In this document: positions 1 to 64,000 of the stretch, in pieces
How positions within the stretch are numbered: position 1 is the stretch's first letter
How the letters are laid out: each line of letters opens with the position of its first letter
Virus record (IMG/VR): IMGVR_UViG_3300024239_000017
Source of the DNA: a virus
Length of the DNA: 64,000 nt
Reading direction: 5' to 3' (one strand)
Notes under the pieces: model-generated
Databases searched by the model: none
Told to the model about the DNA's origin: nothing
Seen by the model: the letters and a program-made list of their open reading frames with translations, nothing else
Translations under genes and position numbers: made by a program

Positions 1-19
1 CCTGATAAGACTATAATTC

Positions 20-93
20 ATCCACATAGCTCAATTGAATAGAGCGATTGGTTACGACCCAATAGGTTTCAGGTTTGAGTCCTGATGTGGATA
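20..93 (+). tRNA. tRNA-Arg(ACG)
   Basis: Cloverleaf: ATCCACA/TGTGGAT acceptor, ATTGG-TTACGAC-CCAAT anticodon arm. Confidence 0.9.
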
Positions 94-100
94 CAATAAT

Positions 101-173
101 GTTCAGGTAGCAAAGCGGTTAATGCACTTGACTGTTAATCAAGGTGGCGTGGGTTCGAATCCCACCCTGAACG
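101..173 (+). tRNA. tRNA-Asn(GTT)
   Basis: GTTCAGG/CCTGAAC acceptor, CTTGA-CTGTTAA-TCAAG, TTCGAAT loop. Confidence 0.93.
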
Positions 174-243
174 CAAAAAATGCGTATCGAAAGATAAAGT
201 TCAGAAGTACAATGAACAAATAGGTTAAGCGCATCCTATAATT

Positions 244-316
244 GCCTCGGTAGCTCAGCAGGTAGAGCACTACACTGAAGATGTAGGTTGCATCGGTTCG
301 ATTCCGATTCGAGGCA
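244..316 (+). tRNA. tRNA-Phe(GAA)
   Basis: GCCTCGG/TCGAGGC, CTACA-CTGAAGA-TGTAG. Confidence 0.93.
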
Positions 317-386
317 CATATATTAGACTGTTAATAATTCATAGTCCTTACCTTAAGGAAAATATGCGTAGAATTATATTTTAAAA

Positions 387-420
387 GCCGTAGTTGAGCA
401 GGCGGTGAGCTCAGGAGACT
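387..420 (+). pseudogene. 5' half of a tRNA gene, truncated at the anticodon loop
   Basis: GCCGTAG-TT-GAGC..GCTC D arm-A-GGAGA-CT, then non-tRNA sequence; lies just upstream of the HNH gene. Confidence 0.55.
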
Positions 421-458
421 CGAACAAGTAAAACTTTATTAATAATTTTGTTTATATA

Positions 459-490
459 TTTGTATAAGTGGTTCGAATTTCGTATATTTG
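459..490 (+). promoter_or_regulatory. Bacteroidota-type -33/-7 promoter
   Basis: TTTG(459)-N20-TATATTTG(483-490); ATG 4 nt downstream. Confidence 0.75.
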
Positions 491-494
491 TATT

Positions 495-1112
495 ATGAAA
501 GATAAAATATTAGAACTACGACTCCAAGGTAAATCTTACAAGGAAATTGAAAGAGAATTAGGATGCGCAAGAAGTACAATAGCGTTTCATTGTCAAAGAC
601 ACGGTTTAAATAAACCCGTTAGAGATAATCATCCTAAAGGTAAAAACGCAGTTAGAAAAATAAAAGAGATTAAATTATGTGAAAACTGTGGTAAGGAAAT
701 TTTAAACAAGGAAAATAAAAAAGTATGTTCTTTGAAGTGTTCAGGAGAGCTGACTGGTAAAAATAAGTATAATAAATTTATACTCGATTGGAAAAACGGG
801 AATGTATCTGGAGGAAGAGGAGATAGTTCTGGTCATGGATGTGTGTCGGTGCATGTTAGAAAATATTTATTTAAGAAATATGATAATAAATGTGCGGAGT
901 GTAATTGGAGTGAAGTAAATCCATATACTCAAACAATACCTTTAGAGGTGGAACATGTTGATGGAAACTCGTTAAATCATAAAGAAGAAAATTTAATATT
1001 ACTTTGTCCAAATTGTCATTCTCTAAAAGCAGGACATAGTACATCAAAAGGAAATGGTAGAAGATATTACAGAGAAAAATATCATAAAGAAAAAAGAGAT
1101 AGTAACCCGTAA
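495..1112 (+). CDS. HNH homing endonuclease (N-terminal HTH, Zn ribbon, HNH)
   Basis: CAECNW...LEVEHVDGNSLNHKEENLILLCPNCH; start moved to ATG 495. Confidence 0.85.
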   Translation: MKDKILELRLQGKSYKEIERELGCARSTIAFHCQRHGLNKPVRDNHPKGKNAVRKIKEIKLCENCGKEILNKENKKVCSLKCSGELTGKNKYNKFILDWKNGNVSGGRGDSSGHGCVSVHVRKYLFKKYDNKCAECNWSEVNPYTQTIPLEVEHVDGNSLNHKEENLILLCPNCHSLKAGHSTSKGNGRRYYREKYHKEKRDSNP

Positions 1113-1180
1113 TTGGTAGCGGTGCGCTCTGTAAAAGCGTTGTCATTTTGGCTCTGGGGGTTCAAGTCCCTCCTATCTCA
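1096..1180 (+). tRNA. tRNA-Tyr(GTA)
   Basis: GAGATAG/CTATCTC, CTGTAAA loop, long variable arm; overlaps the HNH stop codon. Confidence 0.88.
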
Positions 1181-1312
1181 CAATAACTACTGATTACAAG
1201 TTAATCATTTAGAAGTAGTTTACTCTGTGAAGTTGTAGTACCCACTGTTTAGAGGTCTCATTGAGATGCGGCAGCAATGATACAGTACTTAGGTATTGAA
1301 GTTGGGGAAATT

Positions 1313-1383
1313 CGAGTGTAAGTTGTAATGGTTGCATCCGTATCTTGGACATACGAGGAGAGGTTCGATTCCTATACATTCGA
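1313..1383 (+). tRNA. tRNA-Pro(TGG)
   Basis: CGAGTGT/ACATTCG, CGTAT-CTTGGAC-ATACG; weak D and T stems. Confidence 0.75.
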
Positions 1384-1427
1384 CAATTCAAGTATAAAAC
1401 TCTGTGAAGTCTTAGAGTCTTGAAAAT

Positions 1428-1499
1428 TCCCCTATAGCAGACAGGTGTGGGCAACACTCTTTTAAAGTGTGAGGTTAGGTTCGATTCCTAATGGGGGAA
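1428..1499 (+). tRNA. tRNA-Lys(TTT)
   Basis: TCCCCTA/TGGGGGA, ACACT-CTTTTAA-AGTGT. Confidence 0.85.
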
Positions 1500-1557
1500 C
1501 AAATGTAGAAATAAGTTGTATATGGCTCTACAGGAGAACGTTATCCACATAGAAACC

Positions 1558-1628
1558 GCCTTGATGATGTAACGGTAGCGTCTTGTTTTTACATAGCGAT
1601 GGTGGGGGTTCGATTCCCTCTCAAGGTA
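1558..1628 (+). tRNA. tRNA-Val(TAC)
   Basis: GCCTTGA/TCAAGGT, TTTACAT loop. Confidence 0.82.
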
Positions 1629-1633
1629 CAAAA

Positions 1634-1730
1634 AGATTTATATTGGCGGAATTGGTATACAGCGATTGAAGGCAAGAGCTCAGGTAATTCACTAGAAATG
1701 GTTACAGGTTCGAATCCTGTATATAAATCT
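1634..1730 (+). ncRNA. tRNA-like element: Leu-type D arm and canonical T arm, no normal anticodon loop
   Basis: GGCGGAATTGGTATAC D arm, ACAGG-TTCGAAT-CCTGT, AT-rich acceptor, about 17-nt loop in place of the anticodon. Confidence 0.6.
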
Positions 1731-1738
1731 TTTAAATT

Positions 1739-1811
1739 GGGGTTACATGTACCAAGGCAGGCGAGAATGATTTGCAATCAATCTGGGAGGGTTCGATTCC
1801 CTTTGGCTCCA
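1739..1811 (+). tRNA. tRNA-Ala(TGC)
   Basis: GGGGTTA/TGGCTCC with G3:U70, TTTGCAA loop. Confidence 0.82.
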
Positions 1812-1815
1812 CAAT

Positions 1816-2295
1816 ATGAGTAAAATAAGAGATAAAGAGTTATTAGAAAAAGCAATTAAAAAAAGTTTATGCAAAGCAGAAGTTTTAACCTTATTAGGAT
1901 TAAAAGCTTGTGGTAGCAATTATAAAACTTTTGATAAATATGTTTCAATGTATAATCTAGATACTTCCCACTTTACAGGACGTGTATGGAATACAGGTAA
2001 GAGATTTAGAGAATTTGGCAAGAAATTAAACATTGAAACTATTCTTGTAGAAAATTCTACTTATACAAATACTAATAGACTAAGAATTAGACTCATAAAT
2101 GAAGGATTAAAAGAAGAAAAATGTAATAATTGTGGATTGACACATTGGTTAGATAATAAAATTCCTTTAGAACTAGACCATATAAATGGTATAAACAATG
2201 ACCATAGGATTGAAAATCTAAGATTACTTTGTCCTAACTGTCATGCGTTAACTTCAACGTACAGAGGTAAAAATATAAATGCGTTCATGGTGTAA
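1816..2295 (+). CDS. HNH homing endonuclease
   Basis: CNNCG...LELDHINGINNDHRIENLRLLCPNCH. Confidence 0.9.
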   Translation: MSKIRDKELLEKAIKKSLCKAEVLTLLGLKACGSNYKTFDKYVSMYNLDTSHFTGRVWNTGKRFREFGKKLNIETILVENSTYTNTNRLRIRLINEGLKEEKCNNCGLTHWLDNKIPLELDHINGINNDHRIENLRLLCPNCHALTSTYRGKNINAFMV

Positions 2296-2360
2296 CTGGT
2301 AGCCACGCAACACTTAAAATGTTGTTCTTCGGAGTCTGGGTTCGACTCCCAGTGGACGCA
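2281..2360 (+). tRNA. tRNA-Leu(TAA)
   Basis: GCGTTCA/TGGACGC, CAACA-CTTAAAA-TGTTG; overlaps the HNH stop codon. Confidence 0.9.
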
Positions 2361-2365
2361 CAAAC

Positions 2366-2446
2366 GTCTCTATGGTGAAATTGGTAGTACACGCTAGTCT
2401 TAGAAACTAGTGCTTCGGCGTGAGGGTTCGACTCCCTCTAGAGACA
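2366..2446 (+). tRNA. tRNA-Leu(TAG)
   Basis: GTCTCTA/TAGAGAC, CTAGT-CTTAGAA-ACTAG. Confidence 0.93.
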
Positions 2447-2462
2447 CAATAAAGAGAGAGAA

Positions 2463-2978
2463 ATGGGAAACAAAGTTAACTACAAACGATGTTTGGAATT
2501 GAATTCAGCATATTTACCTACAAAAATAATAGACTCCGATAGAGCATATATACTGTATTTAAAAGGTAATGCTGAAATTATAGAAGAACATCCAGAAACA
2601 TTTGGACTAGTAAATCCTGACTATGAGATATATAGACCATCTATAATTAGAGTAAAGAAATTTTTTCAAGGAAAAATACATAATGTAAAATTTTCTAGAG
2701 AAAATGTTTTTAAAAGAGATGATTATACATGTGTTTATTGTGGTAAAAGGGATAAAAAAGATTGCACATTAGATCATGTTCACCCTGTTAGTAAAGGTGG
2801 AAAAGATAGTTTTGAAAATTGTGTAACAGCATGTAAAAAATGTAATAGTGAGAAAGATAACTTAACAGTATATGAATGGGGAAGAGAACATCCAAACCCA
2901 AAAAGACCTCACTTCCTTATGTTGTTAAATAATTTAGAACATATTCCAGAAGAATGGAAAAAGTTTTTACTTTGGTAA
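2463..2978 (+). CDS. HNH endonuclease, McrA-like family associated with tRNA arrays
   Basis: SRENVFKRDDYTCVYCG...TLDHVHPVSKGG...NCVTACKKCN. Confidence 0.88.
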   Translation: MGNKVNYKRCLELNSAYLPTKIIDSDRAYILYLKGNAEIIEEHPETFGLVNPDYEIYRPSIIRVKKFFQGKIHNVKFSRENVFKRDDYTCVYCGKRDKKDCTLDHVHPVSKGGKDSFENCVTACKKCNSEKDNLTVYEWGREHPNPKRPHFLMLLNNLEHIPEEWKKFLLW

Positions 2979-3028
2979 AATATAGAGGGTTGGGTGACGA
3001 ATAACCTGAGATAAAAAGCACATTTTAT

Positions 3029-3115
3029 AGAGGTGGTCTGAATGGACGAAGAGCTAGTCTTGAAAACTAGTAGGTCGTTAATAGCGATTTGAGGGTTCGA
3101 TTCCCTTCGCCTCTT
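3029..3115 (+). tRNA. tRNA-Ser(TGA)
   Basis: AGAGGTG/CGCCTCT, CTAGT-CTTGAAA-ACTAG, long variable arm. Confidence 0.88.
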
Positions 3116-3121
3116 CAATTT

Positions 3122-3208
3122 GGAAAACAGTCGAATATTGGTTTGTCGTGCTTCACTGCTAATGAAGTCCTTATAAAAGAGGTGAGAGTTCAATTCTCTC
3201 GTTTTCCG
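3122..3208 (+). tRNA. tRNA-Ser(GCT)
   Basis: GGAAAAC/GTTTTCC, CTTCA-CTGCTAA-TGAAG. Confidence 0.88.
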
Positions 3209-3279
3209 CAATAATATTAAAACTTTTAATACTGAAAATCAACAGATTATAAAATAATATTAATTTTTTTATTAATATA

Positions 3280-3311
3280 TTTGTATAATTCAAATTTTTT
3301 TCGTATGTTTG
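3280..3311 (+). promoter_or_regulatory. Bacteroidota-type -33/-7 promoter
   Basis: TTTG(3280)-N20-TATGTTTG(3304-3311). Confidence 0.8.
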
Positions 3312-3322
3312 CAAAATAAAAT

Positions 3323-3395
3323 CGCGGGGTAGAGCAGTAGGTAGCTCGCAAGGCTCATAACCTTGAGGTCGATGGTTCGAGTCCATCCCACGCTA
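3323..3395 (+). tRNA. tRNA-fMet(CAT), initiator
   Basis: CGCGGGG start with unpaired C1, CAAGG-CTCATAA-CCTTG. Confidence 0.9.
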
Positions 3396-3417
3396 CAAAG
3401 ATAAAAATAATAAAAAA

Positions 3418-3507
3418 ATGAAAAATACTAACATTGTACATATTCAGACGATAGGTAGAATTGAATGTCAAGGACATTCAATAATGGGAGTATTATACGT
3501 TTTTTAA
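3418..3507 (+). CDS. Putative 29-aa leader peptide MKNTNIVHIQTIGRIECQGHSIMGVLYVF
   Basis: A-rich start context; 3' end is complementary to the 5' arm of the downstream terminator. Confidence 0.6.
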   Translation: MKNTNIVHIQTIGRIECQGHSIMGVLYVF

Positions 3508-3543
3508 TAATTTTTTAGTTAAAATAAGGTTAAATGTATTACA

Positions 3544-3580
3544 GACTCCCATTCATTAATTTGATTGGGAGTTTTTATTA
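3544..3580 (+). terminator. Intrinsic terminator/attenuator hairpin
   Basis: ACTCCCA...TGGGAGT followed by TTTTATT; alternative pairing with AATGGGAGT at 3483-3491. Confidence 0.7.
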
Positions 3581-3581
3581 T

Positions 3582-3653
3582 TCCGACATCGCATAACGGT
3601 ATTGCACTGGCGTTGTAACCCAGCTTTTCTCGGTTCGAATCCGAGTGTCGGAT
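3582..3653 (+). tRNA. tRNA-Thr(TGT)
   Basis: TCCGACA/TGTCGGA, GTTGTAA loop (C31:C39 mismatch). Confidence 0.75.
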
Positions 3654-3660
3654 CAAAAAT

Positions 3661-3739
3661 ATTGCTGTGCCCGAGAGGTTGAAGGGGTCGCTCTGCAAAA
3701 GCGATAATATCACCGCAGGTTCGAATCCTGTCAGCAATT
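3661..3739 (+). tRNA. tRNA-Cys(GCA)
   Basis: ATTGCTG/CAGCAAT with U73, TCGCT-CTGCAAA-AGCGA. Confidence 0.9.
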
Positions 3740-3745
3740 CAAAAC

Positions 3746-3817
3746 AGATCTATGGTATAAAGGATATTACATTTGATTTTGACTCAAATAATCTAGGTTC
3801 GATTCCTAGTGGATCTA
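3746..3817 (+). tRNA. tRNA-Gln(TTG)
   Basis: AGATCTA/TGGATCT, TTTGA-TTTTGAC-TCAAA. Confidence 0.9.
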
Positions 3818-3834
3818 CAATAAATTTATTAAAA

Positions 3835-3987
3835 ATGGCGGGCAAATCAAAAACCAGACTAGTAATGGAGGAATTTAAAAAAGGACAATTGAACGTAGGT
3901 AAAAGTCCTAAGAAAGTAACCTCTAGAAAACAAGCAATCGCTATTGCACTTTCAGAACAGAAAAGAGTTAATAGCAAGAAAAAATAA
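3835..3987 (+). CDS. Small basic protein, DUF6496-like
   Basis: VMEEFKKGQL..GKS.KKVTSRKQAIAIALSE; start at ATG 3835. Confidence 0.7.
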   Translation: MAGKSKTRLVMEEFKKGQLNVGKSPKKVTSRKQAIAIALSEQKRVNSKKK

Positions 3988-3990
3988 TAT

Positions 3991-4064
3991 ACTACTATAT
4001 CTTAATTGGTTAAAGAACTACGCTGATACCGTAGAGTATGGTTGTTCGAATCAACCTAGTAGTA
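3991..4064 (+). tRNA. tRNA-Ile(GAT)
   Basis: ACTACTA/TAGTAGT, CTACG-CTGATAC-CGTAG. Confidence 0.88.
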
Positions 4065-4308
4065 CTAAGCCTTTCACGTTTGGGTAAGCACGCGGAGCAG
4101 AATGGTAACATTCTGAAACCCTTAAAACAACCGAATTAGGTAAATTGTGCCGTGATAGGATGGGCTGCCTATCAAGTTAATTTATAATCAATTAGGGCTT
4201 TTGATTTGCGGTGGGTACTACATTACACCTGTTGCACAAGAGGACAACCGTTTAGACAACCAGTCAAAAAGCAGATGATAATGTCATGGTGTAGTATTGA
4301 TTATACAT

Positions 4309-4384
4309 GCAGGTGTCGCATAGTGGTCGATTGCGCTAGACTTCCAATCTAGAATTACCGTGGGTTCGAATCCCACTACCTGCT
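4309..4384 (+). tRNA. tRNA-Gly(TCC)
   Basis: GCAGGTG/TACCTGC with U73, CTAGA-CTTCCAA-TCTAG. Confidence 0.92.
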
Positions 4385-4390
4385 CAACAT

Positions 4391-4461
4391 GGTGTTAATA
4401 GTGTAATGGTAGCACGAATGTCTGTGAAACATTTAGACAGGGTTCAAATCCCCTTAACACA
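4391..4461 (+). tRNA. tRNA-His(GTG)
   Basis: Encoded G-1, GTGTTAA/TTAACAC, AATGT-CTGTGAA-ACATT; A73. Confidence 0.85.
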
Positions 4462-4498
4462 CAAAATTAAAAATTTTAACAAATTTTAACATTATTTA

Positions 4499-4530
4499 TT
4501 TGCATATGTCAAAATTTTTTCGTATGTTTG
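4499..4530 (+). promoter_or_regulatory. Bacteroidota-type promoter (repeated 32-bp unit)
   Basis: TTTGCATATGTCAAAATTTTTTCGTATGTTTG; near-identical copies at 5686 and 44365. Confidence 0.82.
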
Positions 4531-4534
4531 CACT

Positions 4535-4849
4535 ATGAAAAAATTCAATAAGAATAAAAATAGTCATTTTACGAAGAACAGTAGTAAAATAACTGACAAA
4601 AGTGTTTTAAGAAATATTGAAAAAATTATTTCCGAAAAAGCAGGAAGTGTTTCATATTTCTTCTTAGAAGAAAGAATATCTAATATTCATTCAAATTCTA
4701 TTAAGGATATGAAGGAGATAAAAAATAAATCAGTATTACATGTTAATTTAACAAGAGAAAGTATTGAAGATAAAACTCCTTCTGAAATCATGTATATGTT
4801 TGAAACAACTAAATGGGATTTAGGTGCAAATTATTTTGTAATAAACTAA
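4535..4849 (+). CDS. Hypothetical protein
   Basis: ORF directly after a promoter. Confidence 0.6.
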   Translation: MKKFNKNKNSHFTKNSSKITDKSVLRNIEKIISEKAGSVSYFFLEERISNIHSNSIKDMKEIKNKSVLHVNLTRESIEDKTPSEIMYMFETTKWDLGANYFVIN

Positions 4850-4958
4850 TTTTGGGATATACAAACCTAGGATAAATATATCCAATCGTGTCTGTCACTA
4901 ATGGTGACACAAGTAAATTAACACCTGTACACGAGGGTTAAACGTTTACTTTTTAATT

Positions 4959-5030
4959 GGTCTATTCGTCTATCGGTTAGGATACAAGATTTTCACTCTT
5001 GCGAGGCGGGTTCGATTCCCGCATAGACTA
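4959..5030 (+). tRNA. tRNA-Glu(TTC)
   Basis: GGTCTAT/ATAGACT, CAAGA-TTTTCAC-TCTTG. Confidence 0.92.
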
Positions 5031-5247
5031 CATCTTTAAAATACCTGTGTTGGTTTTGTTCCACATATAGAGATTGTTTTCGCACATTAAATGTAAACAA
5101 AGTAGTATATGACGGTTAGAGTTTCTCGGTGAAACTTAGCTTTCTGGCGATGAGAATGCCTTATTTGCTTTAAAATAATAAAATAACACACAGAGATGCC
5201 GTGGGAGGAGGGTGTGGTAACCTTAGGCGAAAAGTCCTCCCTTTAAC

Positions 5248-5320
5248 ACCGATATAGTTCAATTGGTAGAACAACTCCCTCATCAGGAGAAGGTTGTAGG
5301 CTCGAATCCTGCTATCGGTA
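5248..5320 (+). tRNA. tRNA-Met/Ile2(CAT), atypical
   Basis: ACCGATA/TATCGGT, CTCC-CTCATCA-GGAG; C37 and a CTCGAAT T loop. Confidence 0.7.
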
Positions 5321-5469
5321 CAAAGTAAACAAGTATAAAAGGTATAGAGCGTAATGGCTTGCCGAGAAATATCCAGTAAGAGTAACCGATATACAGAGTT
5401 CTCCGAGGGCAGTCTAGAACAGTAAGGGCTGTACGGTTAATACCACTGTTGACCTCTGTTTACTATCTT

Positions 5470-5541
5470 GTCCCTATAGCTTAATGGATAAAGCGATGGT
5501 CTTCTAAACCATTTATTCAAGTTCAACTCTTGATAGGGATT
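5470..5541 (+). tRNA. tRNA-Arg(TCT)
   Basis: GTCCCTA/TAGGGAT, ATGGT-CTTCTAA-ACCAT. Confidence 0.88.
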
Positions 5542-5548
5542 CAACTAT

Positions 5549-5621
5549 TGCCTCATAACTCAGCGGTTAGAGTAGTTCACTCATAATGAAAAGGTCGTGG
5601 GTTCGATTCCCTCTGGGGCAA
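5549..5621 (+). tRNA. tRNA-Met/Ile2(CAT)
   Basis: TGCCTCA/TGGGGCA, TTCA-CTCATAA-TGAA. Confidence 0.82.
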
Positions 5622-5653
5622 CAAGCATAAATTTTAACATTTTTAATAAAGGT

Positions 5654-5685
5654 AAGACACATTTTTCGGAAATGTGTCTTTTTTA
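5654..5685 (+). terminator. Intrinsic terminator ending the tRNA cluster
   Basis: AAGACACATTT-TTCGG-AAATGTGTCTT followed by a T tract. Confidence 0.85.
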
Positions 5686-5717
5686 TTTGCATATGTCAAA
5701 AATTTTTCGTATGTTTG
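5686..5717 (+). promoter_or_regulatory. Bacteroidota-type promoter (repeated 32-bp unit)
   Basis: TTTG(5686)-N20-TATGTTTG(5710-5717). Confidence 0.82.
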
Positions 5718-5721
5718 CAGT

Positions 5722-6786
5722 ATGAAAAATAAAGTAAATATAACAGCACATAGTTTGTCACCACAAGGAGATGAACTTATTACAGTATTGGCTACATTTC
5801 CTAGAATTATATTAGCCGAAATTAATACACATAGAATGTTAAGTAAAAATACTTCTTCGAGTAGAGCAATTCCATTTAAAAAAATGGTTGAAAGTGTTCA
5901 AAACAATCCTTTTATTCCTATTGCTTGGCAGAAAGAACATACTGGAATGCAAGGATATGAATATATTACTGATAAAGAACAATTAGAAGCATTAGAAAAA
6001 ATATGGTTATATAGTAGGGATGAAGCTGTAAGAAGTGCAAAAGCTATTAGTTCAGGCACTTTTGAATTAGACTTAGGAATTAAATATAACTATGGATTTA
6101 AAGCTACTAAACAACTAGCTAACAGACTTCTTGAACCATTTATGTGGACTACTATGTTAATTACAGGTAGTAGAGAAGGTTGGAATAATTTTTTTAATTT
6201 GAGATGCCCTCAGTATAAAATCCATCAAGGTACGTATAAAAGTAAGAAAGAAGCTTTAGAATACGGTCTTTCAAATGGTGAATTAAAAAATTGGAGTGAT
6301 TTGGATTGGTTACAAAACAATGAAGGTCACGCAGAAATTCATATAATGGATTTGGCTGAAAAGATTTATGATGCTGTAAACGAATCTACACCTAAGCAAC
6401 TTAAAGCAGGTGAATGGCATATTCCTTTTGAGGATGAAATCAGAAAGCTTGATATACCAGAATCGGTCAAAAGTGAATATTATAAAAATGGTATTGAACC
6501 ACATTCAGCGGTAAAAGATATTTTAATTAAGGTCTCGACTGCAATGTCCGCACATACATCTTATACTGTAGTAGGAAACGAGCCTATTAAGTCTATAGAG
6601 AAGTGGATTGAGTTACATGATAAGCTAATTGGTTATGACCCACCTCACTCTTCACCAATGGAACATTGTTGTTTATGTGTTACAGAAGAAGAATATAATA
6701 GTTCATTTAAAGGACAGGAAAAAGGGTGGTTTAGAAACTATAAAAGTTTTAAATCTTATAGACAAATAATTGAAGAATCATTATAA
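5722..6786 (+). CDS. thyX: Flavin-dependent thymidylate synthase
   Basis: ThyX motif THRMLSKNTSSSR, KQLANRLLEPF, H.SP.EH; start at ATG 5722. Confidence 0.85.
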   Translation: MKNKVNITAHSLSPQGDELITVLATFPRIILAEINTHRMLSKNTSSSRAIPFKKMVESVQNNPFIPIAWQKEHTGMQGYEYITDKEQLEALEKIWLYSRDEAVRSAKAISSGTFELDLGIKYNYGFKATKQLANRLLEPFMWTTMLITGSREGWNNFFNLRCPQYKIHQGTYKSKKEALEYGLSNGELKNWSDLDWLQNNEGHAEIHIMDLAEKIYDAVNESTPKQLKAGEWHIPFEDEIRKLDIPESVKSEYYKNGIEPHSAVKDILIKVSTAMSAHTSYTVVGNEPIKSIEKWIELHDKLIGYDPPHSSPMEHCCLCVTEEEYNSSFKGQEKGWFRNYKSFKSYRQIIEESL

Positions 6787-6816
6787 TTTTGTACTATAAT
6801 ACAATAATATAAAACT

Positions 6817-7617
6817 ATGAAAAGTGGTATATATAAAATAGAAAATAAAATAACTAAAGATATTTATGTAGGTAGCAGTGTTAATTTAAGTAATAGAAAA
6901 TCTAGACATTTTAAAGATTTAGAAAAACAAATTCATCATTCAATTATTTTACAAAGAGCTGTAAATAAATATGGAATTGAAAATTTTGATTTTATAATTA
7001 TTGAAAAATGTAATAAAGATGATTTATTAAATAGAGAACAATATTATTTAGATACATTACAACCTTTATATAATATATTATCTAATGCAGGAAATTCAAT
7101 AGGACATATTGTATCTGAAAAAACTAAAGAAAAACTTAGACAATATGCTATTCAAAATGATATAAAACCTCCAGAAACAACTTGGAAAAGTAAGCAAGAA
7201 AAAGTTTACATGTTAGATAAAAAAACATTAACAGTTCTAAAAGAATTTGATTCTTTATCTTCGGCATGTAGATTTATTGGAAAAAATGAAACGTTTGTAT
7301 CTACTATTTCTGCGTGTTGTACTAATAAAAGATTTTCTGCATTTGGATATAGATGGACATATTCTATTACAGATATTTTTAATTTAAGGAATAAAATTAA
7401 AAAAGATCCTTGGAATAAAGGGATAAAAATAGATAATAAAAAATCCAAAAAAGTATTTCAATACACCAAACAAGGAAAATTTATAAAAGAATGGAAATCA
7501 GTTAAAGAAGCAGAATCTTTTTACGGTAAAGGTATATCTAACTGTGCATTAGGAAAAAGTAAATCTTCAAATGGATTTATTTGGAGGTATTTCATTGATA
7601 ATAATATTGAATTATAA
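6817..7617 (+). CDS. GIY-YIG homing endonuclease with NUMOD1-type repeats
   Basis: SGIYKI...YVGSS...REQYY...YNI; C-terminal VFQY..G.FIKEW.S..EA repeats. Confidence 0.9.
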   Translation: MKSGIYKIENKITKDIYVGSSVNLSNRKSRHFKDLEKQIHHSIILQRAVNKYGIENFDFIIIEKCNKDDLLNREQYYLDTLQPLYNILSNAGNSIGHIVSEKTKEKLRQYAIQNDIKPPETTWKSKQEKVYMLDKKTLTVLKEFDSLSSACRFIGKNETFVSTISACCTNKRFSAFGYRWTYSITDIFNLRNKIKKDPWNKGIKIDNKKSKKVFQYTKQGKFIKEWKSVKEAESFYGKGISNCALGKSKSSNGFIWRYFIDNNIEL

Positions 7618-7618
7618 A

Positions 7619-8041
7619 ATGTCAAAAGTAAAAAAATCATTTAAAGTTATAATAGCAGGAAGTAGATCTTTTTCAAATTATAACCTTTTAGAAGAAAAAT
7701 GTAATAAGATTTTGACCTCAATATCTGACGAAATTTGGATTATCTCAGGTTGTGCTAAGGGTACCGACCTTTTAGGTGAGAAGTACGCTAAAAACAAAGG
7801 ATATTATCTCATGGAGTGTCCTGCTCCGTGGGATGACATCCAAAATAAACCGCAAAACCAAATAGGTATTACTAAAAACGGTGATAAATATTGGAAATTA
7901 GCAGGAATGCACAGAAATGAGACCATGGCTAAAGAAGCAGACGCTTGTATAATATTTTGGGACGGTAAATCTACTGGTACAAAGAACATGATAAACCTCG
8001 CAAAAAAATATAAATTAAAACTAAGAGTAATAAATATATGA
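7619..8041 (+). CDS. SLOG family protein (DUF2493/YspA-like)
   Basis: VIIAGSRSF, ISGCAKGTD, RNETMA, FWDGKSTGTKNMI. Confidence 0.8.
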   Translation: MSKVKKSFKVIIAGSRSFSNYNLLEEKCNKILTSISDEIWIISGCAKGTDLLGEKYAKNKGYYLMECPAPWDDIQNKPQNQIGITKNGDKYWKLAGMHRNETMAKEADACIIFWDGKSTGTKNMINLAKKYKLKLRVINI

Positions 8042-9960
8042 AAAATTATATATACGATTTAGAAACATACCCTAATCTATTCTGCGGTGTTTTTAATACT
8101 GAAGGTAAAGAAACTGTTTTTGAAATAAGTGCTAGAAAAAATGATTATGAAAAACTTTTAGAATTTTACACTGATAAAAATATAAAATATGCTATAGGTT
8201 TTAATAATGTTAGATTTGACGCTCAAATTCTACATTATTTAGTATCCAATAAAGAATTATTTATAAAAAAACAAGGATCTGAACTCGTAAGTTTAATTTT
8301 TCTTTTTGCTCAAAAAGTAATATCATCAACTTATGATGGTGGTTTTCCACCATATGCTGAATGGAATTTTGAGGTAAAACAAATTGATTTGTTTTTAATA
8401 AACCATTATAACAATAAAAACAAAATGACAAGTTTGAAGTGGATTGAATTTAGTATTAACCATCCAAAAGTACAAGATCTACCTTATAAATTTGACAGAC
8501 CTTTAAAATCAAGTCAATTTGATGAAGTTATTGAATACTGTAAGAACGACGTTAATGCTACAAGAAAGTTCGCAGAGGAATGCAGAGATTTAATAAAACT
8601 TAGAATTTCTCAAGACAAGCAATATCCTAAACTTAGATTGTTGAATAAACCAGATTCTAGCGTAGGAGAACAATTGTTTTTACATTTCATGTCAGAATCA
8701 ATGGGTATTGATATTAAGGAACTTAGAAAAATGAGAACTCATAGAGCTCCGCTTCCTGTAAAAGACTTAATACTACCTTATATTAATTTTAAAACATCTG
8801 AATTTCAAAAAATATTGGATTGGTATAATTCATCTATGACAGGTGGTTTGGAAAACAGTGTAATGTTTGCTGGAATAGAGTTCGTATTTGGAGAAGGTGG
8901 AATACATGCCAGTTGGGAAAATAAAATATTCGAAGCAGATTCTGAATATGATATACTCGATATTGACGTAACGTCATTCTATCCAAATTTAGCAATTGTA
9001 AATAATTTTAGACCTGAACATTTAGGAGACGCGTTTTCTCGCGTTTATAAAAATCTATTCTTAGAAAGAAAAAAATATCCTAAAGGAAGTGTTGAGAATC
9101 TATCGTATAAAATTATCTTAAATGGATCTTATGGAAAATTTGGAGACGAATATTCTTTCTTATATGATAAAAAAGTAATGAACCAGATTTGTATTAATGG
9201 TCAATTATTAATTGCAATGTTATGTGAAAGATTATCATTTATTGATAGTGTCACTATTATTCAAGCAAACACAGACGGTGTAACAATTAAAGTTAAAAAA
9301 TCTAAAAGAAACGAAGTAGAAGATACATGTAAGAGATGGGAAAAACTCACTAGTCTTGAATTAGAATATGCCGAGTATAAAAAAATGGTAATTAATAATG
9401 TAAATAATTACATGGCTCAGTATACAGATGGTAAAATAAAAGATAAAGGAGCATCATATATTGTTAATCCAGACCATCATAAAAATAAATCTCAACGTAT
9501 AGTACAAATAGCATTAAGAAAATACTTTTTTGAAGGAATACCTATTAGAGAAACAATAGAAAATCATTTAACCACTACGGAAAAAGGATCTGAATGGAAT
9601 GAGAAAAAGCAAAAATACGAAGTACCTTATTACGGAATATATGACTTCTGTATAGGTAGAAAGGTAAAATGGAATCAGCGTTATGTTATTTTAAAAGGAA
9701 TGGAAGATATAAAAATTAATGAAAAAGTAATTAGATATTTCATTACCAAGGATAAAGCTACAATGATGAAGATGTATGACGACGGCAGAGTAGAATCTGT
9801 GAATAAGGGATATAACGCTAAACTATTTCAAAACTATGAAGAATTAAAACCAGAAGATTATGGTGTTAATTACGAATATTATATAAACGAATGTTATAAA
9901 ATAACAACACCTTTTGATAATGGAAATCCTAAACTAGGAAAACAATTATCTTTATTTTAA
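8038..9960 (+). CDS. Family B DNA polymerase with 3'-5' exonuclease
   Basis: YDLETYP (ExoI), GFNNVRFD, YCKND, DVTSFYPN, KIILNGSYGK, NTDG. Confidence 0.93.
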   Translation: MKNYIYDLETYPNLFCGVFNTEGKETVFEISARKNDYEKLLEFYTDKNIKYAIGFNNVRFDAQILHYLVSNKELFIKKQGSELVSLIFLFAQKVISSTYDGGFPPYAEWNFEVKQIDLFLINHYNNKNKMTSLKWIEFSINHPKVQDLPYKFDRPLKSSQFDEVIEYCKNDVNATRKFAEECRDLIKLRISQDKQYPKLRLLNKPDSSVGEQLFLHFMSESMGIDIKELRKMRTHRAPLPVKDLILPYINFKTSEFQKILDWYNSSMTGGLENSVMFAGIEFVFGEGGIHASWENKIFEADSEYDILDIDVTSFYPNLAIVNNFRPEHLGDAFSRVYKNLFLERKKYPKGSVENLSYKIILNGSYGKFGDEYSFLYDKKVMNQICINGQLLIAMLCERLSFIDSVTIIQANTDGVTIKVKKSKRNEVEDTCKRWEKLTSLELEYAEYKKMVINNVNNYMAQYTDGKIKDKGASYIVNPDHHKNKSQRIVQIALRKYFFEGIPIRETIENHLTTTEKGSEWNEKKQKYEVPYYGIYDFCIGRKVKWNQRYVILKGMEDIKINEKVIRYFITKDKATMMKMYDDGRVESVNKGYNAKLFQNYEELKPEDYGVNYEYYINECYKITTPFDNGNPKLGKQLSLF

Positions 9961-9977
9961 AATAAAATTATAAAATT

Positions 9978-10208
9978 ATGAAGCAAATATATTTAATAGA
10001 AAAATTATGGATCTCAGAAATAGCCCATAAAGATCACGAGGCGTATGGATATGAGATAATCGGGTATTTAGAAAAAGCGGAAGAAATACCTTATTACATA
10101 AACTCCGCAACACGTATTTACGATGTAAATGATTGTTGGGCAATAAAAGATAGATTACCTGAGTACAGAGTATATATTTTAAATAAACTAGAAGTAAATG
10201 AAGAATAA
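9978..10208 (+). CDS. Hypothetical protein
   Basis: ORF in operon. Confidence 0.6.
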   Translation: MKQIYLIEKLWISEIAHKDHEAYGYEIIGYLEKAEEIPYYINSATRIYDVNDCWAIKDRLPEYRVYILNKLEVNEE

Positions 10209-10614
10209 ATATTTAGGATTAAATAAAGTGTTTTCGGTGGATATACCTATTTACGATATTGATTTAGTTGTAATGGTAGGAGACGACATCCCCGCATTAA
10301 AAAAACAATTGGAAGAATTAGTAAAAGAAGATCTAAGGTATAAACTAGACGAACTATGGAACCAACATGATATATCACTACAAGGATACTATACACACAA
10401 TGACCCTTTAAAAGTAATATACATGTCAGACACTGAAGACTACCATGAATTCATATCTGTACTATCACATGAAATACTTCACGCTGTATTTAACATAGCT
10501 AAATATATAGGACTTAAATACTCTGATAAATCAGAAGAGGCTTATACATACCTAACAGGTTATATAACTAGAGAGATATACAAACAGTTAGATGAATATA
10601 TACCTAGTACTTAA
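10198..10614 (+). CDS. Small zincin-like HExxH protein
   Basis: HEILH...EEAYTYL; similar to 62817-63161. Confidence 0.65.
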   Translation: MKNKYLGLNKVFSVDIPIYDIDLVVMVGDDIPALKKQLEELVKEDLRYKLDELWNQHDISLQGYYTHNDPLKVIYMSDTEDYHEFISVLSHEILHAVFNIAKYIGLKYSDKSEEAYTYLTGYITREIYKQLDEYIPST

Positions 10615-10620
10615 TAAACA

Positions 10621-10652
10621 CCCCCTACTTATTCAGGTAGGGGTTTTATTTT
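10621..10652 (+). terminator. Intrinsic terminator
   Basis: CCCCTAC...GTAGGGG followed by TTTTATTTT. Confidence 0.8.
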
Positions 10653-10661
10653 ACCCCCTCC

Positions 10662-10740
10662 TCAAAACATGTTTGTAATTTTCAAAATACGCTTTGAGTT
10701 TTTCAAAATACGCTTTGAGTTTTTCAAAATACGATTTAGA
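10662..10740 (+). repeat. Tandem repeat of about 21 bp, about 4 units (TCAAAATACGCTTTGAGTTTT)
   Basis: Units start at 10662 (degenerate), 10682, 10703 and 10724. Confidence 0.85.
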
Positions 10741-11483
10741 TAGGGAGTGACTACCTACTATATAAAAAACGCCCCCCAGATTTCAAAATTTTTTCCATAC
10801 CCCCTATCTATCAAAAGCCAGTTTTCAATAGATAACGTCTATAAGTTAAATATTTGTTAAATTTAGTTTTTTATTTGTGTATCTCAATTTTAAACATTTG
10901 TTTAATTTTAAGCCAGTTCTAGACTGTTATGCAATACATATTTATTTCAGCTTTTTTACTTGTTTTTGTCAAATATTTAAAAATATATGTAAATTATTAA
11001 ATTATTAATAATTGCAAATATTTTTTATTAAATTGCTATGCAATACATTGTTTTTATTGTGAATTATTTAGAATAATTCTAAATTAATTTAAACAAATGT
11101 TTATTTGAATGTTAAAAACCTATTTTTTAGCTTATTTTAGGCACTATCTTTTTAAATATGTATGTAAGTATCAACTTATAAAAAATAATTGATTTTTGAT
11201 AAAAAACCTTTGTTTATCGTACTTTACAAAGGTTTTTGATACTGGCTTACTAATTACATGACAAAAATCATGTTTTTTAATTTGCGTATCTCATAAATTT
11301 TTATATATTTTAAAATTATTCATATTATTTTAATACCTTATTTAGATTTATTCTAAATTACAAGTTTTTGAAAGTTTGGCACACTTTCTGCAATACTCTA
11401 AACGTAACGGTAACGTTACAAGAGTAGAAGCGCAAAGATAGATATTATCTATCAAACCATATAGACAAAATCTATTAAAAAAG

Positions 11484-11516
11484 TTTGTTTTATACTGGTA
11501 AAAATATATATCTTTG
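11484..11516 (+). promoter_or_regulatory. Bacteroidota-type promoter
   Basis: TTTG(11484)-N21-TATCTTTG(11509-11516). Confidence 0.6.
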
Positions 11517-11757
11517 CAAAGTGGTTTTTGAGAAATGGATATGTAAAAAAACTACAAAGAAAATACGTTCATTGGCATTATTGGGAAAAAATAGGTATAT
11601 TCATGGGATAACTATGTCCAAAAAATATCTAGGAACTTTAACCTAGTAAAAAAATTAAGGGTTGTCAATACTTACTGGAATAATCATGTCCAAAAATGTA
11701 AGTATTATAAACACAACCCGAAATATATACAATAACTAACTAACAAATAATTTTATT

Positions 11758-12339
11758 ATGGACAAAAAATCAGTAGATACTTTTGTATCGGGGATTGATG
11801 CGTTAATGCAAAAAACTGTAAACGCTAAAAAAGTGAAAATATCAATAACTGCCGTTATCGGTGGGGAGTCTGTAACAGTGTATTCTGACGAAGTAGAAGC
11901 TAACGAACTTCAAACTTCTGGGTATGATGCGTTCAGACGCGAAGTGAATGACCTTACTACCTACTACAAAGGTATGAATATTGCAGGAGCAAAGTGTGTT
12001 CTTACAATAGGTGAGTACAAATTTGATTTTGTAGGTGGTAAATTTGTAAGCAATCTTAATACGCTTGTTAATGGTGCAGTGTTAAGAGTTGGCGGTACAA
12101 ATAGAAAGGGTATGCTAGGTAAAAAGCATGACCTTAAGAGAGAAGAGAAAAAAGCATTGATGGATAAATTAGTGCCTCAAGGAAGTAGTTTACTACAATG
12201 GATTAGTGTATCTGCCTTTTTGGATAAATACGAAGACGCTGATATTAAACAGGCTTCTTCTGCCCTAATTTTTGATGACAAAGGTGCGTTAATATTTGAC
12301 AAACCTGCAACCAAAGAAATTGAGGTAAGTGGAGAATAA
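11758..12339 (+). CDS. Hypothetical protein
   Basis: 193-aa ORF. Confidence 0.7.
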   Translation: MDKKSVDTFVSGIDALMQKTVNAKKVKISITAVIGGESVTVYSDEVEANELQTSGYDAFRREVNDLTTYYKGMNIAGAKCVLTIGEYKFDFVGGKFVSNLNTLVNGAVLRVGGTNRKGMLGKKHDLKREEKKALMDKLVPQGSSLLQWISVSAFLDKYEDADIKQASSALIFDDKGALIFDKPATKEIEVSGE

Positions 12340-12754
12340 ATTTTTAGAGGTGCGTCTCAGGACGCACCTTATAAAAGAACAGATGTCGTTGGGCAAAAAA
12401 CGACATAGAGTAGAGGTAAAACTCGGAGCGGGGCTTGGTGTGTTTAGACACCACCAACTTACAAAATCTAAAAACATAGATTCTGATAGGGAGAAAACTG
12501 GGCTTTTTGTATCTAGTGAAAAAACCCTAACTAAAAAAGTGCGTATGCCTAAAAATGGTACGGCACGAAAAATCCACAAAAAAGAAGTAGCAATAGCTAA
12601 AAACCACAGTGATGGTATTTTGGCAGAGAGGGCTACGTTTAATTCAATCTATGAGGCGTATTGTAATAAATATGGTTTTATAGAATGGAGAAAATTTGAA
12701 AAATATAAAAACGGTAAAACGTTTCAAAAAAGAATCCAATCATTAGACGCTTAA
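12329..12754 (+). CDS. Basic hypothetical protein
   Basis: 141-aa ORF followed by a terminator hairpin. Confidence 0.55.
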   Translation: MENKFLEVRLRTHLIKEQMSLGKKRHRVEVKLGAGLGVFRHHQLTKSKNIDSDREKTGLFVSSEKTLTKKVRMPKNGTARKIHKKEVAIAKNHSDGILAERATFNSIYEAYCNKYGFIEWRKFEKYKNGKTFQKRIQSLDA

Positions 12755-13073
12755 TGCGTCTTTTTTTATGCCTATACTTTCCTAAAAATAATGCTCAATA
12801 TAAAAAATTTTTACCCTTAGTAAGTTTATACTGACTGAGGGAACCAATGCAGTAGGTGTACATTTTTTGTACGCCTTTTTTGCGAAACCTGAATTAACAG
12901 GTAGGTTGTCGCCCCGTTAACAATCTTACTTCCCAGCTGAGGGAAAGGTGGGTATTAAGTACAATAGGTGATTTTGTTATCACCAAAAAATTATGGATAC
13001 ACTTGAAAGCGCACACAAAGGTTTACAACCAGTGCGCTTATTTTTTTGATTATTAACATTAAATAACAATACA

Positions 13074-13406
13074 ATGAAGCCATTCAGTAGAGAAGCAAAA
13101 CAAAAATACATCTCGGAACACATGTCAGAATTGACTGAAAAAAGTTTTGAGGAGTATTATAACTTTTTCCATCAGCTAATAAAAGCGCAAGAAAAAAAGG
13201 CAAACGCTGAAACATACGTAAAAAAATCCGTAACAGTAAAAAAGATTATTGTTATTAACGGAAGAAAGCAAGAGGTATCTAGTTCTATGCTAGAAATAGT
13301 ACACCCAAAAGAAGAGGGTATGACTAGAGAAAAACTGGATAAACACCTTACAAAATTAAGAGACCTTTATGAGAAACATAACATAGAGGAGACCGTTAAA
13401 AAATAA
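13074..13406 (+). CDS. Hypothetical protein
   Basis: 110-aa ORF. Confidence 0.65.
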   Translation: MKPFSREAKQKYISEHMSELTEKSFEEYYNFFHQLIKAQEKKANAETYVKKSVTVKKIIVINGRKQEVSSSMLEIVHPKEEGMTREKLDKHLTKLRDLYEKHNIEETVKK

Positions 13407-14833
13407 ATTGTATCATTGTTATTGTAATTGTTAATGTGTTAGCATTTAGGGGGCGTATTGCGCTCCCTTTTTGCATAACATTTATGGCGGTATAATAACA
13501 AAGGTTTAATATAAAAGAAATAAAAAAACTAGACATCATAGACCTAATAGTATCATTCATACTTGTACTAATACCTTTAACAATAGGAGTATTATTATGC
13601 TATGTAATTATGTTTCATTTATTAATACTTGTAAAGCTAGTGTTAATCGTACTGGTTTCAATTGCGGTGGTTAGATTAACCGCTATACTATTAATTCAAA
13701 GAGAGTAATTTGTATGGTGATTATATCCAAATTGCGAAATTCGCAATGAAAAATGCGTGGGGTTGGGATTTTTTGGTCTCAACCCTAGTGCATTTTGGCA
13801 TTTTTAGTAATACCTATTATTTAAAATGTAATTAATTGTGGGATTCATTATGAATTTAATAATTAATCAGTGTGTAATTAAGTAGTTTTTGGGTGTATAA
13901 TAACGTATTAAAATTTTAAAATTGTATTTGAAAAATTATTTTTTAAAAAATGTAACACGTTGATACAGTGTGTGGTAGAAGGAATTTATCCCCCAAACAA
14001 ATTTTTAAACAAGGACTTTCCTCACTCAACAACGCTTTAATATTATACACTATTTAACCCCAATCAACAATCATGCAAAATAATACACTTATCTTATTGA
14101 AAACAATTAGATACCTTGTAAGTATTCTATATTACAGTGATACTGCTAAAGCACCTGTATTGGATATTATAAATCGTTGGATTGAATACGAGAAAAAATA
14201 TAACTCTTAAATAACATTATAATTATTAAATGTTTATATATTGCCACGTTATATATATTAGCACCTACTAAGGGTACATTCTTTAGTAAGTTTATGCTTA
14301 TTAGTGATGATAGGTTAGAATGTAGTTATGGGTATAGTTATAATTAATAAATACCTATTTTACTTTGCGGTTTTAAAAAACTTAAACAATTTTCCCAAAT
14401 AAAACTAACTATGAAAGTAATTGCATACTCTTCAGAACTACAATATATCTATTTAAATAATAATGGATGTCTTGTATCTATTCAAACTAATGAATCAAAA
14501 TCATTTTTAAAAAATGTGTTTGGTAATTTACCTGATGTTCCTAATAGAACAGAAGCAGAAAAATTATTGAATATATAATTGTAAAACATATAAATAATTT
14601 AAAGGATAAACTCCGTAAGACCAATGGAAGCCATTACAAAGTACAAAGGCAGTTGAAGTTTATCCTTTTTTAATTCTTATGAAACATATTAAAAAAACAG
14701 ACAATAGAAATAAATATTTCTTAGTTAAAAGTTTGTTTAAAATAGTAGACGCTTTAGTAACATTATTATCATTAGGATATTATTGGTCTGACTTTGAGTA
14801 TAATTACGTCAAAAAAACAATTAGTTAAGTAAC

Positions 14834-15295
14834 ATGGAAAAGCTAGTAGATATATTAATGCTACCTACAAATACAAAAACAAGTGTATTAAAGGTATATT
14901 CTGATGTAAATAAGGTTTTATACAACCTAAGATATAATGCGGAAAAAAATGATGATTATAAAGAATACCAACATCTTTATTTATTATCTAATGAGGAGGT
15001 TAAAGAAGGAGATTTTTGTATGTCATTTCCAGAGCAATTAAATCCTAACAATATTCATATATGTATAGATAGTGATTGTAAATTACACAAGTGTATGAAA
15101 ATCATTGCTACTACTGATGAATCATTAGGTTTACCAAAACCATCAAATAAATTCACAAAAAAGTTCTGTGAATACGGAGGTTTAAAAGTATGCTCAGTTA
15201 AACTTGATTATATACATACTGACTTTGCACCAAATGGTTTTGAAACATTTTTAAAAATAACCAGTGATAACACTGTAGTAACAAATTTGGATTAA
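14834..15295 (+). CDS. Hypothetical protein, paralog of the N terminus of 39795-40568
   Basis: Shared LPT/QHLY..S.EE.K.GD/KII.TTD..L motifs. Confidence 0.7.
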   Translation: MEKLVDILMLPTNTKTSVLKVYSDVNKVLYNLRYNAEKNDDYKEYQHLYLLSNEEVKEGDFCMSFPEQLNPNNIHICIDSDCKLHKCMKIIATTDESLGLPKPSNKFTKKFCEYGGLKVCSVKLDYIHTDFAPNGFETFLKITSDNTVVTNLD

Positions 15296-15296
15296 C

Positions 15297-15584
15297 ATGG
15301 AAAAAGTATTCGGTGGAGTAAATCATAATGTAGAATTCCCTACATTTGATTCTATAGAAAATTTTGTATATGACGGTTTATTTGTAGAAAGTAAAAAAGG
15401 TTTTGCAAAATACAAAGTAGTTTCGTTAGTAGAATGGACTAACGATTCAGGAATAGGTAAGTTTTTATGTAGCGATGGTAAAGAAAGATTAATTCCGTCT
15501 TGCCAACTAACAAAAGAATTTTTATCTAAATTTCCTAAAAGAAATAGAAATGGAGTATTGTTTGGACAACCTAGTAAATCATAA
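15297..15584 (+). CDS. Hypothetical protein
   Basis: ORF in operon. Confidence 0.65.
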   Translation: MEKVFGGVNHNVEFPTFDSIENFVYDGLFVESKKGFAKYKVVSLVEWTNDSGIGKFLCSDGKERLIPSCQLTKEFLSKFPKRNRNGVLFGQPSKS

Positions 15585-15588
15585 CAAA

Positions 15589-15822
15589 ATGAAAAAAATA
15601 TCATTGCTATTATTAATTGTTATTGTAACATTAATTAATTGTTCACACTCAACAAACAATATAGTATTAGAAGTACATTTTGATAATAATAAAGTAGATA
15701 CTTTATCTAAGAGAGCTTATACTTATTTTTTAATCGACGACAATTTATATTTTAAAGACGGTTTGGGAAATAGTAATCAAGTTGCAAATGGTGTAAAGTA
15801 TATAAAACAGTTAAACCATTAA
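15589..15822 (+). CDS. Putative lipoprotein
   Basis: MKKISLLLLIVIVTLINC signal peptide ending in Cys. Confidence 0.55.
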   Translation: MKKISLLLLIVIVTLINCSHSTNNIVLEVHFDNNKVDTLSKRAYTYFLIDDNLYFKDGLGNSNQVANGVKYIKQLNH

Positions 15823-15832
15823 AACTATTAAA

Positions 15833-16060
15833 ATGGGATTTTTAAAAACATTACGTGAATCAATTCATATACCTACAAAAATTGTATCAAGTATCTCACT
15901 AGAAAAACCTCTACAAATTCCTGACATTAAAGTAGAAGTTATCACTAAACCATTCGTACCGCCGAAAATTGATTATGCAGGTATAGAAATAGGTGAACCG
16001 ACTAAGGTAGGTAAACATTTGAAACACTTTAATGACATTCTCACCGATGTCGTAAATTAA
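15833..16060 (+). CDS. Hypothetical protein
   Basis: ORF in operon. Confidence 0.6.
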   Translation: MGFLKTLRESIHIPTKIVSSISLEKPLQIPDIKVEVITKPFVPPKIDYAGIEIGEPTKVGKHLKHFNDILTDVVN

Positions 16061-16125
16061 GTATTTGTAAGTTAATGCCATCTTAAACAAACACTTAATG
16101 TGGCACCTTAAATGGTGCCAAAACC

Positions 16126-16220
16126 GACCTGTTCGTCTAGTGGTAAGGATAAGGCACGTGTTAATGCTTATAGATTAGTTAACACCGTCCGAGACAGAGG
16201 TTCGACTCCTCTACAGGTTA
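16126..16220 (+). ncRNA. tRNA-Glu-like body with the anticodon arm replaced by a long hairpin
   Basis: GACCTGT/ACAGGTT-A, Glu-type D arm, AGAGG-TTCGACT-CCTCT, GTGTTAA-N14-TTAACAC. Confidence 0.75.
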
Positions 16221-16243
16221 CAAATTAATTAAACTTAATAATT

Positions 16244-16732
16244 ATGAAAAAATTATTCGCACAATCAGATATAGATGGTTTTGGTAAAGTAGAAGTTTTA
16301 GCATATTATACCAATGGACTTAATGAAGAAATGGTATTGATTGGATTATTGACACCTGATTTTCAAGGGCAACCAATTGATGGATTTTTTAGTGATGATT
16401 TATTAAGTGAGTTAGAAATTGTTAGTACTGTTGAGAGGATATTAGAATATTCAAAAGAATGGCAACTATATCTTGTATTAAAAGAAGATTTAACAAATTT
16501 TCATTACGAAGTAGAATATAATAATTTAAAATGTATTTGTTGTGATGTAGAATTTGAAAAAGATGATATTCCTCAAAATTATGGTACTGTAGTAGGAGGA
16601 TATGGAAGTGACTATGATTTTATAGAACATGAAATAGCCATATGTGACAAATGTATTAGAGAAAAATTAGAGAAAAAAGCTATAAATCCTTTAAGAAATA
16701 TTTTAACAAAAGTAAAATATCAAAGACAATGA
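16244..16732 (+). CDS. Hypothetical protein (FGKVEVLAY family) with a C-terminal CxxC pair
   Basis: Paralog of 17428-17766. Confidence 0.7.
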   Translation: MKKLFAQSDIDGFGKVEVLAYYTNGLNEEMVLIGLLTPDFQGQPIDGFFSDDLLSELEIVSTVERILEYSKEWQLYLVLKEDLTNFHYEVEYNNLKCICCDVEFEKDDIPQNYGTVVGGYGSDYDFIEHEIAICDKCIREKLEKKAINPLRNILTKVKYQRQ

Positions 16733-17076
16733 AAGATTTAGATTTAAATAATTTACAGAAATGTAGATATAAAGAATATGATAGTAGTATAGTTGAGGGT
16801 TATGTATTAGCTAAAAGAGATTCAAAAAATCATTATTTAGTATATACCATAAATGGTAATAGGGGTCATAGCGGTGCTGGTGATTATGAAGGTATTCAAC
16901 AAGATGGGTATAACTTTTATATTACAGAAAAAGAGTTTAAATTATTAAGAAATGACAGCAAAATGTGGTATGTTTCAGAGGATTATTTTATAAATATAAT
17001 TGAAGTAGAAAACAATACTACTAATATCATCACAACAGTTGATGAAAACGGTAAGATACTTATAACAAAAGACTAA
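16729..17076 (+). CDS. Hypothetical protein (GHxG/WYV family)
   Basis: Paralog of 17081 and 17769. Confidence 0.7.
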   Translation: MKDLDLNNLQKCRYKEYDSSIVEGYVLAKRDSKNHYLVYTINGNRGHSGAGDYEGIQQDGYNFYITEKEFKLLRNDSKMWYVSEDYFINIIEVENNTTNIITTVDENGKILITKD

Positions 17077-17080
17077 CATT

Positions 17081-17422
17081 ATGAACAAAGATATAATTGG
17101 AAAATATTGTGAATTTTATCTAGACGACGGTTCTGACGAAAGAGAAATAGGAAAAATTATAGGTTTCAATCCTAATAATAATGATGAGTTATTAGTATAT
17201 GTTACTTCTAGTGATATAGGGCATAGTGGTGATTATTATGAATGGTTGTTAAGAGAAGGATGGGAAATTGATATACTTGAAGAACTATTTGAATTATTAA
17301 GAAAAGATAATAGATTTTGGTATGTTATTAGTGATTTATTTATTGGATTTGTAGACAATGAAATTTTATCAATAGAAACAACCGTAGACGAATCAGGTAA
17401 AATAATTATAACTAAAACTTAA
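17081..17422 (+). CDS. Hypothetical protein (GHxG/WYV family)
   Basis: C-terminal TTVDESGKIIITK. Confidence 0.7.
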   Translation: MNKDIIGKYCEFYLDDGSDEREIGKIIGFNPNNNDELLVYVTSSDIGHSGDYYEWLLREGWEIDILEELFELLRKDNRFWYVISDLFIGFVDNEILSIETTVDESGKIIITKT

Positions 17423-17427
17423 ATATT

Positions 17428-17766
17428 ATGAAAAGAATATTTGCACAGCATTCACACTTTGGTAAAGTAGAAGTTTTAGCTTATGATACTATCTATGATT
17501 CAGATACATGGGTATTAGTTGGTTTAGATATGCCTAGAGGACACAGTGATTATGGTATATTAAACGAACTACAAATTATTAGTGACGTAGAAACAATATA
17601 TAATTATGCTAGTAAGTCTAAACTTTATTGGGTAGAACCAGATGATTTAATTTATCCCGATTCCAAAATAATAGATGTTGTTTCTAAAGAAAATGAAGAA
17701 CCTAAACAATCGACTACAAAACTATTAAGACAAAAAAGTTTTGTAAAAATAGACCAAACAGTTTAA
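17428..17766 (+). CDS. Hypothetical protein (FGKVEVLAY family)
   Basis: Paralog of 16244. Confidence 0.7.
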   Translation: MKRIFAQHSHFGKVEVLAYDTIYDSDTWVLVGLDMPRGHSDYGILNELQIISDVETIYNYASKSKLYWVEPDDLIYPDSKIIDVVSKENEEPKQSTTKLLRQKSFVKIDQTV

Positions 17767-17768
17767 AT

Positions 17769-18122
17769 ATGTATACTATAGATATTTTAAATAAAACTTG
17801 TAGATTTGTAAACGAGAATACTGGTTCTGAAGCTATAGGAACAATAGTAGCTTTTAGAAACAAACCCTGTAAAGAATTATTAATAAATTTTTTAGAAGGG
17901 GATGAAGGTCATATTGGCCCAGAATATGATTTTTTGAAAAAAAATTCAAACGATTGGAATATTTTGATGACAAATGATGAGTACCAAAAGTTAAGAGATT
18001 TTAATAATCTGTGGTATGTAAATGAAGACCTAGTAATTAGTATTGAAGAAAGTAATGACAATAAACAAACCATACAAACATCAGTCGACGAATCGGGTAA
18101 AATAATTATAACTAAACTTTAA
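17769..18122 (+). CDS. Hypothetical protein (GHxG/WYV family)
   Basis: C-terminal TSVDESGKIIITK. Confidence 0.7.
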   Translation: MYTIDILNKTCRFVNENTGSEAIGTIVAFRNKPCKELLINFLEGDEGHIGPEYDFLKKNSNDWNILMTNDEYQKLRDFNNLWYVNEDLVISIEESNDNKQTIQTSVDESGKIIITKL

Positions 18123-18139
18123 ATATAAAATCGTGTATT

Positions 18140-18430
18140 ATGAAAACATTTTCAAGTATTTTCAACGCAACTAAAGAAAACCTAAAAGCAGAAAAAGCTC
18201 CTTTAATTAGAAAGAAAAATGAAAGAGCTGTAGATGCTGCTATTGACTCTGCTCTAGAACAAAAGATTGACGCAGAAGAAGAACTTTCAGCGTCTTTAGA
18301 AGTTGTAAGAGAAGGTAAGGTCATCAACGTAAACAAGGTTTTAGAACTTCGTCAAAAAATAGACGACTGTGATAAAACTATCGAAGCATTAAAAGAATTC
18401 AAAACAGAATTCTTTGCAGAAGAAAAATAA
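18140..18430 (+). CDS. Coiled-coil protein, similar to 24035-24376
   Basis: Heptad-rich; strongly biased codon usage. Confidence 0.7.
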   Translation: MKTFSSIFNATKENLKAEKAPLIRKKNERAVDAAIDSALEQKIDAEEELSASLEVVREGKVINVNKVLELRQKIDDCDKTIEALKEFKTEFFAEEK

Positions 18431-18471
18431 AAATAAAATAGGTTTATAATAGTATAAACCTATTTTTACAC

Positions 18472-18543
18472 GGCTCGTTCGTCTATCGGTTAGGACACTT
18501 GGTTTTCAACCAAGCAAGAGGGGTTCGATTCCCCTACGAGCTA
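18472..18543 (+). tRNA. tRNA-Glu(TTC), second copy
   Basis: GGCTCGT/ACGAGCT, CTTGG-TTTTCAA-CCAAG. Confidence 0.92.
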
Positions 18544-18557
18544 CTAAAAATTACGTT

Positions 18558-18800
18558 ATGAAAATAATTAGAAAACTATTTTACAACGAAAATACTAAGG
18601 TATATTCGGTAGAACTAGGGGAGAGTAACAAAGAAGTTACTTTCACTATTGATGACGTGAAAAGTTTAAATACTTATATAAACTATTATGGGTATACATT
18701 TTGTTATATAGCATTAATAAATAATGAATATTATTTATGTAGCGCAGAAGAAACAAAACAAGGTGTAATACTCAGAGAGTTATTAGAACAATTAGATTAA
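18558..18800 (+). CDS. Hypothetical protein
   Basis: ORF. Confidence 0.6.
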   Translation: MKIIRKLFYNENTKVYSVELGESNKEVTFTIDDVKSLNTYINYYGYTFCYIALINNEYYLCSAEETKQGVILRELLEQLD

Positions 18801-18825
18801 TTCCTCACTCAACATTTAAAATATT

Positions 18826-19044
18826 ATGAAAGTAAAAAACTTATTTTATTTAATTACAACTTTATTATTTGTAATAGGGTTGTGGCAAGTAATCTCAAAC
18901 TTTAAAAGTATGGGAGAAGATGGTCAAGTTTTCTCAATTTTAGGATTGGTAATTCTTTTCATAGGAGTTCTAGTCGGTTTGATTGAATTTTTAAGTGAAA
19001 ATTGGGATAGAAAAATAAGTTTCAAAAATTTTTTTGAAAGGTAA
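18826..19044 (+). CDS. Small membrane protein with two TM segments
   Basis: Two hydrophobic segments. Confidence 0.6.
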   Translation: MKVKNLFYLITTLLFVIGLWQVISNFKSMGEDGQVFSILGLVILFIGVLVGLIEFLSENWDRKISFKNFFER

Positions 19045-19101
19045 TTTGATTTCATACAACGTATATAGTAAGAGTTATATCTATTTTCTCTTACTATATA
19101 C

Positions 19102-19358
19102 TAATTTAATGCACCATTCTCATGTAGATATAAAGACTTCTTAGTGCTAAATTTCGGCAGTTAGTAATGTTTAGTCATAAACAGCTAAGATGTGAAACTA
19201 CCTAATTAATTATAGAGGTTAAATGCCTTATCTGAAAAGTAACTGTCAGATATATTGATTAGTTCCCAAGGATGAGCAATTGTAATAAGAGAGAATGATA
19301 AGCTCTATATGAGTGAGTAAATTAAATACTTGTTACAATTGAGTGCAGAGGGGTATTA
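19102..19358 (+). ncRNA. Twister-like ribozyme with a large insertion
   Basis: TAATGCACC(19107)...TTCCCAAGG(19263)...TGCAGAGGG(19344), with matching P2, T1, T2 and P4 pairings. Confidence 0.55.
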
Positions 19359-19775
19359 TATAAAATAACTTGATAAGATTATTGTTTAGAAATAAATGTG
19401 TTATATTATATAACGTAATAATCCGATGTCAGCAATGCTAAGTTATCTCAACAGTTCTCGCCTAAGAGTCGCCAGAGTTCTTATAAGCATTTTTAAATTA
19501 AACGGAAATGAAAATAGCATTAATAAAAGATTCAGAAAATAAAACAATAGGTTATACTATTGAAGGAGAAACAAAAGATGAAAAATTAATTGTTAATTCT
19601 ATTAGAAATATGCACTTTTTTGGTATAAATGATAGTGAAATAGTTTATGATGGTAGATAAAAAAATCCAAATGAACCAGATTACGCAGGTAAATTAATAT
19701 TTAAACAAAAAAGTCATGCAAATAGTTAGTATTACAGATATACAAGAAACGTCTAACTTATTATGTGACTTACAA

Positions 19776-19849
19776 AGCCTTGTAACTCAGTTGGTTAGAG
19801 TACCTGACTCATAATCAGGAAGTCGTGGGTTCGAGCCCCACCGAGGCTA
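19776..19849 (+). tRNA. tRNA-Ile2/Met(CAT)
   Basis: AGCCTTG/CGAGGCT, CCTGA-CTCATAA-TCAGG. Confidence 0.9.
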
Positions 19850-20022
19850 CTAGTATACTTGAAATGATATATAGTATATGAAATTCCCGCTTTCGGTACC
19901 ATGTTACTGATATAAATAAATTTATCCTTTCCAAGAGTGGGTGGGTGTAGGAAAGGATTTAATATTTATCGAACTTGCTTTAAAAATAAATGATTACTTA
20001 ACCTTTTTAAATAAATAAAATT

Positions 20023-20592
20023 ATGAAAAAACTATTATTAGTAGTATTCACATTGTTACTTTCAACAATATCTTTTGCACAAACAGATTCAACATTTCTA
20101 TCTAAAGTAGAAACAAAAGCCGTGACAAACGTAGATCAATTCATTACAAAACATCAACCTACATTTGACGAAAAACTAGGGCAATTGTGGGAATTTGCAA
20201 AAACAACCACTACCTCCATGTACGAAGCGTTTGTAAGATACTTAATTGTAAAAGATTCTTATCCAATTATGCTTTGGTTGGTGTTCTTATTAGTATCTTA
20301 TATACTTTACAGCAGGTTAAACAAATTTGTAAGTAAAAATAATACTTTGTTTGACAGCCTAAGTACTAGTGAAAAATTCACAGAATATGAGAGGATGATG
20401 GTAGAACATAGGAATAATTATAGAAAAGTTCTAAACATGTTGTATAATTCACTACCTACTATTCTAATATATTCTGCCTTTGTTTATACAGTAGTAAAAA
20501 TAGTACCTTATATTTACAATATTGTACTTCTACTTATCGCTCCTGAAGCAAGAGTTTTAATCGAAATAACTAACATCTATAAAAGTTTGTAA
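20023..20592 (+). CDS. Membrane protein with signal peptide
   Basis: MKKLLLVVFTLLLSTISFA-Q followed by TM segments. Confidence 0.7.
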   Translation: MKKLLLVVFTLLLSTISFAQTDSTFLSKVETKAVTNVDQFITKHQPTFDEKLGQLWEFAKTTTTSMYEAFVRYLIVKDSYPIMLWLVFLLVSYILYSRLNKFVSKNNTLFDSLSTSEKFTEYERMMVEHRNNYRKVLNMLYNSLPTILIYSAFVYTVVKIVPYIYNIVLLLIAPEARVLIEITNIYKSL

Positions 20593-20594
20593 AA

Positions 20595-21401
20595 ATGTCA
20601 GGAAGCCTTTATAAAAACGTAGATAAAAAAAGAGTTTTAGCAGAACAAGCTGCTAAAAAATTAGAGTCGCTGTCGATTGGATATGACCCAATAAATGCTG
20701 TAAAGTCAGACTTAAGACATTCAACTGTATTAGAAAAAGAGGCTGAAAGTATTCATAGAGAGAATATAGAAATTAACGCTCTTTCAAAAAAATACGGAGG
20801 AAGAGTAATAGATAGAAAAGATTTAGCTCATTATATACTATCTTCAAACATGGTTTTAAGAGAAGTATCTCATTATAAAGCTGATTTATCTAAAGAAGTT
20901 TTAACTGCAATTAAAGATTTTGCTGATAAAAACGGAATTGATTTGAGAATGTATTCTAGTAATTTTAAAATACTAGCTCCTAAAAAATACTTTAACGAAA
21001 AAAATAGAAAGGTAGATAATGTAAAACATAATGTTTATTATTTACCAGCAGAAAATGGCGGATGGGACACTGATAAATTTGTAGAAGTATATGGTTCAGA
21101 TTTTGAATACGGATTTTTTGCACCAATTACAGAAGCATTTTCAGTAGAAACCTACAATGAGCGTAATATAGTGCCTGGATTAAGTATACTATTTACAATA
21201 TTCAATGTAATAATGTTTGCAGCTTTTATAGCAACAGGTTTTGAGGTATTAAGTATTGGAATTATGTTTTTTTACCTTATTATCAATGTAGTATTGTTAA
21301 TAGTAATAACAGTTTTTTATAACGGGATATTTAAATCAAAAGAATATTTAAATGATATAAATATTAAAGACGTATTAAGAGAAGGACAAGGAAAAATATA
21401 A
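20595..21401 (+). CDS. Hypothetical protein with two C-terminal TM helices
   Basis: Hydrophobic C terminus. Confidence 0.7.
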   Translation: MSGSLYKNVDKKRVLAEQAAKKLESLSIGYDPINAVKSDLRHSTVLEKEAESIHRENIEINALSKKYGGRVIDRKDLAHYILSSNMVLREVSHYKADLSKEVLTAIKDFADKNGIDLRMYSSNFKILAPKKYFNEKNRKVDNVKHNVYYLPAENGGWDTDKFVEVYGSDFEYGFFAPITEAFSVETYNERNIVPGLSILFTIFNVIMFAAFIATGFEVLSIGIMFFYLIINVVLLIVITVFYNGIFKSKEYLNDINIKDVLREGQGKI

Positions 21402-21405
21402 AGTT

Positions 21406-21705
21406 ATGAAAAAAATAGCATTGCTAATATTATTTATTGTTTTAGGTTTTTCAACCCTTGCTTGGAATATCTCTCCACAAGAAACAGTAATCGTAGAAAA
21501 AGAATTAGAAACTAACATCGATACGGAAGATGCTTTCAAAAAGTATAAAGTAGTAGAAGATGATGATTTCAAAATGATACCAAAAGTAGACGTATATAGA
21601 AGGTTTAAATATATTAAAGAAAAATCTATAGTTCCTTTTATATACAAAAAAACTACTTTTGTAGAATCTTCTACAGTGATAGAAGAAAACAATTGTGGAT
21701 GTTAA
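21406..21705 (+). CDS. Secreted hypothetical protein
   Basis: Signal peptide. Confidence 0.6.
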   Translation: MKKIALLILFIVLGFSTLAWNISPQETVIVEKELETNIDTEDAFKKYKVVEDDDFKMIPKVDVYRRFKYIKEKSIVPFIYKKTTFVESSTVIEENNCGC

Positions 21706-21809
21706 TACTCCACACTCAATAAACTATGTATGTGGTGTGAAGTCTGCACCAACAACTTAAATCTCAGTAAAAGAGCAGATAACTGAAGAGCCACACAGTT
21801 TATAATAAT

Positions 21810-22303
21810 AAGGCTAAACATTGAACCTTTGTAATCAAGAGAAAACGTAGTGGGGCTAGCCTACTTTAAATCAAATTTAGACATTGATTACATAAAGATA
21901 CTAATCCTGAATTGACAGGATAAATTTTAGTGCAAAAAATTAAAGCAAATGGGAGAGGTACACTCCACTAATTTTTGGAGTAATCCTAGATGTGTTGTTC
22001 CCTTGAGAAAGGAATAGTTATAAAATAAGGTGATTAATTTCCCTTTTTAGAGAATAGATATGACAAGTGCTTATCAGCTATCTCACAACACAAATGAGCT
22101 GCTATCCGTGAGGACGCAGGTACAGAAATGTACTTCTCAGCAAGTAGTTAAACGATGTGTAACAGAAAGAACTATGATAGGAAGAACCTATACGTTGAAA
22201 TCTTAGTACTTAACTACGTGACCCTACTCTTATAAACTTCCAAAGACACGAAACAGAAATGTGGATACCGTGCAAGTCAATATAAGACAAGAGGGTGCTA
22301 AAA
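21810..22303 (+). ncRNA. Large unidentified structured RNA, copy A
   Basis: Seven blocks conserved with 41982-43136, separated by variable hairpins; no ORF. Confidence 0.75.
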
Positions 22304-22396
22304 CTTTTATAAAGTCAATCATGTAAATTGGCTAGGATATTATAGAAAAATTCTTAGCCAATTTTAAAATTAATTATTAATATAAACAATAATACA

Positions 22397-24010
22397 ATGG
22401 CTAAATATAGATTTAAAACCGAAGAGGAATTTAAAGCGGAGGGATTATGGAATTATAAATTAGAAACTCCAAATAAATGGAATGATGAAGGAGAAATGGA
22501 TGAATATCTCGGGAAAGATATTCCTGATAAATATAATAGTAAATGTGATAGCAAACAATCATTCGTGTATGAAGGCTGGTATTTTAATGAAAATAGTTAT
22601 GTATTAAAAGAAAAAGAAGAAAAAGTTCTTCGATTTAAAAAAGATAAGTGGTATCATTATAAAAAGGGAAAAGGGTATTATTTAAGAAGTGATAGAGATA
22701 GTGAAGATATTATCCATTATTCAGAGTACATTTATCCTTCTGATAATGAACATGAATATCAAATTAATAGTTATGATAATGAGTATGTTACAGATGAAGA
22801 AGTACCTTTAGAAGAAGTTAGAAAATATCTTCTTAAAGGACATCCTGATAGGTTTAAAAAAGATTTAAAACTTAAAGATAATGTATGGTATGAAGTTACT
22901 TTGAGTCTTAAATTTAAGCATGTTTTTAAATTTATTGGGTATTATAAGCCAGGTAAAGTAAGTTTAAAGGAAGGTCATTATGATATTAATGGTGGTAGAT
23001 GGGTAAATGCAAACTGTTTTGATTTTGATTCAATCACTGATATTAAAGAGTTATCAGTAGAAGATATTCAACAATATTTACCTGAAAATCATCCAGATAA
23101 AATTACAACTCCTAAATTTGAAAAAGGAAAATGGTATAAATGGTATCAAAAAAATCATGGCTCTTTTCATTATGGTAAATTTGATAGCATTATTAATACT
23201 TCTATGAAAATGAAACCTTGGATCAGGCACTGTGATTCTTATAATGAAACAGGTAGTTTTGATATAAATAGTGCACAGCAAATTACAGAAGTTTCTTATT
23301 CAGAAATCGAACAATTTTTACCAGAAGACATGAAAGAGACTAAAGACTTTCCTAAATATTGGTTTGTAAAAAACAATAAACAACCAGAACTATTAGATTA
23401 TGCAGGTCATATTAGTAAGGAGAGTCCTAAGTGGTGGGAAACATATCCTTATATAGGTTATGACGGTGTACTATCTTGTAAAGGAATACACGGTTGTGGT
23501 ACTCATGCTTTCATAAATAACGCTATAGAAGTATCATTTGAAGATTTTCTTGAAAATGTATATTATGTAAAATTTCCTGAAAAAAGAAAACAAAAATCAG
23601 AATTTGTTTTACCTGAAAAATGGTATACTAAACCAAAAACAAATGAAGAAAAGGATGTTCTTAATAAATTTGTAGTAGATTTAAAAGATAATCATTGGAA
23701 AATTGAAGACAAATATTCCTATGAACATACACCACATTTTAAAAATGGAAATTATCAAAGATCTACATGGATTGGATATGAAGATAATGACTATACTGAA
23801 ATTACTTTTGAACAGTTCAAAAAATACGTTTTGAAGGATAAAAGTGTCTCTTCAACAGATACAGTCAAATATGTTATGACTGCATCAGAAGAAACAGAAT
23901 TTGTTTCTAGTGTAGTAGAATTGACACCTGTTTATATTTTAAATGTAGAAGATAGTAAAATATTACCATTACCAAAAAGTATAGAATCAGTAAAAACAAA
24001 ATTAAATTAA
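22397..24010 (+). CDS. Modular hypothetical protein with internal repeats
   Basis: Repeated F.K.KWY...I..YLP..HPD and PEKW...EITFEQF modules. Confidence 0.75.
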   Translation: MAKYRFKTEEEFKAEGLWNYKLETPNKWNDEGEMDEYLGKDIPDKYNSKCDSKQSFVYEGWYFNENSYVLKEKEEKVLRFKKDKWYHYKKGKGYYLRSDRDSEDIIHYSEYIYPSDNEHEYQINSYDNEYVTDEEVPLEEVRKYLLKGHPDRFKKDLKLKDNVWYEVTLSLKFKHVFKFIGYYKPGKVSLKEGHYDINGGRWVNANCFDFDSITDIKELSVEDIQQYLPENHPDKITTPKFEKGKWYKWYQKNHGSFHYGKFDSIINTSMKMKPWIRHCDSYNETGSFDINSAQQITEVSYSEIEQFLPEDMKETKDFPKYWFVKNNKQPELLDYAGHISKESPKWWETYPYIGYDGVLSCKGIHGCGTHAFINNAIEVSFEDFLENVYYVKFPEKRKQKSEFVLPEKWYTKPKTNEEKDVLNKFVVDLKDNHWKIEDKYSYEHTPHFKNGNYQRSTWIGYEDNDYTEITFEQFKKYVLKDKSVSSTDTVKYVMTASEETEFVSSVVELTPVYILNVEDSKILPLPKSIESVKTKLN

Positions 24011-24034
24011 TATTAACTTTAAAATCAAAAAAAA

Positions 24035-24376
24035 ATGAAAAATTCAAAAAATTTCGTACAAGCAGTAGAAGCAAAATTAAAAGGAGAAGATGCGTCAACC
24101 GTAGCTAAAAAAATTCAAAAACAAGCAGATTCTGCTTTCAAAGCACATATCGCTAGTCTTACAGGTGATACAATTGCATTGGAAGACGCAGTAGAATCAG
24201 CTCAAGAAGCATTAGATAATGCTAGAATCAACAACGCTCGAACTATTTCTAATAGAAATCAGTATGTTCAAAGTTTAGTTGCTGCAAAAAATAATTTAAC
24301 TGCTGCTGAAAAAGCTCTTAAAGATCATAAGGATACTATCGCATTCTTAGAAGAGCAACACGAATACATCAAATAA
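24035..24376 (+). CDS. Coiled-coil protein
   Basis: Ala-rich heptads. Confidence 0.7.
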   Translation: MKNSKNFVQAVEAKLKGEDASTVAKKIQKQADSAFKAHIASLTGDTIALEDAVESAQEALDNARINNARTISNRNQYVQSLVAAKNNLTAAEKALKDHKDTIAFLEEQHEYIK

Positions 24377-24406
24377 ACAAATAAGCACAGTTATCTGTGC
24401 TTATAA

Positions 24407-24480
24407 GGTCTTGTAACTCAGTCGGTTAGAGTACCTGACTCATAATCAGGAAGTCGTGGGTTCGAGCCCCACCGAGACCA
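24407..24480 (+). tRNA. tRNA-Ile2/Met(CAT), near-duplicate of 19776
   Basis: GGTCTTG/CGAGACC; body near-identical, with compensatory changes in the acceptor stem. Confidence 0.9.
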
Positions 24481-24504
24481 CTAAAACATTAACTCCACAC
24501 TCAA

Positions 24505-25380
24505 ATGAATAAATACTGTGTAGAACGTAATATTTCAAATTTTGAAGAAGTTAATAAACTATTTTCAGAATTATATAATAAGATTTATAAAGGTAAAGGA
24601 GTTTGCATAGAAAGAGGACAAATTCGTGATTATTTACATTACCCTTATATAGATAACAAAAAGGTTGTAAGCTCATATATAAGTAAAGGTTATAAAAAAA
24701 TAACATTAACAGAATTAAAAAGTATGATAATGAGTAATAAAAAATATACTAAACAAGATTGGTTAGATGGTAAGATTGCTTTGATTAACCATCCTGAAGA
24801 TAAAGTATACTTACAATCATTCTTTCAAGAATGTAATCAGCTTAATTCTAAACCTATTTTATCAAGCGGATATTATAGATGTGACACCAGTTCTTCATAT
24901 AAAGGAATGTGGGTAAGAGAAGCATTTACGTCTTTACCAAAAGTCAGAATAAAAGAGTTGATTATAAATGACATTTGTGGACAAAAAATAATAGGTTATA
25001 AACTAAAAAAAGAGTATTTCAAATACGTTGATGTCATTAATCAATTAGTGTTTTATGTATATGGAGATTTTAATGCGGAAGACGTAATAGATTCCACAAT
25101 GACACAAACTTTGAAGATATTAGAAAAATCCAAGATATTAGATAAATGGTTTGATGAAGTTTATTTCAAAGAACCAAAATTACCTATAATAAATAAATAT
25201 GAAGGCAAGTATCATAAAAATAGCCATATATCTTATGGTTGTGCAGAGTTGCCTTTAGAATGGTTTATATCTGATAAAAATAGAAGTATGACTTCGATAA
25301 CTCTTAATTCAGGAGCAGTACTTTCAAAATCAGATATAGAACAAATAAAAGAATACCTTATTTATCAAAATAATAAATAA
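24505..25380 (+). CDS. Hypothetical protein
   Basis: 291-aa ORF. Confidence 0.7.
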   Translation: MNKYCVERNISNFEEVNKLFSELYNKIYKGKGVCIERGQIRDYLHYPYIDNKKVVSSYISKGYKKITLTELKSMIMSNKKYTKQDWLDGKIALINHPEDKVYLQSFFQECNQLNSKPILSSGYYRCDTSSSYKGMWVREAFTSLPKVRIKELIINDICGQKIIGYKLKKEYFKYVDVINQLVFYVYGDFNAEDVIDSTMTQTLKILEKSKILDKWFDEVYFKEPKLPIINKYEGKYHKNSHISYGCAELPLEWFISDKNRSMTSITLNSGAVLSKSDIEQIKEYLIYQNNK

Positions 25381-25388
25381 TAATGGTA

Positions 25389-25459
25389 GGTGCCATAGCT
25401 CAGTAGGTAGAGCTGTGACGACGGTCATGAAAGCATAGGTTCGAACCCTATTGGCACCA
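25389..25459 (+). ncRNA. tRNA-like element with a 4-nt loop instead of an anticodon
   Basis: GGTGCCA/TGGCACC-A, canonical D and T arms, TGTGAC-GACG-GTCATG. Confidence 0.75.
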
Positions 25460-25463
25460 CAGA

Positions 25464-25735
25464 TTGACTTGTTGACTTAGTAAGCAACTTTGCAGGACGA
25501 GGGTTCGAATCCCTCCATCTCCACTACGTTATCACATGAGTGATTGTCAGTTAAATTCCCTAGAAGTTCATCAGAGCATGGTCTGATAAAAATGGGGATG
25601 ACTGGTTTCGACTGTAAACAGAGGTACTAACGAGAGTTAATTCATAAGTAAACGGAAACGTTGTAAAAATGAACTTCGCTACTGCTAGAGCAGTGGCATA
25701 GTTCCGTTCGGGGAGAACGACATCTCCCCATTTTT
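25464..25735 (+). ncRNA. ssrA: Permuted (two-piece) tmRNA; tag (A)GNVVKMNFATARAVA
   Basis: Acceptor piece GGACGAGGGTTCGAATCCCTCCATCTCCA ends at 25523, before the coding piece GGGGATGACTGGTTTCGAC starting at 25594; G3:U70; tag ORF 25654-25701; terminator hairpin follows. Confidence 0.85.
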
Positions 25736-25758
25736 AAAAGACTAACATTATTTAATAT

Positions 25759-26541
25759 ATGAGTACTAAAGTAAGAACTAGAGTAGCACCCTCGCCGACA
25801 GGCTTTTTTCACATCGGTACATTGAGAACTGCTTTATTAAATTATTTATTTGCAAAAGCAAATGACGGTGAATTTATCTTAAGAATAGATGATACAGACC
25901 AAGAAAGAGGAGACCAATCTTTAATAGATTATATCCACACTCAAATGAGTGATTTTAAGTTACAACATGATTTAACGTTTCAACAATCTGACAGATTAGA
26001 CAGATACAATGAAATTGCTAGATTGATAGGTACCTTAGAAAGTGATGGTAGTATTTCTATACAAATGGATGGATACACTATGGGATTAATCAGAAGTAAT
26101 GGTTTTCCTTTATATAATTTTGCAACAGTAGTAGATGATTTTGACTACGATATTACACATATTATAAGAGGAGTTGACCATATTTCAAACGCACAAAAAC
26201 AAAAAATACTATGGTATAAAATTGCTGACGCTTTAAAAAGCACTAAACAGTTTCCTGAGTTAATACATGCAGGATTATTATTAGACGGTAAGACAGGTAA
26301 AAAAATCTCTAAAAGAGATGGTTCTGGACTAGTATCAGATTATTCTGACTATAAAAAAGAAGCTATATTAAATTGGATTCTAAAGTTAGGATGGTCACAC
26401 AAAGATTCAAAATTTGACAAACATTATCCAACATTAACAATCGACCAAATGGTCGAAGTATTTAACGGTGGAAAAATCAACCAATCTAATGTAAAAGTAT
26501 TTATAGATAAGTTAGATTGGTTTAACAAGAAATTTAAATAA
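25759..26541 (+). CDS. Glutamyl-tRNA synthetase-like protein, catalytic domain only
   Basis: RTRVAPSPTG..HIGT, LRIDDTD, YNFATVVDD, IIRGVDH, KISKR; ends before the anticodon-binding domain. Confidence 0.88.
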   Translation: MSTKVRTRVAPSPTGFFHIGTLRTALLNYLFAKANDGEFILRIDDTDQERGDQSLIDYIHTQMSDFKLQHDLTFQQSDRLDRYNEIARLIGTLESDGSISIQMDGYTMGLIRSNGFPLYNFATVVDDFDYDITHIIRGVDHISNAQKQKILWYKIADALKSTKQFPELIHAGLLLDGKTGKKISKRDGSGLVSDYSDYKKEAILNWILKLGWSHKDSKFDKHYPTLTIDQMVEVFNGGKINQSNVKVFIDKLDWFNKKFK

Positions 26542-26569
26542 TTATTCAACCTTTATTAATTTTTTTATC

Positions 26570-27187
26570 ATGAAAAAAACAGCTTTATCAGGAGTTTTCA
26601 CTCCAAAAACAAAAAAAGACGCAGTAAAATTCCAAAAATTAGCAATCGCTTTAGGTTTTGCTTGGAAAAAAGCAGGTGCGAAAGTAATCAGTCTTAAAGA
26701 CGGTCAAGCCATCAAATTAAAAGACGACGTGATGGTTCCTTGTACAGCTTGTGCAGACCAAGATACTCTTACTTTAGCAACAATGGAAAAAGAAGTTATT
26801 TCTGCTAGAGAAGGTAAATTTGTGACAAATAGAGCTTCTTTACTAGAAGTTTTTAACGAAACTAAATGTAGAGAAATCGAAGACGTCATCAAAAAAATCT
26901 TACAAGATAACTATGACAAAGCCGATAACGAAGACTTCGTTGTTCCGCAAGAATATGTAGACAGAGCTTCAGTAGAACTTTCTGACGAACAAAGAGCATA
27001 TTTTGCTGCCGCAGGATTGTATATTTCACATCCTTATGATGGATATAAAGTATCTTCTGTTAACGGATCTGAAGTACCTGCCGATTTAAATCTTAGAACT
27101 AAAACTTTAACAGAAGTAGCTTCTGGTACAAAAGTAGGTTCTGTGTTTACTGATACAGACGGAAACGTGTACTTTGTTAGTAAATAA
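26570..27187 (+). CDS. Hypothetical protein
   Basis: 205 aa, biased codon usage. Confidence 0.7.
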   Translation: MKKTALSGVFTPKTKKDAVKFQKLAIALGFAWKKAGAKVISLKDGQAIKLKDDVMVPCTACADQDTLTLATMEKEVISAREGKFVTNRASLLEVFNETKCREIEDVIKKILQDNYDKADNEDFVVPQEYVDRASVELSDEQRAYFAAAGLYISHPYDGYKVSSVNGSEVPADLNLRTKTLTEVASGTKVGSVFTDTDGNVYFVSK

Positions 27188-27228
27188 TAATAAAAAATCC
27201 CACTTATATTGAGTGGGATTTTATACTT

Positions 27229-27299
27229 GACCTGTTCGTCTAGTGGTTAGGACAATGCGCTGCGGTGTGTAAACAGAGGTTCGAATCCTCTACAGGTTA
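27229..27299 (+). ncRNA. tRNA-Glu-like body with a degenerate anticodon arm (6-nt loop)
   Basis: Same acceptor and T stems as 16126; ATGCG-CTGCGG-TGTGT. Confidence 0.75.
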
Positions 27300-27326
27300 C
27301 AATTAATTAACTAAATTTATTATATT

Positions 27327-29027
27327 ATGACAAGAAAAATCTTATCAAAAGAAGAATTAATGAATCTTAACGGAGAGTTAGTTTATATTTCCATGTTAAA
27401 TGGGGAAGATACTTCGTTTTTTTTACAAAATGATTTCGAAAAGTACAAAGAACCTGCTTTAGTATTTGTACAAGATGAAAGAGTGTATTTATTAAACAGT
27501 GCCATATCTGGATCTGTTCCTCAAAATTTCAACTTTGAAAAAAGTATTTTCAACAGATCATATGTATATGATGAGGATATACTTTGTACTGAAATGTATG
27601 AGAATGAAAAAGATATTTACATTGAAAGAATAAAAATATATTCCACACTCAATGGTGGAGAAGATTTATATTGTGACGGTGAATTTGGTAAAGCAATGCA
27701 TTTAACTTCTCATGGTATTACTTTTTCAAGTAACTCGCTTTTAACATTGAATACAGACTTTTTTCCTGTAAATTTTGATGAAGTAGAGTCTTACTTTAAA
27801 GGAATATTGGACTCAAAAACTATTACTGAAAAGGAAAGAGCCAATATTATAAAATCAATAAAAGGTAAAGGTCATCCTAAAAATTATTTACCTTCATTGC
27901 ATTATAGAGGAATAATTGTTTCAACTTCATTAAACAAACTTACTTTTAATGGTTTTGGTAATAATTTAAATGATTTATACAATATTAATATAGAAACAAG
28001 AATCTTCAAAGACACTATAAAAACTGTAAGAAACTACAGTGAGGAAACTTTAACGGCAGTGTTAGATAAAAGATTCATTATAAGTAAGTCTTTTAATTCT
28101 ATCATCAAATCGGTAGATCAAAATGTACATGATTATCTTTCTCGTGAAGAAAATAATACAGGAATGCAGTTTATTTCACTAGATTTAACTGAAAAGGTTA
28201 TTAAATTTTTGCCTAAAAAGAAAAATCTAGTATTAGATAAAAATGTAATTACTGAAAAAAACTTCCAAACTACAAAACCTCACAAGTTTTTTACTGCTGC
28301 TTTAAAAGGATTTATGAGTGAATACGATATTAAAAAATTCGTAGATACTTTATTAGCATATAAAGATCCTTATGTTATTAAATACTTCAGAGGTAAAAAA
28401 ATTGCAGAAAACTACTCAAAACTAAATACAAGAGAATGGGCTACAACATCTTGTATGGATAGAAAAGCAGAAAATTTCTTTGAACTTTACACGGATAAAA
28501 AATTCAGATTAGGTGTAATATTCAGAGATAAGGAGCAAGTAGGTAGATTCCTAGAGGTAACTACTGATGAAGGTCTTGTATATAACGATAGAGTTTATTA
28601 CAAAGATGAAGCAACATTAGCTTGGTATAATAGATGGGTAGATACAAAAGGTCTTACTAGAAAAAAAGACAATACTTATACTAATAAAACCCAGTTTTAT
28701 AATGTTAAAAAAGGTTCTTTTACACAAACTGTAACTGTAACACTTAGTAAAAAGTTAGAAAAAATAAGAATTTATCCTTATTTAGATACCTTAACATACG
28801 GTAGAGATAATAAGTTAACTAATTATCATGATAATAAAATTACCTATACCTTTACAAATACAAACGGTAAGTGTGAAAGAAATAACATGGTTTTAGATGT
28901 TATCACAAATGAGTATATCCACAATAATTATGCTGTCAGAATAGATTTCGGTCAACATGCTGGTAGAAGCACTACAGTAGAAAATCTAGTATATTCTTCA
29001 ATCAACGGAGGACATTGTTTAAAATAA
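27327..29027 (+). CDS. Phage protein with SCM/DRVY/PYLDT motifs
   Basis: Motifs in the C-terminal half; adjacent to a peptidase gene. Confidence 0.7.
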   Translation: MTRKILSKEELMNLNGELVYISMLNGEDTSFFLQNDFEKYKEPALVFVQDERVYLLNSAISGSVPQNFNFEKSIFNRSYVYDEDILCTEMYENEKDIYIERIKIYSTLNGGEDLYCDGEFGKAMHLTSHGITFSSNSLLTLNTDFFPVNFDEVESYFKGILDSKTITEKERANIIKSIKGKGHPKNYLPSLHYRGIIVSTSLNKLTFNGFGNNLNDLYNINIETRIFKDTIKTVRNYSEETLTAVLDKRFIISKSFNSIIKSVDQNVHDYLSREENNTGMQFISLDLTEKVIKFLPKKKNLVLDKNVITEKNFQTTKPHKFFTAALKGFMSEYDIKKFVDTLLAYKDPYVIKYFRGKKIAENYSKLNTREWATTSCMDRKAENFFELYTDKKFRLGVIFRDKEQVGRFLEVTTDEGLVYNDRVYYKDEATLAWYNRWVDTKGLTRKKDNTYTNKTQFYNVKKGSFTQTVTVTLSKKLEKIRIYPYLDTLTYGRDNKLTNYHDNKITYTFTNTNGKCERNNMVLDVITNEYIHNNYAVRIDFGQHAGRSTTVENLVYSSINGGHCLK

Positions 29028-29039
29028 TAAAATATCCAA

Positions 29040-30305
29040 ATGAATATAAAATTTTATAAAAAACTTCTAAGTTTTAGAAGTCATTCTAAATCTAGAAAGC
29101 AACTAGAATTTAGAGATTGGTTGGAAGCATACATAACTGTAGAATTTCCAGGAGTAACTACTGAAATAGACGATTATGGTAATCTATACGTAACTAAAAA
29201 CACTTCTGAACAAAGATATTATAACTGTGTAGTAGCGCATTTAGATATTAATCAGAAAGTAATTACTGATGATTTCAGTATATTAGTAATCAATAATTAT
29301 ATTGTTGGTATTAATAATGTTGACGGAAAACAAATTGGTTTAGGTCACGACGATAAAGTAGGTGTTTATTTTGCACTTCAAGCGTTAAAAAAGTTTGATA
29401 ATATCAAATGTTTCTTCCCGCTGGATGAAGAAGTAGGATTATTAGGAACTAGAGCGTCCGAAGAAGATTTCTTTAATGACGTAGGATTTTTCTTACAGTT
29501 AGACAGAAGAGGATATTATGATATTTCTCAGTTTACTAATGGTCATGCCACTGTTACATACGATACTAAAAAAGAATTTGAGAAATTATTATGTAAGTAT
29601 AATTTCCATTGGACAAATACGGTATCTACTGATGTTGGAGCATTAATACAGAGACATTTTACACAAGGAGTAAATATTTCATGTGGGTATAACAACGAGC
29701 ATACCAATGATGAGATATTACATGTTTTAAGATATGATAATAGTGAAAAGTTTGCTATGGAGTTATTAAAACTTACCAATAATAAGTTTTATTACATGGA
29801 TATAACTACTACTACATATAACAAACCTGTTGCGAAAACAGTTACGTCTGGATATACGTGTGGGTATTCAAATTCTTCTAACACTAGTAATCAAAATGTA
29901 CAGTCCACTGCTACCCCAACGCTAAAAAAAGATGCGACAAGGAATAAAGAAGAAAAAAAAACAAAGACTACACCATCAATTTTCGAAGAAGGTAAGTCAA
30001 TAACACAGTTAGAAACTTTGGAAGATGAGCTTGAATATTCTATAGAAATGTTATTAGATATAGATATTACTAGTTTAAAAGAGTACAATGAGTTCAAAAA
30101 AATAGTAGCGGATATTCAATCTGAACTTAAAAAAGTACAAGATGAGCATTTAAGAAATACCTTAGTGTATAGATTATATACAAATGTTTGCTCTGTTAAT
30201 GATACCTATTCTTTATCTCCGTATAGAAATTTAGGTACATTACATGATTTGGAAAAAGATCTAGAAACAGATTGGTTGAAAGCACAAGAAGATTATAACA
30301 CTTGA
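29040..30305 (+). CDS. Zn-dependent peptidase/hydrolase (M20/M28-like)
   Basis: AHLD, GHDDKVG, DEEVG, LDRRG, NISCGYNNEH. Confidence 0.8.
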   Translation: MNIKFYKKLLSFRSHSKSRKQLEFRDWLEAYITVEFPGVTTEIDDYGNLYVTKNTSEQRYYNCVVAHLDINQKVITDDFSILVINNYIVGINNVDGKQIGLGHDDKVGVYFALQALKKFDNIKCFFPLDEEVGLLGTRASEEDFFNDVGFFLQLDRRGYYDISQFTNGHATVTYDTKKEFEKLLCKYNFHWTNTVSTDVGALIQRHFTQGVNISCGYNNEHTNDEILHVLRYDNSEKFAMELLKLTNNKFYYMDITTTTYNKPVAKTVTSGYTCGYSNSSNTSNQNVQSTATPTLKKDATRNKEEKKTKTTPSIFEEGKSITQLETLEDELEYSIEMLLDIDITSLKEYNEFKKIVADIQSELKKVQDEHLRNTLVYRLYTNVCSVNDTYSLSPYRNLGTLHDLEKDLETDWLKAQEDYNT

Positions 30306-30485
30306 TAATAAAATGAATATTTATTACAAAGTTATTAACTATCACCTATATGTTTATGATAATGACTTAAATTTATTATTTAAAACAAAATGTAATATAG
30401 GTGATAGTATTCTTATTGTGATAGAAGATTATATGAAAAATAATAATATAGACGTTTATTTCGAACAATTAATACCAATATAACA

Positions 30486-30815
30486 ATGAAATACACTTTT
30501 TATATTTCAAAAGAAAAGTATCTAAAAAGAGTAAAAGATATAATAGAAGAATTTTATTATGACGATGATATGTTCAATTTTTTTGAAAATGTAATATTTA
30601 AGAAATTAAGTAATAATTTGAATGACGTTGTAACTGTTGAAGATTTCATATCAATAGATTTTTATACCTCACTAACTATTAATGATATAGAAAAATCATT
30701 ATCAGACAAAGACGCAGTCTCATTACTATCTGAATGTGGTGGAAATATAAATGATATGTGTACTATAAATAATATTGATCCCCGTGATATAATTGTAAGA
30801 ATTGTAAGAAATTAA
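30486..30815 (+). CDS. Hypothetical protein
   Basis: ORF. Confidence 0.6.
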   Translation: MKYTFYISKEKYLKRVKDIIEEFYYDDDMFNFFENVIFKKLSNNLNDVVTVEDFISIDFYTSLTINDIEKSLSDKDAVSLLSECGGNINDMCTINNIDPRDIIVRIVRN

Positions 30816-30838
30816 AAATTAATTAACAATATATTAAA

Positions 30839-31336
30839 ATGAAAAAACTATTATTTATATTTATAACACTATTTGTATATTCCACACTCAGTGCACAGTA
30901 CACAAGATACTTTAAAGGTTATAAAAAAGAAAATTCTTCTCATGAAATACAGTTGGGAATAATACCCATATCTGTTTCCAACGATTTAGAGTTAAATCAA
31001 ACAGAAATAGGTTGGAGAAGAGGAACGTTTGGAATATCATTTAGATATGGTATAGATAACAATAGAACAGAATACTTTGATATAAATTTCCAAGGTTATT
31101 TCTGGATTACAAAACACATTGATATTACTACAGGATTTGGATTTGGAAATAGAACAAATCTTGATTTTGTACTTGAGAAAAATTCAGACAGGTACTATAT
31201 ACCTTATAATATAGGTATAGTAATAAAACCCGTAAGTTTTTTTCAAATAATAACAAAATATGAAAAATTTGATTACGAGCATGACGGTTATTGGCAATCT
31301 GGAGTATTGTTAAAATTTCCGTTAACAAGTCAATAG
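30839..31336 (+). CDS. Secreted protein, possible small outer-membrane beta-barrel
   Basis: Signal peptide; alternating beta-strand pattern. Confidence 0.5.
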   Translation: MKKLLFIFITLFVYSTLSAQYTRYFKGYKKENSSHEIQLGIIPISVSNDLELNQTEIGWRRGTFGISFRYGIDNNRTEYFDINFQGYFWITKHIDITTGFGFGNRTNLDFVLEKNSDRYYIPYNIGIVIKPVSFFQIITKYEKFDYEHDGYWQSGVLLKFPLTSQ

Positions 31337-31389
31337 TTAATATATTTTTAGTTAGTTGCCTTTCTTGTTATATAGGTTAAATAAGAGGC

Positions 31390-31453
31390 TCCCTGATACG
31401 CTATAAATGGTATAGCATTATTAATCTGACCTGTTCGAATCAGTCTCAGGGAA
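31390..31453 (+). ncRNA. Mini tRNA-like element with no anticodon arm
   Basis: TCCCTGA/TCAGGGA-A, GCTATA-AATGG-TATAGC, TTCGAAT T loop. Confidence 0.6.
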
Positions 31454-31491
31454 CAAATAAATATTCCACAATCAAAATAATTTATAATCAC

Positions 31492-32508
31492 ATGCAAGAA
31501 CAGAAATTTGAAGAAAGAATAATAGATAAACTATTAGAAGTAATATCTGTTAATTTAGACTATCTTACACAACCAGAAAACATCCCCGCGCTAGGAAAAC
31601 TAGGTCATATCTATAATAGATTATGGTATGCAGGAAGATTTGCATATGGTTATGAAGGTAAATTAAGAAAAGATAATCAGTGTGATGAAAATCCTAAATA
31701 TAAACTTGAAATTTGTGATGTAGGTACACCTGAACAATACAACTTAGTATATGACGCATGGGGCATGCACATAACAATGGAAGAGAAAATTCCATTAAAT
31801 TTTGATAACTTTAAAAATCTAATTTTAAATGGTAAAAATATTACTGAATTAGATAAAAAGATGGGTAAACTTAACAAAACAATAGATGATTGGGTAGAAA
31901 TAAAAACAGATGAGAATTATCGCTATAAATCGTTATATCCAGATAGAAAATCAGTGGTAGATCATTTATTATGTACTATCGGAAACGGTTACGGTTATAA
32001 AAATGGTTTTGTATTTGAAGAAGCAGGTGGTGCCGATATGAATATGGAATTATATTTCAATTGGGAGAACGCAACTTTTCCAAAACATATTCAAGAAGTA
32101 GTAGATTTCATTTTAGAGGACGAAGAGGTTAAAGAAATATTAGATTTTCAGCATGCAGAAGCTATCCTTTTCTATGAAAAAAGAGAAAAAGATAAAAAAG
32201 ACTCATTAGTAAAAGCATTAGTAAAATTAGGTAAAACACAAAAAGAAATAGAATTATTTATAGAGGATTTATTTAATGAAGATTTTATAACACCTGATAC
32301 CAATAAGTATAAACCTTATTATCCTATATGTGATTACTCTATTATAACAATGTTTGATGAAAATACTCATGATTCATATATCAAAGCTGCAATAGAGATA
32401 TGTAAGGATATTTTAGAAAATAGTTCTTTAGAAAGAGAATCTAATGTAAAATTTGCAAATAGCTTTTTAAATAAAGATTTTATAAAAAATGTAAATGACA
32501 AGAATTAA
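31492..32508 (+). CDS. Hypothetical protein
   Basis: 338-aa ORF. Confidence 0.75.
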   Translation: MQEQKFEERIIDKLLEVISVNLDYLTQPENIPALGKLGHIYNRLWYAGRFAYGYEGKLRKDNQCDENPKYKLEICDVGTPEQYNLVYDAWGMHITMEEKIPLNFDNFKNLILNGKNITELDKKMGKLNKTIDDWVEIKTDENYRYKSLYPDRKSVVDHLLCTIGNGYGYKNGFVFEEAGGADMNMELYFNWENATFPKHIQEVVDFILEDEEVKEILDFQHAEAILFYEKREKDKKDSLVKALVKLGKTQKEIELFIEDLFNEDFITPDTNKYKPYYPICDYSIITMFDENTHDSYIKAAIEICKDILENSSLERESNVKFANSFLNKDFIKNVNDKN

Positions 32509-32899
32509 TTTAGGTATAAATCCTATATTTTTAAGTAAAGCACATTTATTAGCTGAGCATAGAGAAATAAAACGTATACCAAATACAATAAAATCTGGTA
32601 AAGCCGTAGTTAAAAACATACCTGAAAAATTTACTTTAGGTACAGGACATGTTAAATTCTTCTATGATAAGTTATTTTATCTTAAAAAAAGATATGATAA
32701 AATATATCTAGAATGTATTAATAGAGAATTAAATGTTACATATTATGGTGACGCCTTTGAAGATTTACCTGTAGAATTGTGTAATGATTATTCTCCAACA
32801 AAAAAAGATATAAATATAATACTTTCTAGGTTATTAGAAAGAGATTATGATTTTTATTCAAAGTTATCAAACGTTGTACTTTATTTAAATAAAATTTAA
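32495..32899 (+). CDS. denV: Pyrimidine-dimer DNA glycosylase (T4 endonuclease V family)
   Basis: MTRINL...HLLAEHREIKRI...FTLGTGHVKFFYDK. Confidence 0.93.
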   Translation: MTRINLGINPIFLSKAHLLAEHREIKRIPNTIKSGKAVVKNIPEKFTLGTGHVKFFYDKLFYLKKRYDKIYLECINRELNVTYYGDAFEDLPVELCNDYSPTKKDINIILSRLLERDYDFYSKLSNVVLYLNKI

Positions 32900-32900
32900 C

Positions 32901-33296
32901 ATGAAAAATATAGTAGAAAATAATAGATTAATTGCCGAGTTTTTAAATTGGGAATTTGATGATTTATCAGAAACTTTTGAAACACCTTTTTTAAAATTAG
33001 TAGAACCTCAGGCTTTTGGTGATGAACAATTTAGTTGTAAATTACAAGATTTTGAATTAGAATTCCATTCAGATTGGAATTGGTTAATGGAAGTAGTAGA
33101 AAAAATACACAGTATGCAATCTTACGGAGTTCTTATAAATCCAAACGGAACTTATATACAAGACGAAGATGATAAAGTAATTTGTATGACTTTTAAGAAT
33201 GAAGAAGTCAATGGAGAAATTATTTCAAGCTCTAATATCGAAGCTACATTTAATTGCTGTGTAGAATTTGTTAATTGGTATAACGAACAAAAATAA
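32901..33296 (+). CDS. Hypothetical phage protein
   Basis: NNRLIAEF...FHSDWNWLMEVVEKI. Confidence 0.7.
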   Translation: MKNIVENNRLIAEFLNWEFDDLSETFETPFLKLVEPQAFGDEQFSCKLQDFELEFHSDWNWLMEVVEKIHSMQSYGVLINPNGTYIQDEDDKVICMTFKNEEVNGEIISSSNIEATFNCCVEFVNWYNEQK

Positions 33297-33302
33297 ATAA
33301 TT

Positions 33303-33764
33303 ATGAATAAAATTATAGCTGTAGAAAAAATAGATTTATCTTCTTTTTTAGAACAAAGAACAAAAGAAGTAAATGCTTTTCATTCAACACAGATCGACAA
33401 AAGAAAGGAAAGAATTGTAAAATTAACTCCATATATTGCTCAAGCGCTGTTTGGAATGGTAGAAATACACAATCATCTTATAAAAAATAATTCGGAAATA
33501 TTTCTTTTTAAAAACGGTTTTATTGAAGATAGTCATTCGTTTGTAAATGATCAAATAAATAAAGAAAGTAATTGGAAATTTTATAATGATATAACAAACA
33601 AACATTATACAAATGTATCTTTTGAATATTCATCATTATATATTTGGTTATCAGATAATTACGGGACTATGAAATATACATCAAATGCAGTATATCAAAT
33701 GATTGTAACTGACAAAGGTAGTATATATTACCCTTATAATGTAGAAGCATTTCTTAAAAATTAA
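33303..33764 (+). CDS. Hypothetical protein
   Basis: ORF. Confidence 0.65.
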   Translation: MNKIIAVEKIDLSSFLEQRTKEVNAFHSTQIDKRKERIVKLTPYIAQALFGMVEIHNHLIKNNSEIFLFKNGFIEDSHSFVNDQINKESNWKFYNDITNKHYTNVSFEYSSLYIWLSDNYGTMKYTSNAVYQMIVTDKGSIYYPYNVEAFLKN

Positions 33765-33791
33765 TAGATATAAAGATAAAATAATCTTAAA

Positions 33792-34412
33792 ATGAATGAA
33801 TTAAGTTTTAAAACAGAAGTGTTAAGATATTTTGACGATTTAGAAGCTAAAGCATTATTTTTAATAGCAATAGCGTATCATAACGGAGAATTGACTAGAG
33901 AAAGTTATTTCGGACAATTAAAATCTTTAAGAAAAGGTTTACTATTAAAAGAAAAAAAATCTTATCATTGTAAACTAGACGGTAGATGGTATAATGATCA
34001 ATCAATAAGTTCAATATTATCAGAGATAGCAGACTATAGTTTTGATCATTTGGTTTTGACTGGAGATGATTTATTAACCACAATTCAAGATTATTCTAAT
34101 AAAAATTATAACTATTGTATAAATTTATTATATTCCAAATATATAAAAGAAATATTAAATAAATGTTCTTTTTATTCAGATGTTTGTGAAGATTTAATTA
34201 TTAGAGGTTTTGATTTTCCAATAGATATTAGAGTAGAAGGAACTGATTATCGTTGCGATTGTTGTGGTAGAGAAAAACAAGAGGTAAATAGATATTTAAC
34301 TATAGAAAATGCAGAAACTAAAATGATGGAATATTTACAATCCCTAAAAAAAGGAAATCAAAATAAAATTCCAAAATTAGAAAATGTATATGTCTATAAA
34401 TTTATTAAATAA
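33792..34412 (+). CDS. Hypothetical protein
   Basis: ORF coupled to the radical SAM gene. Confidence 0.65.
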   Translation: MNELSFKTEVLRYFDDLEAKALFLIAIAYHNGELTRESYFGQLKSLRKGLLLKEKKSYHCKLDGRWYNDQSISSILSEIADYSFDHLVLTGDDLLTTIQDYSNKNYNYCINLLYSKYIKEILNKCSFYSDVCEDLIIRGFDFPIDIRVEGTDYRCDCCGREKQEVNRYLTIENAETKMMEYLQSLKKGNQNKIPKLENVYVYKFIK

Positions 34413-35257
34413 TGAAAATTAGAACAGATATATCAGCAAATTATAGAGCTGTATTTTTCAACGGTAAAACAATTAGACAACGTATTGATAATTCAAAACC
34501 TATTACCACACCAAAGTTTGCAGAAATAGAAGATGTAGCTATTAATTCGAAGTGTTTAGCGAATTGTTCTTATTGTTATACTAACGCACTCAAAACAGGC
34601 TCAAATTTCACAGATATTATTGAAAAGGTACACAAGGTATGGGGAGTAAGAGATGAGAACGACAAACCTTTCCAAATAGCTATAGGAGGCGCAGGGGAAC
34701 CAACACTTCATCCGCAATTCAAAGAATTTGTAAAAACAGTAAAAGAAGTAGGTATAATGCCTAATTACACTACTAACGGAATGCATCTATCTGAGGAAAT
34801 TCTACAAGCAACAGAAGAGTATTGTGGCGGTGTAGCTGTAAGTTTTCATCCGCATATTGAAAAAGTTTTTTATAAAGCTGTAGAAACATTATCCACAATC
34901 AACACTAGACTTAATTGTCATGTAATAATTGGAGATGAAAAATCTTTGGTAGATTTACAAAAAATGTATGATAAGTATTCAGACGTATTAGAATACATTG
35001 TAGTTCTTCCTTATCAAGCAGTAGGTAGAGCAAAACAAATAGAAACAGAAGAAGTTTGGAAAAAAACTTTTGAATGGATTAATACAGTTAATTCACAACA
35101 ATTTGCCTTTGGTGCGTTATTTTATCCTTATTTACAAAATAACGAGGTAGAATTAGATATAGATGTTTATGAACCTGAAATCTATTCTGGTTATAGAATA
35201 TTTGATGATAGTTTTATGCATCTAAGACATTCGTCTTATGACTTAAATTTTAAATAA
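34412..35257 (+). CDS. Radical SAM protein
   Basis: CLANCSYC, GGAGEPTLHP, YTTNG. Confidence 0.9.
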   Translation: MKIRTDISANYRAVFFNGKTIRQRIDNSKPITTPKFAEIEDVAINSKCLANCSYCYTNALKTGSNFTDIIEKVHKVWGVRDENDKPFQIAIGGAGEPTLHPQFKEFVKTVKEVGIMPNYTTNGMHLSEEILQATEEYCGGVAVSFHPHIEKVFYKAVETLSTINTRLNCHVIIGDEKSLVDLQKMYDKYSDVLEYIVVLPYQAVGRAKQIETEEVWKKTFEWINTVNSQQFAFGALFYPYLQNNEVELDIDVYEPEIYSGYRIFDDSFMHLRHSSYDLNFK

Positions 35258-35281
35258 TATTTATTGTATAAATTACAAAAA

Positions 35282-35662
35282 ATGAAAAACCTAGTATTTA
35301 TTTTAAGAATAGATAATACTATTGACTTAATAACAAATTCATCTTCCGAATTGTTTGTGATTAAATCCACAAAACAAAAAGAAGTTATAATAAAAATGTT
35401 AGAAAAAGCACTCGAAGGTATATATGATTATAATATAGAATTGGGTGAAAGAATTTTAAAAGAGAAGGAAGAATGGGAAGTAGATTATGAAAAAACAAAT
35501 TTTCTAAATAATTTTCCAGAAGAAAAACATGAGGAAATAGAAGCATTGTTTTCTCAAACAAATTGGTATTCTTTTGTAATAGATAGAGACCATGAATACA
35601 TACGTGAAATTGAAAACACGTTAATTAAAATAGGATTTGAATTAATAGACACAGATTACTAA
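35282..35662 (+). CDS. TNSSSE-motif protein
   Basis: IDLITNSSSELFV. Confidence 0.7.
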   Translation: MKNLVFILRIDNTIDLITNSSSELFVIKSTKQKEVIIKMLEKALEGIYDYNIELGERILKEKEEWEVDYEKTNFLNNFPEEKHEEIEALFSQTNWYSFVIDRDHEYIREIENTLIKIGFELIDTDY

Positions 35663-36186
35663 TGAAAAAAACATTATTCACAATATTTGTAGATAATACA
35701 ATAGATATTATTACAAACAGTAGCTCAGAGTTATTTGTACTAAACGGAGATACTTTAAACTCAGTACAACAAATGGTATCAAGTATTCATCCAGATTATC
35801 TTACTGAATATTATGAGGTAGTCGCTTTAAAAGATGCAGATGATATGATAGTAGAAACTTATCTAGATTGGATAGAAAATTCTTACCATAATTATTGGGA
35901 AGAAACAATAGGTATGTCGGAAAAAGAAAGAATTGAATATGATATTGCAAAACATACCAAGGAAGCAGAAAAATATGGAATGTTACCAGAAGCATTTTTT
36001 GAAAATTGGGATGAGAGAAACGATAAATATTTTTATAGTAGAATTTCTGAAAAAGGATATGACGCAGTAAGACATACTTTAGACCCCAACGGAAGAATAT
36101 TCTTATTATTATCTCTATATGATAATCCAAATTGGGATAAGCAAGAGGCTCTGATGAATATTGGTAGTAGATACCATTTAGGGTAA
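35662..36186 (+). CDS. TNSSSE-motif protein
   Basis: IDIITNSSSELFV. Confidence 0.7.
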   Translation: MKKTLFTIFVDNTIDIITNSSSELFVLNGDTLNSVQQMVSSIHPDYLTEYYEVVALKDADDMIVETYLDWIENSYHNYWEETIGMSEKERIEYDIAKHTKEAEKYGMLPEAFFENWDERNDKYFYSRISEKGYDAVRHTLDPNGRIFLLLSLYDNPNWDKQEALMNIGSRYHLG

Positions 36187-36214
36187 TTAAAAATAACAAT
36201 TAAAAAATATAAAA

Positions 36215-36730
36215 ATGGATTATACATCATTATTTTATTGGCTAGTAGTTGCTGATAATATGAAATCTTTATTTAAAGTAGGTATTACAATATTTACTAT
36301 AATTGCACTGTTTGCAACAATAGTTAATATAGTCTCTAAAGCAAACTATTTAGAGAAAGGAAGTGAGGATTATTTAAAAGACTCTATTGCTGCAAAAAAA
36401 TGGATTTGGTGGTCTTATCCTTTAACTTTTTTATTTTGGTCTTTGTTTATTTTAACACCATCTAAAAGAGATTCATTACTTATTGTAGCTGGCGGAGGTA
36501 CATTAAATTTCTTAACTACTGATTCTACGGCTAAAAAAATTCCACATGAAATGACCAATTTTGTTTTGACGGAATTGAAAAATATGGCTAAAGAAAACGA
36601 AGTAGAATTAGGAATTAACGAACAAAAAGAAAAAGTTATTGAAGAAGCTAAGAAAATGTCTTCTGAAGAACTTATAAATAAGATTAAAACTGATTCCACG
36701 TTTAAGAAAATTCTAGTAGAAGAAAAATAA
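36215..36730 (+). CDS. Membrane protein
   Basis: Two TM segments. Confidence 0.7.
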   Translation: MDYTSLFYWLVVADNMKSLFKVGITIFTIIALFATIVNIVSKANYLEKGSEDYLKDSIAAKKWIWWSYPLTFLFWSLFILTPSKRDSLLIVAGGGTLNFLTTDSTAKKIPHEMTNFVLTELKNMAKENEVELGINEQKEKVIEEAKKMSSEELINKIKTDSTFKKILVEEK

Positions 36731-36966
36731 TGGTAACATTTGAATTAATAGAATTATATTTTAACTCTGAAAAAGGAGATGAAAAATATAAAGTAGAAGA
36801 TTATTCTATAAATGGATCAATCATAACGATTCGTTACAAAAGATATGTAGAACATATAACCAAAGAAGGTAAAGATGAAAGCTGGTGGAATTATGATAAT
36901 TACACTGAAGTAGAATTACTTGATTATATTACATTTGTTTTCAATACTATTAATAATAACAAATAA
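36730..36966 (+). CDS. Hypothetical protein
   Basis: ORF. Confidence 0.6.
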   Translation: MVTFELIELYFNSEKGDEKYKVEDYSINGSIITIRYKRYVEHITKEGKDESWWNYDNYTEVELLDYITFVFNTINNNK

Positions 36967-37065
36967 AAATATAGTTATGAATGAATTTATTCAAAATGTT
37001 TTACTAATTTATTGTGCTTTAATGCTTACAGCTATTTATCATATATTAAAACGTAAAAAATAATT

Positions 37066-37347
37066 ATGACAGCAGAAGAATTTTTAAAAAATAGTAAAAA
37101 TGTAAGTTACACCTCTTTAAAAGATGAAGTTAAATTATATTTTATTGAACAAGATTTAATAGAGTTTGCAAAGATGCATGTTGAAGAAGCGTTAAAACAA
37201 GCTAGTGAAAAAGCTTATGAAGAATATATAGATTTAAATACAAAAGAAATATTTGATTATACGGATGTTATGGTAGATGATGGTGTAGGAGTTAATATAA
37301 ATAAAGATTCTATTTTAAATGCATATCCTTTAGAAAACATTAAATAA
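37066..37347 (+). CDS. Hypothetical phage protein
   Basis: IEFAKMHVEEALKQASEKA...SILNAYPLENIK. Confidence 0.7.
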   Translation: MTAEEFLKNSKNVSYTSLKDEVKLYFIEQDLIEFAKMHVEEALKQASEKAYEEYIDLNTKEIFDYTDVMVDDGVGVNINKDSILNAYPLENIK

Positions 37348-37348
37348 T

Positions 37349-37735
37349 ATGAAACGATTAACAGAAAAAGATATTCAAAAAATAAACAAATCTTTAGAAT
37401 ATCCATGGGATCAAGGAATATATAAAGAACCTTTCGGTGTAGAGCATGTAAAAGAACATGTTATATATCAAAGACACAATTCACATGGGTATTCTGGTGG
37501 AAATTGTTGGGGAAACGAAGCAGAATATTACAGTAATGATGACAGACCAGAATGGGAAGTTTTTGATAAAGCTTTAAAAGAAGTTTGTCCACAAATTTCA
37601 TATTTACAATATAAAGATATTGAAAAATTAATAACACATTTAGAAAGAGGAGAAGGAGGATACTATGGTAATAATGATTATTATGATATTTGGTATTTAC
37701 CCTTAGAAACACTTTATAAATATTTAGGTATATGA
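37349..37735 (+). CDS. Hypothetical protein
   Basis: GYSGGNCWG motif. Confidence 0.65.
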   Translation: MKRLTEKDIQKINKSLEYPWDQGIYKEPFGVEHVKEHVIYQRHNSHGYSGGNCWGNEAEYYSNDDRPEWEVFDKALKEVCPQISYLQYKDIEKLITHLERGEGGYYGNNDYYDIWYLPLETLYKYLGI

Positions 37736-38036
37736 ATATATCTAGAAAATAATATAAGTTTAGACCTTATTTAACAAAAGATCAATATAATAAAATATTA
37801 GCATACATTGTAAAAATTGAATTATGATAAAAACAATAGGTTTTTGGTTAGGAGTAGACGTGTTAGGATTTTCTAACGTACATTTTCATACATTAGTGTA
37901 TAAAAATGAATTACTTCCTAAAATAATAAATATTCCTACTAATAAAAAGTTAGGCACCAAATTTAATACAATAAATATAAATAGAAAAATTCTTCCTATC
38001 AAAGATAGAATAGATTAACTCCACACTCAAAATATT

Positions 38037-38501
38037 ATGAAAGAACAATTTATACCATATGAATTAGCATTAGAACTTAAAAAATTAGGTTTTAATGAGC
38101 CATGTTTTGCTATATGGTCAGGGTTTGATGAAAATAATTTTAGTGTGACAGACACTGTAAGGCTTTTTTCTTCAAAATTTAGTATTGATGGAACTCAATC
38201 TAACACATTATATATTAATCCTACTGATAATAGAGTTTCAGCACCTCTTTGGCAACAAGCTTTTGATTGGTTCAGAGAAAGGGGATATAACGCATGTATT
38301 GAAGTTACAGACACAACTATACATTATTATTGGAGTATTACTATACAAGATTCAAACGATAGAGAATATAATGACGTAGATTTAATAGACTCTGTTAATA
38401 ACAGATGGTATAGTTCATTACGTTTTGAAAACTATGACAACGCTAGAATAGAAGCTATTAAAATAATAATTGATTTATATAAAAAGTATTTAGATAGATA
38501 A
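38037..38501 (+). CDS. Hypothetical protein (APLWQQAFDWFR family)
   Basis: Paralog of 41032 and 43476. Confidence 0.7.
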   Translation: MKEQFIPYELALELKKLGFNEPCFAIWSGFDENNFSVTDTVRLFSSKFSIDGTQSNTLYINPTDNRVSAPLWQQAFDWFRERGYNACIEVTDTTIHYYWSITIQDSNDREYNDVDLIDSVNNRWYSSLRFENYDNARIEAIKIIIDLYKKYLDR

Positions 38502-38503
38502 TT

Positions 38504-38746
38504 ATGAGCGATATTTATATTTACGAAGAAGAATCCGCACCTCCGAGACCTGATCACGGAAATAATTGTCACGGTCATTTTACTTCAATTTCAGTAGGAG
38601 GTAATGGACATAGTGTAGGAGACGGTTGTGGTTGTGAAGGAATTAATCCTGAAACAAGTATAGACTTTATAATTCCTTTTTTACTTATTACAGTAATATT
38701 ATTAATCTATAAAAAATTAAATAAGGTTTGTCAAATTAAAACTTAA
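38504..38746 (+). CDS. Small His/Cys/Gly-rich protein with a C-terminal TM anchor
   Basis: ...SID-hydrophobic-KK tail. Confidence 0.55.
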   Translation: MSDIYIYEEESAPPRPDHGNNCHGHFTSISVGGNGHSVGDGCGCEGINPETSIDFIIPFLLITVILLIYKKLNKVCQIKT

Positions 38747-38750
38747 TAAA

Positions 38751-39101
38751 ATGGAACGTACAATAAACACAAAATTTTATGAATTCAGACAAAATAATTC
38801 TGGTGGCTCATTTTCAAATTCTGAAGAAGATGGAATTTGTGAATATGTAATTATTGAAGCATTAAATGCTGATGATGCCAATAATAGAGCAGAAGACATA
38901 GGATTGTATTTTGATGGATGTTATAATGGTAGCGATTGTCCTTGTTGTGGTGATAGATGGTATAGAGTAGATGAAAGCGATGGTTCAGATGTTCCGTCAA
39001 TTTATGGTACACCTTTAGAAAATACACAAAAAAGTTTTTTCAGAGATAAATGCTTTGTTCATTATTTAGATGGTACATTTAAGAAAATAGAATTGAGATA
39101 A
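38751..39101 (+). CDS. Conserved phage protein
   Basis: QNNSGG...DCPCCGDRW. Confidence 0.7.
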   Translation: MERTINTKFYEFRQNNSGGSFSNSEEDGICEYVIIEALNADDANNRAEDIGLYFDGCYNGSDCPCCGDRWYRVDESDGSDVPSIYGTPLENTQKSFFRDKCFVHYLDGTFKKIELR

Positions 39102-39154
39102 AAGTCACCAACAAGTGTTGAATTACTTATTAAACAATTCAAAAATAAACAATC

Positions 39155-39568
39155 ATGAAAAAATTTACAGAATATATATTTGAAAAAGCACCTTATTGGA
39201 TTGTATTTTTTATAGGATGGATAATATCTACTATTTTTGGGTTTGTAATATGGACTCTTCTTAATTATATAGGAGAACACGATTTAGAGTTGCTAAAAAT
39301 ATTCCACCTTAATTTATTTTTAGGATTTTTTATAGGAGGTATAATGTTTTCATTATATGTTTCAATGTTCAGAAAACAATTATTATTTTCTAAATATTCT
39401 AAAGAAGTTGAAACACTAGTAGAAAATGCAAAAACTAAAGAAGAATTGCTACTAATTTGCGAAAATGAGTTTATTAAATTAAAAGAATCAAGTATAGACT
39501 ATTATCATACTTTAAAAGTAAAAGAAATATTTGCGGTAATGAAAACAAAGTATAAATATTTAGATTAA
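39155..39568 (+). CDS. Membrane protein
   Basis: Two TM segments. Confidence 0.65.
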   Translation: MKKFTEYIFEKAPYWIVFFIGWIISTIFGFVIWTLLNYIGEHDLELLKIFHLNLFLGFFIGGIMFSLYVSMFRKQLLFSKYSKEVETLVENAKTKEELLLICENEFIKLKESSIDYYHTLKVKEIFAVMKTKYKYLD

Positions 39569-39570
39569 TT

Positions 39571-39792
39571 ATGAAAACAAACATTTTATCATTCCTATTA
39601 GGAATCTGTATGATGATTATTTTATCAATGGGAACAAAGACAAATAATTTATTTATTGTAAAACCAGCAAGACCTATTTCTGTAGTGAAAACAAGTAGCT
39701 GGGAAGAGTCACAACAATTTATAAGAAAAGGTTATATTGTAAAAACAGCTTTTGGAGATTATCACAAGTCATACATATTAGAAAAGTATTAA
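39571..39792 (+). CDS. Hypothetical protein, paralog of cassette gene 52668-52925
   Basis: MKT..TM..KP..P.SV....GY.VK....EKY. Confidence 0.7.
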   Translation: MKTNILSFLLGICMMIILSMGTKTNNLFIVKPARPISVVKTSSWEESQQFIRKGYIVKTAFGDYHKSYILEKY

Positions 39793-39794
39793 CC

Positions 39795-40568
39795 ATGAAA
39801 AATATATATTTAATACCAACAGATAAAGGAAGTAAATTAACAATAAGAAAATCAGACAGTAAATTATTATTTTCAAAAGATTATTTTAATACAGAATTAG
39901 GAGGAAATCAACATATTTACATTATTTCTGATGAAGAAATTAAAGATGGAGATTGGGTATATTGTAAACATCTTAATTGTATTCTACAATTTAAAAATCC
40001 AAGTAATAGACATTTTTATAAAAAAATCATTTTAACAACAGACCAAGACTTAATTAAAGATGGTGTACAAGCTATTGACGATGAGTTTTTAGAATGGTTT
40101 GTTAAGAATCCTACTTGTGAGTTTATTAATGTTGATGAAAAAACTCCTGATGAGATAGAAGTTGAATTAAATATTCACGGACATGATATAGGGCTAACTG
40201 ACAGGGAATTTGATGAGTGGTTAAATAACGGTGGTCAATTATATAAAATAATCATTCCAAAACCAGAACAAAAACAAATACTTTCAGAAATGATGCAAGA
40301 AGATGAAAAATCAGGATTGTATGACGAAACAATAGAACAAGCTGCTCAAGAATATTCAAAGTATTTAGATGACTTTTCTTATAAAGACTTTTACGCAGGA
40401 GCTTTATACCAACAAAAACAAACGTATTCTAAACAACAAACATTTGAACTAATGAAACAAGCTTTTGAAGCAGGTTTTAAAAAAGCTGATACCGTAGAAG
40501 CAGGTTTAGAACCTAAAGAAACTGAACAAGAAGTTAATTGGATTTTAACAAAATTTAAAAATAAATAA
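39795..40568 (+). CDS. Mosaic hypothetical protein
   Basis: N terminus resembles 14834; C terminus shared with 43888. Confidence 0.7.
   Translation: MKNIYLIPTDKGSKLTIRKSDSKLLFSKDYFNTELGGNQHIYIISDEEIKDGDWVYCKHLNCILQFKNPSNRHFYKKIILTTDQDLIKDGVQAIDDEFLEWFVKNPTCEFINVDEKTPDEIEVELNIHGHDIGLTDREFDEWLNNGGQLYKIIIPKPEQKQILSEMMQEDEKSGLYDETIEQAAQEYSKYLDDFSYKDFYAGALYQQKQTYSKQQTFELMKQAFEAGFKKADTVEAGLEPKETEQEVNWILTKFKNK
40425..40568 (+). repeat. 144-bp direct repeat, copy 1
   Basis: Near-identical to 43996-44139. Confidence 0.9.
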
Positions 40569-40569
40569 C

Positions 40570-40815
40570 ATGGAAAAAATAATAACTAATATATGTGCAA
40601 TATATTATGGTATAACCATGTTGATAGGTTTATTGGTATGTATTATAGATAGTATATTTTTATTGACAATTAATAAAAGATTTTTTTATTTTGTAAATAT
40701 AGATTTCTTTCTTATTAATTTGTTACTATGTCCTTCAATAATGTTAATATTGATTTATTTTGGTAAATTAGTAGATTTAATAATTAAATATAAAAATGAC
40801 AGCAGAAGAATTTAA
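40570..40815 (+). CDS. Small membrane protein
   Basis: Two hydrophobic segments. Confidence 0.55.
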   Translation: MEKIITNICAIYYGITMLIGLLVCIIDSIFLLTINKRFFYFVNIDFFLINLLLCPSIMLILIYFGKLVDLIIKYKNDSRRI

Positions 40816-41047
40816 CAAAAAATATGAAAAATATATTGAACCAAGATTTTATGGTTTAGATATATCAAATGAAGACTTTATTAAATGGTTAGATAATAAA
40901 TTTGAAGTATTTATTACAAGACCTAATTTTAAATTCTATCAAATTAAAACAAAATTTGGTATGGGTAGATTTTATTGTGAGGGTCTGAGTCAAGAAGAAG
41001 TATACGAAGTAGAAGAAAAAATATCTAACTTATGCAAGAACAATTAA
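40796..41047 (+). CDS. Hypothetical protein
   Basis: QIKTKFG..RFY motif. Confidence 0.65.
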   Translation: MTAEEFNKKYEKYIEPRFYGLDISNEDFIKWLDNKFEVFITRPNFKFYQIKTKFGMGRFYCEGLSQEEVYEVEEKISNLCKNN

Positions 41048-41436
41048 TTAGTTTTGAAACAGCAAAACTTGCTAAAGAAAAAGGATTTAACATTTTTACA
41101 GATGTTTGTTTTGCTAACACTCCTAATAGTGACGATAAGCAGTATAAAAAAATAAAGTTACATCATAGTCATTCTGTAGGAAGTGTAGATAGTTTTGGTA
41201 ATATATTAACATTAGTTGCTTATGCACCAACGCAATCACTACTTTCTAAATGGTTGAGGGAAAAACATAATATTATCATTTTAGTTTTATATGATGGAAA
41301 AACTTTTTATTATCAAATACAAAGAAAAGAATGGGAAGATTGTATTATACAGTTTGATTTAACACTTAACCAAACTTATGAAGAAGCCTACGAGATTGGA
41401 TTACAAGAAGCATTAAAGCAAATACCTAATATATGA
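41032..41436 (+). CDS. Hypothetical protein (APTQSLL.KWLRE family)
   Basis: Related to 38037 and 43476. Confidence 0.7.
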   Translation: MQEQLISFETAKLAKEKGFNIFTDVCFANTPNSDDKQYKKIKLHHSHSVGSVDSFGNILTLVAYAPTQSLLSKWLREKHNIIILVLYDGKTFYYQIQRKEWEDCIIQFDLTLNQTYEEAYEIGLQEALKQIPNI

Positions 41437-41681
41437 AAATAATATTAAAACAATTTTTAATAGTAGACGAGGATAGACAAGAAGAATTTAGAACTAAAAT
41501 AGATTTTACTTCATGTATTAAAAAATATAAACATGGTGATTTATATTTGGAAGTATGTGAGACAATACCTCAGCGCGGATTTTTCTATGAAGGAAACGGT
41601 TATAAAAAAATATTCATTGGTAAACTAAATTCTAAATTAAAAATAGAAGATTATTTGAAAATAAGACAACAAATTAATTAA
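41433..41681 (+). CDS. Hypothetical protein
   Basis: ORF. Confidence 0.55.
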   Translation: MKIILKQFLIVDEDRQEEFRTKIDFTSCIKKYKHGDLYLEVCETIPQRGFFYEGNGYKKIFIGKLNSKLKIEDYLKIRQQIN

Positions 41682-41981
41682 AATTAAACACATAACTGAA
41701 GATAAGTAGTAAGTGAGAATTGGTTCATGAAAGTGACCACGCCCCTTTATAGCATTTACCTACATCGAGACGACTTAATCACTGCCAAGAGTGAGTTACT
41801 TATTGTAAGATATTTTGAGTGCTACATGGTCATTGGTAATTACAGTGAATGATAGAAACAAAAATATTCCACTTGGAAATGGATTATGTGTTTTTAAAAA
41901 TATTGCAGGTGGCTCCCTTAATAGTCAAGGCTGACCTTTAGCATCTGATAGAGTAACTATCTATACAGGGGGTGAAAGTAA

Positions 41982-43136
41982 AAGGCTAAACATTGAACCA
42001 TTGTAAATCCGAAAGAAGTGTCAAAAGCTCTTAAGACACATTCACACTCTGGGGTCAGTTTGAATCTGGCGACACAAATTAGGGCTTGTGAATATCAGAT
42101 GAGTTAAGAGAGAGTGTGGTTTACATAAAGATACTAATCTTGAATTGACAGGATGATTAATAGATGAGATTGTATCAAAGTCTCGTGTATAGACCGAGAA
42201 TGTTAATTGGAGTAATCCTAGATGTGTTGTTCCCTTGAGAAAGGAGTGTAGAAGAAGTTAACATGGTTTTAGAATTGCCTGAAATCCACTTACAACACAA
42301 ATGAGTTCTCAATATTTACCCTAATTAGAAATAATGGGTGGAATATTTATTTTATTTTGCTTGATACTAATCATTTTTATTTGTATCTTTGTATAAATTA
42401 TTAATAATATGTGGAAACAAATAGAAGATTTAGATTATGAAATAAATTCTGAAGGGTTAGTAAGAAGAATTTCAACAAAAAGAATTAAGAAATCTTTTAA
42501 AAGACCAGATGGTTATATAGGTATTCAATTATATTTAACAAAAGATAAAATTAAAAATTATCAATTGCACAGATTAATTGCAAATGCTTTTATTCCAAAT
42601 CCTGAAAATAAACAGTATGTTAATCATAAAGATTCTAATAGAGAAAATAATTTATTAGATAATCTTGAATGGGTAACATTTGAAGAAAATGTAAAACATG
42701 GATATGAATCAGGGTATGCTTCTAATAAAGGTTCTAAAAATGGGTTTTCTGTATTAACAGAGATACAAGTTTTAGAAATAAGAAAAAGAAGAGTAGAAGA
42801 AAAGTTATCATATCAAAAATTAGCAGAAATATATAATGTTTCTTATAGTTGTATTGCTGGAATAATTCAAAGAATTAATTGGAAACATATTTAAGATAAA
42901 CTAAACCCTAATTGAAACTATACAGTAATGTATAGAATGGATATAGTTGTATGAGATATACTATTGTAAACCATTGGGAGTTCTCAGCAAGTAGTTAAGC
43001 AATTGAAATAATAGAATTAGCAATATGCTCTATTAACTACGTGACCCTACTCTTATTTAATATTAAGATTGATGTCCATAATTATTTATGAAAAACTAGA
43101 GTTCTTTTTATTAAATAAGACAAGAGGGTGCTAAAA
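41982..43136 (+). ncRNA. Large unidentified structured RNA, copy B, interrupted by an HNH gene
   Basis: Same seven conserved blocks as 21810-22303. Confidence 0.75.
42409..42894 (+). CDS. NUMOD4/HNH homing endonuclease with C-terminal HTH
   Basis: WKQI..YEINSEG, HRLIANAFIPNPENKQYVNHKDSNRENN...NLEWVT; own promoter TATCTTTG at 42384. Confidence 0.9.
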   Translation: MWKQIEDLDYEINSEGLVRRISTKRIKKSFKRPDGYIGIQLYLTKDKIKNYQLHRLIANAFIPNPENKQYVNHKDSNRENNLLDNLEWVTFEENVKHGYESGYASNKGSKNGFSVLTEIQVLEIRKRRVEEKLSYQKLAEIYNVSYSCIAGIIQRINWKHI

Positions 43137-43152
43137 TTTTAAATTAACTATT

Positions 43153-43476
43153 ATGGAAAAGCAAACATTTTTAATAAAATCTTTTATTCCTTCAGATGAA
43201 AATATTGTAAGGTCTGATATTTATAAGCTACAAAAATTAGGTTATAAACATAATATTACTTGGATATTTATTGCTATTACTTATAATGGTGGATACGGAA
43301 CAGGTATGGATATTTTTGGACATAAAACTGAATTAGAAGCGGTTAAATCATTAATTTCTGTAGGTGCGTTTGATAATAGTGAAACAGAACTTTATAAGTT
43401 TGGAGATATGACTTTAGATGAAGCATTAGAAATAAGAAAACAACAAGTAGAATATTTAACTCAAAAATTAAAATAA
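43153..43476 (+). CDS. Hypothetical protein
   Basis: ORF. Confidence 0.6.
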   Translation: MEKQTFLIKSFIPSDENIVRSDIYKLQKLGYKHNITWIFIAITYNGGYGTGMDIFGHKTELEAVKSLISVGAFDNSETELYKFGDMTLDEALEIRKQQVEYLTQKLK

Positions 43477-43886
43477 TGAAAAATTTATTTGTTCCTTATA
43501 AACAAGCATTGGAACTTAAAGAATTAGGTTTTGATGAAGAATGTTTAGGAGATTATTTTGAATTTAATGACTTAAATCAAAAATTAAAAGAAGATATACA
43601 ATTATGTATAACTCAAGACGATGTTAATGAATATACTGTAAGTAATTCATTATATCCTTTCTGGTCTTGCTCAGCCCCACTTTGGCAACAAGCGTTTGAT
43701 TGGTTTAGAAATGAATACAATTTATGTAGTTGGATTTACAAAAGTGCTTCAAGACCTTATAAATATCACTATAGTATTTTAAAAGACGCTAGAGTTTACG
43801 TAGAATCAGATAATAATAAATCTACTTATGAAGAAGCACGTTTAGAATGTCTTAAAAATTTAATTGAAATAGTTAAAAATAAATAA
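43476..43886 (+). CDS. Hypothetical protein (APLWQQAFDWFR family)
   Basis: Paralog of 38037. Confidence 0.7.
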   Translation: MKNLFVPYKQALELKELGFDEECLGDYFEFNDLNQKLKEDIQLCITQDDVNEYTVSNSLYPFWSCSAPLWQQAFDWFRNEYNLCSWIYKSASRPYKYHYSILKDARVYVESDNNKSTYEEARLECLKNLIEIVKNK

Positions 43887-43887
43887 A

Positions 43888-44139
43888 ATGACATCAGAAA
43901 GAATAAAAGAAATACAACAGAAAACAGCTTATCCTGAAAGTAGAAGTGTAAAACAGGCACTTGACCAAGTATGGAACGAATGTTCACAAGAGTCTTATTC
44001 TAAACAACAAGTATTAGAGTTAATGAAACAATCGTTTGAAGCAGGATTTAAAAAAGCTGATATTGTAGAAGCAGGTTTAGAACCTAAAGAAACTGAACAA
44101 GAAGTTAATTGGATTTTACTAAAACATAAAAATAAATAA
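43888..44139 (+). CDS. Hypothetical protein
   Basis: C terminus duplicated from 39795-40568. Confidence 0.65.
   Translation: MTSERIKEIQQKTAYPESRSVKQALDQVWNECSQESYSKQQVLELMKQSFEAGFKKADIVEAGLEPKETEQEVNWILLKHKNK
43996..44139 (+). repeat. 144-bp direct repeat, copy 2
   Basis: Near-identical to 40425-40568. Confidence 0.9.
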
Positions 44140-44140
44140 A

Positions 44141-44362
44141 ATGTTAGAAAGAATTAATATAATAGAATTAGCATCAAATTTAGCTCACGAAGAGTTAATA
44201 AATGAATATGAAAATCTATTAGAAAATAAAGAAAGGTTATTTCCAAATGGTATTTTTATAGATGAAGATGAGGAAACAACTAGATATTCTGAAGAAGCTC
44301 AGGATATATTTAATAGTTATTATGATAAATATTTAACTATAATTGAAAAATGTAAAGAATAA
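44141..44362 (+). CDS. Hypothetical protein
   Basis: ORF. Confidence 0.6.
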   Translation: MLERINIIELASNLAHEELINEYENLLENKERLFPNGIFIDEDEETTRYSEEAQDIFNSYYDKYLTIIEKCKE

Positions 44363-44364
44363 TA

Positions 44365-44396
44365 TTTGCATATGTCAAAAAATTTTTGTATGTTTG
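44365..44396 (+). promoter_or_regulatory. Bacteroidota-type promoter (repeated 32-bp unit)
   Basis: TTTGCATATGTCAAAAAATTTTTGTATGTTTG. Confidence 0.82.
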
Positions 44397-44416
44397 CGAA
44401 ATAAAATCAAAATAAA

Positions 44417-44641
44417 ATGAACACACAATTTTTAATTTATCTATTGGGATTTATTATATCTTATTTTTTAGTAAGAAACTTTTTTAGAAAACTAGCAGAA
44501 AGAAAATATGCGGAAGAATATGGATGGTATAATGTATTTATTAATATAGCTATATCTAGTTTATCTTACATTTCAGTTATGATATTTTTATTTATATTTA
44601 TTATTAGTAAATTTCCTAATAAACCACCGAAATTTTTATAA
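44417..44641 (+). CDS. Small membrane protein
   Basis: Two TM segments. Confidence 0.6.
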   Translation: MNTQFLIYLLGFIISYFLVRNFFRKLAERKYAEEYGWYNVFINIAISSLSYISVMIFLFIFIISKFPNKPPKFL

Positions 44642-44660
44642 ATTTTAAAAATAAATTATT

Positions 44661-44945
44661 ATGAAAGTAGACGAAAATTTATTACTAGATTTACCAAATA
44701 TGGAAATCTTATCAAATGGTCAAACATCCTACTATAAAACAATAAGTATAGAAGGTAATGAGATATATTTAGTTAATATTTTAGACTATGATGATGAGTT
44801 ATATATACCATTAAAGAATTTGAGTAGCCACATAAATAATGTTGGACACGTATTAAATTATAATGAGTATATTTATTCATTGGAAGAAATATTTGAACAC
44901 CGAGAGGTAATAGTTAGTAAAAATAATAAAAAATTTCAAAATTAA
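44661..44945 (+). CDS. Hypothetical protein, paralog of 44951
   Basis: Shared LL..P..E.L / YI.LKN.S / G.VLNY. Confidence 0.65.
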   Translation: MKVDENLLLDLPNMEILSNGQTSYYKTISIEGNEIYLVNILDYDDELYIPLKNLSSHINNVGHVLNYNEYIYSLEEIFEHREVIVSKNNKKFQN

Positions 44946-44950
44946 AATAC

Positions 44951-45226
44951 ATGGGAAACTTATCAGTAAATCAAGAACTATTAAATAATATTCCTACATT
45001 AGAAGTATTATATATGGATAGAAAAAAACATTATATTGTAAGAGATATTTACAATAATGAAATAACTTTAGAAAATATAAAAGATAATTTAGACGAATGG
45101 TATATAAATTTGAAAAATATTTCTCCAGATTGTGAAATAGGTAAAGTATTAAATTACGATAAATTTATAAAAGCAGTGAGAAATGTAATGCTAGAACAGG
45201 AGATAAATGAGTATCAACAACACTAA
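44951..45226 (+). CDS. Hypothetical protein, paralog of 44661
   Basis: Same shared motifs as 44661. Confidence 0.65.
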   Translation: MGNLSVNQELLNNIPTLEVLYMDRKKHYIVRDIYNNEITLENIKDNLDEWYINLKNISPDCEIGKVLNYDKFIKAVRNVMLEQEINEYQQH

Positions 45227-45236
45227 TAAATAATTA

Positions 45237-45842
45237 ATGATATTAAGTAAAAAATATGATTTAGAAAATCTACTAGATGTAAACTTTCCTTTCAAAATAT
45301 CTGATATAAATAAAGATGATGGTTTATTTTATTTTAAAATAAATGACGTTCAAATGTGTATCAGAAATTATGAAGTATATAATAATTTTGGATATTATTT
45401 AAAAAGATATTTTGACCTTCACTCAGGAAATATTTCTGAGAGTTTTAATTTAAATGAAGTTAATAGAAACATATATTTTAACGGAGACATGACAATATAT
45501 GAAACTTTAACTGATGTAAATATTACAATAGAAGAAAAATACTTATATGAAAGATTTCAAAGTTATAGTCCTAAATGTTTTTGGGGTACAATTATATCAC
45601 CAAATTATGTTAATATAGGACAAAGAAAAATAATAAAAGCAGAATACTCTCCACACTCAAAAGATAAAATGACAACTAAAGTTCTAGTGCAACCTGAAGG
45701 AGTGAATTACGAAGAATCGTATTTTGTATATATTGATAAAAAATTCAGACCTTCACATGAAACTAAGATATTACATAAATTTGTAAATGACAAGGGTATT
45801 TTACACTATAAAAAAAGTTTCTTTAACAATTGGGTTTATTAA
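45237..45842 (+). CDS. Hypothetical protein
   Basis: 201-aa ORF. Confidence 0.65.
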   Translation: MILSKKYDLENLLDVNFPFKISDINKDDGLFYFKINDVQMCIRNYEVYNNFGYYLKRYFDLHSGNISESFNLNEVNRNIYFNGDMTIYETLTDVNITIEEKYLYERFQSYSPKCFWGTIISPNYVNIGQRKIIKAEYSPHSKDKMTTKVLVQPEGVNYEESYFVYIDKKFRPSHETKILHKFVNDKGILHYKKSFFNNWVY

Positions 45843-45843
45843 A

Positions 45844-46428
45844 ATGAAGTACAATATTATATACGCAGATCCACCTTGGCAATATGGAAGTAAATCTGCC
45901 GTGAACAATAGTAACGGTAGTGAGATTAAAAAATTATCAGAACACTATAATAGTATGACCATAGATGATATTAAATCTATAGATATAAAAAGTATTACTG
46001 AGGATGACGCTTGTTGCTTTATGTGGGTAACAGATTCACATTTAAAAGAAGGTATAGAAGTTATGGAGTATTGGGGATTCAAATATAAAACAGTAGCTTT
46101 TGTATGGGTAAAAACTACAAACAAAGGTAATTACTGTAAGAATGTTGCACCTTGGACTTTAAAGAGCACAGAGCTTTGTTTATTTGGTACCAAAGGAACC
46201 ATGACAAAATATAAAAAGAATAATTCTATAGAATCTTTAGTTTTTGCAGAAAGATTTAAACATTCTCAGAAACCAGAAGAAGTTAGAAGTAGAATAGAGA
46301 GTTTATTTGGTGATTTACCAAAATTAGAGCTTTTTGCTAGAAGTGGTAGAGATGGATGGACTACGGTAGGCAACGCTATAGATGGAATGGATATTAATGA
46401 AAGTTTAGAATTATTAAAACATGAGTAA
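45844..46428 (+). CDS. MT-A70 family N6-adenine methyltransferase
   Basis: IIYADPPW, WGFKYKT.AFVWVK, HSQKP, KLELFAR. Confidence 0.9.
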   Translation: MKYNIIYADPPWQYGSKSAVNNSNGSEIKKLSEHYNSMTIDDIKSIDIKSITEDDACCFMWVTDSHLKEGIEVMEYWGFKYKTVAFVWVKTTNKGNYCKNVAPWTLKSTELCLFGTKGTMTKYKKNNSIESLVFAERFKHSQKPEEVRSRIESLFGDLPKLELFARSGRDGWTTVGNAIDGMDINESLELLKHE

Positions 46429-46966
46429 ACATTTTTTTAAAATAGACAAAGGAAATCTTATAACAAAGGCATTAGACGGTGAATTTGATGTAATAGCACA
46501 TGGTTGTAATTGTTTTTGTACCCAAAAATCTGGAATAGCTGTAGAAATGGTTAAGAATTTCAAAACAGATACTTTTCCAATGGAGACTCGTGGTAGAGGA
46601 GACATTAATAAACTAGGTCAGATTGATTTTATAAATTTTTATAAAGGAAAAAAAGATTCATTATTTCAAGATGAAGATTGGTATTTTTCATTTGATAGAA
46701 AGGAAGTACCTGATTTAGTAGTAGTAAATGCTTATACACAATATAAATATGGTAATAATCATAGTGATGGTGAAGCTGTACCATTAGATTATAGAGCATT
46801 AGCTTTATGTTTCAAGAAAATAAATCACACTTTTAAAGGTAAGCATATTGGTTTACCTTTAATTGGTGGTGGTTTGGCAGGAGGGGATATGGACATTATT
46901 ATAAAAATAATGAGACAAGAATTTAAAAACTGTGACGTTACATTAGTATTATACGATAAAAATTAA
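46421..46966 (+). CDS. Macrodomain protein (ADP-ribose binding or hydrolase)
   Basis: GNLI, IAHGCNC....SGIA, NAYTQ, PLIGGGLAGG. Confidence 0.85.
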   Translation: MSKHFFKIDKGNLITKALDGEFDVIAHGCNCFCTQKSGIAVEMVKNFKTDTFPMETRGRGDINKLGQIDFINFYKGKKDSLFQDEDWYFSFDRKEVPDLVVVNAYTQYKYGNNHSDGEAVPLDYRALALCFKKINHTFKGKHIGLPLIGGGLAGGDMDIIIKIMRQEFKNCDVTLVLYDKN

Positions 46967-46970
46967 AATT

Positions 46971-48833
46971 ATGGGATTCAGAATTAATTCACTTTATTTA
47001 AGTGATGGATATAAAGTTGGGCATAAAAGCATGTTAGCCCCAGGAACAACAAGATTATATGGTACATGGATACCTAGAAGTTTAAAACATGCCCCTAAAG
47101 GTATTAATAAAATAGTTACATTTTATTATCAAGCGGTTTGGAAAAGATTGAATGACGAATTTAATGAAAACTTTTTCTTTACAGCAGAAAGAAACCTTGC
47201 AATACTTGATGGAGATCAAGATAAATTTGAAGAATTGAAAGTTAATGCAATGGTTTTTGCAAAAGATATGTCCGATTATCTTGGTATGGACTATGACGGA
47301 AATCATTTTGGACAATTATGGGATATAGGTTATTTACCTATAAGAGTTAAAGCATTACCTGAAGGTATAGAAACTCTTCCTAACATTCCTCATATGACTT
47401 TTATCAACACTGTTAAAGGTTTTGGATGGCTTACTCTTTACTTAGAAACTATTGTAAGTAATCAAGCTTGGAAAGGTAGTACTTCTGCTACTATTGCTAA
47501 ATTATATCGTAGACAAGCAGAAGAATGGGTTAATAAAACAGATAAAGCTAATATTGGATTAGTAGATTGGATGTGCCATGATTTCTCTTCTAGAGGATTG
47601 TCTGGCGTAGATGATATGATTACTGTTGGATTGGGACACGCTACTTCTTTTAGAGGTTCTGATACATTAGTAACTATACCTGCTGCAAGATATTATTATA
47701 ATGAAACAGAAGTTTGTATTGGTTCTGTAAATGCATCTGAACACTCTGTATCTACAACTAAAATTTTCACTGTTGGTGAAAAGCAAATGATTATTGACTG
47801 GTTGAAAGAAATTCCAAATGGTATTTTTTCAATGGTTTGTGATACATTTAGTACTTGGCAATTTATTGAATATTTAAAGGATCCTGAGATTAAAGAACTA
47901 GTACTTAATCGTAATGGTAAATTAGTAGTAAGACCTGATTCAGGAGACCCCGCAGATATTATTTGTGGTAAAAAACCTAAGAAAAGAAAATATTTTGCAG
48001 AATATTCTGAAAACGATATAGAAGAATGGTTAGAAATTTCATCAGATGAAATGATAACTAATATATTAAATGATAAAGAATATATCTATGAATTAGATGA
48101 TTTCTTACCATCAATGAGTGGTGGAAGAGATTATACTCCTGATTTTAAAGATGGGCAAACATGTTATATAAAAATAGGTAATAGAGTAATCGCATTTGAA
48201 GTATATACAGGAGAATGTGTAGAAGCTACTTGGGCTCATACTATTAATGAAACAGATATAAAAAATCTGAGAGAAGTAGACCCAATAGAAAAAAATTCAC
48301 CCGAAGCAAAAGGAGTTGTAGAACTTCTTTGGGATATTTTTGGAGGAACAGTTAATGAACAAGGTTATAAAGTATTAGATCCTCATATCGGTGCCATTTA
48401 CGGTGATAGTATTACACCTGAAAGACAAGTAGATATTTATAAAAGACTATCTGAAAAAGGATTTGCATCAACAAATATAGTTTTAGGTATAGGTTCATTT
48501 ACATATGAATATATGACTAGAGATACTTTAGGTTTTGCTGCAAAAGGAGCATGGTTTGAAGTAGAAGGAGAAGGTAAGTGCAATTGTGGTCATACAATAG
48601 ACTGTGACTGTGTAAAACAATATGATATTTATAAAGACCCTATTACAGACGACGGTACTAAAAAATCATTAAAAGGATTTTTACAAGTATACAAAGATGA
48701 ACAAGGAGAATATAGAGTCAAAGAACAATGTACTGTTGAAGAAGAAAATACAGGAGAATTACAATTGATATTTGAAAATGGTAAATTCTTTAATCAAACA
48801 AGTTTAACAGAAATTAGAAATAGATTAAAATAA
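46971..48833 (+). CDS. Nicotinamide phosphoribosyltransferase-like protein (Namat/NadV)
   Basis: SDGYKVGH, HDFSSRG, ASEHSV, VRPDSGDP, IYGDSIT, KDPITDDGTKKS. Confidence 0.92.
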   Translation: MGFRINSLYLSDGYKVGHKSMLAPGTTRLYGTWIPRSLKHAPKGINKIVTFYYQAVWKRLNDEFNENFFFTAERNLAILDGDQDKFEELKVNAMVFAKDMSDYLGMDYDGNHFGQLWDIGYLPIRVKALPEGIETLPNIPHMTFINTVKGFGWLTLYLETIVSNQAWKGSTSATIAKLYRRQAEEWVNKTDKANIGLVDWMCHDFSSRGLSGVDDMITVGLGHATSFRGSDTLVTIPAARYYYNETEVCIGSVNASEHSVSTTKIFTVGEKQMIIDWLKEIPNGIFSMVCDTFSTWQFIEYLKDPEIKELVLNRNGKLVVRPDSGDPADIICGKKPKKRKYFAEYSENDIEEWLEISSDEMITNILNDKEYIYELDDFLPSMSGGRDYTPDFKDGQTCYIKIGNRVIAFEVYTGECVEATWAHTINETDIKNLREVDPIEKNSPEAKGVVELLWDIFGGTVNEQGYKVLDPHIGAIYGDSITPERQVDIYKRLSEKGFASTNIVLGIGSFTYEYMTRDTLGFAAKGAWFEVEGEGKCNCGHTIDCDCVKQYDIYKDPITDDGTKKSLKGFLQVYKDEQGEYRVKEQCTVEEENTGELQLIFENGKFFNQTSLTEIRNRLK

Positions 48834-48834
48834 A

Positions 48835-49779
48835 ATGAAACTTCCTTGGAATAAAGATAATAGTGTGAAATCAGTAAATATACCAGAAGGTGATAAATCT
48901 TTTGGTGATCTTATAATGGATAATTCAATCGAAATAAGGATTATAAATGAATTTTATTACAAAGTCTTAAGTTATCCAGATGGTAGTAAATATGTCAAAG
49001 TTTATAACATTTATAACGATTTAACTTTTAAAATTAATTCTTATGAAGATTTATGGATTTTAAATCAGATACATGACGTGGTTAAAAGTAAAGGTAGGTA
49101 TGTTACTGTAACAATACCTAATTTAATTGACGCTCAAGCAGATAGAAGATTCAATTCAGATGAATCTAGTGGATTAAAATTAGTTTGTAACTTTTTAAAT
49201 GGTCTTTCTAATTTCAATTATAAGATATTTCATCCACATAATCAAGAAGTAGTTGAAGCTTTATTAGATAGAGTTGAAATCATTGATAATTCCGAATTTA
49301 TAAATCAAGTAATATCTATTAAATTGAATGCAAGAATAGATAACTCGGTAAAAGATAATTTAATTTTAATGAGTTCTGATGCAGGAGGATTCAAACCCTT
49401 AATGAAATTAGCTGATAAACTTGCTTGGAGAGGTGAAACTTTCTCAGCGTCTAAATCTAGAAAATATGAAGAGGGTAAATCAAAATTACTTCAACAAATT
49501 GATAGACAGGACTTTAATGGAAAAGATATTCTCATAATAGATGATATATGTGTTTATGGGGGAACATTTAAAGGTCTTGCTAAAATGTTAAGAGAAAGAA
49601 ATTGTGGTAAATTATATTTAGCTGTAAGTCATATGACAGTTGAAAATTTAGGTGAAGATCCTGTAACTGATTACTTTGATATGGTTTATACTACTAATAG
49701 TAAATTTGAATTTTATGATAAACCAGAAAAATATCATGGAGACAGATTAGATAATTTAGAAATAATTAAATTGTTTTAA
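48835..49779 (+). CDS. Ribose-phosphate pyrophosphokinase-like protein (Adps-like)
   Basis: AQADRRF, FHPHN, SDAGG, LIIDDICVYGGTF. Confidence 0.88.
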   Translation: MKLPWNKDNSVKSVNIPEGDKSFGDLIMDNSIEIRIINEFYYKVLSYPDGSKYVKVYNIYNDLTFKINSYEDLWILNQIHDVVKSKGRYVTVTIPNLIDAQADRRFNSDESSGLKLVCNFLNGLSNFNYKIFHPHNQEVVEALLDRVEIIDNSEFINQVISIKLNARIDNSVKDNLILMSSDAGGFKPLMKLADKLAWRGETFSASKSRKYEEGKSKLLQQIDRQDFNGKDILIIDDICVYGGTFKGLAKMLRERNCGKLYLAVSHMTVENLGEDPVTDYFDMVYTTNSKFEFYDKPEKYHGDRLDNLEIIKLF

Positions 49780-49783
49780 TACA

Positions 49784-50110
49784 ATGGAAGAAAATAAAAA
49801 AGAAACACCTGTAGAATGGTTATTTCAACAATTATGGGATACTCCTAAAGATAAATTTACTTGGTATAATATTTTAAATAAAGCTTTAGAAAAAGAAAAA
49901 GAAGAAATTACAAATGCTTTTATTTGGGGAGAAACTAATGAATACCAAAAAGAACCAAAAATAGCTAAATCTTTACAACCTAAAAGATTTAAAAGAAATT
50001 CTTACAAAACTTATACTAGAATTAAAAATAAGTCTTTTAGAAGATTTTTAAATGCCAATTTTGAAGTAGGTAAAGAAATTTTAAAGAAAAGATATGGTTG
50101 GGAATTTTAA
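49784..50110 (+). CDS. Hypothetical protein
   Basis: TPVEWL...ALEKEKEEI. Confidence 0.6.
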   Translation: MEENKKETPVEWLFQQLWDTPKDKFTWYNILNKALEKEKEEITNAFIWGETNEYQKEPKIAKSLQPKRFKRNSYKTYTRIKNKSFRRFLNANFEVGKEILKKRYGWEF

Positions 50111-50122
50111 TATTAATATAAT

Positions 50123-50347
50123 ATGTCAAACAAGAAAATTTTAGAATTAATCCTAAATACAGCAGGATTTACTATGGAAAATTATGAACTTATTAAAGAT
50201 GGTTCAATGGTAGGTTATGAATTTGAAGCACATATTAATGGGCAATGTCAATTCCAAGTAGCAACAGATAGTTTTAAAGATGCTATTAGAGAAACTATAG
50301 AAGGTATATATTTTACAGACGACCTTACTTTTGATTATATATTTTAA
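50123..50347 (+). CDS. Hypothetical protein
   Basis: ORF. Confidence 0.6.
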   Translation: MSNKKILELILNTAGFTMENYELIKDGSMVGYEFEAHINGQCQFQVATDSFKDAIRETIEGIYFTDDLTFDYIF

Positions 50348-50366
50348 AAATAATAATTATAATATT

Positions 50367-50783
50367 ATGATACAAGAATTAGTAAAGCAATGGGAAGAAA
50401 ATAAACATGAACTTGAAAATTATTTCAGAACAACTAGACAAGAAGAGTATGCGTCAAGTTATAAACAAATATTGAAAAAAATATTTGAATTATGTTTATT
50501 GAAAGCAGATAATTACACAAATTTTGATTTAGATAAAATGACTGTAATTGACGACGGTGATTATCAAGGTACACAAATTTTTATTATACCTAAAAACACC
50601 TATCAACCAAGTGTAGGAGATTATGTAATGACAAATACTTATTATGGTAGTTGTTCAGGTTGTGACACACTTCAGGCAATCTGTGAGTATGAAAATGGTC
50701 TACCAACAGATGATCAAGTAAAAGGTTATATGACTCTTGCTTTACATTTAGTTCAAAAACTAAAATGGTTAGATAAAAATTAA
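50367..50783 (+). CDS. Conserved phage protein
   Basis: IDDGDYQGT...YGSCSGCDTL. Confidence 0.7.
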   Translation: MIQELVKQWEENKHELENYFRTTRQEEYASSYKQILKKIFELCLLKADNYTNFDLDKMTVIDDGDYQGTQIFIIPKNTYQPSVGDYVMTNTYYGSCSGCDTLQAICEYENGLPTDDQVKGYMTLALHLVQKLKWLDKN

Positions 50784-50822
50784 TTATTAAATTTAATTTT
50801 CAAAAATGGGGTCGCATCCAAA

Positions 50823-51276
50823 ATGAAACAAATAAAAGCAATACCAAAATTAGTTTTCGATAAACACTTTACTAATAAGGAGTTTGAATATTATGATTAC
50901 TCTTGTTTTATTTCAATACTTGATATTGATAATAATGAGCAAAAGTTTGATAAATCAATAGACAATTTTCTACAAGTAAAAATATGGGATATTGAAGAAG
51001 ATCTGTTTGAAAATGGTGAGTTAAAATATGAAAAACCAAATGATAAAGAACTAAAAAAAAATAGTTGATTTTATAAATAAACATAAGGATAAATCAGTAT
51101 TTATAGTTCATTGTTCTGCTGGGATTTCTCGAAGCGGTGCGGTTGCAATTTTTTTGTATGATAAATTTTTGTCAGAAATAGACAAAGAACAATTCAGAAG
51201 AGAAAATAAATACATAAGACCAAACCTTTATATTTTAAACAGATTGAAGTATTTAGATATTGTCGTTTTAGAATGA
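50823..51276 (+). pseudogene. Protein-tyrosine-phosphatase-like gene (CX5R) split by a +1 frameshift in an A9 run; cassette 1
   Basis: Second frame 51061-51276 reads IVDFINKHKDKSVFIVHCSAGISRSGAVA... Confidence 0.8.
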
Positions 51277-51277
51277 C

Positions 51278-51372
51278 GACTAACGGTTCGGGTATATATT
51301 CAGTACCCTTGCACCGAACTTAAAAATTTAATATAAACTTTAATAGGGTATTGTATATATACTTTGTTAGCA
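51278..51372 (+). repeat. attC-like site 1
   Basis: GACTAAC..GTATATATTCAGTACCCT..AGGGTATTGTATATATAC..GTTAGCA. Confidence 0.78.
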
Positions 51373-51385
51373 AACGTTAATTATT

Positions 51386-51634
51386 ATGGATGAAGTTAAA
51401 ATGTTTTTATTTGCAAGGTGGATTGCTACTTGCTATGCTGATACACATTTAGATAGTAAAATGAAATGTAAGCACGATGAAGGATTTAAAGAGTCAGAAG
51501 CAATCTCAGTTTTAAATAGAGAAACAGGATATTGGTATAAGGAACAATTAAAACATTTTAACGATGTCGTGTATCCGAACTACATTGAAAACGGAACAGT
51601 TGAAAATACGAAACAGTTCTTTAATGTTTGCTAA
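51386..51634 (+). CDS. Cassette 2 hypothetical protein
   Basis: Stop codon is the TAA of the next TAAC box. Confidence 0.7.
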   Translation: MDEVKMFLFARWIATCYADTHLDSKMKCKHDEGFKESEAISVLNRETGYWYKEQLKHFNDVVYPNYIENGTVENTKQFFNVC

Positions 51635-51759
51635 CGATTTGGTGTTTCTGAAGAACGGGCTACGGAAACTGAACTGACTAAATATAACTGAAATAACAAC
51701 TAAAATCGCAATAACAATAGATGTTTTTAAACCCGTTTTTTAGAAACATATTGTTAGCA
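51629..51759 (+). repeat. attC-like site 2
   Basis: TGCTAAC..TGTTTCTGAAGAACGGG..CCCGTTTTTTAGAAACA..GTTAGCA. Confidence 0.78.
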
Positions 51760-51776
51760 GCAGTAACACTAATTAT

Positions 51777-52064
51777 ATGGCACTTGATTTAGAAGAAATG
51801 AAAAAAAATATAGACGAGTTTTTAGCAAATATAACACAAGAGGAAATTAACAAATATTTTCCTCCTGATACTCGTCCAAAAGGTTGGTTAAGTATTGAAG
51901 AATATTTACCAATGATGTGTGCAATTGACATTGTACAGGGATATACACTTTATAAAGTGAAAGACAAGAATGGTAACGAATTTGAAAGTGCTGTATCAGA
52001 CCATAATAATTGGTATTACTACGCAAAAGAAGAAGGTATTACTCACTGGTGGAATGGAGAGTAG
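51777..52064 (+). CDS. Cassette 3 hypothetical protein (DUF551-like ends)
   Basis: WLSIEEYLP...ITHW. Confidence 0.7.
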   Translation: MALDLEEMKKNIDEFLANITQEEINKYFPPDTRPKGWLSIEEYLPMMCAIDIVQGYTLYKVKDKNGNEFESAVSDHNNWYYYAKEEGITHWWNGE

Positions 52065-52071
52065 TTATTGC

Positions 52072-52203
52072 TGCTAACGTTTTGCGTGTATAAGAAGTGG
52101 CGTAGAACGTGCCGAAGCATTACAAAAATTAAATAATTATAAATTAATAAATAACCAATCCAAAACTGCCGATAGTAGCCATTTTTTATACACGCTGTTA
52201 TCT
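52072..52203 (+). repeat. attC-like site 3
   Basis: TGCTAAC..GCGTGTATAAGAAGTGGC..GCCATTTTTTATACACGC..GTTATCT. Confidence 0.78.
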
Positions 52204-52233
52204 TTCAGTTGCGGGTTTTAAAAACAGAATATT

Positions 52234-52467
52234 ATGAACATTCAAGACGAATTACAGAAAATCCACCATCAGTATGGAACAAGCGAAAAAGCTAATTATG
52301 AAATACAAAAACTATTTGACAAACAAATTAGAGAAAGTGATTTTTTAGCGTGTCATTTTACTAAACATATTTTAAATATGCCAAATAATAAATTAGAGAG
52401 TAAAACAGTAAAAGAACATTACTCAGAGTTTAAAAAACGTTATTTAGAAGAAAATAGTAGCAATTGA
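52234..52467 (+). CDS. Cassette 4 hypothetical protein
   Basis: ORF filling the cassette. Confidence 0.65.
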   Translation: MNIQDELQKIHHQYGTSEKANYEIQKLFDKQIRESDFLACHFTKHILNMPNNKLESKTVKEHYSEFKKRYLEENSSN

Positions 52468-52597
52468 AGATAACGTTCGAGCATTGGCGAAGTGCAGACT
52501 AAGGATGCCGAACCTGAAAGGTTCAAGTCCGTGGCAAACGAAGGCAAATGCGACTATTAATAACTCAACTCTGCATTTTGCCAATGCTGTGTTATAC
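52468..52597 (+). repeat. attC-like site 4
   Basis: AGATAAC..AGCATTGGCGAAGTGCAGA..TCTGCATTTTGCCAATGCT..GTTATAC. Confidence 0.78.
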
Positions 52598-52667
52598 GAA
52601 GAAGTTTTTTAGCAAAGGCAATACGGCTGGAACAGACGTAAATATTAACAAAGAAATTATATAAATA

Positions 52668-52925
52668 ATGAAAACAATTACAGGATTTATTTTCGGATTA
52701 GTAATGGCAATTTTAATTTCAGCCACTACCATCAATACCAGTTTAATTACAACAAAACCAAATACTCCAAAATCTGTTTTAGTGAAAGGATTTGGATATA
52801 ATGAAGAAGAAGAAATTCAGCAATACGTTTCAGCTTGTACCAAAGACGGTTATGTTGTAAAATCGCTTAATGGTGGTGGTGGAAGTGGAGGAAGTTGGTG
52901 GTTTTTAGTGATGGAAAAATATTAA
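52668..52925 (+). CDS. Cassette 5 hypothetical protein with N-terminal TM segment
   Basis: Paralog of 39571-39792. Confidence 0.7.
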   Translation: MKTITGFIFGLVMAILISATTINTSLITTKPNTPKSVLVKGFGYNEEEEIQQYVSACTKDGYVVKSLNGGGGSGGSWWFLVMEKY

Positions 52926-53011
52926 AACACAACATTATAAAAAAAAGCGATGGCAAAAAACTTTTTTGTATAACACAAAAATAGACGCAATAAAAGTATT
53001 ACAAAAACACG

Positions 53012-53197
53012 ATGAAGCCTTTGTACACAGAAGTTTTTACGCTCAAAATTTCAAAGCAACAAAAACAGACTTTAGAGAAGTTGAAATCAAGAAATATAAA
53101 GGTTTCATCTTTTGTAAGAAAAGCAATTGCGGAGAAAATAGAGCGTGATTATGAAAATCTAAAAGAAAAACCTAAAAAAGAATATTGTCCTTTTTAA
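53012..53197 (+). CDS. Ribbon-helix-helix-like DNA-binding protein
   Basis: FTLKIS...LEKL....VSSFVRKAIAEKI. Confidence 0.6.
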   Translation: MKPLYTEVFTLKISKQQKQTLEKLKSRNIKVSSFVRKAIAEKIERDYENLKEKPKKEYCPF

Positions 53198-53235
53198 TTT
53201 AAAACTTCCCACTAGTAAGTAAGTGGAACTATATA

Positions 53236-53529
53236 ATGAACAAAAAAGAATTTTATAATGACAATGATAAAGCATTTTTTGATGCTGGATTTGAAAGAAC
53301 AGTTGATGATGAACTATTTCTATACTTTAAACAATTAATTTCTGAAGATGAAATTGAAAATCATGATTTAGAAGAGGAAGAAGTTCCAACACTTTTATTT
53401 GGAACCAATGGAATAAATAGTGGTTTTGCTATATATACAGGAACACATTTCATTTGGATTGATTCTGAAACACCTAAAGATGCAAGTGATTTTGCTGATA
53501 AAATATTATCATTTGACACAATATTTTGA
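53236..53529 (+). CDS. Hypothetical acidic protein
   Basis: ORF. Confidence 0.6.
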   Translation: MNKKEFYNDNDKAFFDAGFERTVDDELFLYFKQLISEDEIENHDLEEEEVPTLLFGTNGINSGFAIYTGTHFIWIDSETPKDASDFADKILSFDTIF

Positions 53530-53531
53530 AT

Positions 53532-54302
53532 ATGAAAAGATTTAAGTTATATAAAGTTGGGGGATGTGTAAGAGATTCTATATTAGGAGAATCTCCAAAA
53601 GACATTGATTTTGTTTTTGAATTTACACAGGATTTTCTAGATAGTGTTATAGGAAATGCCTCTGCAAACGTTTTATATATTACAATGAATAAAATGTTAG
53701 AACTAGAAGGTTTTACTATATTACAGGATTTACCAGATTATTTTACAACTAAAGCAAGATTTCCTAAAGGACATAAATATGAAAATTTAGTTGCAGATTT
53801 TGTAATGTGTAGAAAAGAAATTTATACAGATTCATATAGTAGAAGACCTATTGTTTCTCCTGGTACCATATATGACGATTTAGAGAGAAGAGATTTTAGA
53901 ATGAATGCTATTGCAGAAGATGAAGAAGGTAATATTATAGACCCTTTTAACGGTGTAGAAGATATTAAAAATAGGATAATAAGTTGTCCTAAAAATGCAA
54001 AACATTCTTTTTCAGAAGACCATCTTAGAATGCTAAGAGCAATAAGATTTTGTATAACTAAAGATTTTACTCTCGATGACGAGGTATGGGAAGCTTTATG
54101 TAATAAGAACTTTTGGACTAATTTACAATATCATGTTTCTATAGAAAGGATAAAAGACGAGTTATACAAGTGTTTTAAACATGATACTATTAGAACTATG
54201 AGATTGCTAATAGATATTGAATTTTTTGCAGAAATACTTATTTTAGAAAATATTTTCCCTGAAAAATTATGGTTAGAACCAACATTAAAAAGTAGAAAAT
54301 AA
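53532..54302 (+). CDS. cca: tRNA nucleotidyltransferase (class II CCA-adding enzyme)
   Basis: VGGCVRD..LG..PKDID, DLERRDF.MNAIA, ED.LRMLRAIRF, SIERI..E. Confidence 0.9.
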   Translation: MKRFKLYKVGGCVRDSILGESPKDIDFVFEFTQDFLDSVIGNASANVLYITMNKMLELEGFTILQDLPDYFTTKARFPKGHKYENLVADFVMCRKEIYTDSYSRRPIVSPGTIYDDLERRDFRMNAIAEDEEGNIIDPFNGVEDIKNRIISCPKNAKHSFSEDHLRMLRAIRFCITKDFTLDDEVWEALCNKNFWTNLQYHVSIERIKDELYKCFKHDTIRTMRLLIDIEFFAEILILENIFPEKLWLEPTLKSRK

Positions 54303-54901
54303 TGAACAATTTTTACAAATTAAAAAGTTATGTAGATAATCTTGAAGTAGATGATTTTCTATATATAGAAATTATGATTCGCAATAAAGATCAAAAAGAT
54401 AATATTGGTAAAAATAATAGAATTATAAAATCTTACAAAGTAGATATTTTAACAGATTTGAATAGATTAGAAGAAGATATTAAAAAGTTATGTAAAACTT
54501 TTAATGCTAGAGCATACATATATTTATCTCCTAGAAATAATGAAAAAGTATTTTCAGAAATGTTATTGTTAATGGCTAATTATAATAAGATGAAAAATTA
54601 TGATTCAATAAATAGAGTTTTTGATAAAGCATTAAAAAGTATAAAAGGTTCAATGAAACATTTTATAATTGATATAGACACTAAAGATCTACATTATATA
54701 ACAAATGTTAGAGAAGAAATAATAAATAGCGCTAAGTTAGATTCTATAGAAGCACCACTAATAGATATTTTTGAAACAAACAGTGGTTATCATATAATAA
54801 CTAAACCTTTTAATTATTACAAAACTTTTAAAGATAAATTTCCAGATATAGAAATACATAAAAATAATCCTACTTTACTTTATTATGATGGTAAAGTATA
54901 A
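54302..54901 (+). CDS. AEP (primase-polymerase)-like protein
   Basis: FIIDID and ETNSGYHII motifs. Confidence 0.45.
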   Translation: MNNFYKLKSYVDNLEVDDFLYIEIMIRNKDQKDNIGKNNRIIKSYKVDILTDLNRLEEDIKKLCKTFNARAYIYLSPRNNEKVFSEMLLLMANYNKMKNYDSINRVFDKALKSIKGSMKHFIIDIDTKDLHYITNVREEIINSAKLDSIEAPLIDIFETNSGYHIITKPFNYYKTFKDKFPDIEIHKNNPTLLYYDGKV

Positions 54902-54911
54902 AAAATAAATT

Positions 54912-56270
54912 ATGATAACAGGAAAAGATTTAATAGCATTAGGATATATTCCTAATAAGCTATTTGGGGACGCAATAAAATATATAAATACATATGAATT
55001 ATCTACAGAAGAAATCAAATCTTTTCTAGATGAATTCTTTAAACCAACTCCTACTTTGGAGCCTTTTAAAACTCCTGTAGATTATATTCTTAATATTGAA
55101 GTAGAAAATCAAGACGAAGTAAACAACCTTAGTGCCATACACAATACTATGCAAGTCTTAATGAAGACTCCTACAGTGTTAACAGGTGTAATAATGCCTG
55201 ACGCTTGTCCTACAGGAGAGCCTGGTCAGATACCTGTAGGTGGTGTTGTAGTAACAGAAAATGCTATACACCCATCTATGCACTCAGCAGATGTATGTTG
55301 TTCAGTTATGACTTCTGATTTAGGTAAAATTGATCCTAAAGAAGTATTAGATATAGCATTTGCAACCACACATTTTGGTGCAGGCGGTAGAAAAGAACAT
55401 GGTGGTTGGGGAGATTTACTATATGATAATAATTACTTAGTAGAAAAAATACTAGGTAATTACTATACAAAAGATTATATAGAAAAAGCAGCAAAACATT
55501 TAGGAACTCAAGGTGATGGAAATCACTTTTTATTCGTAGGTATTTCTGAAAAAACAGGTAATACTCATATAGTAACACATCATGGTTCTAGAGGATTTGG
55601 TGCGGCAGTATATAAAAAAGGAATGGACACAGCAGAAAAGTATAGAAAAGAGCTTTCTCCAAATACTTTAAAGAAAAATGCTTGGATTCCTTATGATAGT
55701 GTAGAAGGTAAATTATATTGGGAAGCTCTTCAAATAGTAAGAGAATGGACTAAACTTAATCATGAATCACTTCATAATAGAATTATAAATAAATTAAAAA
55801 TTCAATATGAAAATAGATTTTGGAACGAGCATAATTTTGTTTTCAAAGACGGTAATAAATTCTATCACGCTAAAGGTGCTACACCATTAGAAGATAAATT
55901 TGTACCTGATTCACAAAATGGATTAAGATTAATACCTTTGAATATGTCACAACCTGTTTTGGTTGTAAAAGGTGAAGCTACAGATACAAATTTAGGATTT
56001 GCACCTCATGGTGCTGGTAGAAATGTATCAAGAGCAGAACATCATAGAAGACACGCTAACAAAACTGACGAACAAGTTTTTAAAGAAGAAACAAAAGGAC
56101 TTGATGTTAGATTTTATACAGGTAAAATAGATATATCTGAGTTACCTAGTGCATATAAAAATGCAGAAAGTGTACAAAGACAAATAGAAAAATTTGGACT
56201 AGGTACTGTTGTGGATAGAATAATGCCTTATGGTTGTATAATGGCAGGAAAACAAGAAAAATTTTATTAA
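54912..56270 (+). CDS. rtcB: RtcB RNA ligase
   Basis: MPDAC, DVCC, GNHF, HHGSRG, HNF, HGAGR, ELPSAYK. Confidence 0.92.
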   Translation: MITGKDLIALGYIPNKLFGDAIKYINTYELSTEEIKSFLDEFFKPTPTLEPFKTPVDYILNIEVENQDEVNNLSAIHNTMQVLMKTPTVLTGVIMPDACPTGEPGQIPVGGVVVTENAIHPSMHSADVCCSVMTSDLGKIDPKEVLDIAFATTHFGAGGRKEHGGWGDLLYDNNYLVEKILGNYYTKDYIEKAAKHLGTQGDGNHFLFVGISEKTGNTHIVTHHGSRGFGAAVYKKGMDTAEKYRKELSPNTLKKNAWIPYDSVEGKLYWEALQIVREWTKLNHESLHNRIINKLKIQYENRFWNEHNFVFKDGNKFYHAKGATPLEDKFVPDSQNGLRLIPLNMSQPVLVVKGEATDTNLGFAPHGAGRNVSRAEHHRRHANKTDEQVFKEETKGLDVRFYTGKIDISELPSAYKNAESVQRQIEKFGLGTVVDRIMPYGCIMAGKQEKFY

Positions 56271-56271
56271 A

Positions 56272-56571
56272 ATGGATAATATATTTAATGTCTTTATAGG
56301 AATAGGTGTAACTGTAACATTTTTAGGAATGTTAATCACTTATTTAACTTATGATGAGCCCATGTATGTGGTAGAATACAATCACTGTTTATTAGGTAAT
56401 AATGATAGTGATAATAATAAAATACGAGTTAGAGTAAGAAAAGAAGGATTTTTTACTACTAAAATATATGACGAGTATATTTATTATTCTACATCGACAG
56501 AAGGTAAAATTATAATGGGTATGCTTAAAGACTGTTTAGAAAATGATAAACCAATACCTTTAAATTATTAA
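56272..56571 (+). CDS. Membrane-anchored hypothetical protein
   Basis: N-terminal TM segment. Confidence 0.6.
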   Translation: MDNIFNVFIGIGVTVTFLGMLITYLTYDEPMYVVEYNHCLLGNNDSDNNKIRVRVRKEGFFTTKIYDEYIYYSTSTEGKIIMGMLKDCLENDKPIPLNY

Positions 56572-56574
56572 AAT

Positions 56575-56892
56575 ATGAATATGGAATATATATCAACAAT
56601 GAACTTCACAAGTTCAAAAGGAAAAAAGTATTACAGAGGAACTGTAATTAATAACAGTGAGTATTTATTACTTAATTATAACGATAGACGTATGTTTAAG
56701 GTAAAAGAAAGTTTCAATAACGATTCAAAAAATAACGATAATTATTTAAATGGGACTACAGGATCTTATTATGATTATTCTAGTCCATCTTATGACAATT
56801 CAAGTAGTAGTAATAACGATTCTTCATCTTCATTTGACGGCTTCGGTGGTGGAGGCGACTTTGGAGGTGGTGGAGCAAGCTCAGATTGGTAG
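56575..56892 (+). CDS. Hypothetical protein with a Gly-rich tail
   Basis: GFGGGGDFGGGGASSDW. Confidence 0.65.
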   Translation: MNMEYISTMNFTSSKGKKYYRGTVINNSEYLLLNYNDRRMFKVKESFNNDSKNNDNYLNGTTGSYYDYSSPSYDNSSSSNNDSSSSFDGFGGGGDFGGGGASSDW

Positions 56893-57141
56893 ATATGATT
56901 GATTACATTATAATATTTTTACTGTACATATACCTATTGTAATAGTGTATTTTTCATTTAGAAGGATGTATATAAAATCTGATATTACTAGCAATAGTAT
57001 AATATTAGATATAATACTTATATTTTTACCTATTGTTAATTTATTCTTATCTTTAATTGTAATAGGAACCTATTTAATGAACTTAGATTTTTCAAATATT
57101 AATAAAAACTTTTAAAGATTTTTTACTTTAAAAGATAAATT

Positions 57142-57184
57142 AAAATCCCCCAGATTCCTTAATTGGAGTTTGGGGGATTTTTTT
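57142..57184. terminator. Bidirectional terminator at the convergence of + and - transcription
   Basis: AAAATCCCCCAGATTCC-TTAATT-GGAGTTTGGGGGATTTTTT. Confidence 0.85.
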
Positions 57185-57243
57185 GTTTCTACTCTTCGCT
57201 AATTTTTTAAGATGGACTGAGGAGACGTTTAATGTTTCCACAC

Positions 57244-60200
57244 TCAATAAAACTTTTTGCTTAAACTGTTTAAAGCATTTCTTATTTCTCCACCTCTCTG
57301 TGCATAATTTGTATTATTGTTAGAATTATTTTTAGCAATATTATTCATCATCCATATTATGTTCTGTTTGAATTTTTCCTCACCTTTACGAGTATCCTCG
57401 TCATTATCCTTCATATAATCAGGTTGATTATAACTATCACTTCCTTTAGTGGCATTTATAAATTCGTATACATCAGGATACATTTCTCTTAATAATGAAT
57501 TACCACCACCTTGCTTATTTAACTCTTTAAATTTATTAAGATGTTCTTCTGTAAAATCTTCTTTGGAAGCATCATAAATTCCTTGATTTTTAAGTTCTTG
57601 TCTAAAACTTTGCATTCTAGCTAAATACTCTGTAGGATTAGAAGTATAATCAGTTACTATAGGTCTATCATAATCTGTACCATTAACTTTGAATCTAATA
57701 TTATTGAATTTTTTAGATATAAAAGAATCACTAAATGGTTCATAGTTATCAGGATTATCAAATTCTTGCCCCGCTCTAGTAAAAGCATCATCTTCTTTTA
57801 AATACTTTTCAGTATCTGTACTTATAGGTAACATTCTATCTATAAATTCACGTTCTTTTTTGAAGTATGGATCCAATAAGTTTTTTGCCAATCCTTCACT
57901 ATTCATTCCGTCAGGTCTATTACCCCTAGTTCTATTGATAATATCTATCAATGTTTTTGTAGGCATGTCTACTGTACCGTCAGTAATAGCATGTGATATT
58001 TCATGGGTAAAAACACTAGGATTAAGTTTCGAACCCTCTTTTGTAACTTCTATATTACCTGCTTTTGTTGGATGTATTCTATAATTATATTTTTCATCAT
58101 TTCTATAATCATTTTCTCTTGCATAAGTTACACCTAAAGTACCCTTTTCATTATTGATATTATCTACTATACTGATATTTTTTGAAGCATTTTGAAAATT
58201 ATTCTTTCTATTCTCATATAATCTATTAATAGTTTCTTCATCAGCATTAGGATATTCTTTTTTAAGCCTTTCTAAATACTTCGGTGAATTAATGTATTCT
58301 TTAAACCAAGCTACCTGTTGATCTTTATTCATTGGCTTCTTACCTCCTAATTGTGCATACCACATATTGTTTTCTGTTTTTCTATTATCTACTATATTAT
58401 TCAATAACCAAACAGCATCGTCTTGAGAGTTTAATATATTGAGTAATTCTCCTGAATTAGCTTCTATTAAAGGTTTATTGTTATTTTCTCCTGGTTTTTT
58501 ATAATTATTTAAAAACTTAGTTAAATGTTCTTTAGTTATAGGAGATTTATAAGGATCTACAATACCACTATCTTTAAGTTCTTTTCTTAGAACATTCAAT
58601 CTGGCATGTACTTCTGTAGGATTACTTAGGTAACTTCCTGAATCATCTCTAACCCTAGATAAAATATCCTCTACATCATTTCTGAGTAATAATTGATTTG
58701 CTCCTGTAGATTGATGAGTACCTTCATGTAATATAACATTTTCTGGAGCCATTCTTCTAGTTACAATATTGCCATATTTACTATTTGGACTAGTATAAGA
58801 AGTTCCTTGAAGGTCTTTGTTATTAAATCTTTCTCCCCTTTTTCTTGTATATGAATTTGTCGATTTTAATAAATCTTCTGCTGTAGATATTTCCAAATTC
58901 TGTCCACTAATTCTATCTAATCTAGTAGAAAGATTATCTACACCACTTTGCCCTTCTCTTTTAAAGGCTATTTTATTAGCCATAGGAGATTCTAACCATC
59001 CTTTCAAATAACCTATTTCGTCTGTCTTTAACATGGTTTGGGGTTTCAATACCCCATTAGTGTCAGAATATTCCCATTTTGATTCTGTAATCCCTCCTTT
59101 CTGAAATTTTGTAAGTAATTCATTTAAAGAATTTCTAACATTTCCTCCTAATTTTTTTCTAGTAACAGTAATTTCAGGGTATTTAATACCTCTATCGTCT
59201 ATAGAAGCCTTAGGTAATTTCTTAACACTTTTAGAATTTATACCATCTATTAATGAGTTTATCTCTTTTAATATAAGCTTCTCATCTAAATTAGCTAAAT
59301 CTGGAAATCCTGCACTATTTAAATACTTATACCCGTGATAATTAACGTCTATCATGTCATTTGTAATACCCCTGTCCACTAATTTAAGTGTCATAGGATA
59401 ACTATCGCTAGATAGAGAATTCGCTGGTAAAAAAACTTTTCCTTTTTCTGATGAATTTACTTTATCGTATGCTTTTTTAAGCTTAGCCATTGGATTTAAA
59501 TTCTCTCTTTTATACAAAGTTGGCATTAATTCTTCATCGTATTCTAAAGGCTTTCTTTCTATGAAAGGTGAAACTTTTTTATTAATATTTGATAATAAGC
59601 TATTACTATTAGTTTCAGTAGTAGGAACTCTTAAATTTCTAAATATAGGAGTTATATGTTCGACTAAATCGTCTTCGGAATATAAAGGTATTCTTGTATC
59701 ACTAATTATTTCTTCTACATTTTGTTTACTTATAGGTTGTTCTTTTAATGCTTTAAGTCTACTATTTAAACTATTTTTATCAAAACCTGTAAGTAATATG
59801 AATTGGTCATCATTTAAATGAGAAGAATTTTTAAATACGTCTTCTATTAACTTTGCATCACTATATAATTCACCTGAATTAACAATACTTCCTACATTTC
59901 TAACTGTAGATAATAATTTCTTTTCTCCATGTGAAAGACTCTCAGGTTTATTCAAAAATTTAAACTCTAAAGATTTTACTAAATTATTTAATTCTTCTTT
60001 AGTACCTACTTTATTTTTAAATAGTTTTGCTAAATCGTCAGATACTCCTGCGGCTGGAACTACTCCTAATAAATTTACAGCACCGCTTATCGTGTGCTTT
60101 CCAGCACCTTTAAAATTCCCTTCTATTAACTTTTCAGGGATTGTAACTACGTCTTTTGCTCCCTCTATTCCAGAATCAATCCATGATAATGGGTTAGCTA

Positions 60201-60636
60201 TACTTGTAGCTATGTCTAAATTATTAGTTTTTCCTTTACTAAAATTATCAGGTATTCTTTGATTGTTTACTACATACTCTAAAGCTGTAGCGGGATTGGT
60301 AGCTATTTCCCATCCTTTTGAAAGTAATGATTGTTCTTCTTGAGACTTTTCAATACTTCCTGTAGATTTTTGATTATTCAACCTAGCTATATTATCCTCA
60401 AATTCTTGTTTTTGTATAAGCTCTACAGCTTTTTTTCTTGAAACATTGAATCTATTACTTACCTCTTCTATTTTCTTTGAATCTGCTTTAATTTTATTAA
60501 TAGGATTTATATTTTTAGCTTTGGTAAAGTTTATTACTTTATTCGTATCAGATACGGTATTATCATCTAATAATCTTTTCATTCCACCTCTCTGATATTT
60601 TTCAACTAATTTATTTATGTCTTCTCTTAAATTCAT
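57244..60636 (-). CDS. Large putative virion/cargo protein with two tandem zincin (HExxH) domains and repeated xxxGG linkers
   Basis: HEGTH and HEISH domains, each followed by SNPTE..AR and W..NNI...YAQ.GG; start at ATG 60636. Confidence 0.75.
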   Translation of the reverse strand: MNLREDINKLVEKYQRGGMKRLLDDNTVSDTNKVINFTKAKNINPINKIKADSKKIEEVSNRFNVSRKKAVELIQKQEFEDNIARLNNQKSTGSIEKSQEEQSLLSKGWEIATNPATALEYVVNNQRIPDNFSKGKTNNLDIATSIANPLSWIDSGIEGAKDVVTIPEKLIEGNFKGAGKHTISGAVNLLGVVPAAGVSDDLAKLFKNKVGTKEELNNLVKSLEFKFLNKPESLSHGEKKLLSTVRNVGSIVNSGELYSDAKLIEDVFKNSSHLNDDQFILLTGFDKNSLNSRLKALKEQPISKQNVEEIISDTRIPLYSEDDLVEHITPIFRNLRVPTTETNSNSLLSNINKKVSPFIERKPLEYDEELMPTLYKRENLNPMAKLKKAYDKVNSSEKGKVFLPANSLSSDSYPMTLKLVDRGITNDMIDVNYHGYKYLNSAGFPDLANLDEKLILKEINSLIDGINSKSVKKLPKASIDDRGIKYPEITVTRKKLGGNVRNSLNELLTKFQKGGITESKWEYSDTNGVLKPQTMLKTDEIGYLKGWLESPMANKIAFKREGQSGVDNLSTRLDRISGQNLEISTAEDLLKSTNSYTRKRGERFNNKDLQGTSYTSPNSKYGNIVTRRMAPENVILHEGTHQSTGANQLLLRNDVEDILSRVRDDSGSYLSNPTEVHARLNVLRKELKDSGIVDPYKSPITKEHLTKFLNNYKKPGENNNKPLIEANSGELLNILNSQDDAVWLLNNIVDNRKTENNMWYAQLGGKKPMNKDQQVAWFKEYINSPKYLERLKKEYPNADEETINRLYENRKNNFQNASKNISIVDNINNEKGTLGVTYARENDYRNDEKYNYRIHPTKAGNIEVTKEGSKLNPSVFTHEISHAITDGTVDMPTKTLIDIINRTRGNRPDGMNSEGLAKNLLDPYFKKEREFIDRMLPISTDTEKYLKEDDAFTRAGQEFDNPDNYEPFSDSFISKKFNNIRFKVNGTDYDRPIVTDYTSNPTEYLARMQSFRQELKNQGIYDASKEDFTEEHLNKFKELNKQGGGNSLLREMYPDVYEFINATKGSDSYNQPDYMKDNDEDTRKGEEKFKQNIIWMMNNIAKNNSNNNTNYAQRGGEIRNALNSLSKKFY

Positions 60637-60655
60637 TATTTTACTAATTATACTA

Positions 60656-60687
60656 CAAATATAAAACAAAAAAAAGATTAATCCAAA
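60656..60687 (-). promoter_or_regulatory. Bacteroidota-type promoter (- strand)
   Basis: Reverse complement reads TTTG-N20-TATATTTG. Confidence 0.7.
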
Positions 60688-60703
60688 TAGATTAATCTTT
60701 AAA

Positions 60704-61210
60704 TTAATGTTTTCCGTTTAAAAACTTGATATAACTACATCCCCCAAATAATGTACGTGTACTTAATAATGAGCATACTGTTCTTATTAAGGTTTCATTA
60801 GCCTTAAAATTGTGCAGTTTTGGGGCTTTCTTTATTATTTCTATATTATCTCCCTCTACATATATTAACCCAGCGTATTCAGGTATTTCTGTTGGTTTTA
60901 CCATATCTTTCGGTACAACATATATAAAATGGTTTGGTAAACTAGGATGTTGTTTCCACTTTAAATATCGTTCTATTTTATAAGTTGGATTAGAAAGTCT
61001 TTTATGTTTATATGTTTTCTTGAAGTCTGCTTTAAAATCTGATCTTGACGTTTTTATTTCATATTCATATACAATATTTGATTCTGTAATCCTAAGTACA
61101 TCACACTCTGAGAAACCCATCCCTTGAAAATTTGTACAAAAAATACTTCTAGACTTCTCATACAAATTTTTCATAAGGATATTTTTAAGATGGTTACTAC
61201 TAATCTTCAT
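60704..61210 (-). CDS. PD-(D/E)xK nuclease, MmcB-like
   Basis: ECDVL...EYEIKTSRSDFKAD. Confidence 0.7.
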   Translation of the reverse strand: MKISSNHLKNILMKNLYEKSRSIFCTNFQGMGFSECDVLRITESNIVYEYEIKTSRSDFKADFKKTYKHKRLSNPTYKIERYLKWKQHPSLPNHFIYVVPKDMVKPTEIPEYAGLIYVEGDNIEIIKKAPKLHNFKANETLIRTVCSLLSTRTLFGGCSYIKFLNGKH

Positions 61211-61484
61211 ATCTATCTTCTTCAATTCTTTTAGCTAATCTTTCTAATTTGAATTTTTTAAATCTTTCTACATTGTCAGCACAGGATAGAAACATTCCTT
61301 TTAATTGTTCTATCATTATTTCTACGTCTGCTATCTCATTACACATAGCCATAAAAGTTTCATCGTTATTTTTTCTAATGTGTTTTCTAACAGCCAATGC
61401 TAATTCCGTTGCTTCTTCTTGCGCCATTTCTAATTGAGATAAGTGTCCCCATTTTTCTAAAGCTCTGTCATAAATGTCTTTCAT
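61200..61484 (-). CDS. MazG-like nucleotide pyrophosphohydrolase
   Basis: EEATEL...EIADVEIMIEQL. Confidence 0.75.
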   Translation of the reverse strand: MKDIYDRALEKWGHLSQLEMAQEEATELALAVRKHIRKNNDETFMAMCNEIADVEIMIEQLKGMFLSCADNVERFKKFKLERLAKRIEEDRYED

Positions 61485-61804
61485 TTTTTTAATTTTAATT
61501 CGTTTGTGTATATTCTTTTAAATTGTCTATTGAAAGTTTTTTTATTATAGTATAAACTATACGGTATATAATTATTAGTATTAAGAACTACACCGTTAAT
61601 ATCATATAATCTGTCGTCTATTTTTGTAACAATATGATCATTATTTGAATAAGGTATAGCTTCTGGAAAAATAGAGTGAAGTATTAAGAACATATTTATA
61701 CAAGATCCTTTGGTAAATATATCTACCATACTAGAGTGAGATTCCCTAATATTATATATTATATTTAATATTTTTCTGTGTTTTGTCATGACCATTCGAA
61801 CCAA
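61481..61804 (-). CDS. Hypothetical protein (papain-like C/H/D pattern)
   Basis: FTKGSC...DHIVTKIDDRLYDING. Confidence 0.55.
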   Translation of the reverse strand: MVRMVMTKHRKILNIIYNIRESHSSMVDIFTKGSCINMFLILHSIFPEAIPYSNNDHIVTKIDDRLYDINGVVLNTNNYIPYSLYYNKKTFNRQFKRIYTNELKLKK

Positions 61805-61968
61805 TTACCTCTTTTATGTGGTAATCCATTTCTTACTTTTTTATTAAAGTATCTTTTCCAAAATTTACCTGATGGTTTTACCCAATAACTAAACCATAAT
61901 CCACCGTGAGGATTATCTTTTAATATTTTACGTTTTCCTAATCGTAATTTATATTTATCTTCATTCAT
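61786..61968 (-). CDS. Small basic hypothetical protein
   Basis: ORF in operon. Confidence 0.55.
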   Translation of the reverse strand: MNEDKYKLRLGKRKILKDNPHGGLWFSYWVKPSGKFWKRYFNKKVRNGLPHKRGNWFEWS

Positions 61969-61970
61969 AT

Positions 61971-62606
61971 TTATTTTATATTTAAAAGTCTGTCCACCCC
62001 TATGGCAAATCCTACTCCACCTTCATATTCTCCACCTCCACAAACTTGTTTTGAACTTCCAAGAGCTTCGCAAGTTATTTCAAACCCTTTACCTTCTTTA
62101 TAATAATCCAAACCTCTTTTTACATTAAAATGTAAATCAAATTTTTCTTTTGAAACTGATGTTAGTAATTTATAAGCTAACTCTGGTAAAATAAATCCAC
62201 TTCCAATATAATCTGTTGTTGGATTTATGATTTCTACACCAATTTGTGTAAATTGTCTGTATCTACCCGCTTGAGGTTTCTCACCTCTAAAACATTCTTG
62301 AACATAAAATAACTTTACGTCTTTTTCCATCTTAAAGGTTGTATTACTTAACTTTTGGATTACCGCCGTATATTCTGGTGCCAAACAAAGATTTCTATCA
62401 CCTCTGTCTTTAAAATTATACATGAGGTTATTATTTTCCTCACCTACTTTTCCCTCGAAAGTTTTTTGAGACTGTATAATAGGAATTGATATTTCTTTAA
62501 ATCCCTCTGATTTAAGAATATCAATCATCATATTGATATTATCTCTTTTTTTGTTTCCTAAAACAATTCTTGTTCCTTTATAACATGTTTCTTTAATTTC
62601 TTCCAT
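61971..62606 (-). CDS. Histidyl-tRNA synthetase-like protein, catalytic core only
   Basis: LAPEYTA, FRGEKPQAGRYRQFTQIGVE, RGLDYY, GGGEY, GFAIGVDRL; 211 aa. Confidence 0.88.
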   Translation of the reverse strand: MEEIKETCYKGTRIVLGNKKRDNINMMIDILKSEGFKEISIPIIQSQKTFEGKVGEENNNLMYNFKDRGDRNLCLAPEYTAVIQKLSNTTFKMEKDVKLFYVQECFRGEKPQAGRYRQFTQIGVEIINPTTDYIGSGFILPELAYKLLTSVSKEKFDLHFNVKRGLDYYKEGKGFEITCEALGSSKQVCGGGEYEGGVGFAIGVDRLLNIK

Positions 62607-62608
62607 AT

Positions 62609-62836
62609 CTATAAAATAAAATAATTACTGTATTTAATTATAAAAGGTACATGTGAAAAATATGCATCATCTACTATTTCATAAGTGCTATTTTTTTCGT
62701 TAATACCTATTACAATATATTCAAAAGGAGTACCTACATTTATTACGTCATTATGTCTATAGTAAAGTCCTGCTACTCGTATGTTAATGACTTCTAATCC
62801 TAGTTTGTAAAGTATTTTATATATCATATTCTTCAA
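62609..62836 (-). CDS. Hypothetical protein
   Basis: ORF in operon. Confidence 0.5.
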   Translation of the reverse strand: MKNMIYKILYKLGLEVINIRVAGLYYRHNDVINVGTPFEYIVIGINEKNSTYEIVDDAYFSHVPFIIKYSNYFIL

Positions 62837-63161
62837 AATAATTTTCTACTTGTTCAAATACCCATTCTGTTAGATAAGCCTGTAACTCATCATTATTTAT
62901 ATCTAATTTTATACCTCTGGATTTAAATATATTATTTACCGCATGAACAGCTTCGTGGGCAATTACTGCATTACTAGGTTTATTTATAAAATATATTTCA
63001 TTGTAAGAAATATTATTTTCTTCTTTAAATATAACACAGGCATCCATAATATTTGTTAAATCAAAACCATATTCTTTATTTACTTTTTTCCAACTTTTTA
63101 TTCGTGCTATACAAAGTTTTCCACCTAATATTGGTATATCTATTATCTTTTTATCTTTCAT
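62817..63161 (-). CDS. Small zincin-like HExxH protein
   Basis: HEAVH...DELQAYL. Confidence 0.65.
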   Translation of the reverse strand: MKDKKIIDIPILGGKLCIARIKSWKKVNKEYGFDLTNIMDACVIFKEENNISYNEIYFINKPSNAVIAHEAVHAVNNIFKSRGIKLDINNDELQAYLTEWVFEQVENYFEEYDI

Positions 63162-63678
63162 TTAAAAAATTTAAAATTTTATTTGAAGTAAAGGATTGTT
63201 CACAGTCCGTAATCATATTTATATCAGTATTGGAAGATACTATATTATAAATTTGTTCAGAAAATTCATTACTTTCTTCTTCAGTTTGATTTCTACCTTT
63301 TTCAACATAAGGTTTAGTTCTATTTAAAAATATATTAATATTATCGAATTTGTTTACTTCATGTAATACTATATTCTTAAAATCACTTGAGTTATCACCA
63401 TATTTATAATTATAAAACAATGATAGTATCAAAGGTCTATCTGTGATAATATATTGAACTTTATCTTTCAATCTAAACATTCTATGATGTTGTTTTGCAA
63501 ATAAATACAATTCATTTTTAAAGGTTTCTGTCCTCTCTTCCCATACTAATTCTTTTGCGTATTCTGATACTATTTCTACGTCATATCCTTGCCATTTCAT
63601 TAATGCGAATAATTCTGATGCCAATGTACTTTTTCCTGTACCTGGAGCTCCTATTAAATTAATTACTGTAGTTTTCAT
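63151..63678 (-). CDS. P-loop kinase/ATPase (NadR/AAA_28-like)
   Basis: INLIGAPGTGKST, IITDRP, GRNQT. Confidence 0.8.
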   Translation of the reverse strand: MKTTVINLIGAPGTGKSTLASELFALMKWQGYDVEIVSEYAKELVWEERTETFKNELYLFAKQHHRMFRLKDKVQYIITDRPLILSLFYNYKYGDNSSDFKNIVLHEVNKFDNINIFLNRTKPYVEKGRNQTEEESNEFSEQIYNIVSSNTDINMITDCEQSFTSNKILNFLNER

Positions 63679-64000
63679 ATATTAAATTTCTAAAGTTAGT
63701 TGTAAAAACTTCCAATCTGTCCCATCGGGATCTAAAAGATAATGTTTAAAGTTTATTTTTTCCATTTTCTTCTAACTCTTTTATTTTTTCTGTTAATATT
63801 TCAACATTCCTCTTCATTCTTTCCAATTCGTATTTATCATTTAGTAATTCTTTTTCCAAATACTCATCTCCTTTTTTATGTACCCATTTTATAATATCTT
63901 TCTCTGTCATTTCCAATAACTCTAACGGAAGAGTATAATATTCTTGGTACGTAAAGTCTTCGTATGGAACATGATCGTTATTGTAATATGTGACAGTTTT

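Follow-up and report, generated by a model that had tools for sequence, protein, structure and literature searches.

Leader-peptide attenuation is familiar from the amino-acid operons of enterobacteria, in which a short leader ORF and a terminator lie just before the regulated genes, as in the thr (Thr, Ile) and ilvGMEDA (Ile, Leu, Val) leaders, trpL and hisL. The 5′ strand of the antiterminator sits at the end of the leader, a hairpin lies within the leader, and ribosome stalling at cognate codons leads to read-through. The thr and ilvGMEDA leaders sense more than one amino acid, and the 1:2 anti-antiterminator pairing is a trait of the trp type, not of every attenuator. Attenuation also reaches the decoding apparatus: the pheM leader of pheST controls phenylalanyl-tRNA synthetase, sensing a single amino acid by a stretch of consecutive Phe codons, in a chromosomal setting and upstream of a protein gene. 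In T-box riboswitches, the choice between terminator and antiterminator hangs on the state of a specific tRNA, which is bound directly in its uncharged form, without a ribosome or an ORF. Phages, for their part, can carry whole arrays of tRNA genes, and in those of T4 and T5, small ORFs, homing endonuclease genes, promoters and terminators lie between the tRNAs. What are these tRNA genes for, and how are they controlled? Decades of debate have produced proposals that include codon compensation, a supply of replacements for host tRNAs that are degraded, and escape from anticodon nucleases. We know of no codon-matched leader or antiterminator in the T4 and T5 tRNA clusters, and literature searches found none; nor, to our knowledge, is there an earlier case of tRNA genes under feedback control by their own function. 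No description of leader-peptide control of tRNA genes was found in the literature searched, the coverage of which is incomplete.

Here we describe what appears to be that design, known for amino-acid operons, applied to the tRNA genes of a phage. The locus lies in a 64,000-nt stretch of viral DNA (IMG/VR record IMGVR_UViG_3300024239_000017), which as a whole is called the window below. As in the enterobacterial leaders, a short leader ORF is followed by a terminator just before the genes to be regulated, the 5′ strand of the antiterminator falls at the leader end, a hairpin lies within the leader, and stalling at cognate codons is predicted to give read-through; as in thr and ilvGMEDA, more than one amino acid would be sensed. 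Unlike the enterobacterial leaders, the phage unit would regulate tRNAs rather than biosynthetic enzymes, such that the decoder is restored and not the amino acid; its leader samples eight or nine amino acids, one to four times each, with no runs; such units lack a conserved 1:2 pairing, and many are probably leaderless mRNAs; and the element is phage-borne, in a Bacteroidota-type host, with no kinship in sequence or in Rfam. With pheM it would share control of a component of the decoding apparatus, from which it differs in regulating tRNA genes and in using a multi-codon checklist. With T-boxes it would share a terminator/antiterminator choice that hangs on the state of specific tRNAs; the T-box specifier loop and motif are absent here, and there is no Rfam match.

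From nt 1 to ~5.7 kb, the window is a plus-strand array of 23 tRNA genes with HNH endonuclease genes between them, tRNA-Arg being the first gene at the window start. Other products of the window include a DNA polymerase (8038-9957; best match among GenBank phages at most 37% identity), a ThyX-like protein, an RtcB ligase, a NAPRTase and a DUF6496 protein. Subsurface metagenomes and many wastewater metagenomes contain near-identical DNA, and four metatranscriptome runs contain parts of the stretch, as contigs only and possibly through DNA carry-over. The features that matter for the argument are the following:

3280 to 3312, + strand: Bacteroidota-type promoter (−33 element TTTG at 3280-3283, −7 element TAtgTTTG at 3305-3312; predicted start ~3317)
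3323 to 3396, + strand: tRNA-Met (CAT), called by ARAGORN and by Rfam (tRNA, 59.5 bits), with a mismatched 1:72 pair
3418 to 3507, + strand: leader ORF of 29 codons (ATG 3418, TAA 3505-3507) using 16 different amino acids
3460 to 3482, + strand: P1, a 10-bp hairpin inside the leader ORF (codons 15-22)
3483 to 3491, + strand: region 2, the putative 5′ strand of the antiterminator, AATGGGAGT, exact complement of 3545-3553
3495 to 3539, + strand: spacer helix (3495-3502 with 3532-3539) of the predicted nascent-transcript fold, enclosed by the antiterminator
3545 to 3581, + strand: predicted intrinsic terminator (3545-3551 with 3566-3572 and a 3-bp inner helix, extending to 3545-3555 with 3562-3572)
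3582 to 4462, + strand: putatively gated genes, tRNA-Thr, tRNA-Cys, tRNA-Gln, a 50-aa DUF6496 ORF (3835-3987), tRNA-Ile, tRNA-Gly and tRNA-His
4499 to 4530, + strand: internal promoter of the same class as that at 3280, preceding a 104-aa ORF (4535-4849)
4959 to 5622, + strand: distal tRNAs Glu, Met, Arg(TCT) and Met, whose codons are sampled by the 29-codon leader
5654 to 5680, + strand: strong terminator closing the tRNA cluster, a 12-bp stem followed by a T-run

A first-pass annotation, made from the letters of the window, had described most of this anatomy, and its statements about the sequence are all correct: the ORF, its 16 amino acids, the exact 9-nt complement, the terminator and the order of the tRNAs. 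The promoter that it placed at 3280 is a real site, better read as belonging to the Bacteroidota −33/−7 type. The site fits the consensus TTTG / TAnnTTTG of that type; a sigma-70 promoter was considered for the same position and rejected, as a sigma-70 scan gave no convincing plus-strand promoter and the Bacteroidota motif fits the site better. Near-identical copies stand at 4499, 5686 and 44365, with a further match at 459, and the motif has 13 matches in the window against 5.9 expected, a count that no shuffle reached. The same motif lies upstream of orthologous units. This promoter type suggests that the host of the phage is a member of the Bacteroidota. In promoters of Flavobacterium johnsoniae, the G of the −7 element is at −5,(PMC6847099) a geometry that places the start near 3317, six bases 5′ of tRNA-Met; a G at −9, which the −7 element of the 3280 promoter has, is rare in that organism.(PMC6847099)

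Which genes would an attenuator at 3418-3581 govern? The initiator-like tRNA-Met at 3323-3396, so called for its mismatched 1:72 pair, would be transcribed before the attenuator and hence escape its gating; a tRNA-Met in this position is present in the window and in three orthologous units (L222, L030, L033), degenerate in two (L026, L034) and absent from five. Beyond the terminator, neither a promoter motif nor a terminator was found in a scan of 3582 to 4462. The distal Glu, Met, Arg and Met tRNAs can, by prediction, be reached by read-through and also from the promoter at 4499, which bypasses the attenuator; because this internal promoter can feed them, the strictly gated set would be Thr to His. 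Additionally, transcripts of the upstream half of the cluster may enter the leader/terminator unit.

The leader and terminator are linked by RNA complementarity. Region 2, a purine-rich stretch directly after P1 and a near copy of the 3′ arm of the terminator, is complementary to the 5′ arm, ACTCCCATT at 3545-3553. The pairing of the native 3′ part of the ORF with the 5′ arm was equalled by only 1 of 1000 shuffles of that part. The terminator hairpin has a predicted stability of −17 kcal/mol, and its U-tract (3573-3581) adjoins the 5′ end of tRNA-Thr (3582-3654); a simple terminator scan missed this hairpin because its apical part exceeds the loop limit of the scan. The 185-nt spacer between tRNA-Met and tRNA-Thr has a folding z of −5.75 (−4.6 with a second shuffle set), and no other inter-tRNA spacer tested in the cluster fell below −2.4. 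A search with cmscan against Rfam (window 1-8000, E up to 1) returned tRNA-type matches only, and nothing in 3397-3581; ARAGORN and Rfam likewise gave no support for a T-box, a known leader of the His, Thr, Leu or Trp families, a degenerate tRNA or a small RNA.

The first-pass annotation had held that region 2 and the 3′ arm compete for the 5′ arm in mutually exclusive pairings, and the predicted folds bear this out. For nascent RNA that lacks the 3′ arm, the minimum-energy fold in the window contains P1 and a helix between region 2 and the 5′ arm (−27 to −28 kcal/mol); once the 3′ arm is present, the terminator state is preferred (−31 to −32 kcal/mol). Since the 5′ arm is paired with the ORF before the 3′ arm exists, the antiterminator should form first unless region 2 is occupied. 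A spacer helix is also predicted within the antiterminator, where it overlaps the final codons of the leader together with the stop codon; this helix is seen for the window alone, and the spacer sequence is not conserved. A pairing like the 1:2 anti-antiterminator appears only in the full-length fold of the window and is absent from the consensus. Thus, with nascent folds that give the antiterminator in the absence of a ribosome and with no conserved 1:2 pairing, the untranslated state is predicted to be ON.

Relatives of the window were collected through its polymerase: contigs encoding polymerases 65-99% identical to that of the window had their upstream regions read for tRNA order. Together with the window they make a set of 11 orthologous units from wastewater phages, one of which, the JGI contig L082, was found by pattern. 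In that metagenome pattern scan, 68 of the 69 matches were attributable to chance, L082 being the sole true orthologue; two IMG/VR matches of the same pattern were rejected as orthologues, as neither had a downstream tRNA and the one that was read lay in a coding region. Other routes to relatives of the leader found none: a distant DNA search of GenBank phages with 3210-3660 matched only the tRNA-Met part, and scans of IMG/VR with the exact leader core and with the window polymerase gave no match. The tRNA order common to the relatives is ...Leu, Leu, Ser, Ser, (Met) / Thr, Cys, Gln, Ile, Gly, His, Glu, (suppressor), Met, Arg, Met.

All 11 units have an ORF that starts with ATG and runs to 25-31 codons, a promoter of the same type, and a hairpin with a U-tract that adjoins tRNA-Thr. 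The leader region is a mosaic among relatives. For example, L222 (99% polymerase identity) has a leader close to that of the window and a tandemly duplicated terminator, and in L026 (98%) the leader differs greatly and the promoter is followed by an inserted HNH gene. P1 is kept in 10/10 folded orthologues, with several pairs changed on both sides and with loop indels that are all of 3 nt, and an RNAalifold consensus recovered P1 and the terminator, with double changes in 7 of 12 pairs. Because the MAFFT alignment misaligns the start and the terminator in some rows, antiterminator pairs were judged from folds of the individual sequences. In nascent folds that start at P1 and stop where the 5′ arm ends, the core of the 5′ arm pairs with the same ORF site in all ten. 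The group of the window has region 2 of GGGAGU type facing an ACUCCC 5′ arm, and in one subclade both terminator arms (CCUCUC/GAGAGG type) and region 2 have switched together; duplex energies of region 2 with the 5′ arm are −10.6 and −10.8 kcal/mol within groups versus −8.7 and −7.4 across them.

Covariation in homologs, which had been suggested as a check on the attenuator, is found: P1 carries double changes and region 2 switches with the terminator. In L029, L030 and L033 the region 2 pairing is short (5-6 bp) and no better than in shuffles. Shuffle tests were strong for the window, L024, L025 and L082 and moderate for three orthologues. With region 2 placed 25-33 nt upstream of the stop-codon end in four orthologues, a ribosome parked at the stop would miss it, and for these units transit timing would have to act. 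As the orthologues are related, their support is not independent, and the strong independent support comes from other phages.

Such units do exist in other phages. The independent set comprises 10 distinct units plus one duplicate contig: two units come from ThyX relatives, which lack this tRNA cluster, and eight from IMG/VR, where a search with a narrow promoter-plus-start pattern gave nine more matches in eight distinct units. The leaders of these units share no common peptide motif, only residues that correspond to their downstream tRNAs. For example, in one ThyX relative a leader rich in Gln, Tyr, Glu, His and Phe precedes tRNAs Glu, Tyr, Gln, Phe and His, and in the other a leader rich in Asn, Gln, Tyr, Phe and Glu precedes a Tyr-like tRNA followed by Asn, Gln, Glu and Phe; an IMG/VR unit places Arg, Leu, His, Glu, Gln and Pro residues before Pro, Glu, Gln, His, Leu and Arg(ACG) tRNAs, and other IMG/VR units have Leu- and Ser-rich leaders before Leu, Leu, Ser, Ser. 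In these independent units, as in five of the orthologues, the −7 element has its G five bases 5′ of the A of the ATG, so that the leader would be a leaderless mRNA, beginning with its start codon.

The relatives of the window have, furthermore, a second leader, before tRNA-Asp, the first tRNA of the cluster. It is built in the same way: promoter, 37-39-codon ORF, internal hairpin, region 2 copy and a terminator adjoining tRNA-Asp. The counterpart belonging to the window probably lies just outside it, to judge from the 99%-polymerase relative L222. The 10 unrelated units and three of these tRNA-Asp (L1) leaders make up 13 further units, each with a predicted terminator, and the terminators have nine different arms in all. 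In 13/13, a copy of the terminator 3′ arm is embedded in the ORF, to which the 5′ arm is paired in the nascent fold; in a duplex test, at most 58 of 500 shuffles reached the observed energy in 11 units, and 70 and 149 did so in the other two. The attenuator architecture and polarity that the first-pass annotation proposed for one locus thus hold, in predicted structure, over the 11 orthologues and these 13 further units.

What would such a leader sense? In the window, 18 of the 28 residues after the start are Thr, Cys, Gln, Ile, Gly, His, Glu, Met or AGA-encoded Arg, and these nine residue types are the specificities of the ten tRNAs downstream of the leader. The 10 residues outside this set are the N-terminal Lys, Asn, Asn, a single Val and a single Ser, and a five-residue C-terminal tail. 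Eight of the nine types (all except Met) fall within codons 4-17, which by inferred footprint geometry are far enough upstream for a stalled ribosome to leave region 2 free. Among the orthologues, leader positions are conserved at a His (~7-8), a Cys-Gln pair and a Gln-Ser-Thr, the C-terminal tails vary freely, and residue replacements between close orthologues stay mostly within the downstream tRNA set (e.g. Ile to Thr, Gln-Gly to Arg-AGA). The residues of the tRNA-Asp leader are Lys, Asn, Leu, Phe, Tyr, Ser, Pro, Val, Ala, Asp and Trp, which are those of the first-half tRNAs; in other words, the two leaders of the relatives hold complementary amino-acid sets, one for each half of the cluster. 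The first-pass annotation had taken the absence of a run of any amino acid as a pointer to general stalling, a step that does not survive this comparison: the leader reads as a checklist of the amino acids of its downstream tRNAs, and a second leader covers the complementary set.

Statistical tests bear on the same match. When the 21 amino-acid categories were split exhaustively into 12 + 9 (293,930 ways), 11, 2 and 243 splits matched as well as the real one in L029, L031 and L026, respectively; the two-leader partition has a permutation p of about 1e-5 to 1e-3 in these three genomes. The same composition test on the window leader alone is modest (p = 0.023). Across 12 units of leader and tRNA set, the match is 0.445 for cognate pairs versus 0.283 for non-cognate ones, a difference reached by 0 of 100,000 label permutations. 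The match extends to codon families of Arg: leaders before tRNA-Arg(ACG) use CGY codons in four of five units, the fifth having no Arg codon, and leaders before tRNA-Arg(TCT) use AGA or AGG, with one CGT exception in L222. Because strict codon-level assignment is unreliable at truncated loci (L030, L033, L034, L082), and ACT and GGT are left unassigned by narrow wobble, the sets were compared at the level of amino acids.

We consider it likely that the region is a ribosome-mediated leader-peptide transcription attenuator, through which transcription of the tRNA block depends on the speed at which cognate codons are decoded. A leader written mostly in the amino acids of its downstream tRNAs implies that the phage probably makes these tRNAs only when their codons are read slowly. 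From the observed anatomy, its conservation and covariation, and the codon-to-tRNA match, we infer a cycle that includes leader translation, polymerase pausing, termination and a response to tRNA shortage. Transcription from the Bacteroidota-type promoter would produce the initiator-like tRNA-Met and then the 29-codon leader, within which P1 would form; as a candidate pause hairpin, P1 may hold the RNA polymerase until a ribosome arrives, and it would stack on the antiterminator. A ribosome moving smoothly would reach the leader end and cover region 2 and the spacer helix during transcription of 3545-3581; the terminator would then fold and transcription would stop exactly at the 5′ end of tRNA-Thr. 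If the ribosome lagged at the early Thr, Ile, His, Gln, Gly, Arg-AGA, Glu or Cys codons (4-17), or if no ribosome were present, region 2 would be free to pair with the emerging 5′ arm, and the polymerase would continue into Thr-Cys-Gln-Ile-Gly-His and beyond. The new tRNAs would speed decoding and the gate would close, amounting to negative feedback on tRNA supply.

Could the leader instead report the status of translation in general, as in the sensor of translation damage that the first-pass annotation proposed? On such a reading, any slowing or loss, for example through ribosome shortage or abortive-infection shut-off, would be registered and the composition match would be a by-product. The nascent fold is already the antiterminator when no ribosome is there, so any loss of translation would open the gate; the leader has no single-codon runs; and the RtcB RNA ligase of the phage hints at tRNA-damage repair, all of which are consistent with a general sensor. 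A general sensor would not be expected, however, to have two leaders of complementary composition, a cross-match over 12 units or specificity for Arg codon families, nor would its substitutions tend to remain within the downstream set, and we regard this explanation as improbable.

Less probable still is that the tRNA sub-operons are simply separated by a constitutive (leaky) terminator and processing hairpin, with no regulatory role for the ORF and the complementarity. Phage tRNA clusters are rich in hairpins and promoters, the region 2 pairing is weak in the three orthologues named above, and contigs from RNA libraries bridge the terminator (3391-3712, 3405-3685 and 3528-3745), reflecting either some read-through or DNA carry-over and giving no ends, strand or level. 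A passive element does not account for a 25-31-codon frame that survives heavy divergence with indels of 3 nt only, for a region 2 that follows nine different terminator sequences, or for the composition statistics, which speak against it. That the ORF encodes a functional micropeptide, a small regulator or something toxin-like, with the terminator merely ending its gene, we judge to be very unlikely. The conserved positions in the orthologues are what one would look for in a peptide, yet the conserved Cys-Gln pair is encoded at the top of the covarying P1, so that conservation is explained at the level of RNA; the variable C-terminal tails and the lack of a common motif among unrelated units also count against a peptide function.

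If the attenuator reading is right, then the phage gauges decoding speed codon by codon and replenishes exactly those tRNAs that run short, and leader-peptide attenuation extends from amino-acid supply to decoder supply. Recurring as it does in many uncultured Bacteroidota-type phages, the design is probably a common rule of large-phage genome organisation. The units are self-contained at ~170 nt, and they could be used inside cells as compact reporters of how available chosen tRNAs are.

More speculatively, and as a proposal to which we give rather less credence than to its contrary, the leaders may be phage-borne, per-operon sensors of tRNA supply that double as counter-defence: the loss or outrunning of tRNAs, whether by the host or in the course of phage takeover, would switch on only the matching block, alongside the RtcB ligase. 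The switch could also report stop-codon recoding. Where relatives carry an amber-suppressor tRNA, most of their leaders end in TAG, and in three of the four such relatives read, the frame opened by TAG read-through extends up to or into the 5′ arm of the terminator.

Stop-codon recoding could perhaps be tied to the attenuator switch, a possibility raised by the leaders that end in TAG and by the reading frames that continue beyond them. A suppressor tRNA(CTA) is carried by five related phage contigs (L024, L025, L029, L031 and L033). Of the leaders that end in TAG (L024, L029, L031, L033 and L026), 4/5 belong to relatives with an amber-suppressor tRNA inside the gated block, i.e. the tRNAs behind the terminator; of the four leaders ending in TAA that could be scored, three belong to relatives in which no amber-suppressor tRNA was seen. 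Continued in frame past the leader stop, the read-through ORF of L024, L031, L033 and L026 ends at or inside the 5' arm of the terminator.

Population variants also fall within the leader, where RNA-library contigs (metatranscriptome assemblies) from two wastewater runs carry A3474G, T3482C and A3484G. The first is synonymous and retains its pair in P1, the hairpin within the leader ORF, as G-U; the second replaces Ile with Thr, a replacement that is still inside the downstream tRNA set; and the third replaces Met with Val and retains the antiterminator pair as G-U.

Rearrangements are evident in close relatives. In L222 (99% polymerase identity to the window), the attenuator terminator is present as a tandem duplicate at 5270-5353, with two near-identical copies of the hairpin and U-tract 5' of tRNA-Thr, and region 2, the 5' strand of the antiterminator, could pair with the 5' arm of either copy. 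In L026 (98% polymerase identity; region 4431-4907), an HNH-type gene is inserted between the attenuator promoter and a tRNA-Met so degenerate that ARAGORN no longer recognizes it; mosaicism is much stronger in the tRNA region than in the polymerase.

The window also holds an RNA ligase gene, a predicted tRNA with a weak tRNA-like match behind it, and ORF-poor spacers:

54912-56267, RNA ligase gene of the RtcB family (Pfam, E = 2.6e-33)
1637-1729, 93-nt tRNA called by ARAGORN, its anticodon four bases long (aagg)
1739-1814, weak tmRNA-like or tRNA-like match 3' of the 93-nt tRNA (Rfam, E = 0.014)
4066-4308, 5032-5247 and 5322-5469, ORF-poor inter-tRNA spacers, relatively GC-rich (38-41%)

The ligase gene co-occurs with at least 23 tRNA genes in this phage, and its presence would fit a role in mending cleaved tRNAs. 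The three spacers have no Rfam match and ordinary folding energies (z -0.3 to -1.1), and may be decayed tRNAs or remnants of inserts.

Finally, near-identical copies of a promoter-like element (TTTG, ~21 nt, TAtgTTTG) recur across the window:

459-490, before the HNH gene
3280-3311, before the attenuator unit
4499-4530, before a 104-aa ORF
5686-5717, before a ThyX-like gene
44365-44396, before a distal gene

The copies at 4499 and 5686 are each preceded by a TTTTAACA-type repeat, immediately upstream of the former and ~45 nt upstream of the latter.

Follow-up and report, generated by a model that had tools for sequence, protein, structure and literature searches.

A sharp, strand-polarised 11-mer in one 43-kb gene block of an uncultured phage of Bacteroidota-type hosts: a candidate site for programmed nicks

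Organization of the locus

The DNA analysed here (the window, a whole stretch of 64,000 nucleotides) comes from an uncultured phage of Bacteroidota-type hosts. Its genes converge, and one arm of this layout, a 43-kb block, contains all copies of the motif described below. In this block the + strand is coding and non-template, and every copy lies on it, co-oriented with the genes. No copy was found in the 16-kb convergent block or in 1-14 kb, which is motif-free even though its coding strand is also the + strand. The landmarks of the block are the following:

13448..13468, + strand: terminator-like hairpin, closing the upstream block (tRNA, ThyX, DNA polymerase) before the motif block
42409-42894: HNH endonuclease, the only nuclease found in the motif block
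44365..44396, + strand: the sole host-type promoter cassette of the motif block
57142..57181, unstranded: 17-bp hairpin with an A-run on one side and a T-run on the other, bounding the motif block on its right, probably a bidirectional terminator

Host-type promoter cassettes were defined as -33 TTTG / -7 TAnnTTTG (Bacteroidota sigma-A). Matches occur at 0.02 per kb in the motif block; for the flanking blocks the figures are 0.36 and 0.18 per kb. The single cassette of the block falls between 38020 and 45650, the longest stretch without a motif copy. The genome also has host-type cassettes of a leaderless type that abut an ATG.

A sharp 11-mer on a single strand

The 11-mer TCCACACTCAA recurs on one strand of the block at intervals of about 3 kb and is maintained by nucleotide-level selection. 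Seven exact and six one-mismatch copies span 14019-57247:

14019..14029, + strand: copy 1, TCCTCACTCAA, one mismatch, intergenic, first of the block; ATG 14073 is 43 nt on, hairpin 13448-13468 about 550 nt back
15642..15652, + strand: copy 2, TTCACACTCAA, one mismatch, in the signal-peptide-like N-terminus of ORF 15550-15822
18802..18812, + strand: copy 3, TCCTCACTCAA, one mismatch, intergenic; stop of ORF 18558-18800 1 nt before, ATG 18826 13 nt after
21709..21719, + strand: copy 4, exact, intergenic, 3 nt past the stop of ORF 21406-21705, with an ORF-free stretch ahead
24494..24504, + strand: copy 5, exact, intergenic; tRNA-Met (24407-24481) ends 12 nt before, and the copy abuts ATG 24505 of a 291-aa ORF
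25934..25944, + strand: copy 6, exact, in a Glu/Gln-tRNA-synthetase-like gene (25759-26541), codons 59-62 (ATC CAC ACT CAA)
27642..27652, + strand: copy 7, exact, in a 566-aa ORF (27327-29027), as TCC ACA CTC AAT, TCC and CTC being rare
30881..30891, + strand: copy 8, TCCACACTCAG, one mismatch, in the signal peptide of ORF 30839-31336
31465..31475, + strand: copy 9, TCCACAATCAA, one mismatch, intergenic; ATG 31492 is 16 nt on
34892..34902, + strand: copy 10, TCCACAATCAA, one mismatch, within a radical-SAM gene (34412-35257)
38020..38030, + strand: copy 11, exact, filling an 18-nt spacer (stop 38018 1 nt before, ATG 38037 6 nt after)
45650..45660, + strand: copy 12, exact, in a putative 201-aa ORF (45237-45842); an MT-A70 methyltransferase start (45787) is 126 nt on
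57237..57247, + strand: copy 13, exact, at the convergence point, 56 nt past the 17-bp terminator hairpin, overlapping the stop (57244-57246) of the convergent 1141-aa gene

These coordinates and sequences reproduce, one for one, those of a first-pass annotation, which had placed copies both between genes and in ORFs; seven prove to be intergenic and six to lie in ORFs. The annotation had also guessed that well under one copy would arise by chance, and the expectation for exact copies indeed came to 0.02 in dinucleotide shuffles of the window and 0.006 under a second-order Markov model. With seven exact copies on a single strand against 0.02 expected, a chance origin was rejected; at up to one mismatch, 13 copies were seen for 0.83 expected. 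At this stringency the - strand of the window is empty, and so is the window upstream of 14019, where the only trace is a two-mismatch match at 2891; the annotation's claim of + strand copies starting at 14 kb thus holds. Both the Markov enrichment and the strand inequality on which it had staked the motif are present within the window.

Allowing two mismatches adds merely two + strand matches and one - strand match in the window, which is chance level; the motif is therefore sharp. Leaving tRNA T-arms aside, TCCACACTCAA is the top over-represented k-mer of the window. It contains no G and is unstructured, and conservation is confined to its 11 bases, with merely a weak AT-rich stretch upstream.

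Conservation in diverged relatives

The motif is common to diverged relatives of the phage. Four relatives whose marker protein is 40-56% identical all carry the core TCCACNNTCA, at 6-9 copies per 20 kb. In the window and these four relatives together, the coding strand has 39 cores and the other strand none, about 0.07 being expected per locus per strand. The consensus drifts among relatives (TCCACACTCAA, TCCACACTCAT, TCCACAATCA, TCCACCCTCAA), and the dominant variant differs from genome to genome. Individual sites are also kept: copy 4 is orthologous to L027:4486, L027 has a copy 9 nt past the tRNA orthologous to the tRNA-Met that precedes copy 5, and copy 13 persists in the strain relatives L030 and L031. 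Phage phi14:2 and the gut Epsilon crAss-like phage crAssE-Sib are without the motif.

Placement relative to genes, and the case for a promoter

Two thirds of the copies sit within genes. These fall in all three reading frames and use very rare codons (TCC, 3.4% of Ser; CTC, 1.6% of Leu; ATC, 7% of Ile), Pro-Thr-Leu, for instance, being written CCC ACA CTC in L023 and L029 and CCA ACA TTA in the window. A protein motif was rejected. Of 45 pooled copies, 15 fall between genes, where 5.7 would be expected (P=2e-4). Distance to the next start was scored for 44 copies: eight lie within 20 nt of it (1.8 expected), 12 within 50 nt of a gene start (4 expected) and 12 more than 500 nt away. The offset from motif to ATG ranges from -2 to +16, and in roomy spacers the copies adjoin the end of the upstream gene. 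The intergenic share is 8/14 for exact-consensus copies versus 7/31 for variants.

This distribution bears on a transcription signal, a reading outside the three options of the first-pass annotation. We consider a phage-specific promoter a serious rival, and the main one, although rather unlikely: a phage-encoded RNA polymerase distinct from that of the host could use the 11-mer as promoter or re-initiation site to read an early-type block. It could be a virion RNA polymerase like those injected by crAss-like phages. Transcripts would begin at the motif or just past it, and copies abutting an ATG would yield mRNAs with no leader or a very short one. Every copy points in the direction of the genes, copies are over-represented in intergenic DNA and close to gene starts, and the exact-consensus copies are mostly in promoter-compatible positions. 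A motif right past the upstream gene would be a compact promoter in a streamlined genome, a transcribed leader, tRNA, tmRNA or ncRNA lying downstream of it in the roomy spacers. Copy 1 comes after the terminator at the end of the upstream block, the motif block itself is nearly devoid of host-type cassettes, its single one sits where the motif is missing for longest, and leaderless-type cassettes are already in use in this genome. There is also a precedent, since the two-barrel virion RNA polymerase of P23-45 uses about 14 start sites with a strongly conserved motif, which is AT-rich and opposite in base composition to its genome (PMC10770324). The P23-45 and T7-group promoters resemble the 11-mer in having some 14-17 highly conserved copies co-oriented with genes, in contrasting with the base composition of the genome, in being class- or block-specific and in being common to relatives that encode the enzyme.

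However, those promoters are 15-23 bp long, lie upstream of genes and have mapped start sites, whereas the 11-mer, known from its sequence, has just 11 conserved base pairs and is mostly intragenic, in places deeply so, with more than a quarter of the copies over 500 nt from the next start. The variable offset to the ATG gives no fixed leaderless geometry, and the last copy lies past the block terminator, facing the end of the convergent gene. Phage phi14:2 shares the architecture seen here, in which convergent genes come after a block of about 41-43 kb with all genes in one direction. It transcribes this early block with gp66, an injected, rifampicin-resistant virion RNA polymerase, but its early transcripts have no common upstream motif (bioRxiv 10.1101/2020.03.07.982082), and our k-mer scan of its 41-kb early block found no comparable over-represented strand-specific k-mer. 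No cognate phage RNA polymerase was found among the window proteins scanned.

Other transcriptional or translational signals were rejected. An N4-type hairpin promoter would require a systematic inverted repeat, which the copies lack, their folding energy being that of random windows. Nor are the copies intrinsic terminators: they share no conserved stem-loop, and terminator-like sites show no association with them. The motif is dissimilar to the host sigma-A promoter (-33 TTTG / -7 TAnnTTTG), whose true cassettes are distinct and lie elsewhere in the genome. As a translational enhancer pairing with 16S rRNA, its best match is 9/11, which 58% of shuffled motifs equal.

Signals in RNA, and polar signals read without cutting

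The 11-mer might also act in RNA or during elongation, which we regard as improbable. The mRNAs of the block could be cleaved or bound there for processing or shut-off, as with T4 RegB on early mRNAs, or the motif could be a pause or antitermination site on the non-template strand, like ops read by RfaH. Confinement to the sense strand of one co-transcribed block would fit, as would an unstructured sequence without G and copies at cistron junctions as well as in genes, right past stop codons or 9-12 nt past a tRNA 3' end; even spacing would leave one site per mRNA segment. Against this, the conserved last copy lies 56 nt past a strong terminator and would rarely be transcribed on the + strand, and with 11 specified bases the motif is long compared with known endoribonuclease or pause sites. 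Neither a complementary guide sequence in the window nor any special 16S rRNA pairing was found, and the proteins scanned include no candidate RNase or NusG/RfaH-like gene.

The copies, about 2.5 kb apart, are spaced more regularly than expected by chance. Together with the asymmetry of the site, its strict orientation and its restriction to one block, this would suit another polar DNA signal that a phage protein reads without cutting, for example a one-way roadblock like Tus-Ter, a recombination hot spot at module borders or a landmark for packaging or ejection. Among the matches listed, several strain-variant contig ends or homology breaks fall within about 50 nt of copies, which could mean recombination; this pattern is anecdotal, however, and is confounded by intergenic position. 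No candidate binding protein was found, and we know of no non-cutting polar system with some 13 co-oriented 11-mers. We hold such a signal to be improbable as well.

The first-pass annotation had listed a Chi/KOPS-like signal among its options; a host-read polar word of this kind borrowed by the phage (Chi of RecBCD/AddAB, or KOPS of FtsK) is scarcely credible. The 11-mer is strand-polarised, its spacing of about 3 kb is similar to Chi density, and the reverse complement of the 11-mer is G-rich, as known Chi sequences are. Nevertheless, five Bacteroidota genomes of 3-9.8 Mb, which may not include the true host, contain only 0-4 copies each, equal to a reversed control word, and the motif is limited to a single phage block instead of being genome-wide. 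To our knowledge, 11 nt also exceeds any Chi or KOPS word. This proposal was therefore rejected.

Comparison with proven nick motifs

Programmed nicks are known in T5 and phiKMV-like phages, among others. In Pseudomonas phage tf and the LUZ24-like phages they have been physically proven, at 5'-TACT/RTGMC-3' or WACTRTGAC, the tf and LUZ24 consensus being TACTGTGAC and TACTATGAC, respectively (PMC3517423, PMC11780129). The tf motif is sharp, its near-variants also lying on the same strand, and LUZ24-like motifs cluster in one region of the genome, with most copies on the coding strand; 88% lie in coding sequence, which equals the coding density and thus amounts to no intergenic enrichment (PMC3517423, PMC11780129).

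The pattern of the 11-mer fits this type of motif in nearly every feature. Each is a short, sharp word that is not palindromic, 9 nt long in those phages and 11 nt here. Each has 13-14 copies, which are confined with their near-variants to one strand, lie in and outside genes and are mostly on the coding strand. Both are concentrated in one arm of a convergent genome, densely and evenly at first and then thinning: the coefficient of variation of the intervals is 0.41 for the first 10 intervals of the 11-mer and 0.85 overall, versus 0.45 and 0.87 for the published tf nick positions. Both are common to relatives of little nucleotide similarity, with one-base shifts of the consensus. The 11-mer thus has the one-strandedness, including variants, the conservation across diverged relatives and the uneven distribution of a nick site.

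It differs in sequence, phage group and host phylum, in being known from sequence where the nicks of tf and LUZ24-like phages are proven, and in lying in a block poor in host-type promoters. It also lacks the indifference to gene boundaries of the LUZ24-like type, one third of its copies being intergenic and adjoining gene ends. Such indifference is not universal among nick motifs, because the phiKMV-type motif, CGACNNNNNCCTA/CTCCGG, is described in the accounts that cite it as conserved, one-stranded and intergenic (cited in PMC3517423, PMC3604761). In these respects it resembles the 11-mer, although it is given there as having a longer bipartite recognition sequence and 3-4 copies per genome on the non-coding strand.

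Discussion

The motif is real, sits on one strand of one block, is selected at the nucleotide level, is evenly spaced and occurs in diverged relatives. From the sequence alone, we tentatively prefer to read the copies as nick sites; of the three options of the first-pass annotation, this one agrees best, in formal terms, with a system that has been proven, that of tf and LUZ24-like phages, while the host-read word fell away. Physical cutting at the 11-mer is what we infer from these model phages. In favour of nick sites, all 13 window copies and the near-variants are confined to one strand. Counting against them, the copies are biased to gene boundaries beyond random placement, the motif is missing from 1-14 kb despite + strand coding there, and the block, poor in host-type promoters, needs another transcription signal, for which the 11-mer is the only candidate sequence found in it. 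Neither the copies over 500 nt away from the next start nor the last copy, past the terminator, is an obstacle, since a nick site is a mark at the DNA level.

The reader of the motif is likely phage-encoded, because the motif stays at control level in the five Bacteroidota genomes. The 11-mer would then be recognised by a phage-encoded enzyme that is specific for both sequence and strand, most likely a nickase that makes programmed single-strand interruptions in the + strand. In the motif block no gene can be named as this nickase; the HNH endonuclease is the sole nuclease there.

The nick motif of LUZ19, as the accounts cited report it, warns against taking any such motif for a promoter: it is the only detectable intergenic motif of that phage and yet is unrelated to transcript abundance (PMC3517423, PMC3604761). 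If the 11-mer is a nick site, virion DNA would carry about 13 nicks across the 43-kb block, and these would lie on the non-template strand and therefore would not stop transcription of the block genes right after injection.

A strand-polarised 11-mer confined to one block

The first-pass annotation had noticed an 11-mer, TCCACACTCAA, scattered on one strand through genes and spacers, and the full count bears this out. The window holds seven exact copies (21709, 24494, 25934, 27642, 38020, 45650 and 57237) and 13 with at most one mismatch (adding 14019, 15642, 18802, 30881, 31465 and 34892), all on the + strand. The suspected enrichment holds under a second-order Markov background, which predicts 0.006 exact copies against the 7 seen; dinucleotide shuffles predict 0.02 exact copies and 0.83 with at most one mismatch, against 7 and 13. 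tRNA T-arm words aside, the motif is the top over-represented k-mer within the window, where a two-mismatch search added matches at chance level only. Sequence conservation is limited to the 11 bases, with a weak AT-rich stretch on the upstream side, and the copies are therefore not repeats or the ends of mobile elements.

The motif is restricted to one block of about 43 kb (14019-57247). No copy was found in 1-14 kb, as initially remarked, and the 16-kb convergent block of L030, a strain relative, contains none on either strand except the copy at the convergence point (57237 in the window), which is kept in L030 and in a second strain relative, L031. Copies are spaced more evenly than random (pooled interval CV 0.67 versus 0.93 simulated, P = 0.006), with few intervals below 600 nt and a median of 2.5 kb.

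Copies are also associated with gene boundaries. Fifteen of 45 are intergenic, against 5.7 expected (P = 2e-4), and those within genes tend toward gene 3' ends. The distance to the next start is below chance (median 167 versus 309 nt; at most 20 nt in 8 copies versus 1.8 expected), and 12 of 44 copies lie more than 500 nt from it. Where spacers leave room, the motif adjoins the end of the upstream gene (within 5 nt in 5 of 10, 0.57 being expected); two further copies lie 9-12 nt past orthologous tRNA-Met genes, though the downstream content is not the same.

Conservation of the motif among relatives

Four diverged genomes (L023, L025, L027 and L029) were reached through homologues, 40-56% identical, of the 566-aa ORF at 27327-29027. 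Copies number 6-9 per 20 kb in each of them, in every case on the coding strand. The core of the motif, TCCACNNTCA, occurs 39 times on the coding strand and 0 times on the other in 146 kb, about 0.07 being expected per locus per strand. Copy positions are mostly non-orthologous between genomes, and the dominant variant varies by genome (...CTCAA, ...CTCAT, ...AATCA or TCCACCCTCAA). Copies inside genes occupy all three reading frames and are spelled with rare codons (3.4% of Ser codons are TCC, 1.6% of Leu codons CTC and 7% of Ile codons ATC), which rules out a protein-level motif and makes this a nucleic-acid signal. In a synthetase-like gene, for example, Pro-Thr-Leu is written CCC ACA CTC in L023 and L029 versus CCA ACA TTA in the window. 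As judged from these comparisons, the motif is lineage-wide and under selection. Such a signal might act at the RNA level or on elongation, which we consider improbable, or be some polar DNA signal other than those discussed below, which seems slightly less probable again.

Genomic setting and host

The source phage genome is large and AT-rich (~28% GC). Gene models in the window are our own crude ORF calls, backed by Pfam and PHROG matches where stated; all genes are on the + strand from 1 to ~57.1 kb and on the - strand from 57244 on. Among the named products are ThyX, a family A DNA polymerase, NAMPT, PRPP synthetase, RtcB, an MT-A70 methyltransferase, a radical-SAM enzyme and a Glu/Gln-tRNA-synthetase-like protein; for the majority of proteins encoded between 14 and 57 kb, no function is known. 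A 201-aa ORF and the MT-A70 methyltransferase ORF (45237-46428) overlap by 56 nt in different frames, and the latter covers just positions 109-302 of its PHROG profile; the two could together represent one gene that is split or frameshifted. An HNH endonuclease gene (42409-42894) lies within an ORF-free region (41682-43152).

The window also encodes 28 tRNA or tRNA-like genes and a permuted (two-piece) tmRNA (25389-25637; also L027:7604-8024; Rfam RF04321, 56 bits). A tRNA-like element directly precedes the tmRNA, and a terminator-like hairpin (25710-25729) and then the Glu/Gln-tRNA-synthetase-like gene follow it, an order kept in a relative with ~53% identity in the 566-aa protein. Just ahead of the 566-aa ORF lies a tRNA gene that switches identity among relatives: tRNA-Glu(ttc) in L025:9888-9960 and L027:9408-9480, a form whose TCA anticodon would read UGA in L023:9903-9975, and, in the window (27229-27300), a tRNA-like gene whose anticodon loop is abnormal. 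In the tRNA array, ARAGORN calls a tRNA-like gene of 93 nt (1637-1729) whose anticodon has four bases, aagg.

Twenty sequencing runs contain this DNA; at the level of assembled contigs, two DNA runs and two RNA-type runs gave no pile-ups of begins or ends. Contig depth in the one true RNA library peaks at 21.3-22.7 kb. In contigs of two DNA runs (X5 and X6), position 17076 runs straight into 27229 across 5 other letters, so the 10-kb segment between, with its four motif copies, is missing or replaced in co-occurring strains. Among those listed, other contig ends within ~50 nt of motif copies are at 18807, 21721, 24480, 24492 and 25900.

Two relatives carry a TonB-dependent receptor gene:

L029:3130-5043, full-length (Plug and beta-barrel), in the motif block
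L023:1-40, in a second relative, the gene extending past the locus edge

The receptors are 42-53% identical to those of Bacteroidota MAGs (including Chitinophagales-like MAGs, Saprospiraceae and Porphyromonas), and this one gene, with its best homologues in Bacteroidota, suggests a Bacteroidota-type host. L023 additionally encodes OmpA and ABC-transporter genes. In IMG/VR, a 16-mer scan gave nothing beyond single matches at chance level, and protein-based scans (DNA polymerase; an alignment of the 566-aa family) gave no relatives. Deposited phages showed neither DNA nor protein matches to the motif block or to the gene at its convergent junction, and a JGI metagenome scan with the junction protein yielded no more than an N-terminal fragment.

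Block boundaries and host-type promoters

The following features mark the block boundaries and the Bacteroidota-type promoters:

13448-13468, terminator-like hairpin preceding the first motif copy
57142-57181, 17-bp terminator, probably bidirectional, closing the motif block
4499 and 5686, + strand, conserved Bacteroidota-type promoter cassette TTTGCATATGTCAAAAATTTTTCGTATGTTTG, with variants at 459 and 3280
44365, + strand, the sole promoter cassette in the motif block, inside the longest motif-free gap (38020 to 45650)
L030:850 and L030:6867, promoter cassettes in the convergent block

The last motif copy lies 56 nt past the terminator at 57142-57181, where it shares bases with the convergent gene's stop codon. 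The host-type cassette is near-identical over 32 bp (TTTG, 20 nt, TATGTTTG). At 4499 and 5686 the -7 element is followed 4 nt on by an ATG, and leaderless mRNAs are therefore implied; a tRNA lies downstream of the cassette at 3280. Per kb, the upstream and convergent blocks have 0.36 and 0.18 generic -33/-7 matches, respectively, and the motif block has 0.02, with about 0.04 expected by chance; the value for the relatives' blocks is 0.07.

Were the motif a phage promoter, its association with gene boundaries, the terminator that precedes the first copy and the scarcity of host-type promoters in the block would all be accounted for, and the virion RNA polymerase of phage P23-45 offers a precedent (PMC10770324). 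However, the intragenic majority of copies in the relatives fits poorly, the motif-to-ATG offset varies, the terminal copy is hard to explain, and the result for phi14:2, a crAss-like phage, counts against it; we regard a promoter as possible but rather unlikely. The motif does not occur in phi14:2, and the 41-kb early block there yields no strand-specific word to compare with it, in agreement with the published absence of a common upstream motif in its early transcripts (bioRxiv 10.1101/2020.03.07.982082). The motif is also absent from crAssE-Sib, another crAss-like phage, and a general crAss feature is thus ruled out.

Other candidates were rejected. There is no systematic hairpin at the copies, as a hairpin promoter would have, and they are not tied to terminators. 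No Rfam family matches at the copies, no complementary (anti-motif guide) RNA was found within the window, and the motif does not pair unusually well with a Bacteroidota 16S rRNA. The Chi/KOPS-like signal proposed at first did not hold up as a host word: five Bacteroidota genomes from candidate lineages show no excess of the motif, making this reading very improbable.

Likeness to phage nick sites

By analogy, the copies may be programmed nick sites, the reading that we tentatively favour while placing it somewhat short of an even chance. Nearly all formal properties are shared with the nick motif of tf and LUZ24-like phages (PMC3517423, PMC11780129), where nicks are proven. In both cases, a short, sharp and asymmetric word has 13-14 copies, occurs with its variants on one strand only, lies within genes as well as outside them, with the coding strand predominating, has its copies gathered in one arm of a convergent genome, and is kept across relatives with a consensus shifted by one base. 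Spacing statistics are almost equal (interval CV 0.45 and 0.87 in tf versus 0.41 and 0.85 here). In LUZ19, a phiKMV-like phage, the nick motif is the sole intergenic motif and has no relation to transcription (PMC3517423, PMC3604761). In phage Rembedalsseter, read depth at nick sites is shown to drop nearly to zero on a single strand.

If the copies are nick sites, those deep inside genes and the one past the terminator need no added assumption. The intergenic bias would be explained only indirectly: non-coding DNA accommodates an 11-mer more easily, and compaction of the genome would press the motif against the upstream gene. No nickase gene is named in the accessible literature.

The nick and promoter readings might also be one mechanism, a long shot whose probability lies inside the shares of both and overlaps them. 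Programmed nicks at the motif would always fall on the non-template strand; the nicked DNA would fray locally and expose the template strand, and the nick sites would be loading points for an injected virion RNA polymerase, with no need of a promoter sequence. In vitro, the phi14:2 virion RNA polymerase transcribes only single-stranded or denatured DNA, and it has no known promoter. Loading at nicks would explain why a 43-kb block without host-type promoters bears an evenly spaced one-strand mark, and why copies prefer gene boundaries yet are tolerated in genes.

Significance

Nick sites, if that is what the copies are, would be the first system of this kind to be indicated for a crAss-related Bacteroidota phage; a still unexplained trait of phage chromosomes would then be extended to a mostly uncultured group of great abundance, and the motif would be a searchable sequence tag for native long-read data. 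If the copies are promoters, this phage group would gain its first early transcription signal defined by sequence; no promoter is known there for the injected RNA polymerase. Nick loading, if true, would give the purpose of phage genome nicks, a question about 50 years old. Under either reading, the motif delimits a 43-kb block of largely unknown function and without host-type promoters, and it provides a simple metagenome marker for recognising the lineage.

What the first reader, a model, noticed from the sequence alone, without database searches (positions are those of the whole stretch)
21810..22303. Large unidentified structured ncRNA present in two diverged copies
Seen: the ORF-free segment 21810-22303 and the segment 41982-43136 share seven collinear blocks: AAGGCTAAACATTGAACC; TTACATAAAGATACTAATCYTGAATTGACAGGA; an identical 39-mer TTGGAGTAATCCTAGATGTGTTGTTCCCTTGAGAAAGGA (21975/42207); ACAACACAAATGAG; TTCTCAGCAAGTAGTTAA; TTAACTACGTGACCCTACTCTTAT; and ATAAGACAAGAGGGTGCTAAAA. 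Most of the six unrelated inserts are closed by a conserved helix (TGTAA/TTACA, TGTGTTGT/ACAACACA, TGAG/CTCA, GTAGTTAA/TTAACTAC, TCTTAT/ATAAGA, ACCCT/AGGGT). Inference: a core of about 170 nt with exchangeable peripheral domains, the pattern of a ribozyme or scaffold RNA. I could not match it to group I or II introns, RNase P, 6S or tmRNA. GOLLD, ROOL and RAGATH classes cannot be excluded by eye.
Basis: partly seen in the sequence, partly recalled or inferred. Interest (0 to 1): 0.85.

Follow-up and report, generated by a model that had tools for sequence, protein, structure and literature searches.

The report
Uncatalogued phage structured RNA, two copies
Both flagged stretches are genes for one elaborately folded non-coding RNA that is missing from the RNA family catalogue, occurs in about a hundred uncultured phage genomes and matches an abundant unexplained transcript of a cultured marine phage; its job is still unknown.

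Summary
Window 21812-22301 and 41984-43134 share the seven collinear blocks, including an identical 39-mer that is not expected by chance.

Both are + strand genes of one structured RNA family:
- I recovered 94 distinct full-length members (217-607 nt) from 100 loci, nearly all IMG/VR viral contigs.
- Cellulophaga phage phi14:2 carries it at the g004-g005 junction. That junction was published as an early, very abundant, stable "long non-coding RNA" of unknown function.
- Ten helices (P1-P10) fit. 92.9% of cells pair, against 32-49% for slid controls. 26 pairs show compensatory changes (0 of 500 shuffles reach this).
- Rfam 15 gives no hit even at E up to 10. This excludes group I and II introns, RNase P, GOLLD, ROOL and the like.

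Copy 2 is the same RNA with a 675-nt cassette in the P7 loop. Two other family members carry such a cassette at the same site.

Family members often abut tRNA or tmRNA genes. Function is not shown. My best inference is a trans-acting folded RNA that binds a conserved partner linked to translation.

This scan had already found the family on other DNA and made the phi14:2 link. I re-tested that link here.

The parts
21812..22301 (+). Copy 1 of the structured RNA gene (490 nt), from GGCUAAAC to GGGUGCUAA
   Evidence: Collinear blocks; nhmmer E 2e-26; family covariation
21812..21827 (+). P1: 2-3 bp hairpin GG/CC closing the conserved loop L1 (UAAACAUUGA)
   Evidence: The pair changes together across relatives: GG/CC, GC/GC, CG/UG, CA/UG, GA/UC (read). 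MAFFT misaligns this stretch, so the tool count is only 72.5% paired
21828..21897 (+).
   Evidence: 7 of 9 pairs show changes on both sides (helix 2)
21901..21989 (+). P3 domain: CUA/UAG base, side hairpin CCUG-AAUUGA-CAGG (21904-21921), AU-rich helix carrying insert 2, and tip GGA-GUAA-UCC (21977-21986). In small relatives it is one hairpin, CUAUCA-GNRA-UGGUAG
   Evidence: All 6 pairs of the simple hairpin covary (helix 3). The side hairpin covaries (CUUG/CAAG in L006 and L008). The tip covaries (GCU-GUAA-AGC in L064)
21991..22092 (+). P4 (UGUGUUG 21991-21997 with CAACACA 22086-22092), enclosing P5 and the variable P6 (insert 3)
   Evidence: 100% paired in 27 sequences (helix 4)
21998..22014 (+). 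P5: stem UUCC/GGAA with loop L5, C-UUGAGAA-A, a 7-nt loop with U at its second position
   Evidence: All 4 stem pairs covary (helix 5). UGAGA is kept in 68 of 69 distinct variants
22095..22139 (+). P7 (UGAG 22095-22098 with CUCA 22136-22139) holding a 35-nt insert of two GNRA-capped hairpins (22099-22133)
   Evidence: The insert hairpins covary with L005: CUGC..GCAG/UCC-GUGA-GGA against UGAG..CUCA/UCC-GUAA-GGA. P7 itself has no covariation support
22141..22220 (+). P8: CA-A-GUAGUUAA with UUAACUAC-G-UG, a conserved A.G mismatch near the base, and a variable tip (insert 5)
   Evidence: Strong covariation in the extra loci: GUGCUUC/GAAGUAC, GUGGU/ACCAC, GACUA/UAGUC
22221..22301 (+). P9 (ACCCU/AGGGU) enclosing P10 (UCUUAU 22228-22233 with AUAAGA 22282-22287, insert 6), then the 3' tail GCUAA
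   Evidence: helices 8-10. ACCCA/UGGGU in L059
41984..43134 (+). Copy 2 of the same RNA gene (1151 nt; about 476 nt without the cassette). All six peripheral inserts are unrelated to those of copy 1
   Evidence: two nhmmer pieces, E 5e-16 and 9e-14
42306..42980 (+). 675-nt cassette in the P7 loop of copy 2. It is bounded by the 9-nt repeat GAGUUCUCA (42303-42311 and 42978-42986) and can be closed by its own helix, UUCUCA/UGGGAG
   Evidence: It is 80.5% identical over its full length to the cassette at the same site in L008, whose RNA has different peripheral domains
42409..42894 (+). ORF of 161 aa: HNH homing endonuclease
   Evidence: Pfam HNH_3, 34.3 bits against a cut-off of 24.8; phrog_59, E 3e-43

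Best explanation
Both segments are + strand genes for one family of structured non-coding RNA carried by phages.

Fold. The RNA forms ten helices. P1 is a hairpin with the invariant loop UAAACAUUGA. P2 follows. P3 is a GNRA-capped hairpin. P4 encloses P5 (invariant 7-nt loop UUGAGAA) and the variable P6. Then come P7 and P8. P9 encloses P10. The RNA ends in GCUAA. Loops and junctions are almost invariant. The tips of P2, P3, P6, P7, P8 and P10 are free to vary, which is why the two window copies share only the core.

Copy 2. It is the same RNA whose P7 loop has been invaded by a cassette that carries an HNH homing endonuclease. The cassette is stem-closed, so the core could still fold around it.

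Shown: family membership, the fold, the strand, and (in phage phi14:2 only) early, abundant and stable expression.

Inferred: the RNA is released from longer early transcripts. In many relatives this would be done by the enzymes that trim the tRNA or tmRNA genes it abuts. It then acts in trans as a compact folded particle. Its invariant loops would bind a highly conserved partner, most likely a component of the translation, tRNA or ribosome-rescue machinery. It is not a cis-regulator and not an intron. I put about 0.9 on the identity and the fold, and about 0.35 on the translation-linked partner. The confidence given for this explanation is for the identity, the fold and the trans-acting nature, not for the partner.
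For: Family: exact and degenerate core scans gave loci L001-L122, with 94 distinct full-length members in 100 loci. All seven blocks are collinear in phi14:2 at 2913-3359.

Expression: Drobysheva et al. (bioRxiv 10.1101/2020.03.07.982082) report the g004-g005 junction as transcribed rightward, early, above most mRNAs and not declining late.

Fold: 92.9% of cells pair against 32-49% when the 3' partners are slid. 26 pairs change on both sides against 9.4 in shuffles, and 0 of 500 shuffles reach the observed values on all five measures. P8 shows further compensatory variants.

Strand: many U-G and G-U pairs (for example UG:18 and GU:3 at one P3 pair) would be A-C mismatches on the other strand. 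The strand is also that of the flanking genes.

Not catalogued: no Rfam 15 hit at the gathering score or at E up to 10.

Context: tRNA or tmRNA 3' ends lie 2-7 nt upstream, or tRNA or tmRNA starts 4-60 nt downstream, in many loci. 22 of 65 members have a same-strand tRNA or tmRNA within 1 kb. Tandem copies are separated by AUAA.

Not cis-regulatory: the downstream genes differ from locus to locus.

Endonuclease.
Against: No function has been measured for any member. In this window neither copy touches a tRNA (the nearest are about 2 kb away), so release by tRNA-processing enzymes cannot be general. No promoter or terminator could be assigned. Single-sequence folding is only marginally better than shuffles and does not separate the strands (z -1.6 and -1.95). 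Metatranscriptome contigs from three studies (aquatic, wastewater and sludge) carry the conserved blocks of relatives, but contigs cannot prove transcription, and some run on upstream of the 5' end. No conserved protein neighbour points to a partner. P7 and the alternative pairing of loop L5 with UCUC are both unsupported by covariation.
Confidence: 0.8

Rival explanations
1. RNA-only multimeric scaffold or cage, like ROOL and GOLLD. The invariant loops (L1, L5, the AAUUGA loop) make contacts between copies, and the variable tips decorate the outside.
For: It has the same kind of home as GOLLD and ROOL: phage genomes beside tRNA genes (Kretsch et al., bioRxiv 10.1101/2024.12.08.627333, listed). 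It is large and ornate, with several GNRA loops. It is very abundant in phi14:2. No protein partner is conserved nearby.
Against: No sequence or covariance-model similarity to ROOL or GOLLD. No palindromic kissing loop is conserved. Members are smaller (217-600 nt). Nothing here tests oligomerisation.
Confidence: 0.2
2. Decoy or anti-defence RNA. The P5 hairpin, with its 7-nt loop N-U-GAG-A-N, mimics an anticodon stem-loop and soaks up a host anticodon nuclease or another tRNA-directed defence.
For: UGAGA is kept in 68 of 69 loop variants. The one exception reads UAG, which like GAG is a leucine anticodon. The window phage invests in tRNA supply and repair: 24 or more tRNAs and an RtcB ligase. 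Expression is early in phi14:2.
Against: The stem length varies from 4 to 6 bp, and the usual closing pair is a C.A mismatch. Position 37 is A, whereas (from my own knowledge) leucine tRNAs that read CUN carry G37. The same UGAGA is complementary to the invariant UCUCA of P7, so it may simply be an internal tertiary contact. No defence gene is linked.
Confidence: 0.12
3. Ribozyme. The invariant junction nucleotides form an active site that cuts the RNA out of its precursor (both ends carry GCUAA-like motifs) or acts on tRNA or tmRNA precursors.
For: Unpaired nucleotides are conserved as strongly as in rRNA across very different phages. The 5' start G-G-Y-UAAAC and the 3' end GGUGCUAA resemble each other. 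Tandem units are separated by only AUAA. The window phage encodes RtcB, which joins the kind of ends that self-cleaving ribozymes leave (the link is my inference).
Against: No known ribozyme model matches. RNA-library contigs run through the 5' boundary. No cleavage data exist.
Confidence: 0.1
4. A self-splicing or mobile intron-like element (group I-like). The homing endonuclease would be its usual passenger.
For: It has a conserved core with variable peripheral loops and an endonuclease ORF looped out of a stem, the classic look of a phage group I intron. It is patchily spread across unrelated phages, with several copies per genome.
Against: The flanks are not exons. They are stop codons, AT-rich spacers, or complete tRNA and tmRNA ends, and they differ between loci. 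No P3/P7-type pseudoknot is present. The element ends in GCUAA rather than G, and the base before it is usually A rather than U. No intron model hits even at E up to 10. phi14:2 accumulates the RNA stably.
Confidence: 0.04
5. Not an RNA at all: a DNA-level element (origin, packaging or recombination site), or a cis-acting leader of the downstream gene.
For: It is intergenic and AT-rich, with direct and inverted repeats. Single-sequence folding is not strand-specific.
Against: The compensatory changes include many G-U pairs that work on one strand only. The downstream genes are unrelated between loci. A stable abundant transcript exists in phi14:2.
Confidence: 0.02

Closest known systems
The 'long non-coding RNA' of the g004-g005 junction of Cellulophaga crAss-like phage phi14:2 (Drobysheva et al., bioRxiv 10.1101/2020.03.07.982082; NC_021806 2913-3359)
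   Same: Same family. All seven blocks are collinear on the same strand as the flanking genes, with compensatory changes in P5 (UCC/GGA becomes CAC/GUG). It is the only member among 50,697 GenBank phage records.
   Different: The paper reports only read abundance over an intergenic region. It gives no boundaries, fold, family or function. The window phage is a different lineage: its family A DNA polymerase is under 37% identical to that of any cultured phage, whereas phi14:2 has PolB. The window carries two copies, one of them with an endonuclease cassette. Placing g005 at about 3590-3910 is my inference from removed RefSeq features.
GOLLD (RF01998) and ROOL (RF03087) large ornate RNAs
   Same: Large, multi-helix RNAs of unknown function carried by phages and prophages, typically next to tRNA genes.
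   Different: No sequence or structure-model match. The new family is smaller and has a different helix plan. It is essentially confined to viral contigs: only 2 contigs from the 185,579 species representative genomes match, both in metagenome bins.
Phage group I introns that carry HNH or GIY-YIG homing endonucleases (T4 td, nrdB; SPO1 DNA polymerase intron)
   Same: A structured RNA with a conserved core whose peripheral loop serves as a tolerated landing site for a homing endonuclease gene.
   Different: There are no exons, no splice-site signature, no P3/P7 pseudoknot and no Rfam hit. Here the host of the endonuclease is a free-standing RNA gene rather than an intron.

Membership tests
phi14:2 g004-g005 junction RNA family (unnamed) | The conserved blocks (P1 loop, J2/3, P3, P4/P5, P7, P8 base, P9/P10, GCUAA tail) in the same order | tested here: met
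   All blocks found collinear at L020 2913-3359 and in both window copies
phi14:2 g004-g005 junction RNA family (unnamed) | A shared secondary structure kept by compensatory change | tested here: met
   92.9% paired, 26 pairs with double changes, 0 of 500 shuffles reach this
phi14:2 g004-g005 junction RNA family (unnamed) | Early, abundant, stable transcript | tested here: inconclusive
   Published for phi14:2 only. For the window and its relatives, only short contigs in RNA libraries hold the conserved blocks
Group I intron | Match to an Rfam group I intron covariance model | tested here: not met
   No hit at E up to 10 with lax filters on either copy
Group I intron | Flanks that form one continuous gene, U before the 5' splice site, G as the last intron base | tested here: not met
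   The flanks are unrelated spacers, stop codons or complete tRNA ends. The element ends in GCUAA and is usually preceded by A
Group I intron | P3/P7 pseudoknot around a G-binding site | tested here: not met
   All covariation-supported helices are nested or consecutive. No crossing conserved pairing was found
Group II intron | GUGYG 5' end, conserved domain V, reverse-transcriptase ORF in domain IV | tested here: not met
   No Rfam hit. The ORF is HNH only. The helices after the ORF vary between copies
GOLLD / ROOL / RAGATH / RNase P / 6S / tmRNA | Match to the family's covariance model | tested here: not met
   None listed at the gathering score or at E up to 10
HNH homing endonuclease (ORF 42409-42894) | HNH_3 domain above Pfam's curated cut-off | tested here: met
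   34.3 bits against 24.8; phrog_59, E 3e-43
HNH homing endonuclease (ORF 42409-42894) | The same insertion site in otherwise different host alleles, plus empty alleles (the signature of homing) | tested here: met
   Cassettes sit at the same P7 site in the window copy, L008 and L101. 83 of 93 counted members have no insert there
HNH homing endonuclease (ORF 42409-42894) | Cleavage of the empty site | not testable with these tools
   Needs an enzyme assay

The most novel reading that the evidence does not exclude
This is a new class of phage RNA machine: a catalytic or self-assembling RNA that acts on the tRNA, tmRNA or ribosome system of Bacteroidota-type hosts early in infection. It has also become the first known free-standing RNA gene (as opposed to an intron) to serve as a homing site for endonuclease cassettes.
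Probability: 0.2. Interest if true: 0.9.

Novelty: new variant of a known kind. Interest (0 to 1): 0.7.

Why it matters
Large bacterial and phage RNAs with conserved, complex folds are rare. Past examples (ribosome, RNase P, group I and II introns, tmRNA, and lately ROOL, GOLLD and OLE) each revealed new biochemistry.

This family has unpaired nucleotides conserved as strongly as in rRNA. It is spread over phages with unrelated replication genes and contigs from 5 to 373 kb. It is missing from Rfam. One member sits in a cultured, genetically approachable phage-host pair, phi14:2 and Cellulophaga baltica, where it is already known to be among the most abundant early transcripts. That makes its function directly testable.

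The endonuclease cassettes in the P7 loop also mark the DNA of P7 as a conserved homing target. They show that P7 is an insertion-tolerant position, which is useful for tagging the RNA.

Tried and rejected
- blastn of copy 1 against GenBank phages at E 1e-5 found nothing. A shorter family member with a looser cut-off later found phi14:2.
- No whole genome is held for the window.
I used an nhmmer profile and MAFFT alignments instead, so no model-based alignment was made.
- A blind search of all column pairs for tertiary covariation was too noisy, because the loops hardly vary.
- Sigma-70 promoter and terminator scans gave nothing usable.
- Single-sequence folding z-scores are weak on both strands.
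- Clustering of neighbouring proteins found no specific partner, only a paralogous protein family of unknown function.
- The complement of loop L1 has no meaningful target in the window or in phi14:2.
- I could not decide between the P7 hairpin and a pseudoknot of L5 (GAGA) with UCUC. L102, L106 and L122 each break one or both without compensation.
- Reads laid on the window: RNA-library contigs hold only the conserved blocks of relatives. Uncovered parts mean nothing, and DNA carry-over cannot be excluded.
- A literature search for the core motifs found no paper. The 10,006-candidate catalogue of Fremin et al. (PMC10690425) may contain pieces of this family, but its supplements are not held.
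- I considered whether the endonuclease cassette is itself a small intron. Its flanks are structured and covary. However, no splice-site pattern fits, only about 145-190 nt are non-coding, and no intron model hits.

Full report
**Observation.** The two segments were read directly. The 39-mer that begins TTGGAGTAATCC occurs exactly twice in the window, at 21975 and 42207, and in none of 100 shuffles. A block search places all seven blocks in the same order in both copies. Copy 1 (21812-22301) fills an ORF-free gap between ORFs 21406-21705 and 22397-24010. Copy 2 (41984-43134) lies between ORFs that end at 41681 (or 41852) and start at 43153, and it contains one real ORF, 42409-42894. An nhmmer profile of the family finds no third copy in the 64 kb.

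**Not a catalogued RNA.** Rfam 15 at gathering scores reports only tRNAs and one permuted-tmRNA hit elsewhere in the window. With lax filters and E up to 10, neither copy matches any intron, ribozyme, RNase P, 6S, tmRNA, GOLLD, ROOL or RAGATH model. Only chance-level miRNA and snoRNA rows appear.

**A large phage family.** Three exact-pattern scans and one degenerate scan of IMG/VR with parts of the core returned 11, 17, 87 and 47 loci. After removing duplicates there are 94 distinct full-length elements in 100 loci. They are 217-607 nt long, plus three longer ones that carry an ORF. The contigs range from 5 to 373 kb. A scan of one genome per prokaryote species found only two contigs, both in metagenome bins, so the family is essentially viral. 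The window phage has a family A DNA polymerase under 37% identical to that of any cultured phage. It also has nicotinamide phosphoribosyltransferase, PRPP synthetase, thymidylate synthase, an RtcB ligase and at least 24 tRNAs.

**Link to a cultured phage.** Notes from earlier agents of this scan pointed to phage phi14:2. I tested this myself. I fetched NC_021806 1-12000, and all blocks are present and collinear at 2913-3359 on the + strand, just after gene g004. blastn with a small family member finds phi14:2 and nothing else credible among 50,697 GenBank phage records. [quoted passage not shown] ARAGORN places a tmRNA at 4031-4500, so the second junction RNA is probably the phage tmRNA. Rfam has no hit anywhere in this stretch.

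**Structure.** Small members show the minimal plan:
- P1 is a 2-3 bp hairpin that closes the loop UAAACAUUGA.
- P2 follows, then the junction AAAGAUA.
- P3 is a hairpin, CUAUCA-GNRA-UGGUAG.
- P4 (UGUGUUG/CAACACA) encloses P5 (stem UUCC/GGAA, loop C-UUGAGAA-A) and a variable P6.
- After AAA comes P7 (UGAG/CUCA), then a single G.
- P8 (CA-A-GUAGUUA/UAACUAC-G-UG) keeps an A.G mismatch near its base.
- P9 (ACCCU/AGGGU) encloses P10 (UCUUAU/AUAAGA).
- The tail is GCUAA.

In the window copies P3 is enlarged. CUA/UAG closes a junction that holds the hairpin CCUG-AAUUGA-CAGG, an AU-rich helix carrying insert 2, and the tip GGA-GUAA-UCC.

On a 27-sequence MAFFT alignment, my 52 pairs are 92.9% paired, against 32-49% when the 3' partners are slid by 1-3 columns. 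26 pairs have changes on both sides, against 9.4 in shuffles. None of 500 shuffles reaches the observed values on any of the five measures. RNAalifold independently recovers P3, P4, P8 and P9. Loci from the fourth scan add clear P8 variants: GUGCUUC/GAAGUAC, GUGGU/ACCAC and GACUA/UAGUC. Seven members lack P8 altogether. Frequent G-U pairs fix the + strand. Single-sequence folding is uninformative.

Two points stay open. P7 is nearly invariant, and its rare changes are not compensated. The invariant UGAGA of loop L5 (68 of 69 variants) is complementary to the UCUCA of P7, so a pseudoknot is an equally good reading.

**The six inserts.** They are the tips of P2, P3, P6, P7, P8 and P10. They differ completely between the two window copies and across the family. 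Copy 1's P7 insert (22099-22133) is two GNRA-capped hairpins that covary with those of L005. Five members have such a 35-nt insert.

**The ORF in copy 2.** The 161-aa product is an HNH_3 homing endonuclease. The 675-nt cassette (42306-42980) sits between UGAG and UUCUCA of P7. It is flanked by the repeat GAGUUCUCA and can close on itself through UUCUCA/UGGGAG. The same cassette, 80.5% identical, occupies the same site in L008, whose RNA has different peripheral domains. L101 has a 131-aa HNH ORF at that site, in a cassette whose flanking hairpins covary with the window's. This is the pattern of homing into a conserved DNA target, with the RNA's loop acting as a tolerated site. I found no evidence that the cassette is a self-splicing intron.

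**Context and maturation.** Across the family the element starts 2-7 nt after a complete tRNA or tmRNA 3' end in at least 11 of 94 members. A tRNA or tmRNA starts 4-60 nt after its end in at least 7. 22 of 65 members have a same-strand tRNA or tmRNA within 1 kb. Tandem copies are separated by AUAA. Downstream genes are otherwise unrelated, and no specific protein partner recurs. This argues for co-transcription with RNA genes and release by processing. In the window itself, however, both copies sit between protein genes, about 2 kb from the nearest tRNA.

**Expression of the window copy.** DNA runs of one subsurface and soil study hold nearly the whole stretch, one of them the probable source sample. 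Wastewater and freshwater runs hold a quarter to a half of its sampled words. Short contigs in four RNA libraries from three studies (aquatic, wastewater and sludge) carry the conserved blocks of relatives, with summed word depth up to about 800 in the sludge run. Some contigs continue upstream of the 5' boundary. This is a weak hint of transcription at most.

**What it does.** Nothing here measures function. The near-invariance of unpaired nucleotides across phages with unrelated replication genes, the early and stable abundance in phi14:2, and the habitual company of tRNA and tmRNA genes lead me to favour one reading: a trans-acting folded RNA that binds a highly conserved partner, most likely in translation or tRNA metabolism. 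Cage-forming scaffold, anticodon-loop decoy and ribozyme are live alternatives. Intron, cis-leader and DNA element are disfavoured by the tests above.

**Novelty.** The family is absent from Rfam 15, and the core motifs appear in no relevant paper. One member is known only as an unexplained transcript. Earlier agents of this scan reached the same family-level conclusion on other genomes. This report adds the helix-by-helix model with controls, the paralogous pair with wholly different peripheries, and the endonuclease cassettes at P7.

Noticed in passing
window 25389-25637: A tRNA-like gene with an abnormal anticodon loop (ARAGORN 'tRNA-???', 25389-25460) is followed directly by a hit to the permuted tmRNA model (RF04321, 56.1 bits against a gathering score of 47, 25467-25637). 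This is a possible phage two-piece tmRNA about 3 kb downstream of copy 1.
   Followed up: no
L020 (NC_021806) 4031-4500: The second 'long non-coding RNA' of phi14:2 (g005-g006 junction) coincides with an ARAGORN tmRNA with tag peptide GSSVQKLAMVA*. Rfam's tmRNA models do not reach the gathering score there.
   Followed up: partly
window 54912-56270, 46971-49779: An RtcB-type RNA ligase, and a nicotinamide phosphoribosyltransferase next to a PRPP synthetase (an NAD salvage pair). Both fit a phage that counters tRNA-cleaving and NAD-depleting defences.
   Followed up: no
L022, L039, L042, L061, L069, L104 (just upstream of the RNA); L004, L029, L067, L085, L092 (just downstream); L036, L066, L076 (downstream): At least three other conserved non-coding modules recur next to family members. 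One begins AATAGCTAAGCTGTGTAAAGC, one begins CGAGGCTCAATCATTTGATTTGAGC, and one begins AAACTACTTGAGTA. They are probably further uncatalogued phage RNAs.
   Followed up: no
window 39795-40568 and 43888-44139: Members of a paralogous protein family of unknown function (weak match to phrog_15656) lie within 4 kb of the RNA in 31 loci, always on the same strand. They look like a general early-region family rather than a specific partner.
   Followed up: partly
window 1637-1729: ARAGORN calls a 93-nt tRNA with a four-base anticodon (aagg) inside the main tRNA array. It may be an interrupted or frameshift-suppressor-like tRNA, or an artefact.
   Followed up: no
window 42312-42408 and 42895-42980; L101 3750-4300: The non-coding flanks of the endonuclease cassette are themselves structured. 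A 5' hairpin ACCC...GGGUGG and a 3' GUAA-capped hairpin change in a compensatory way between the window/L008 and L101.
   Followed up: partly
L021, L035, L095 (45 nt upstream of the RNA): T-arm and acceptor-like 3' ends (CAGGTTCGAATCCTGTCCTGACTAC) abut the RNA, but ARAGORN calls no tRNA there. They may be tRNA look-alikes or tmRNA pieces.
   Followed up: no
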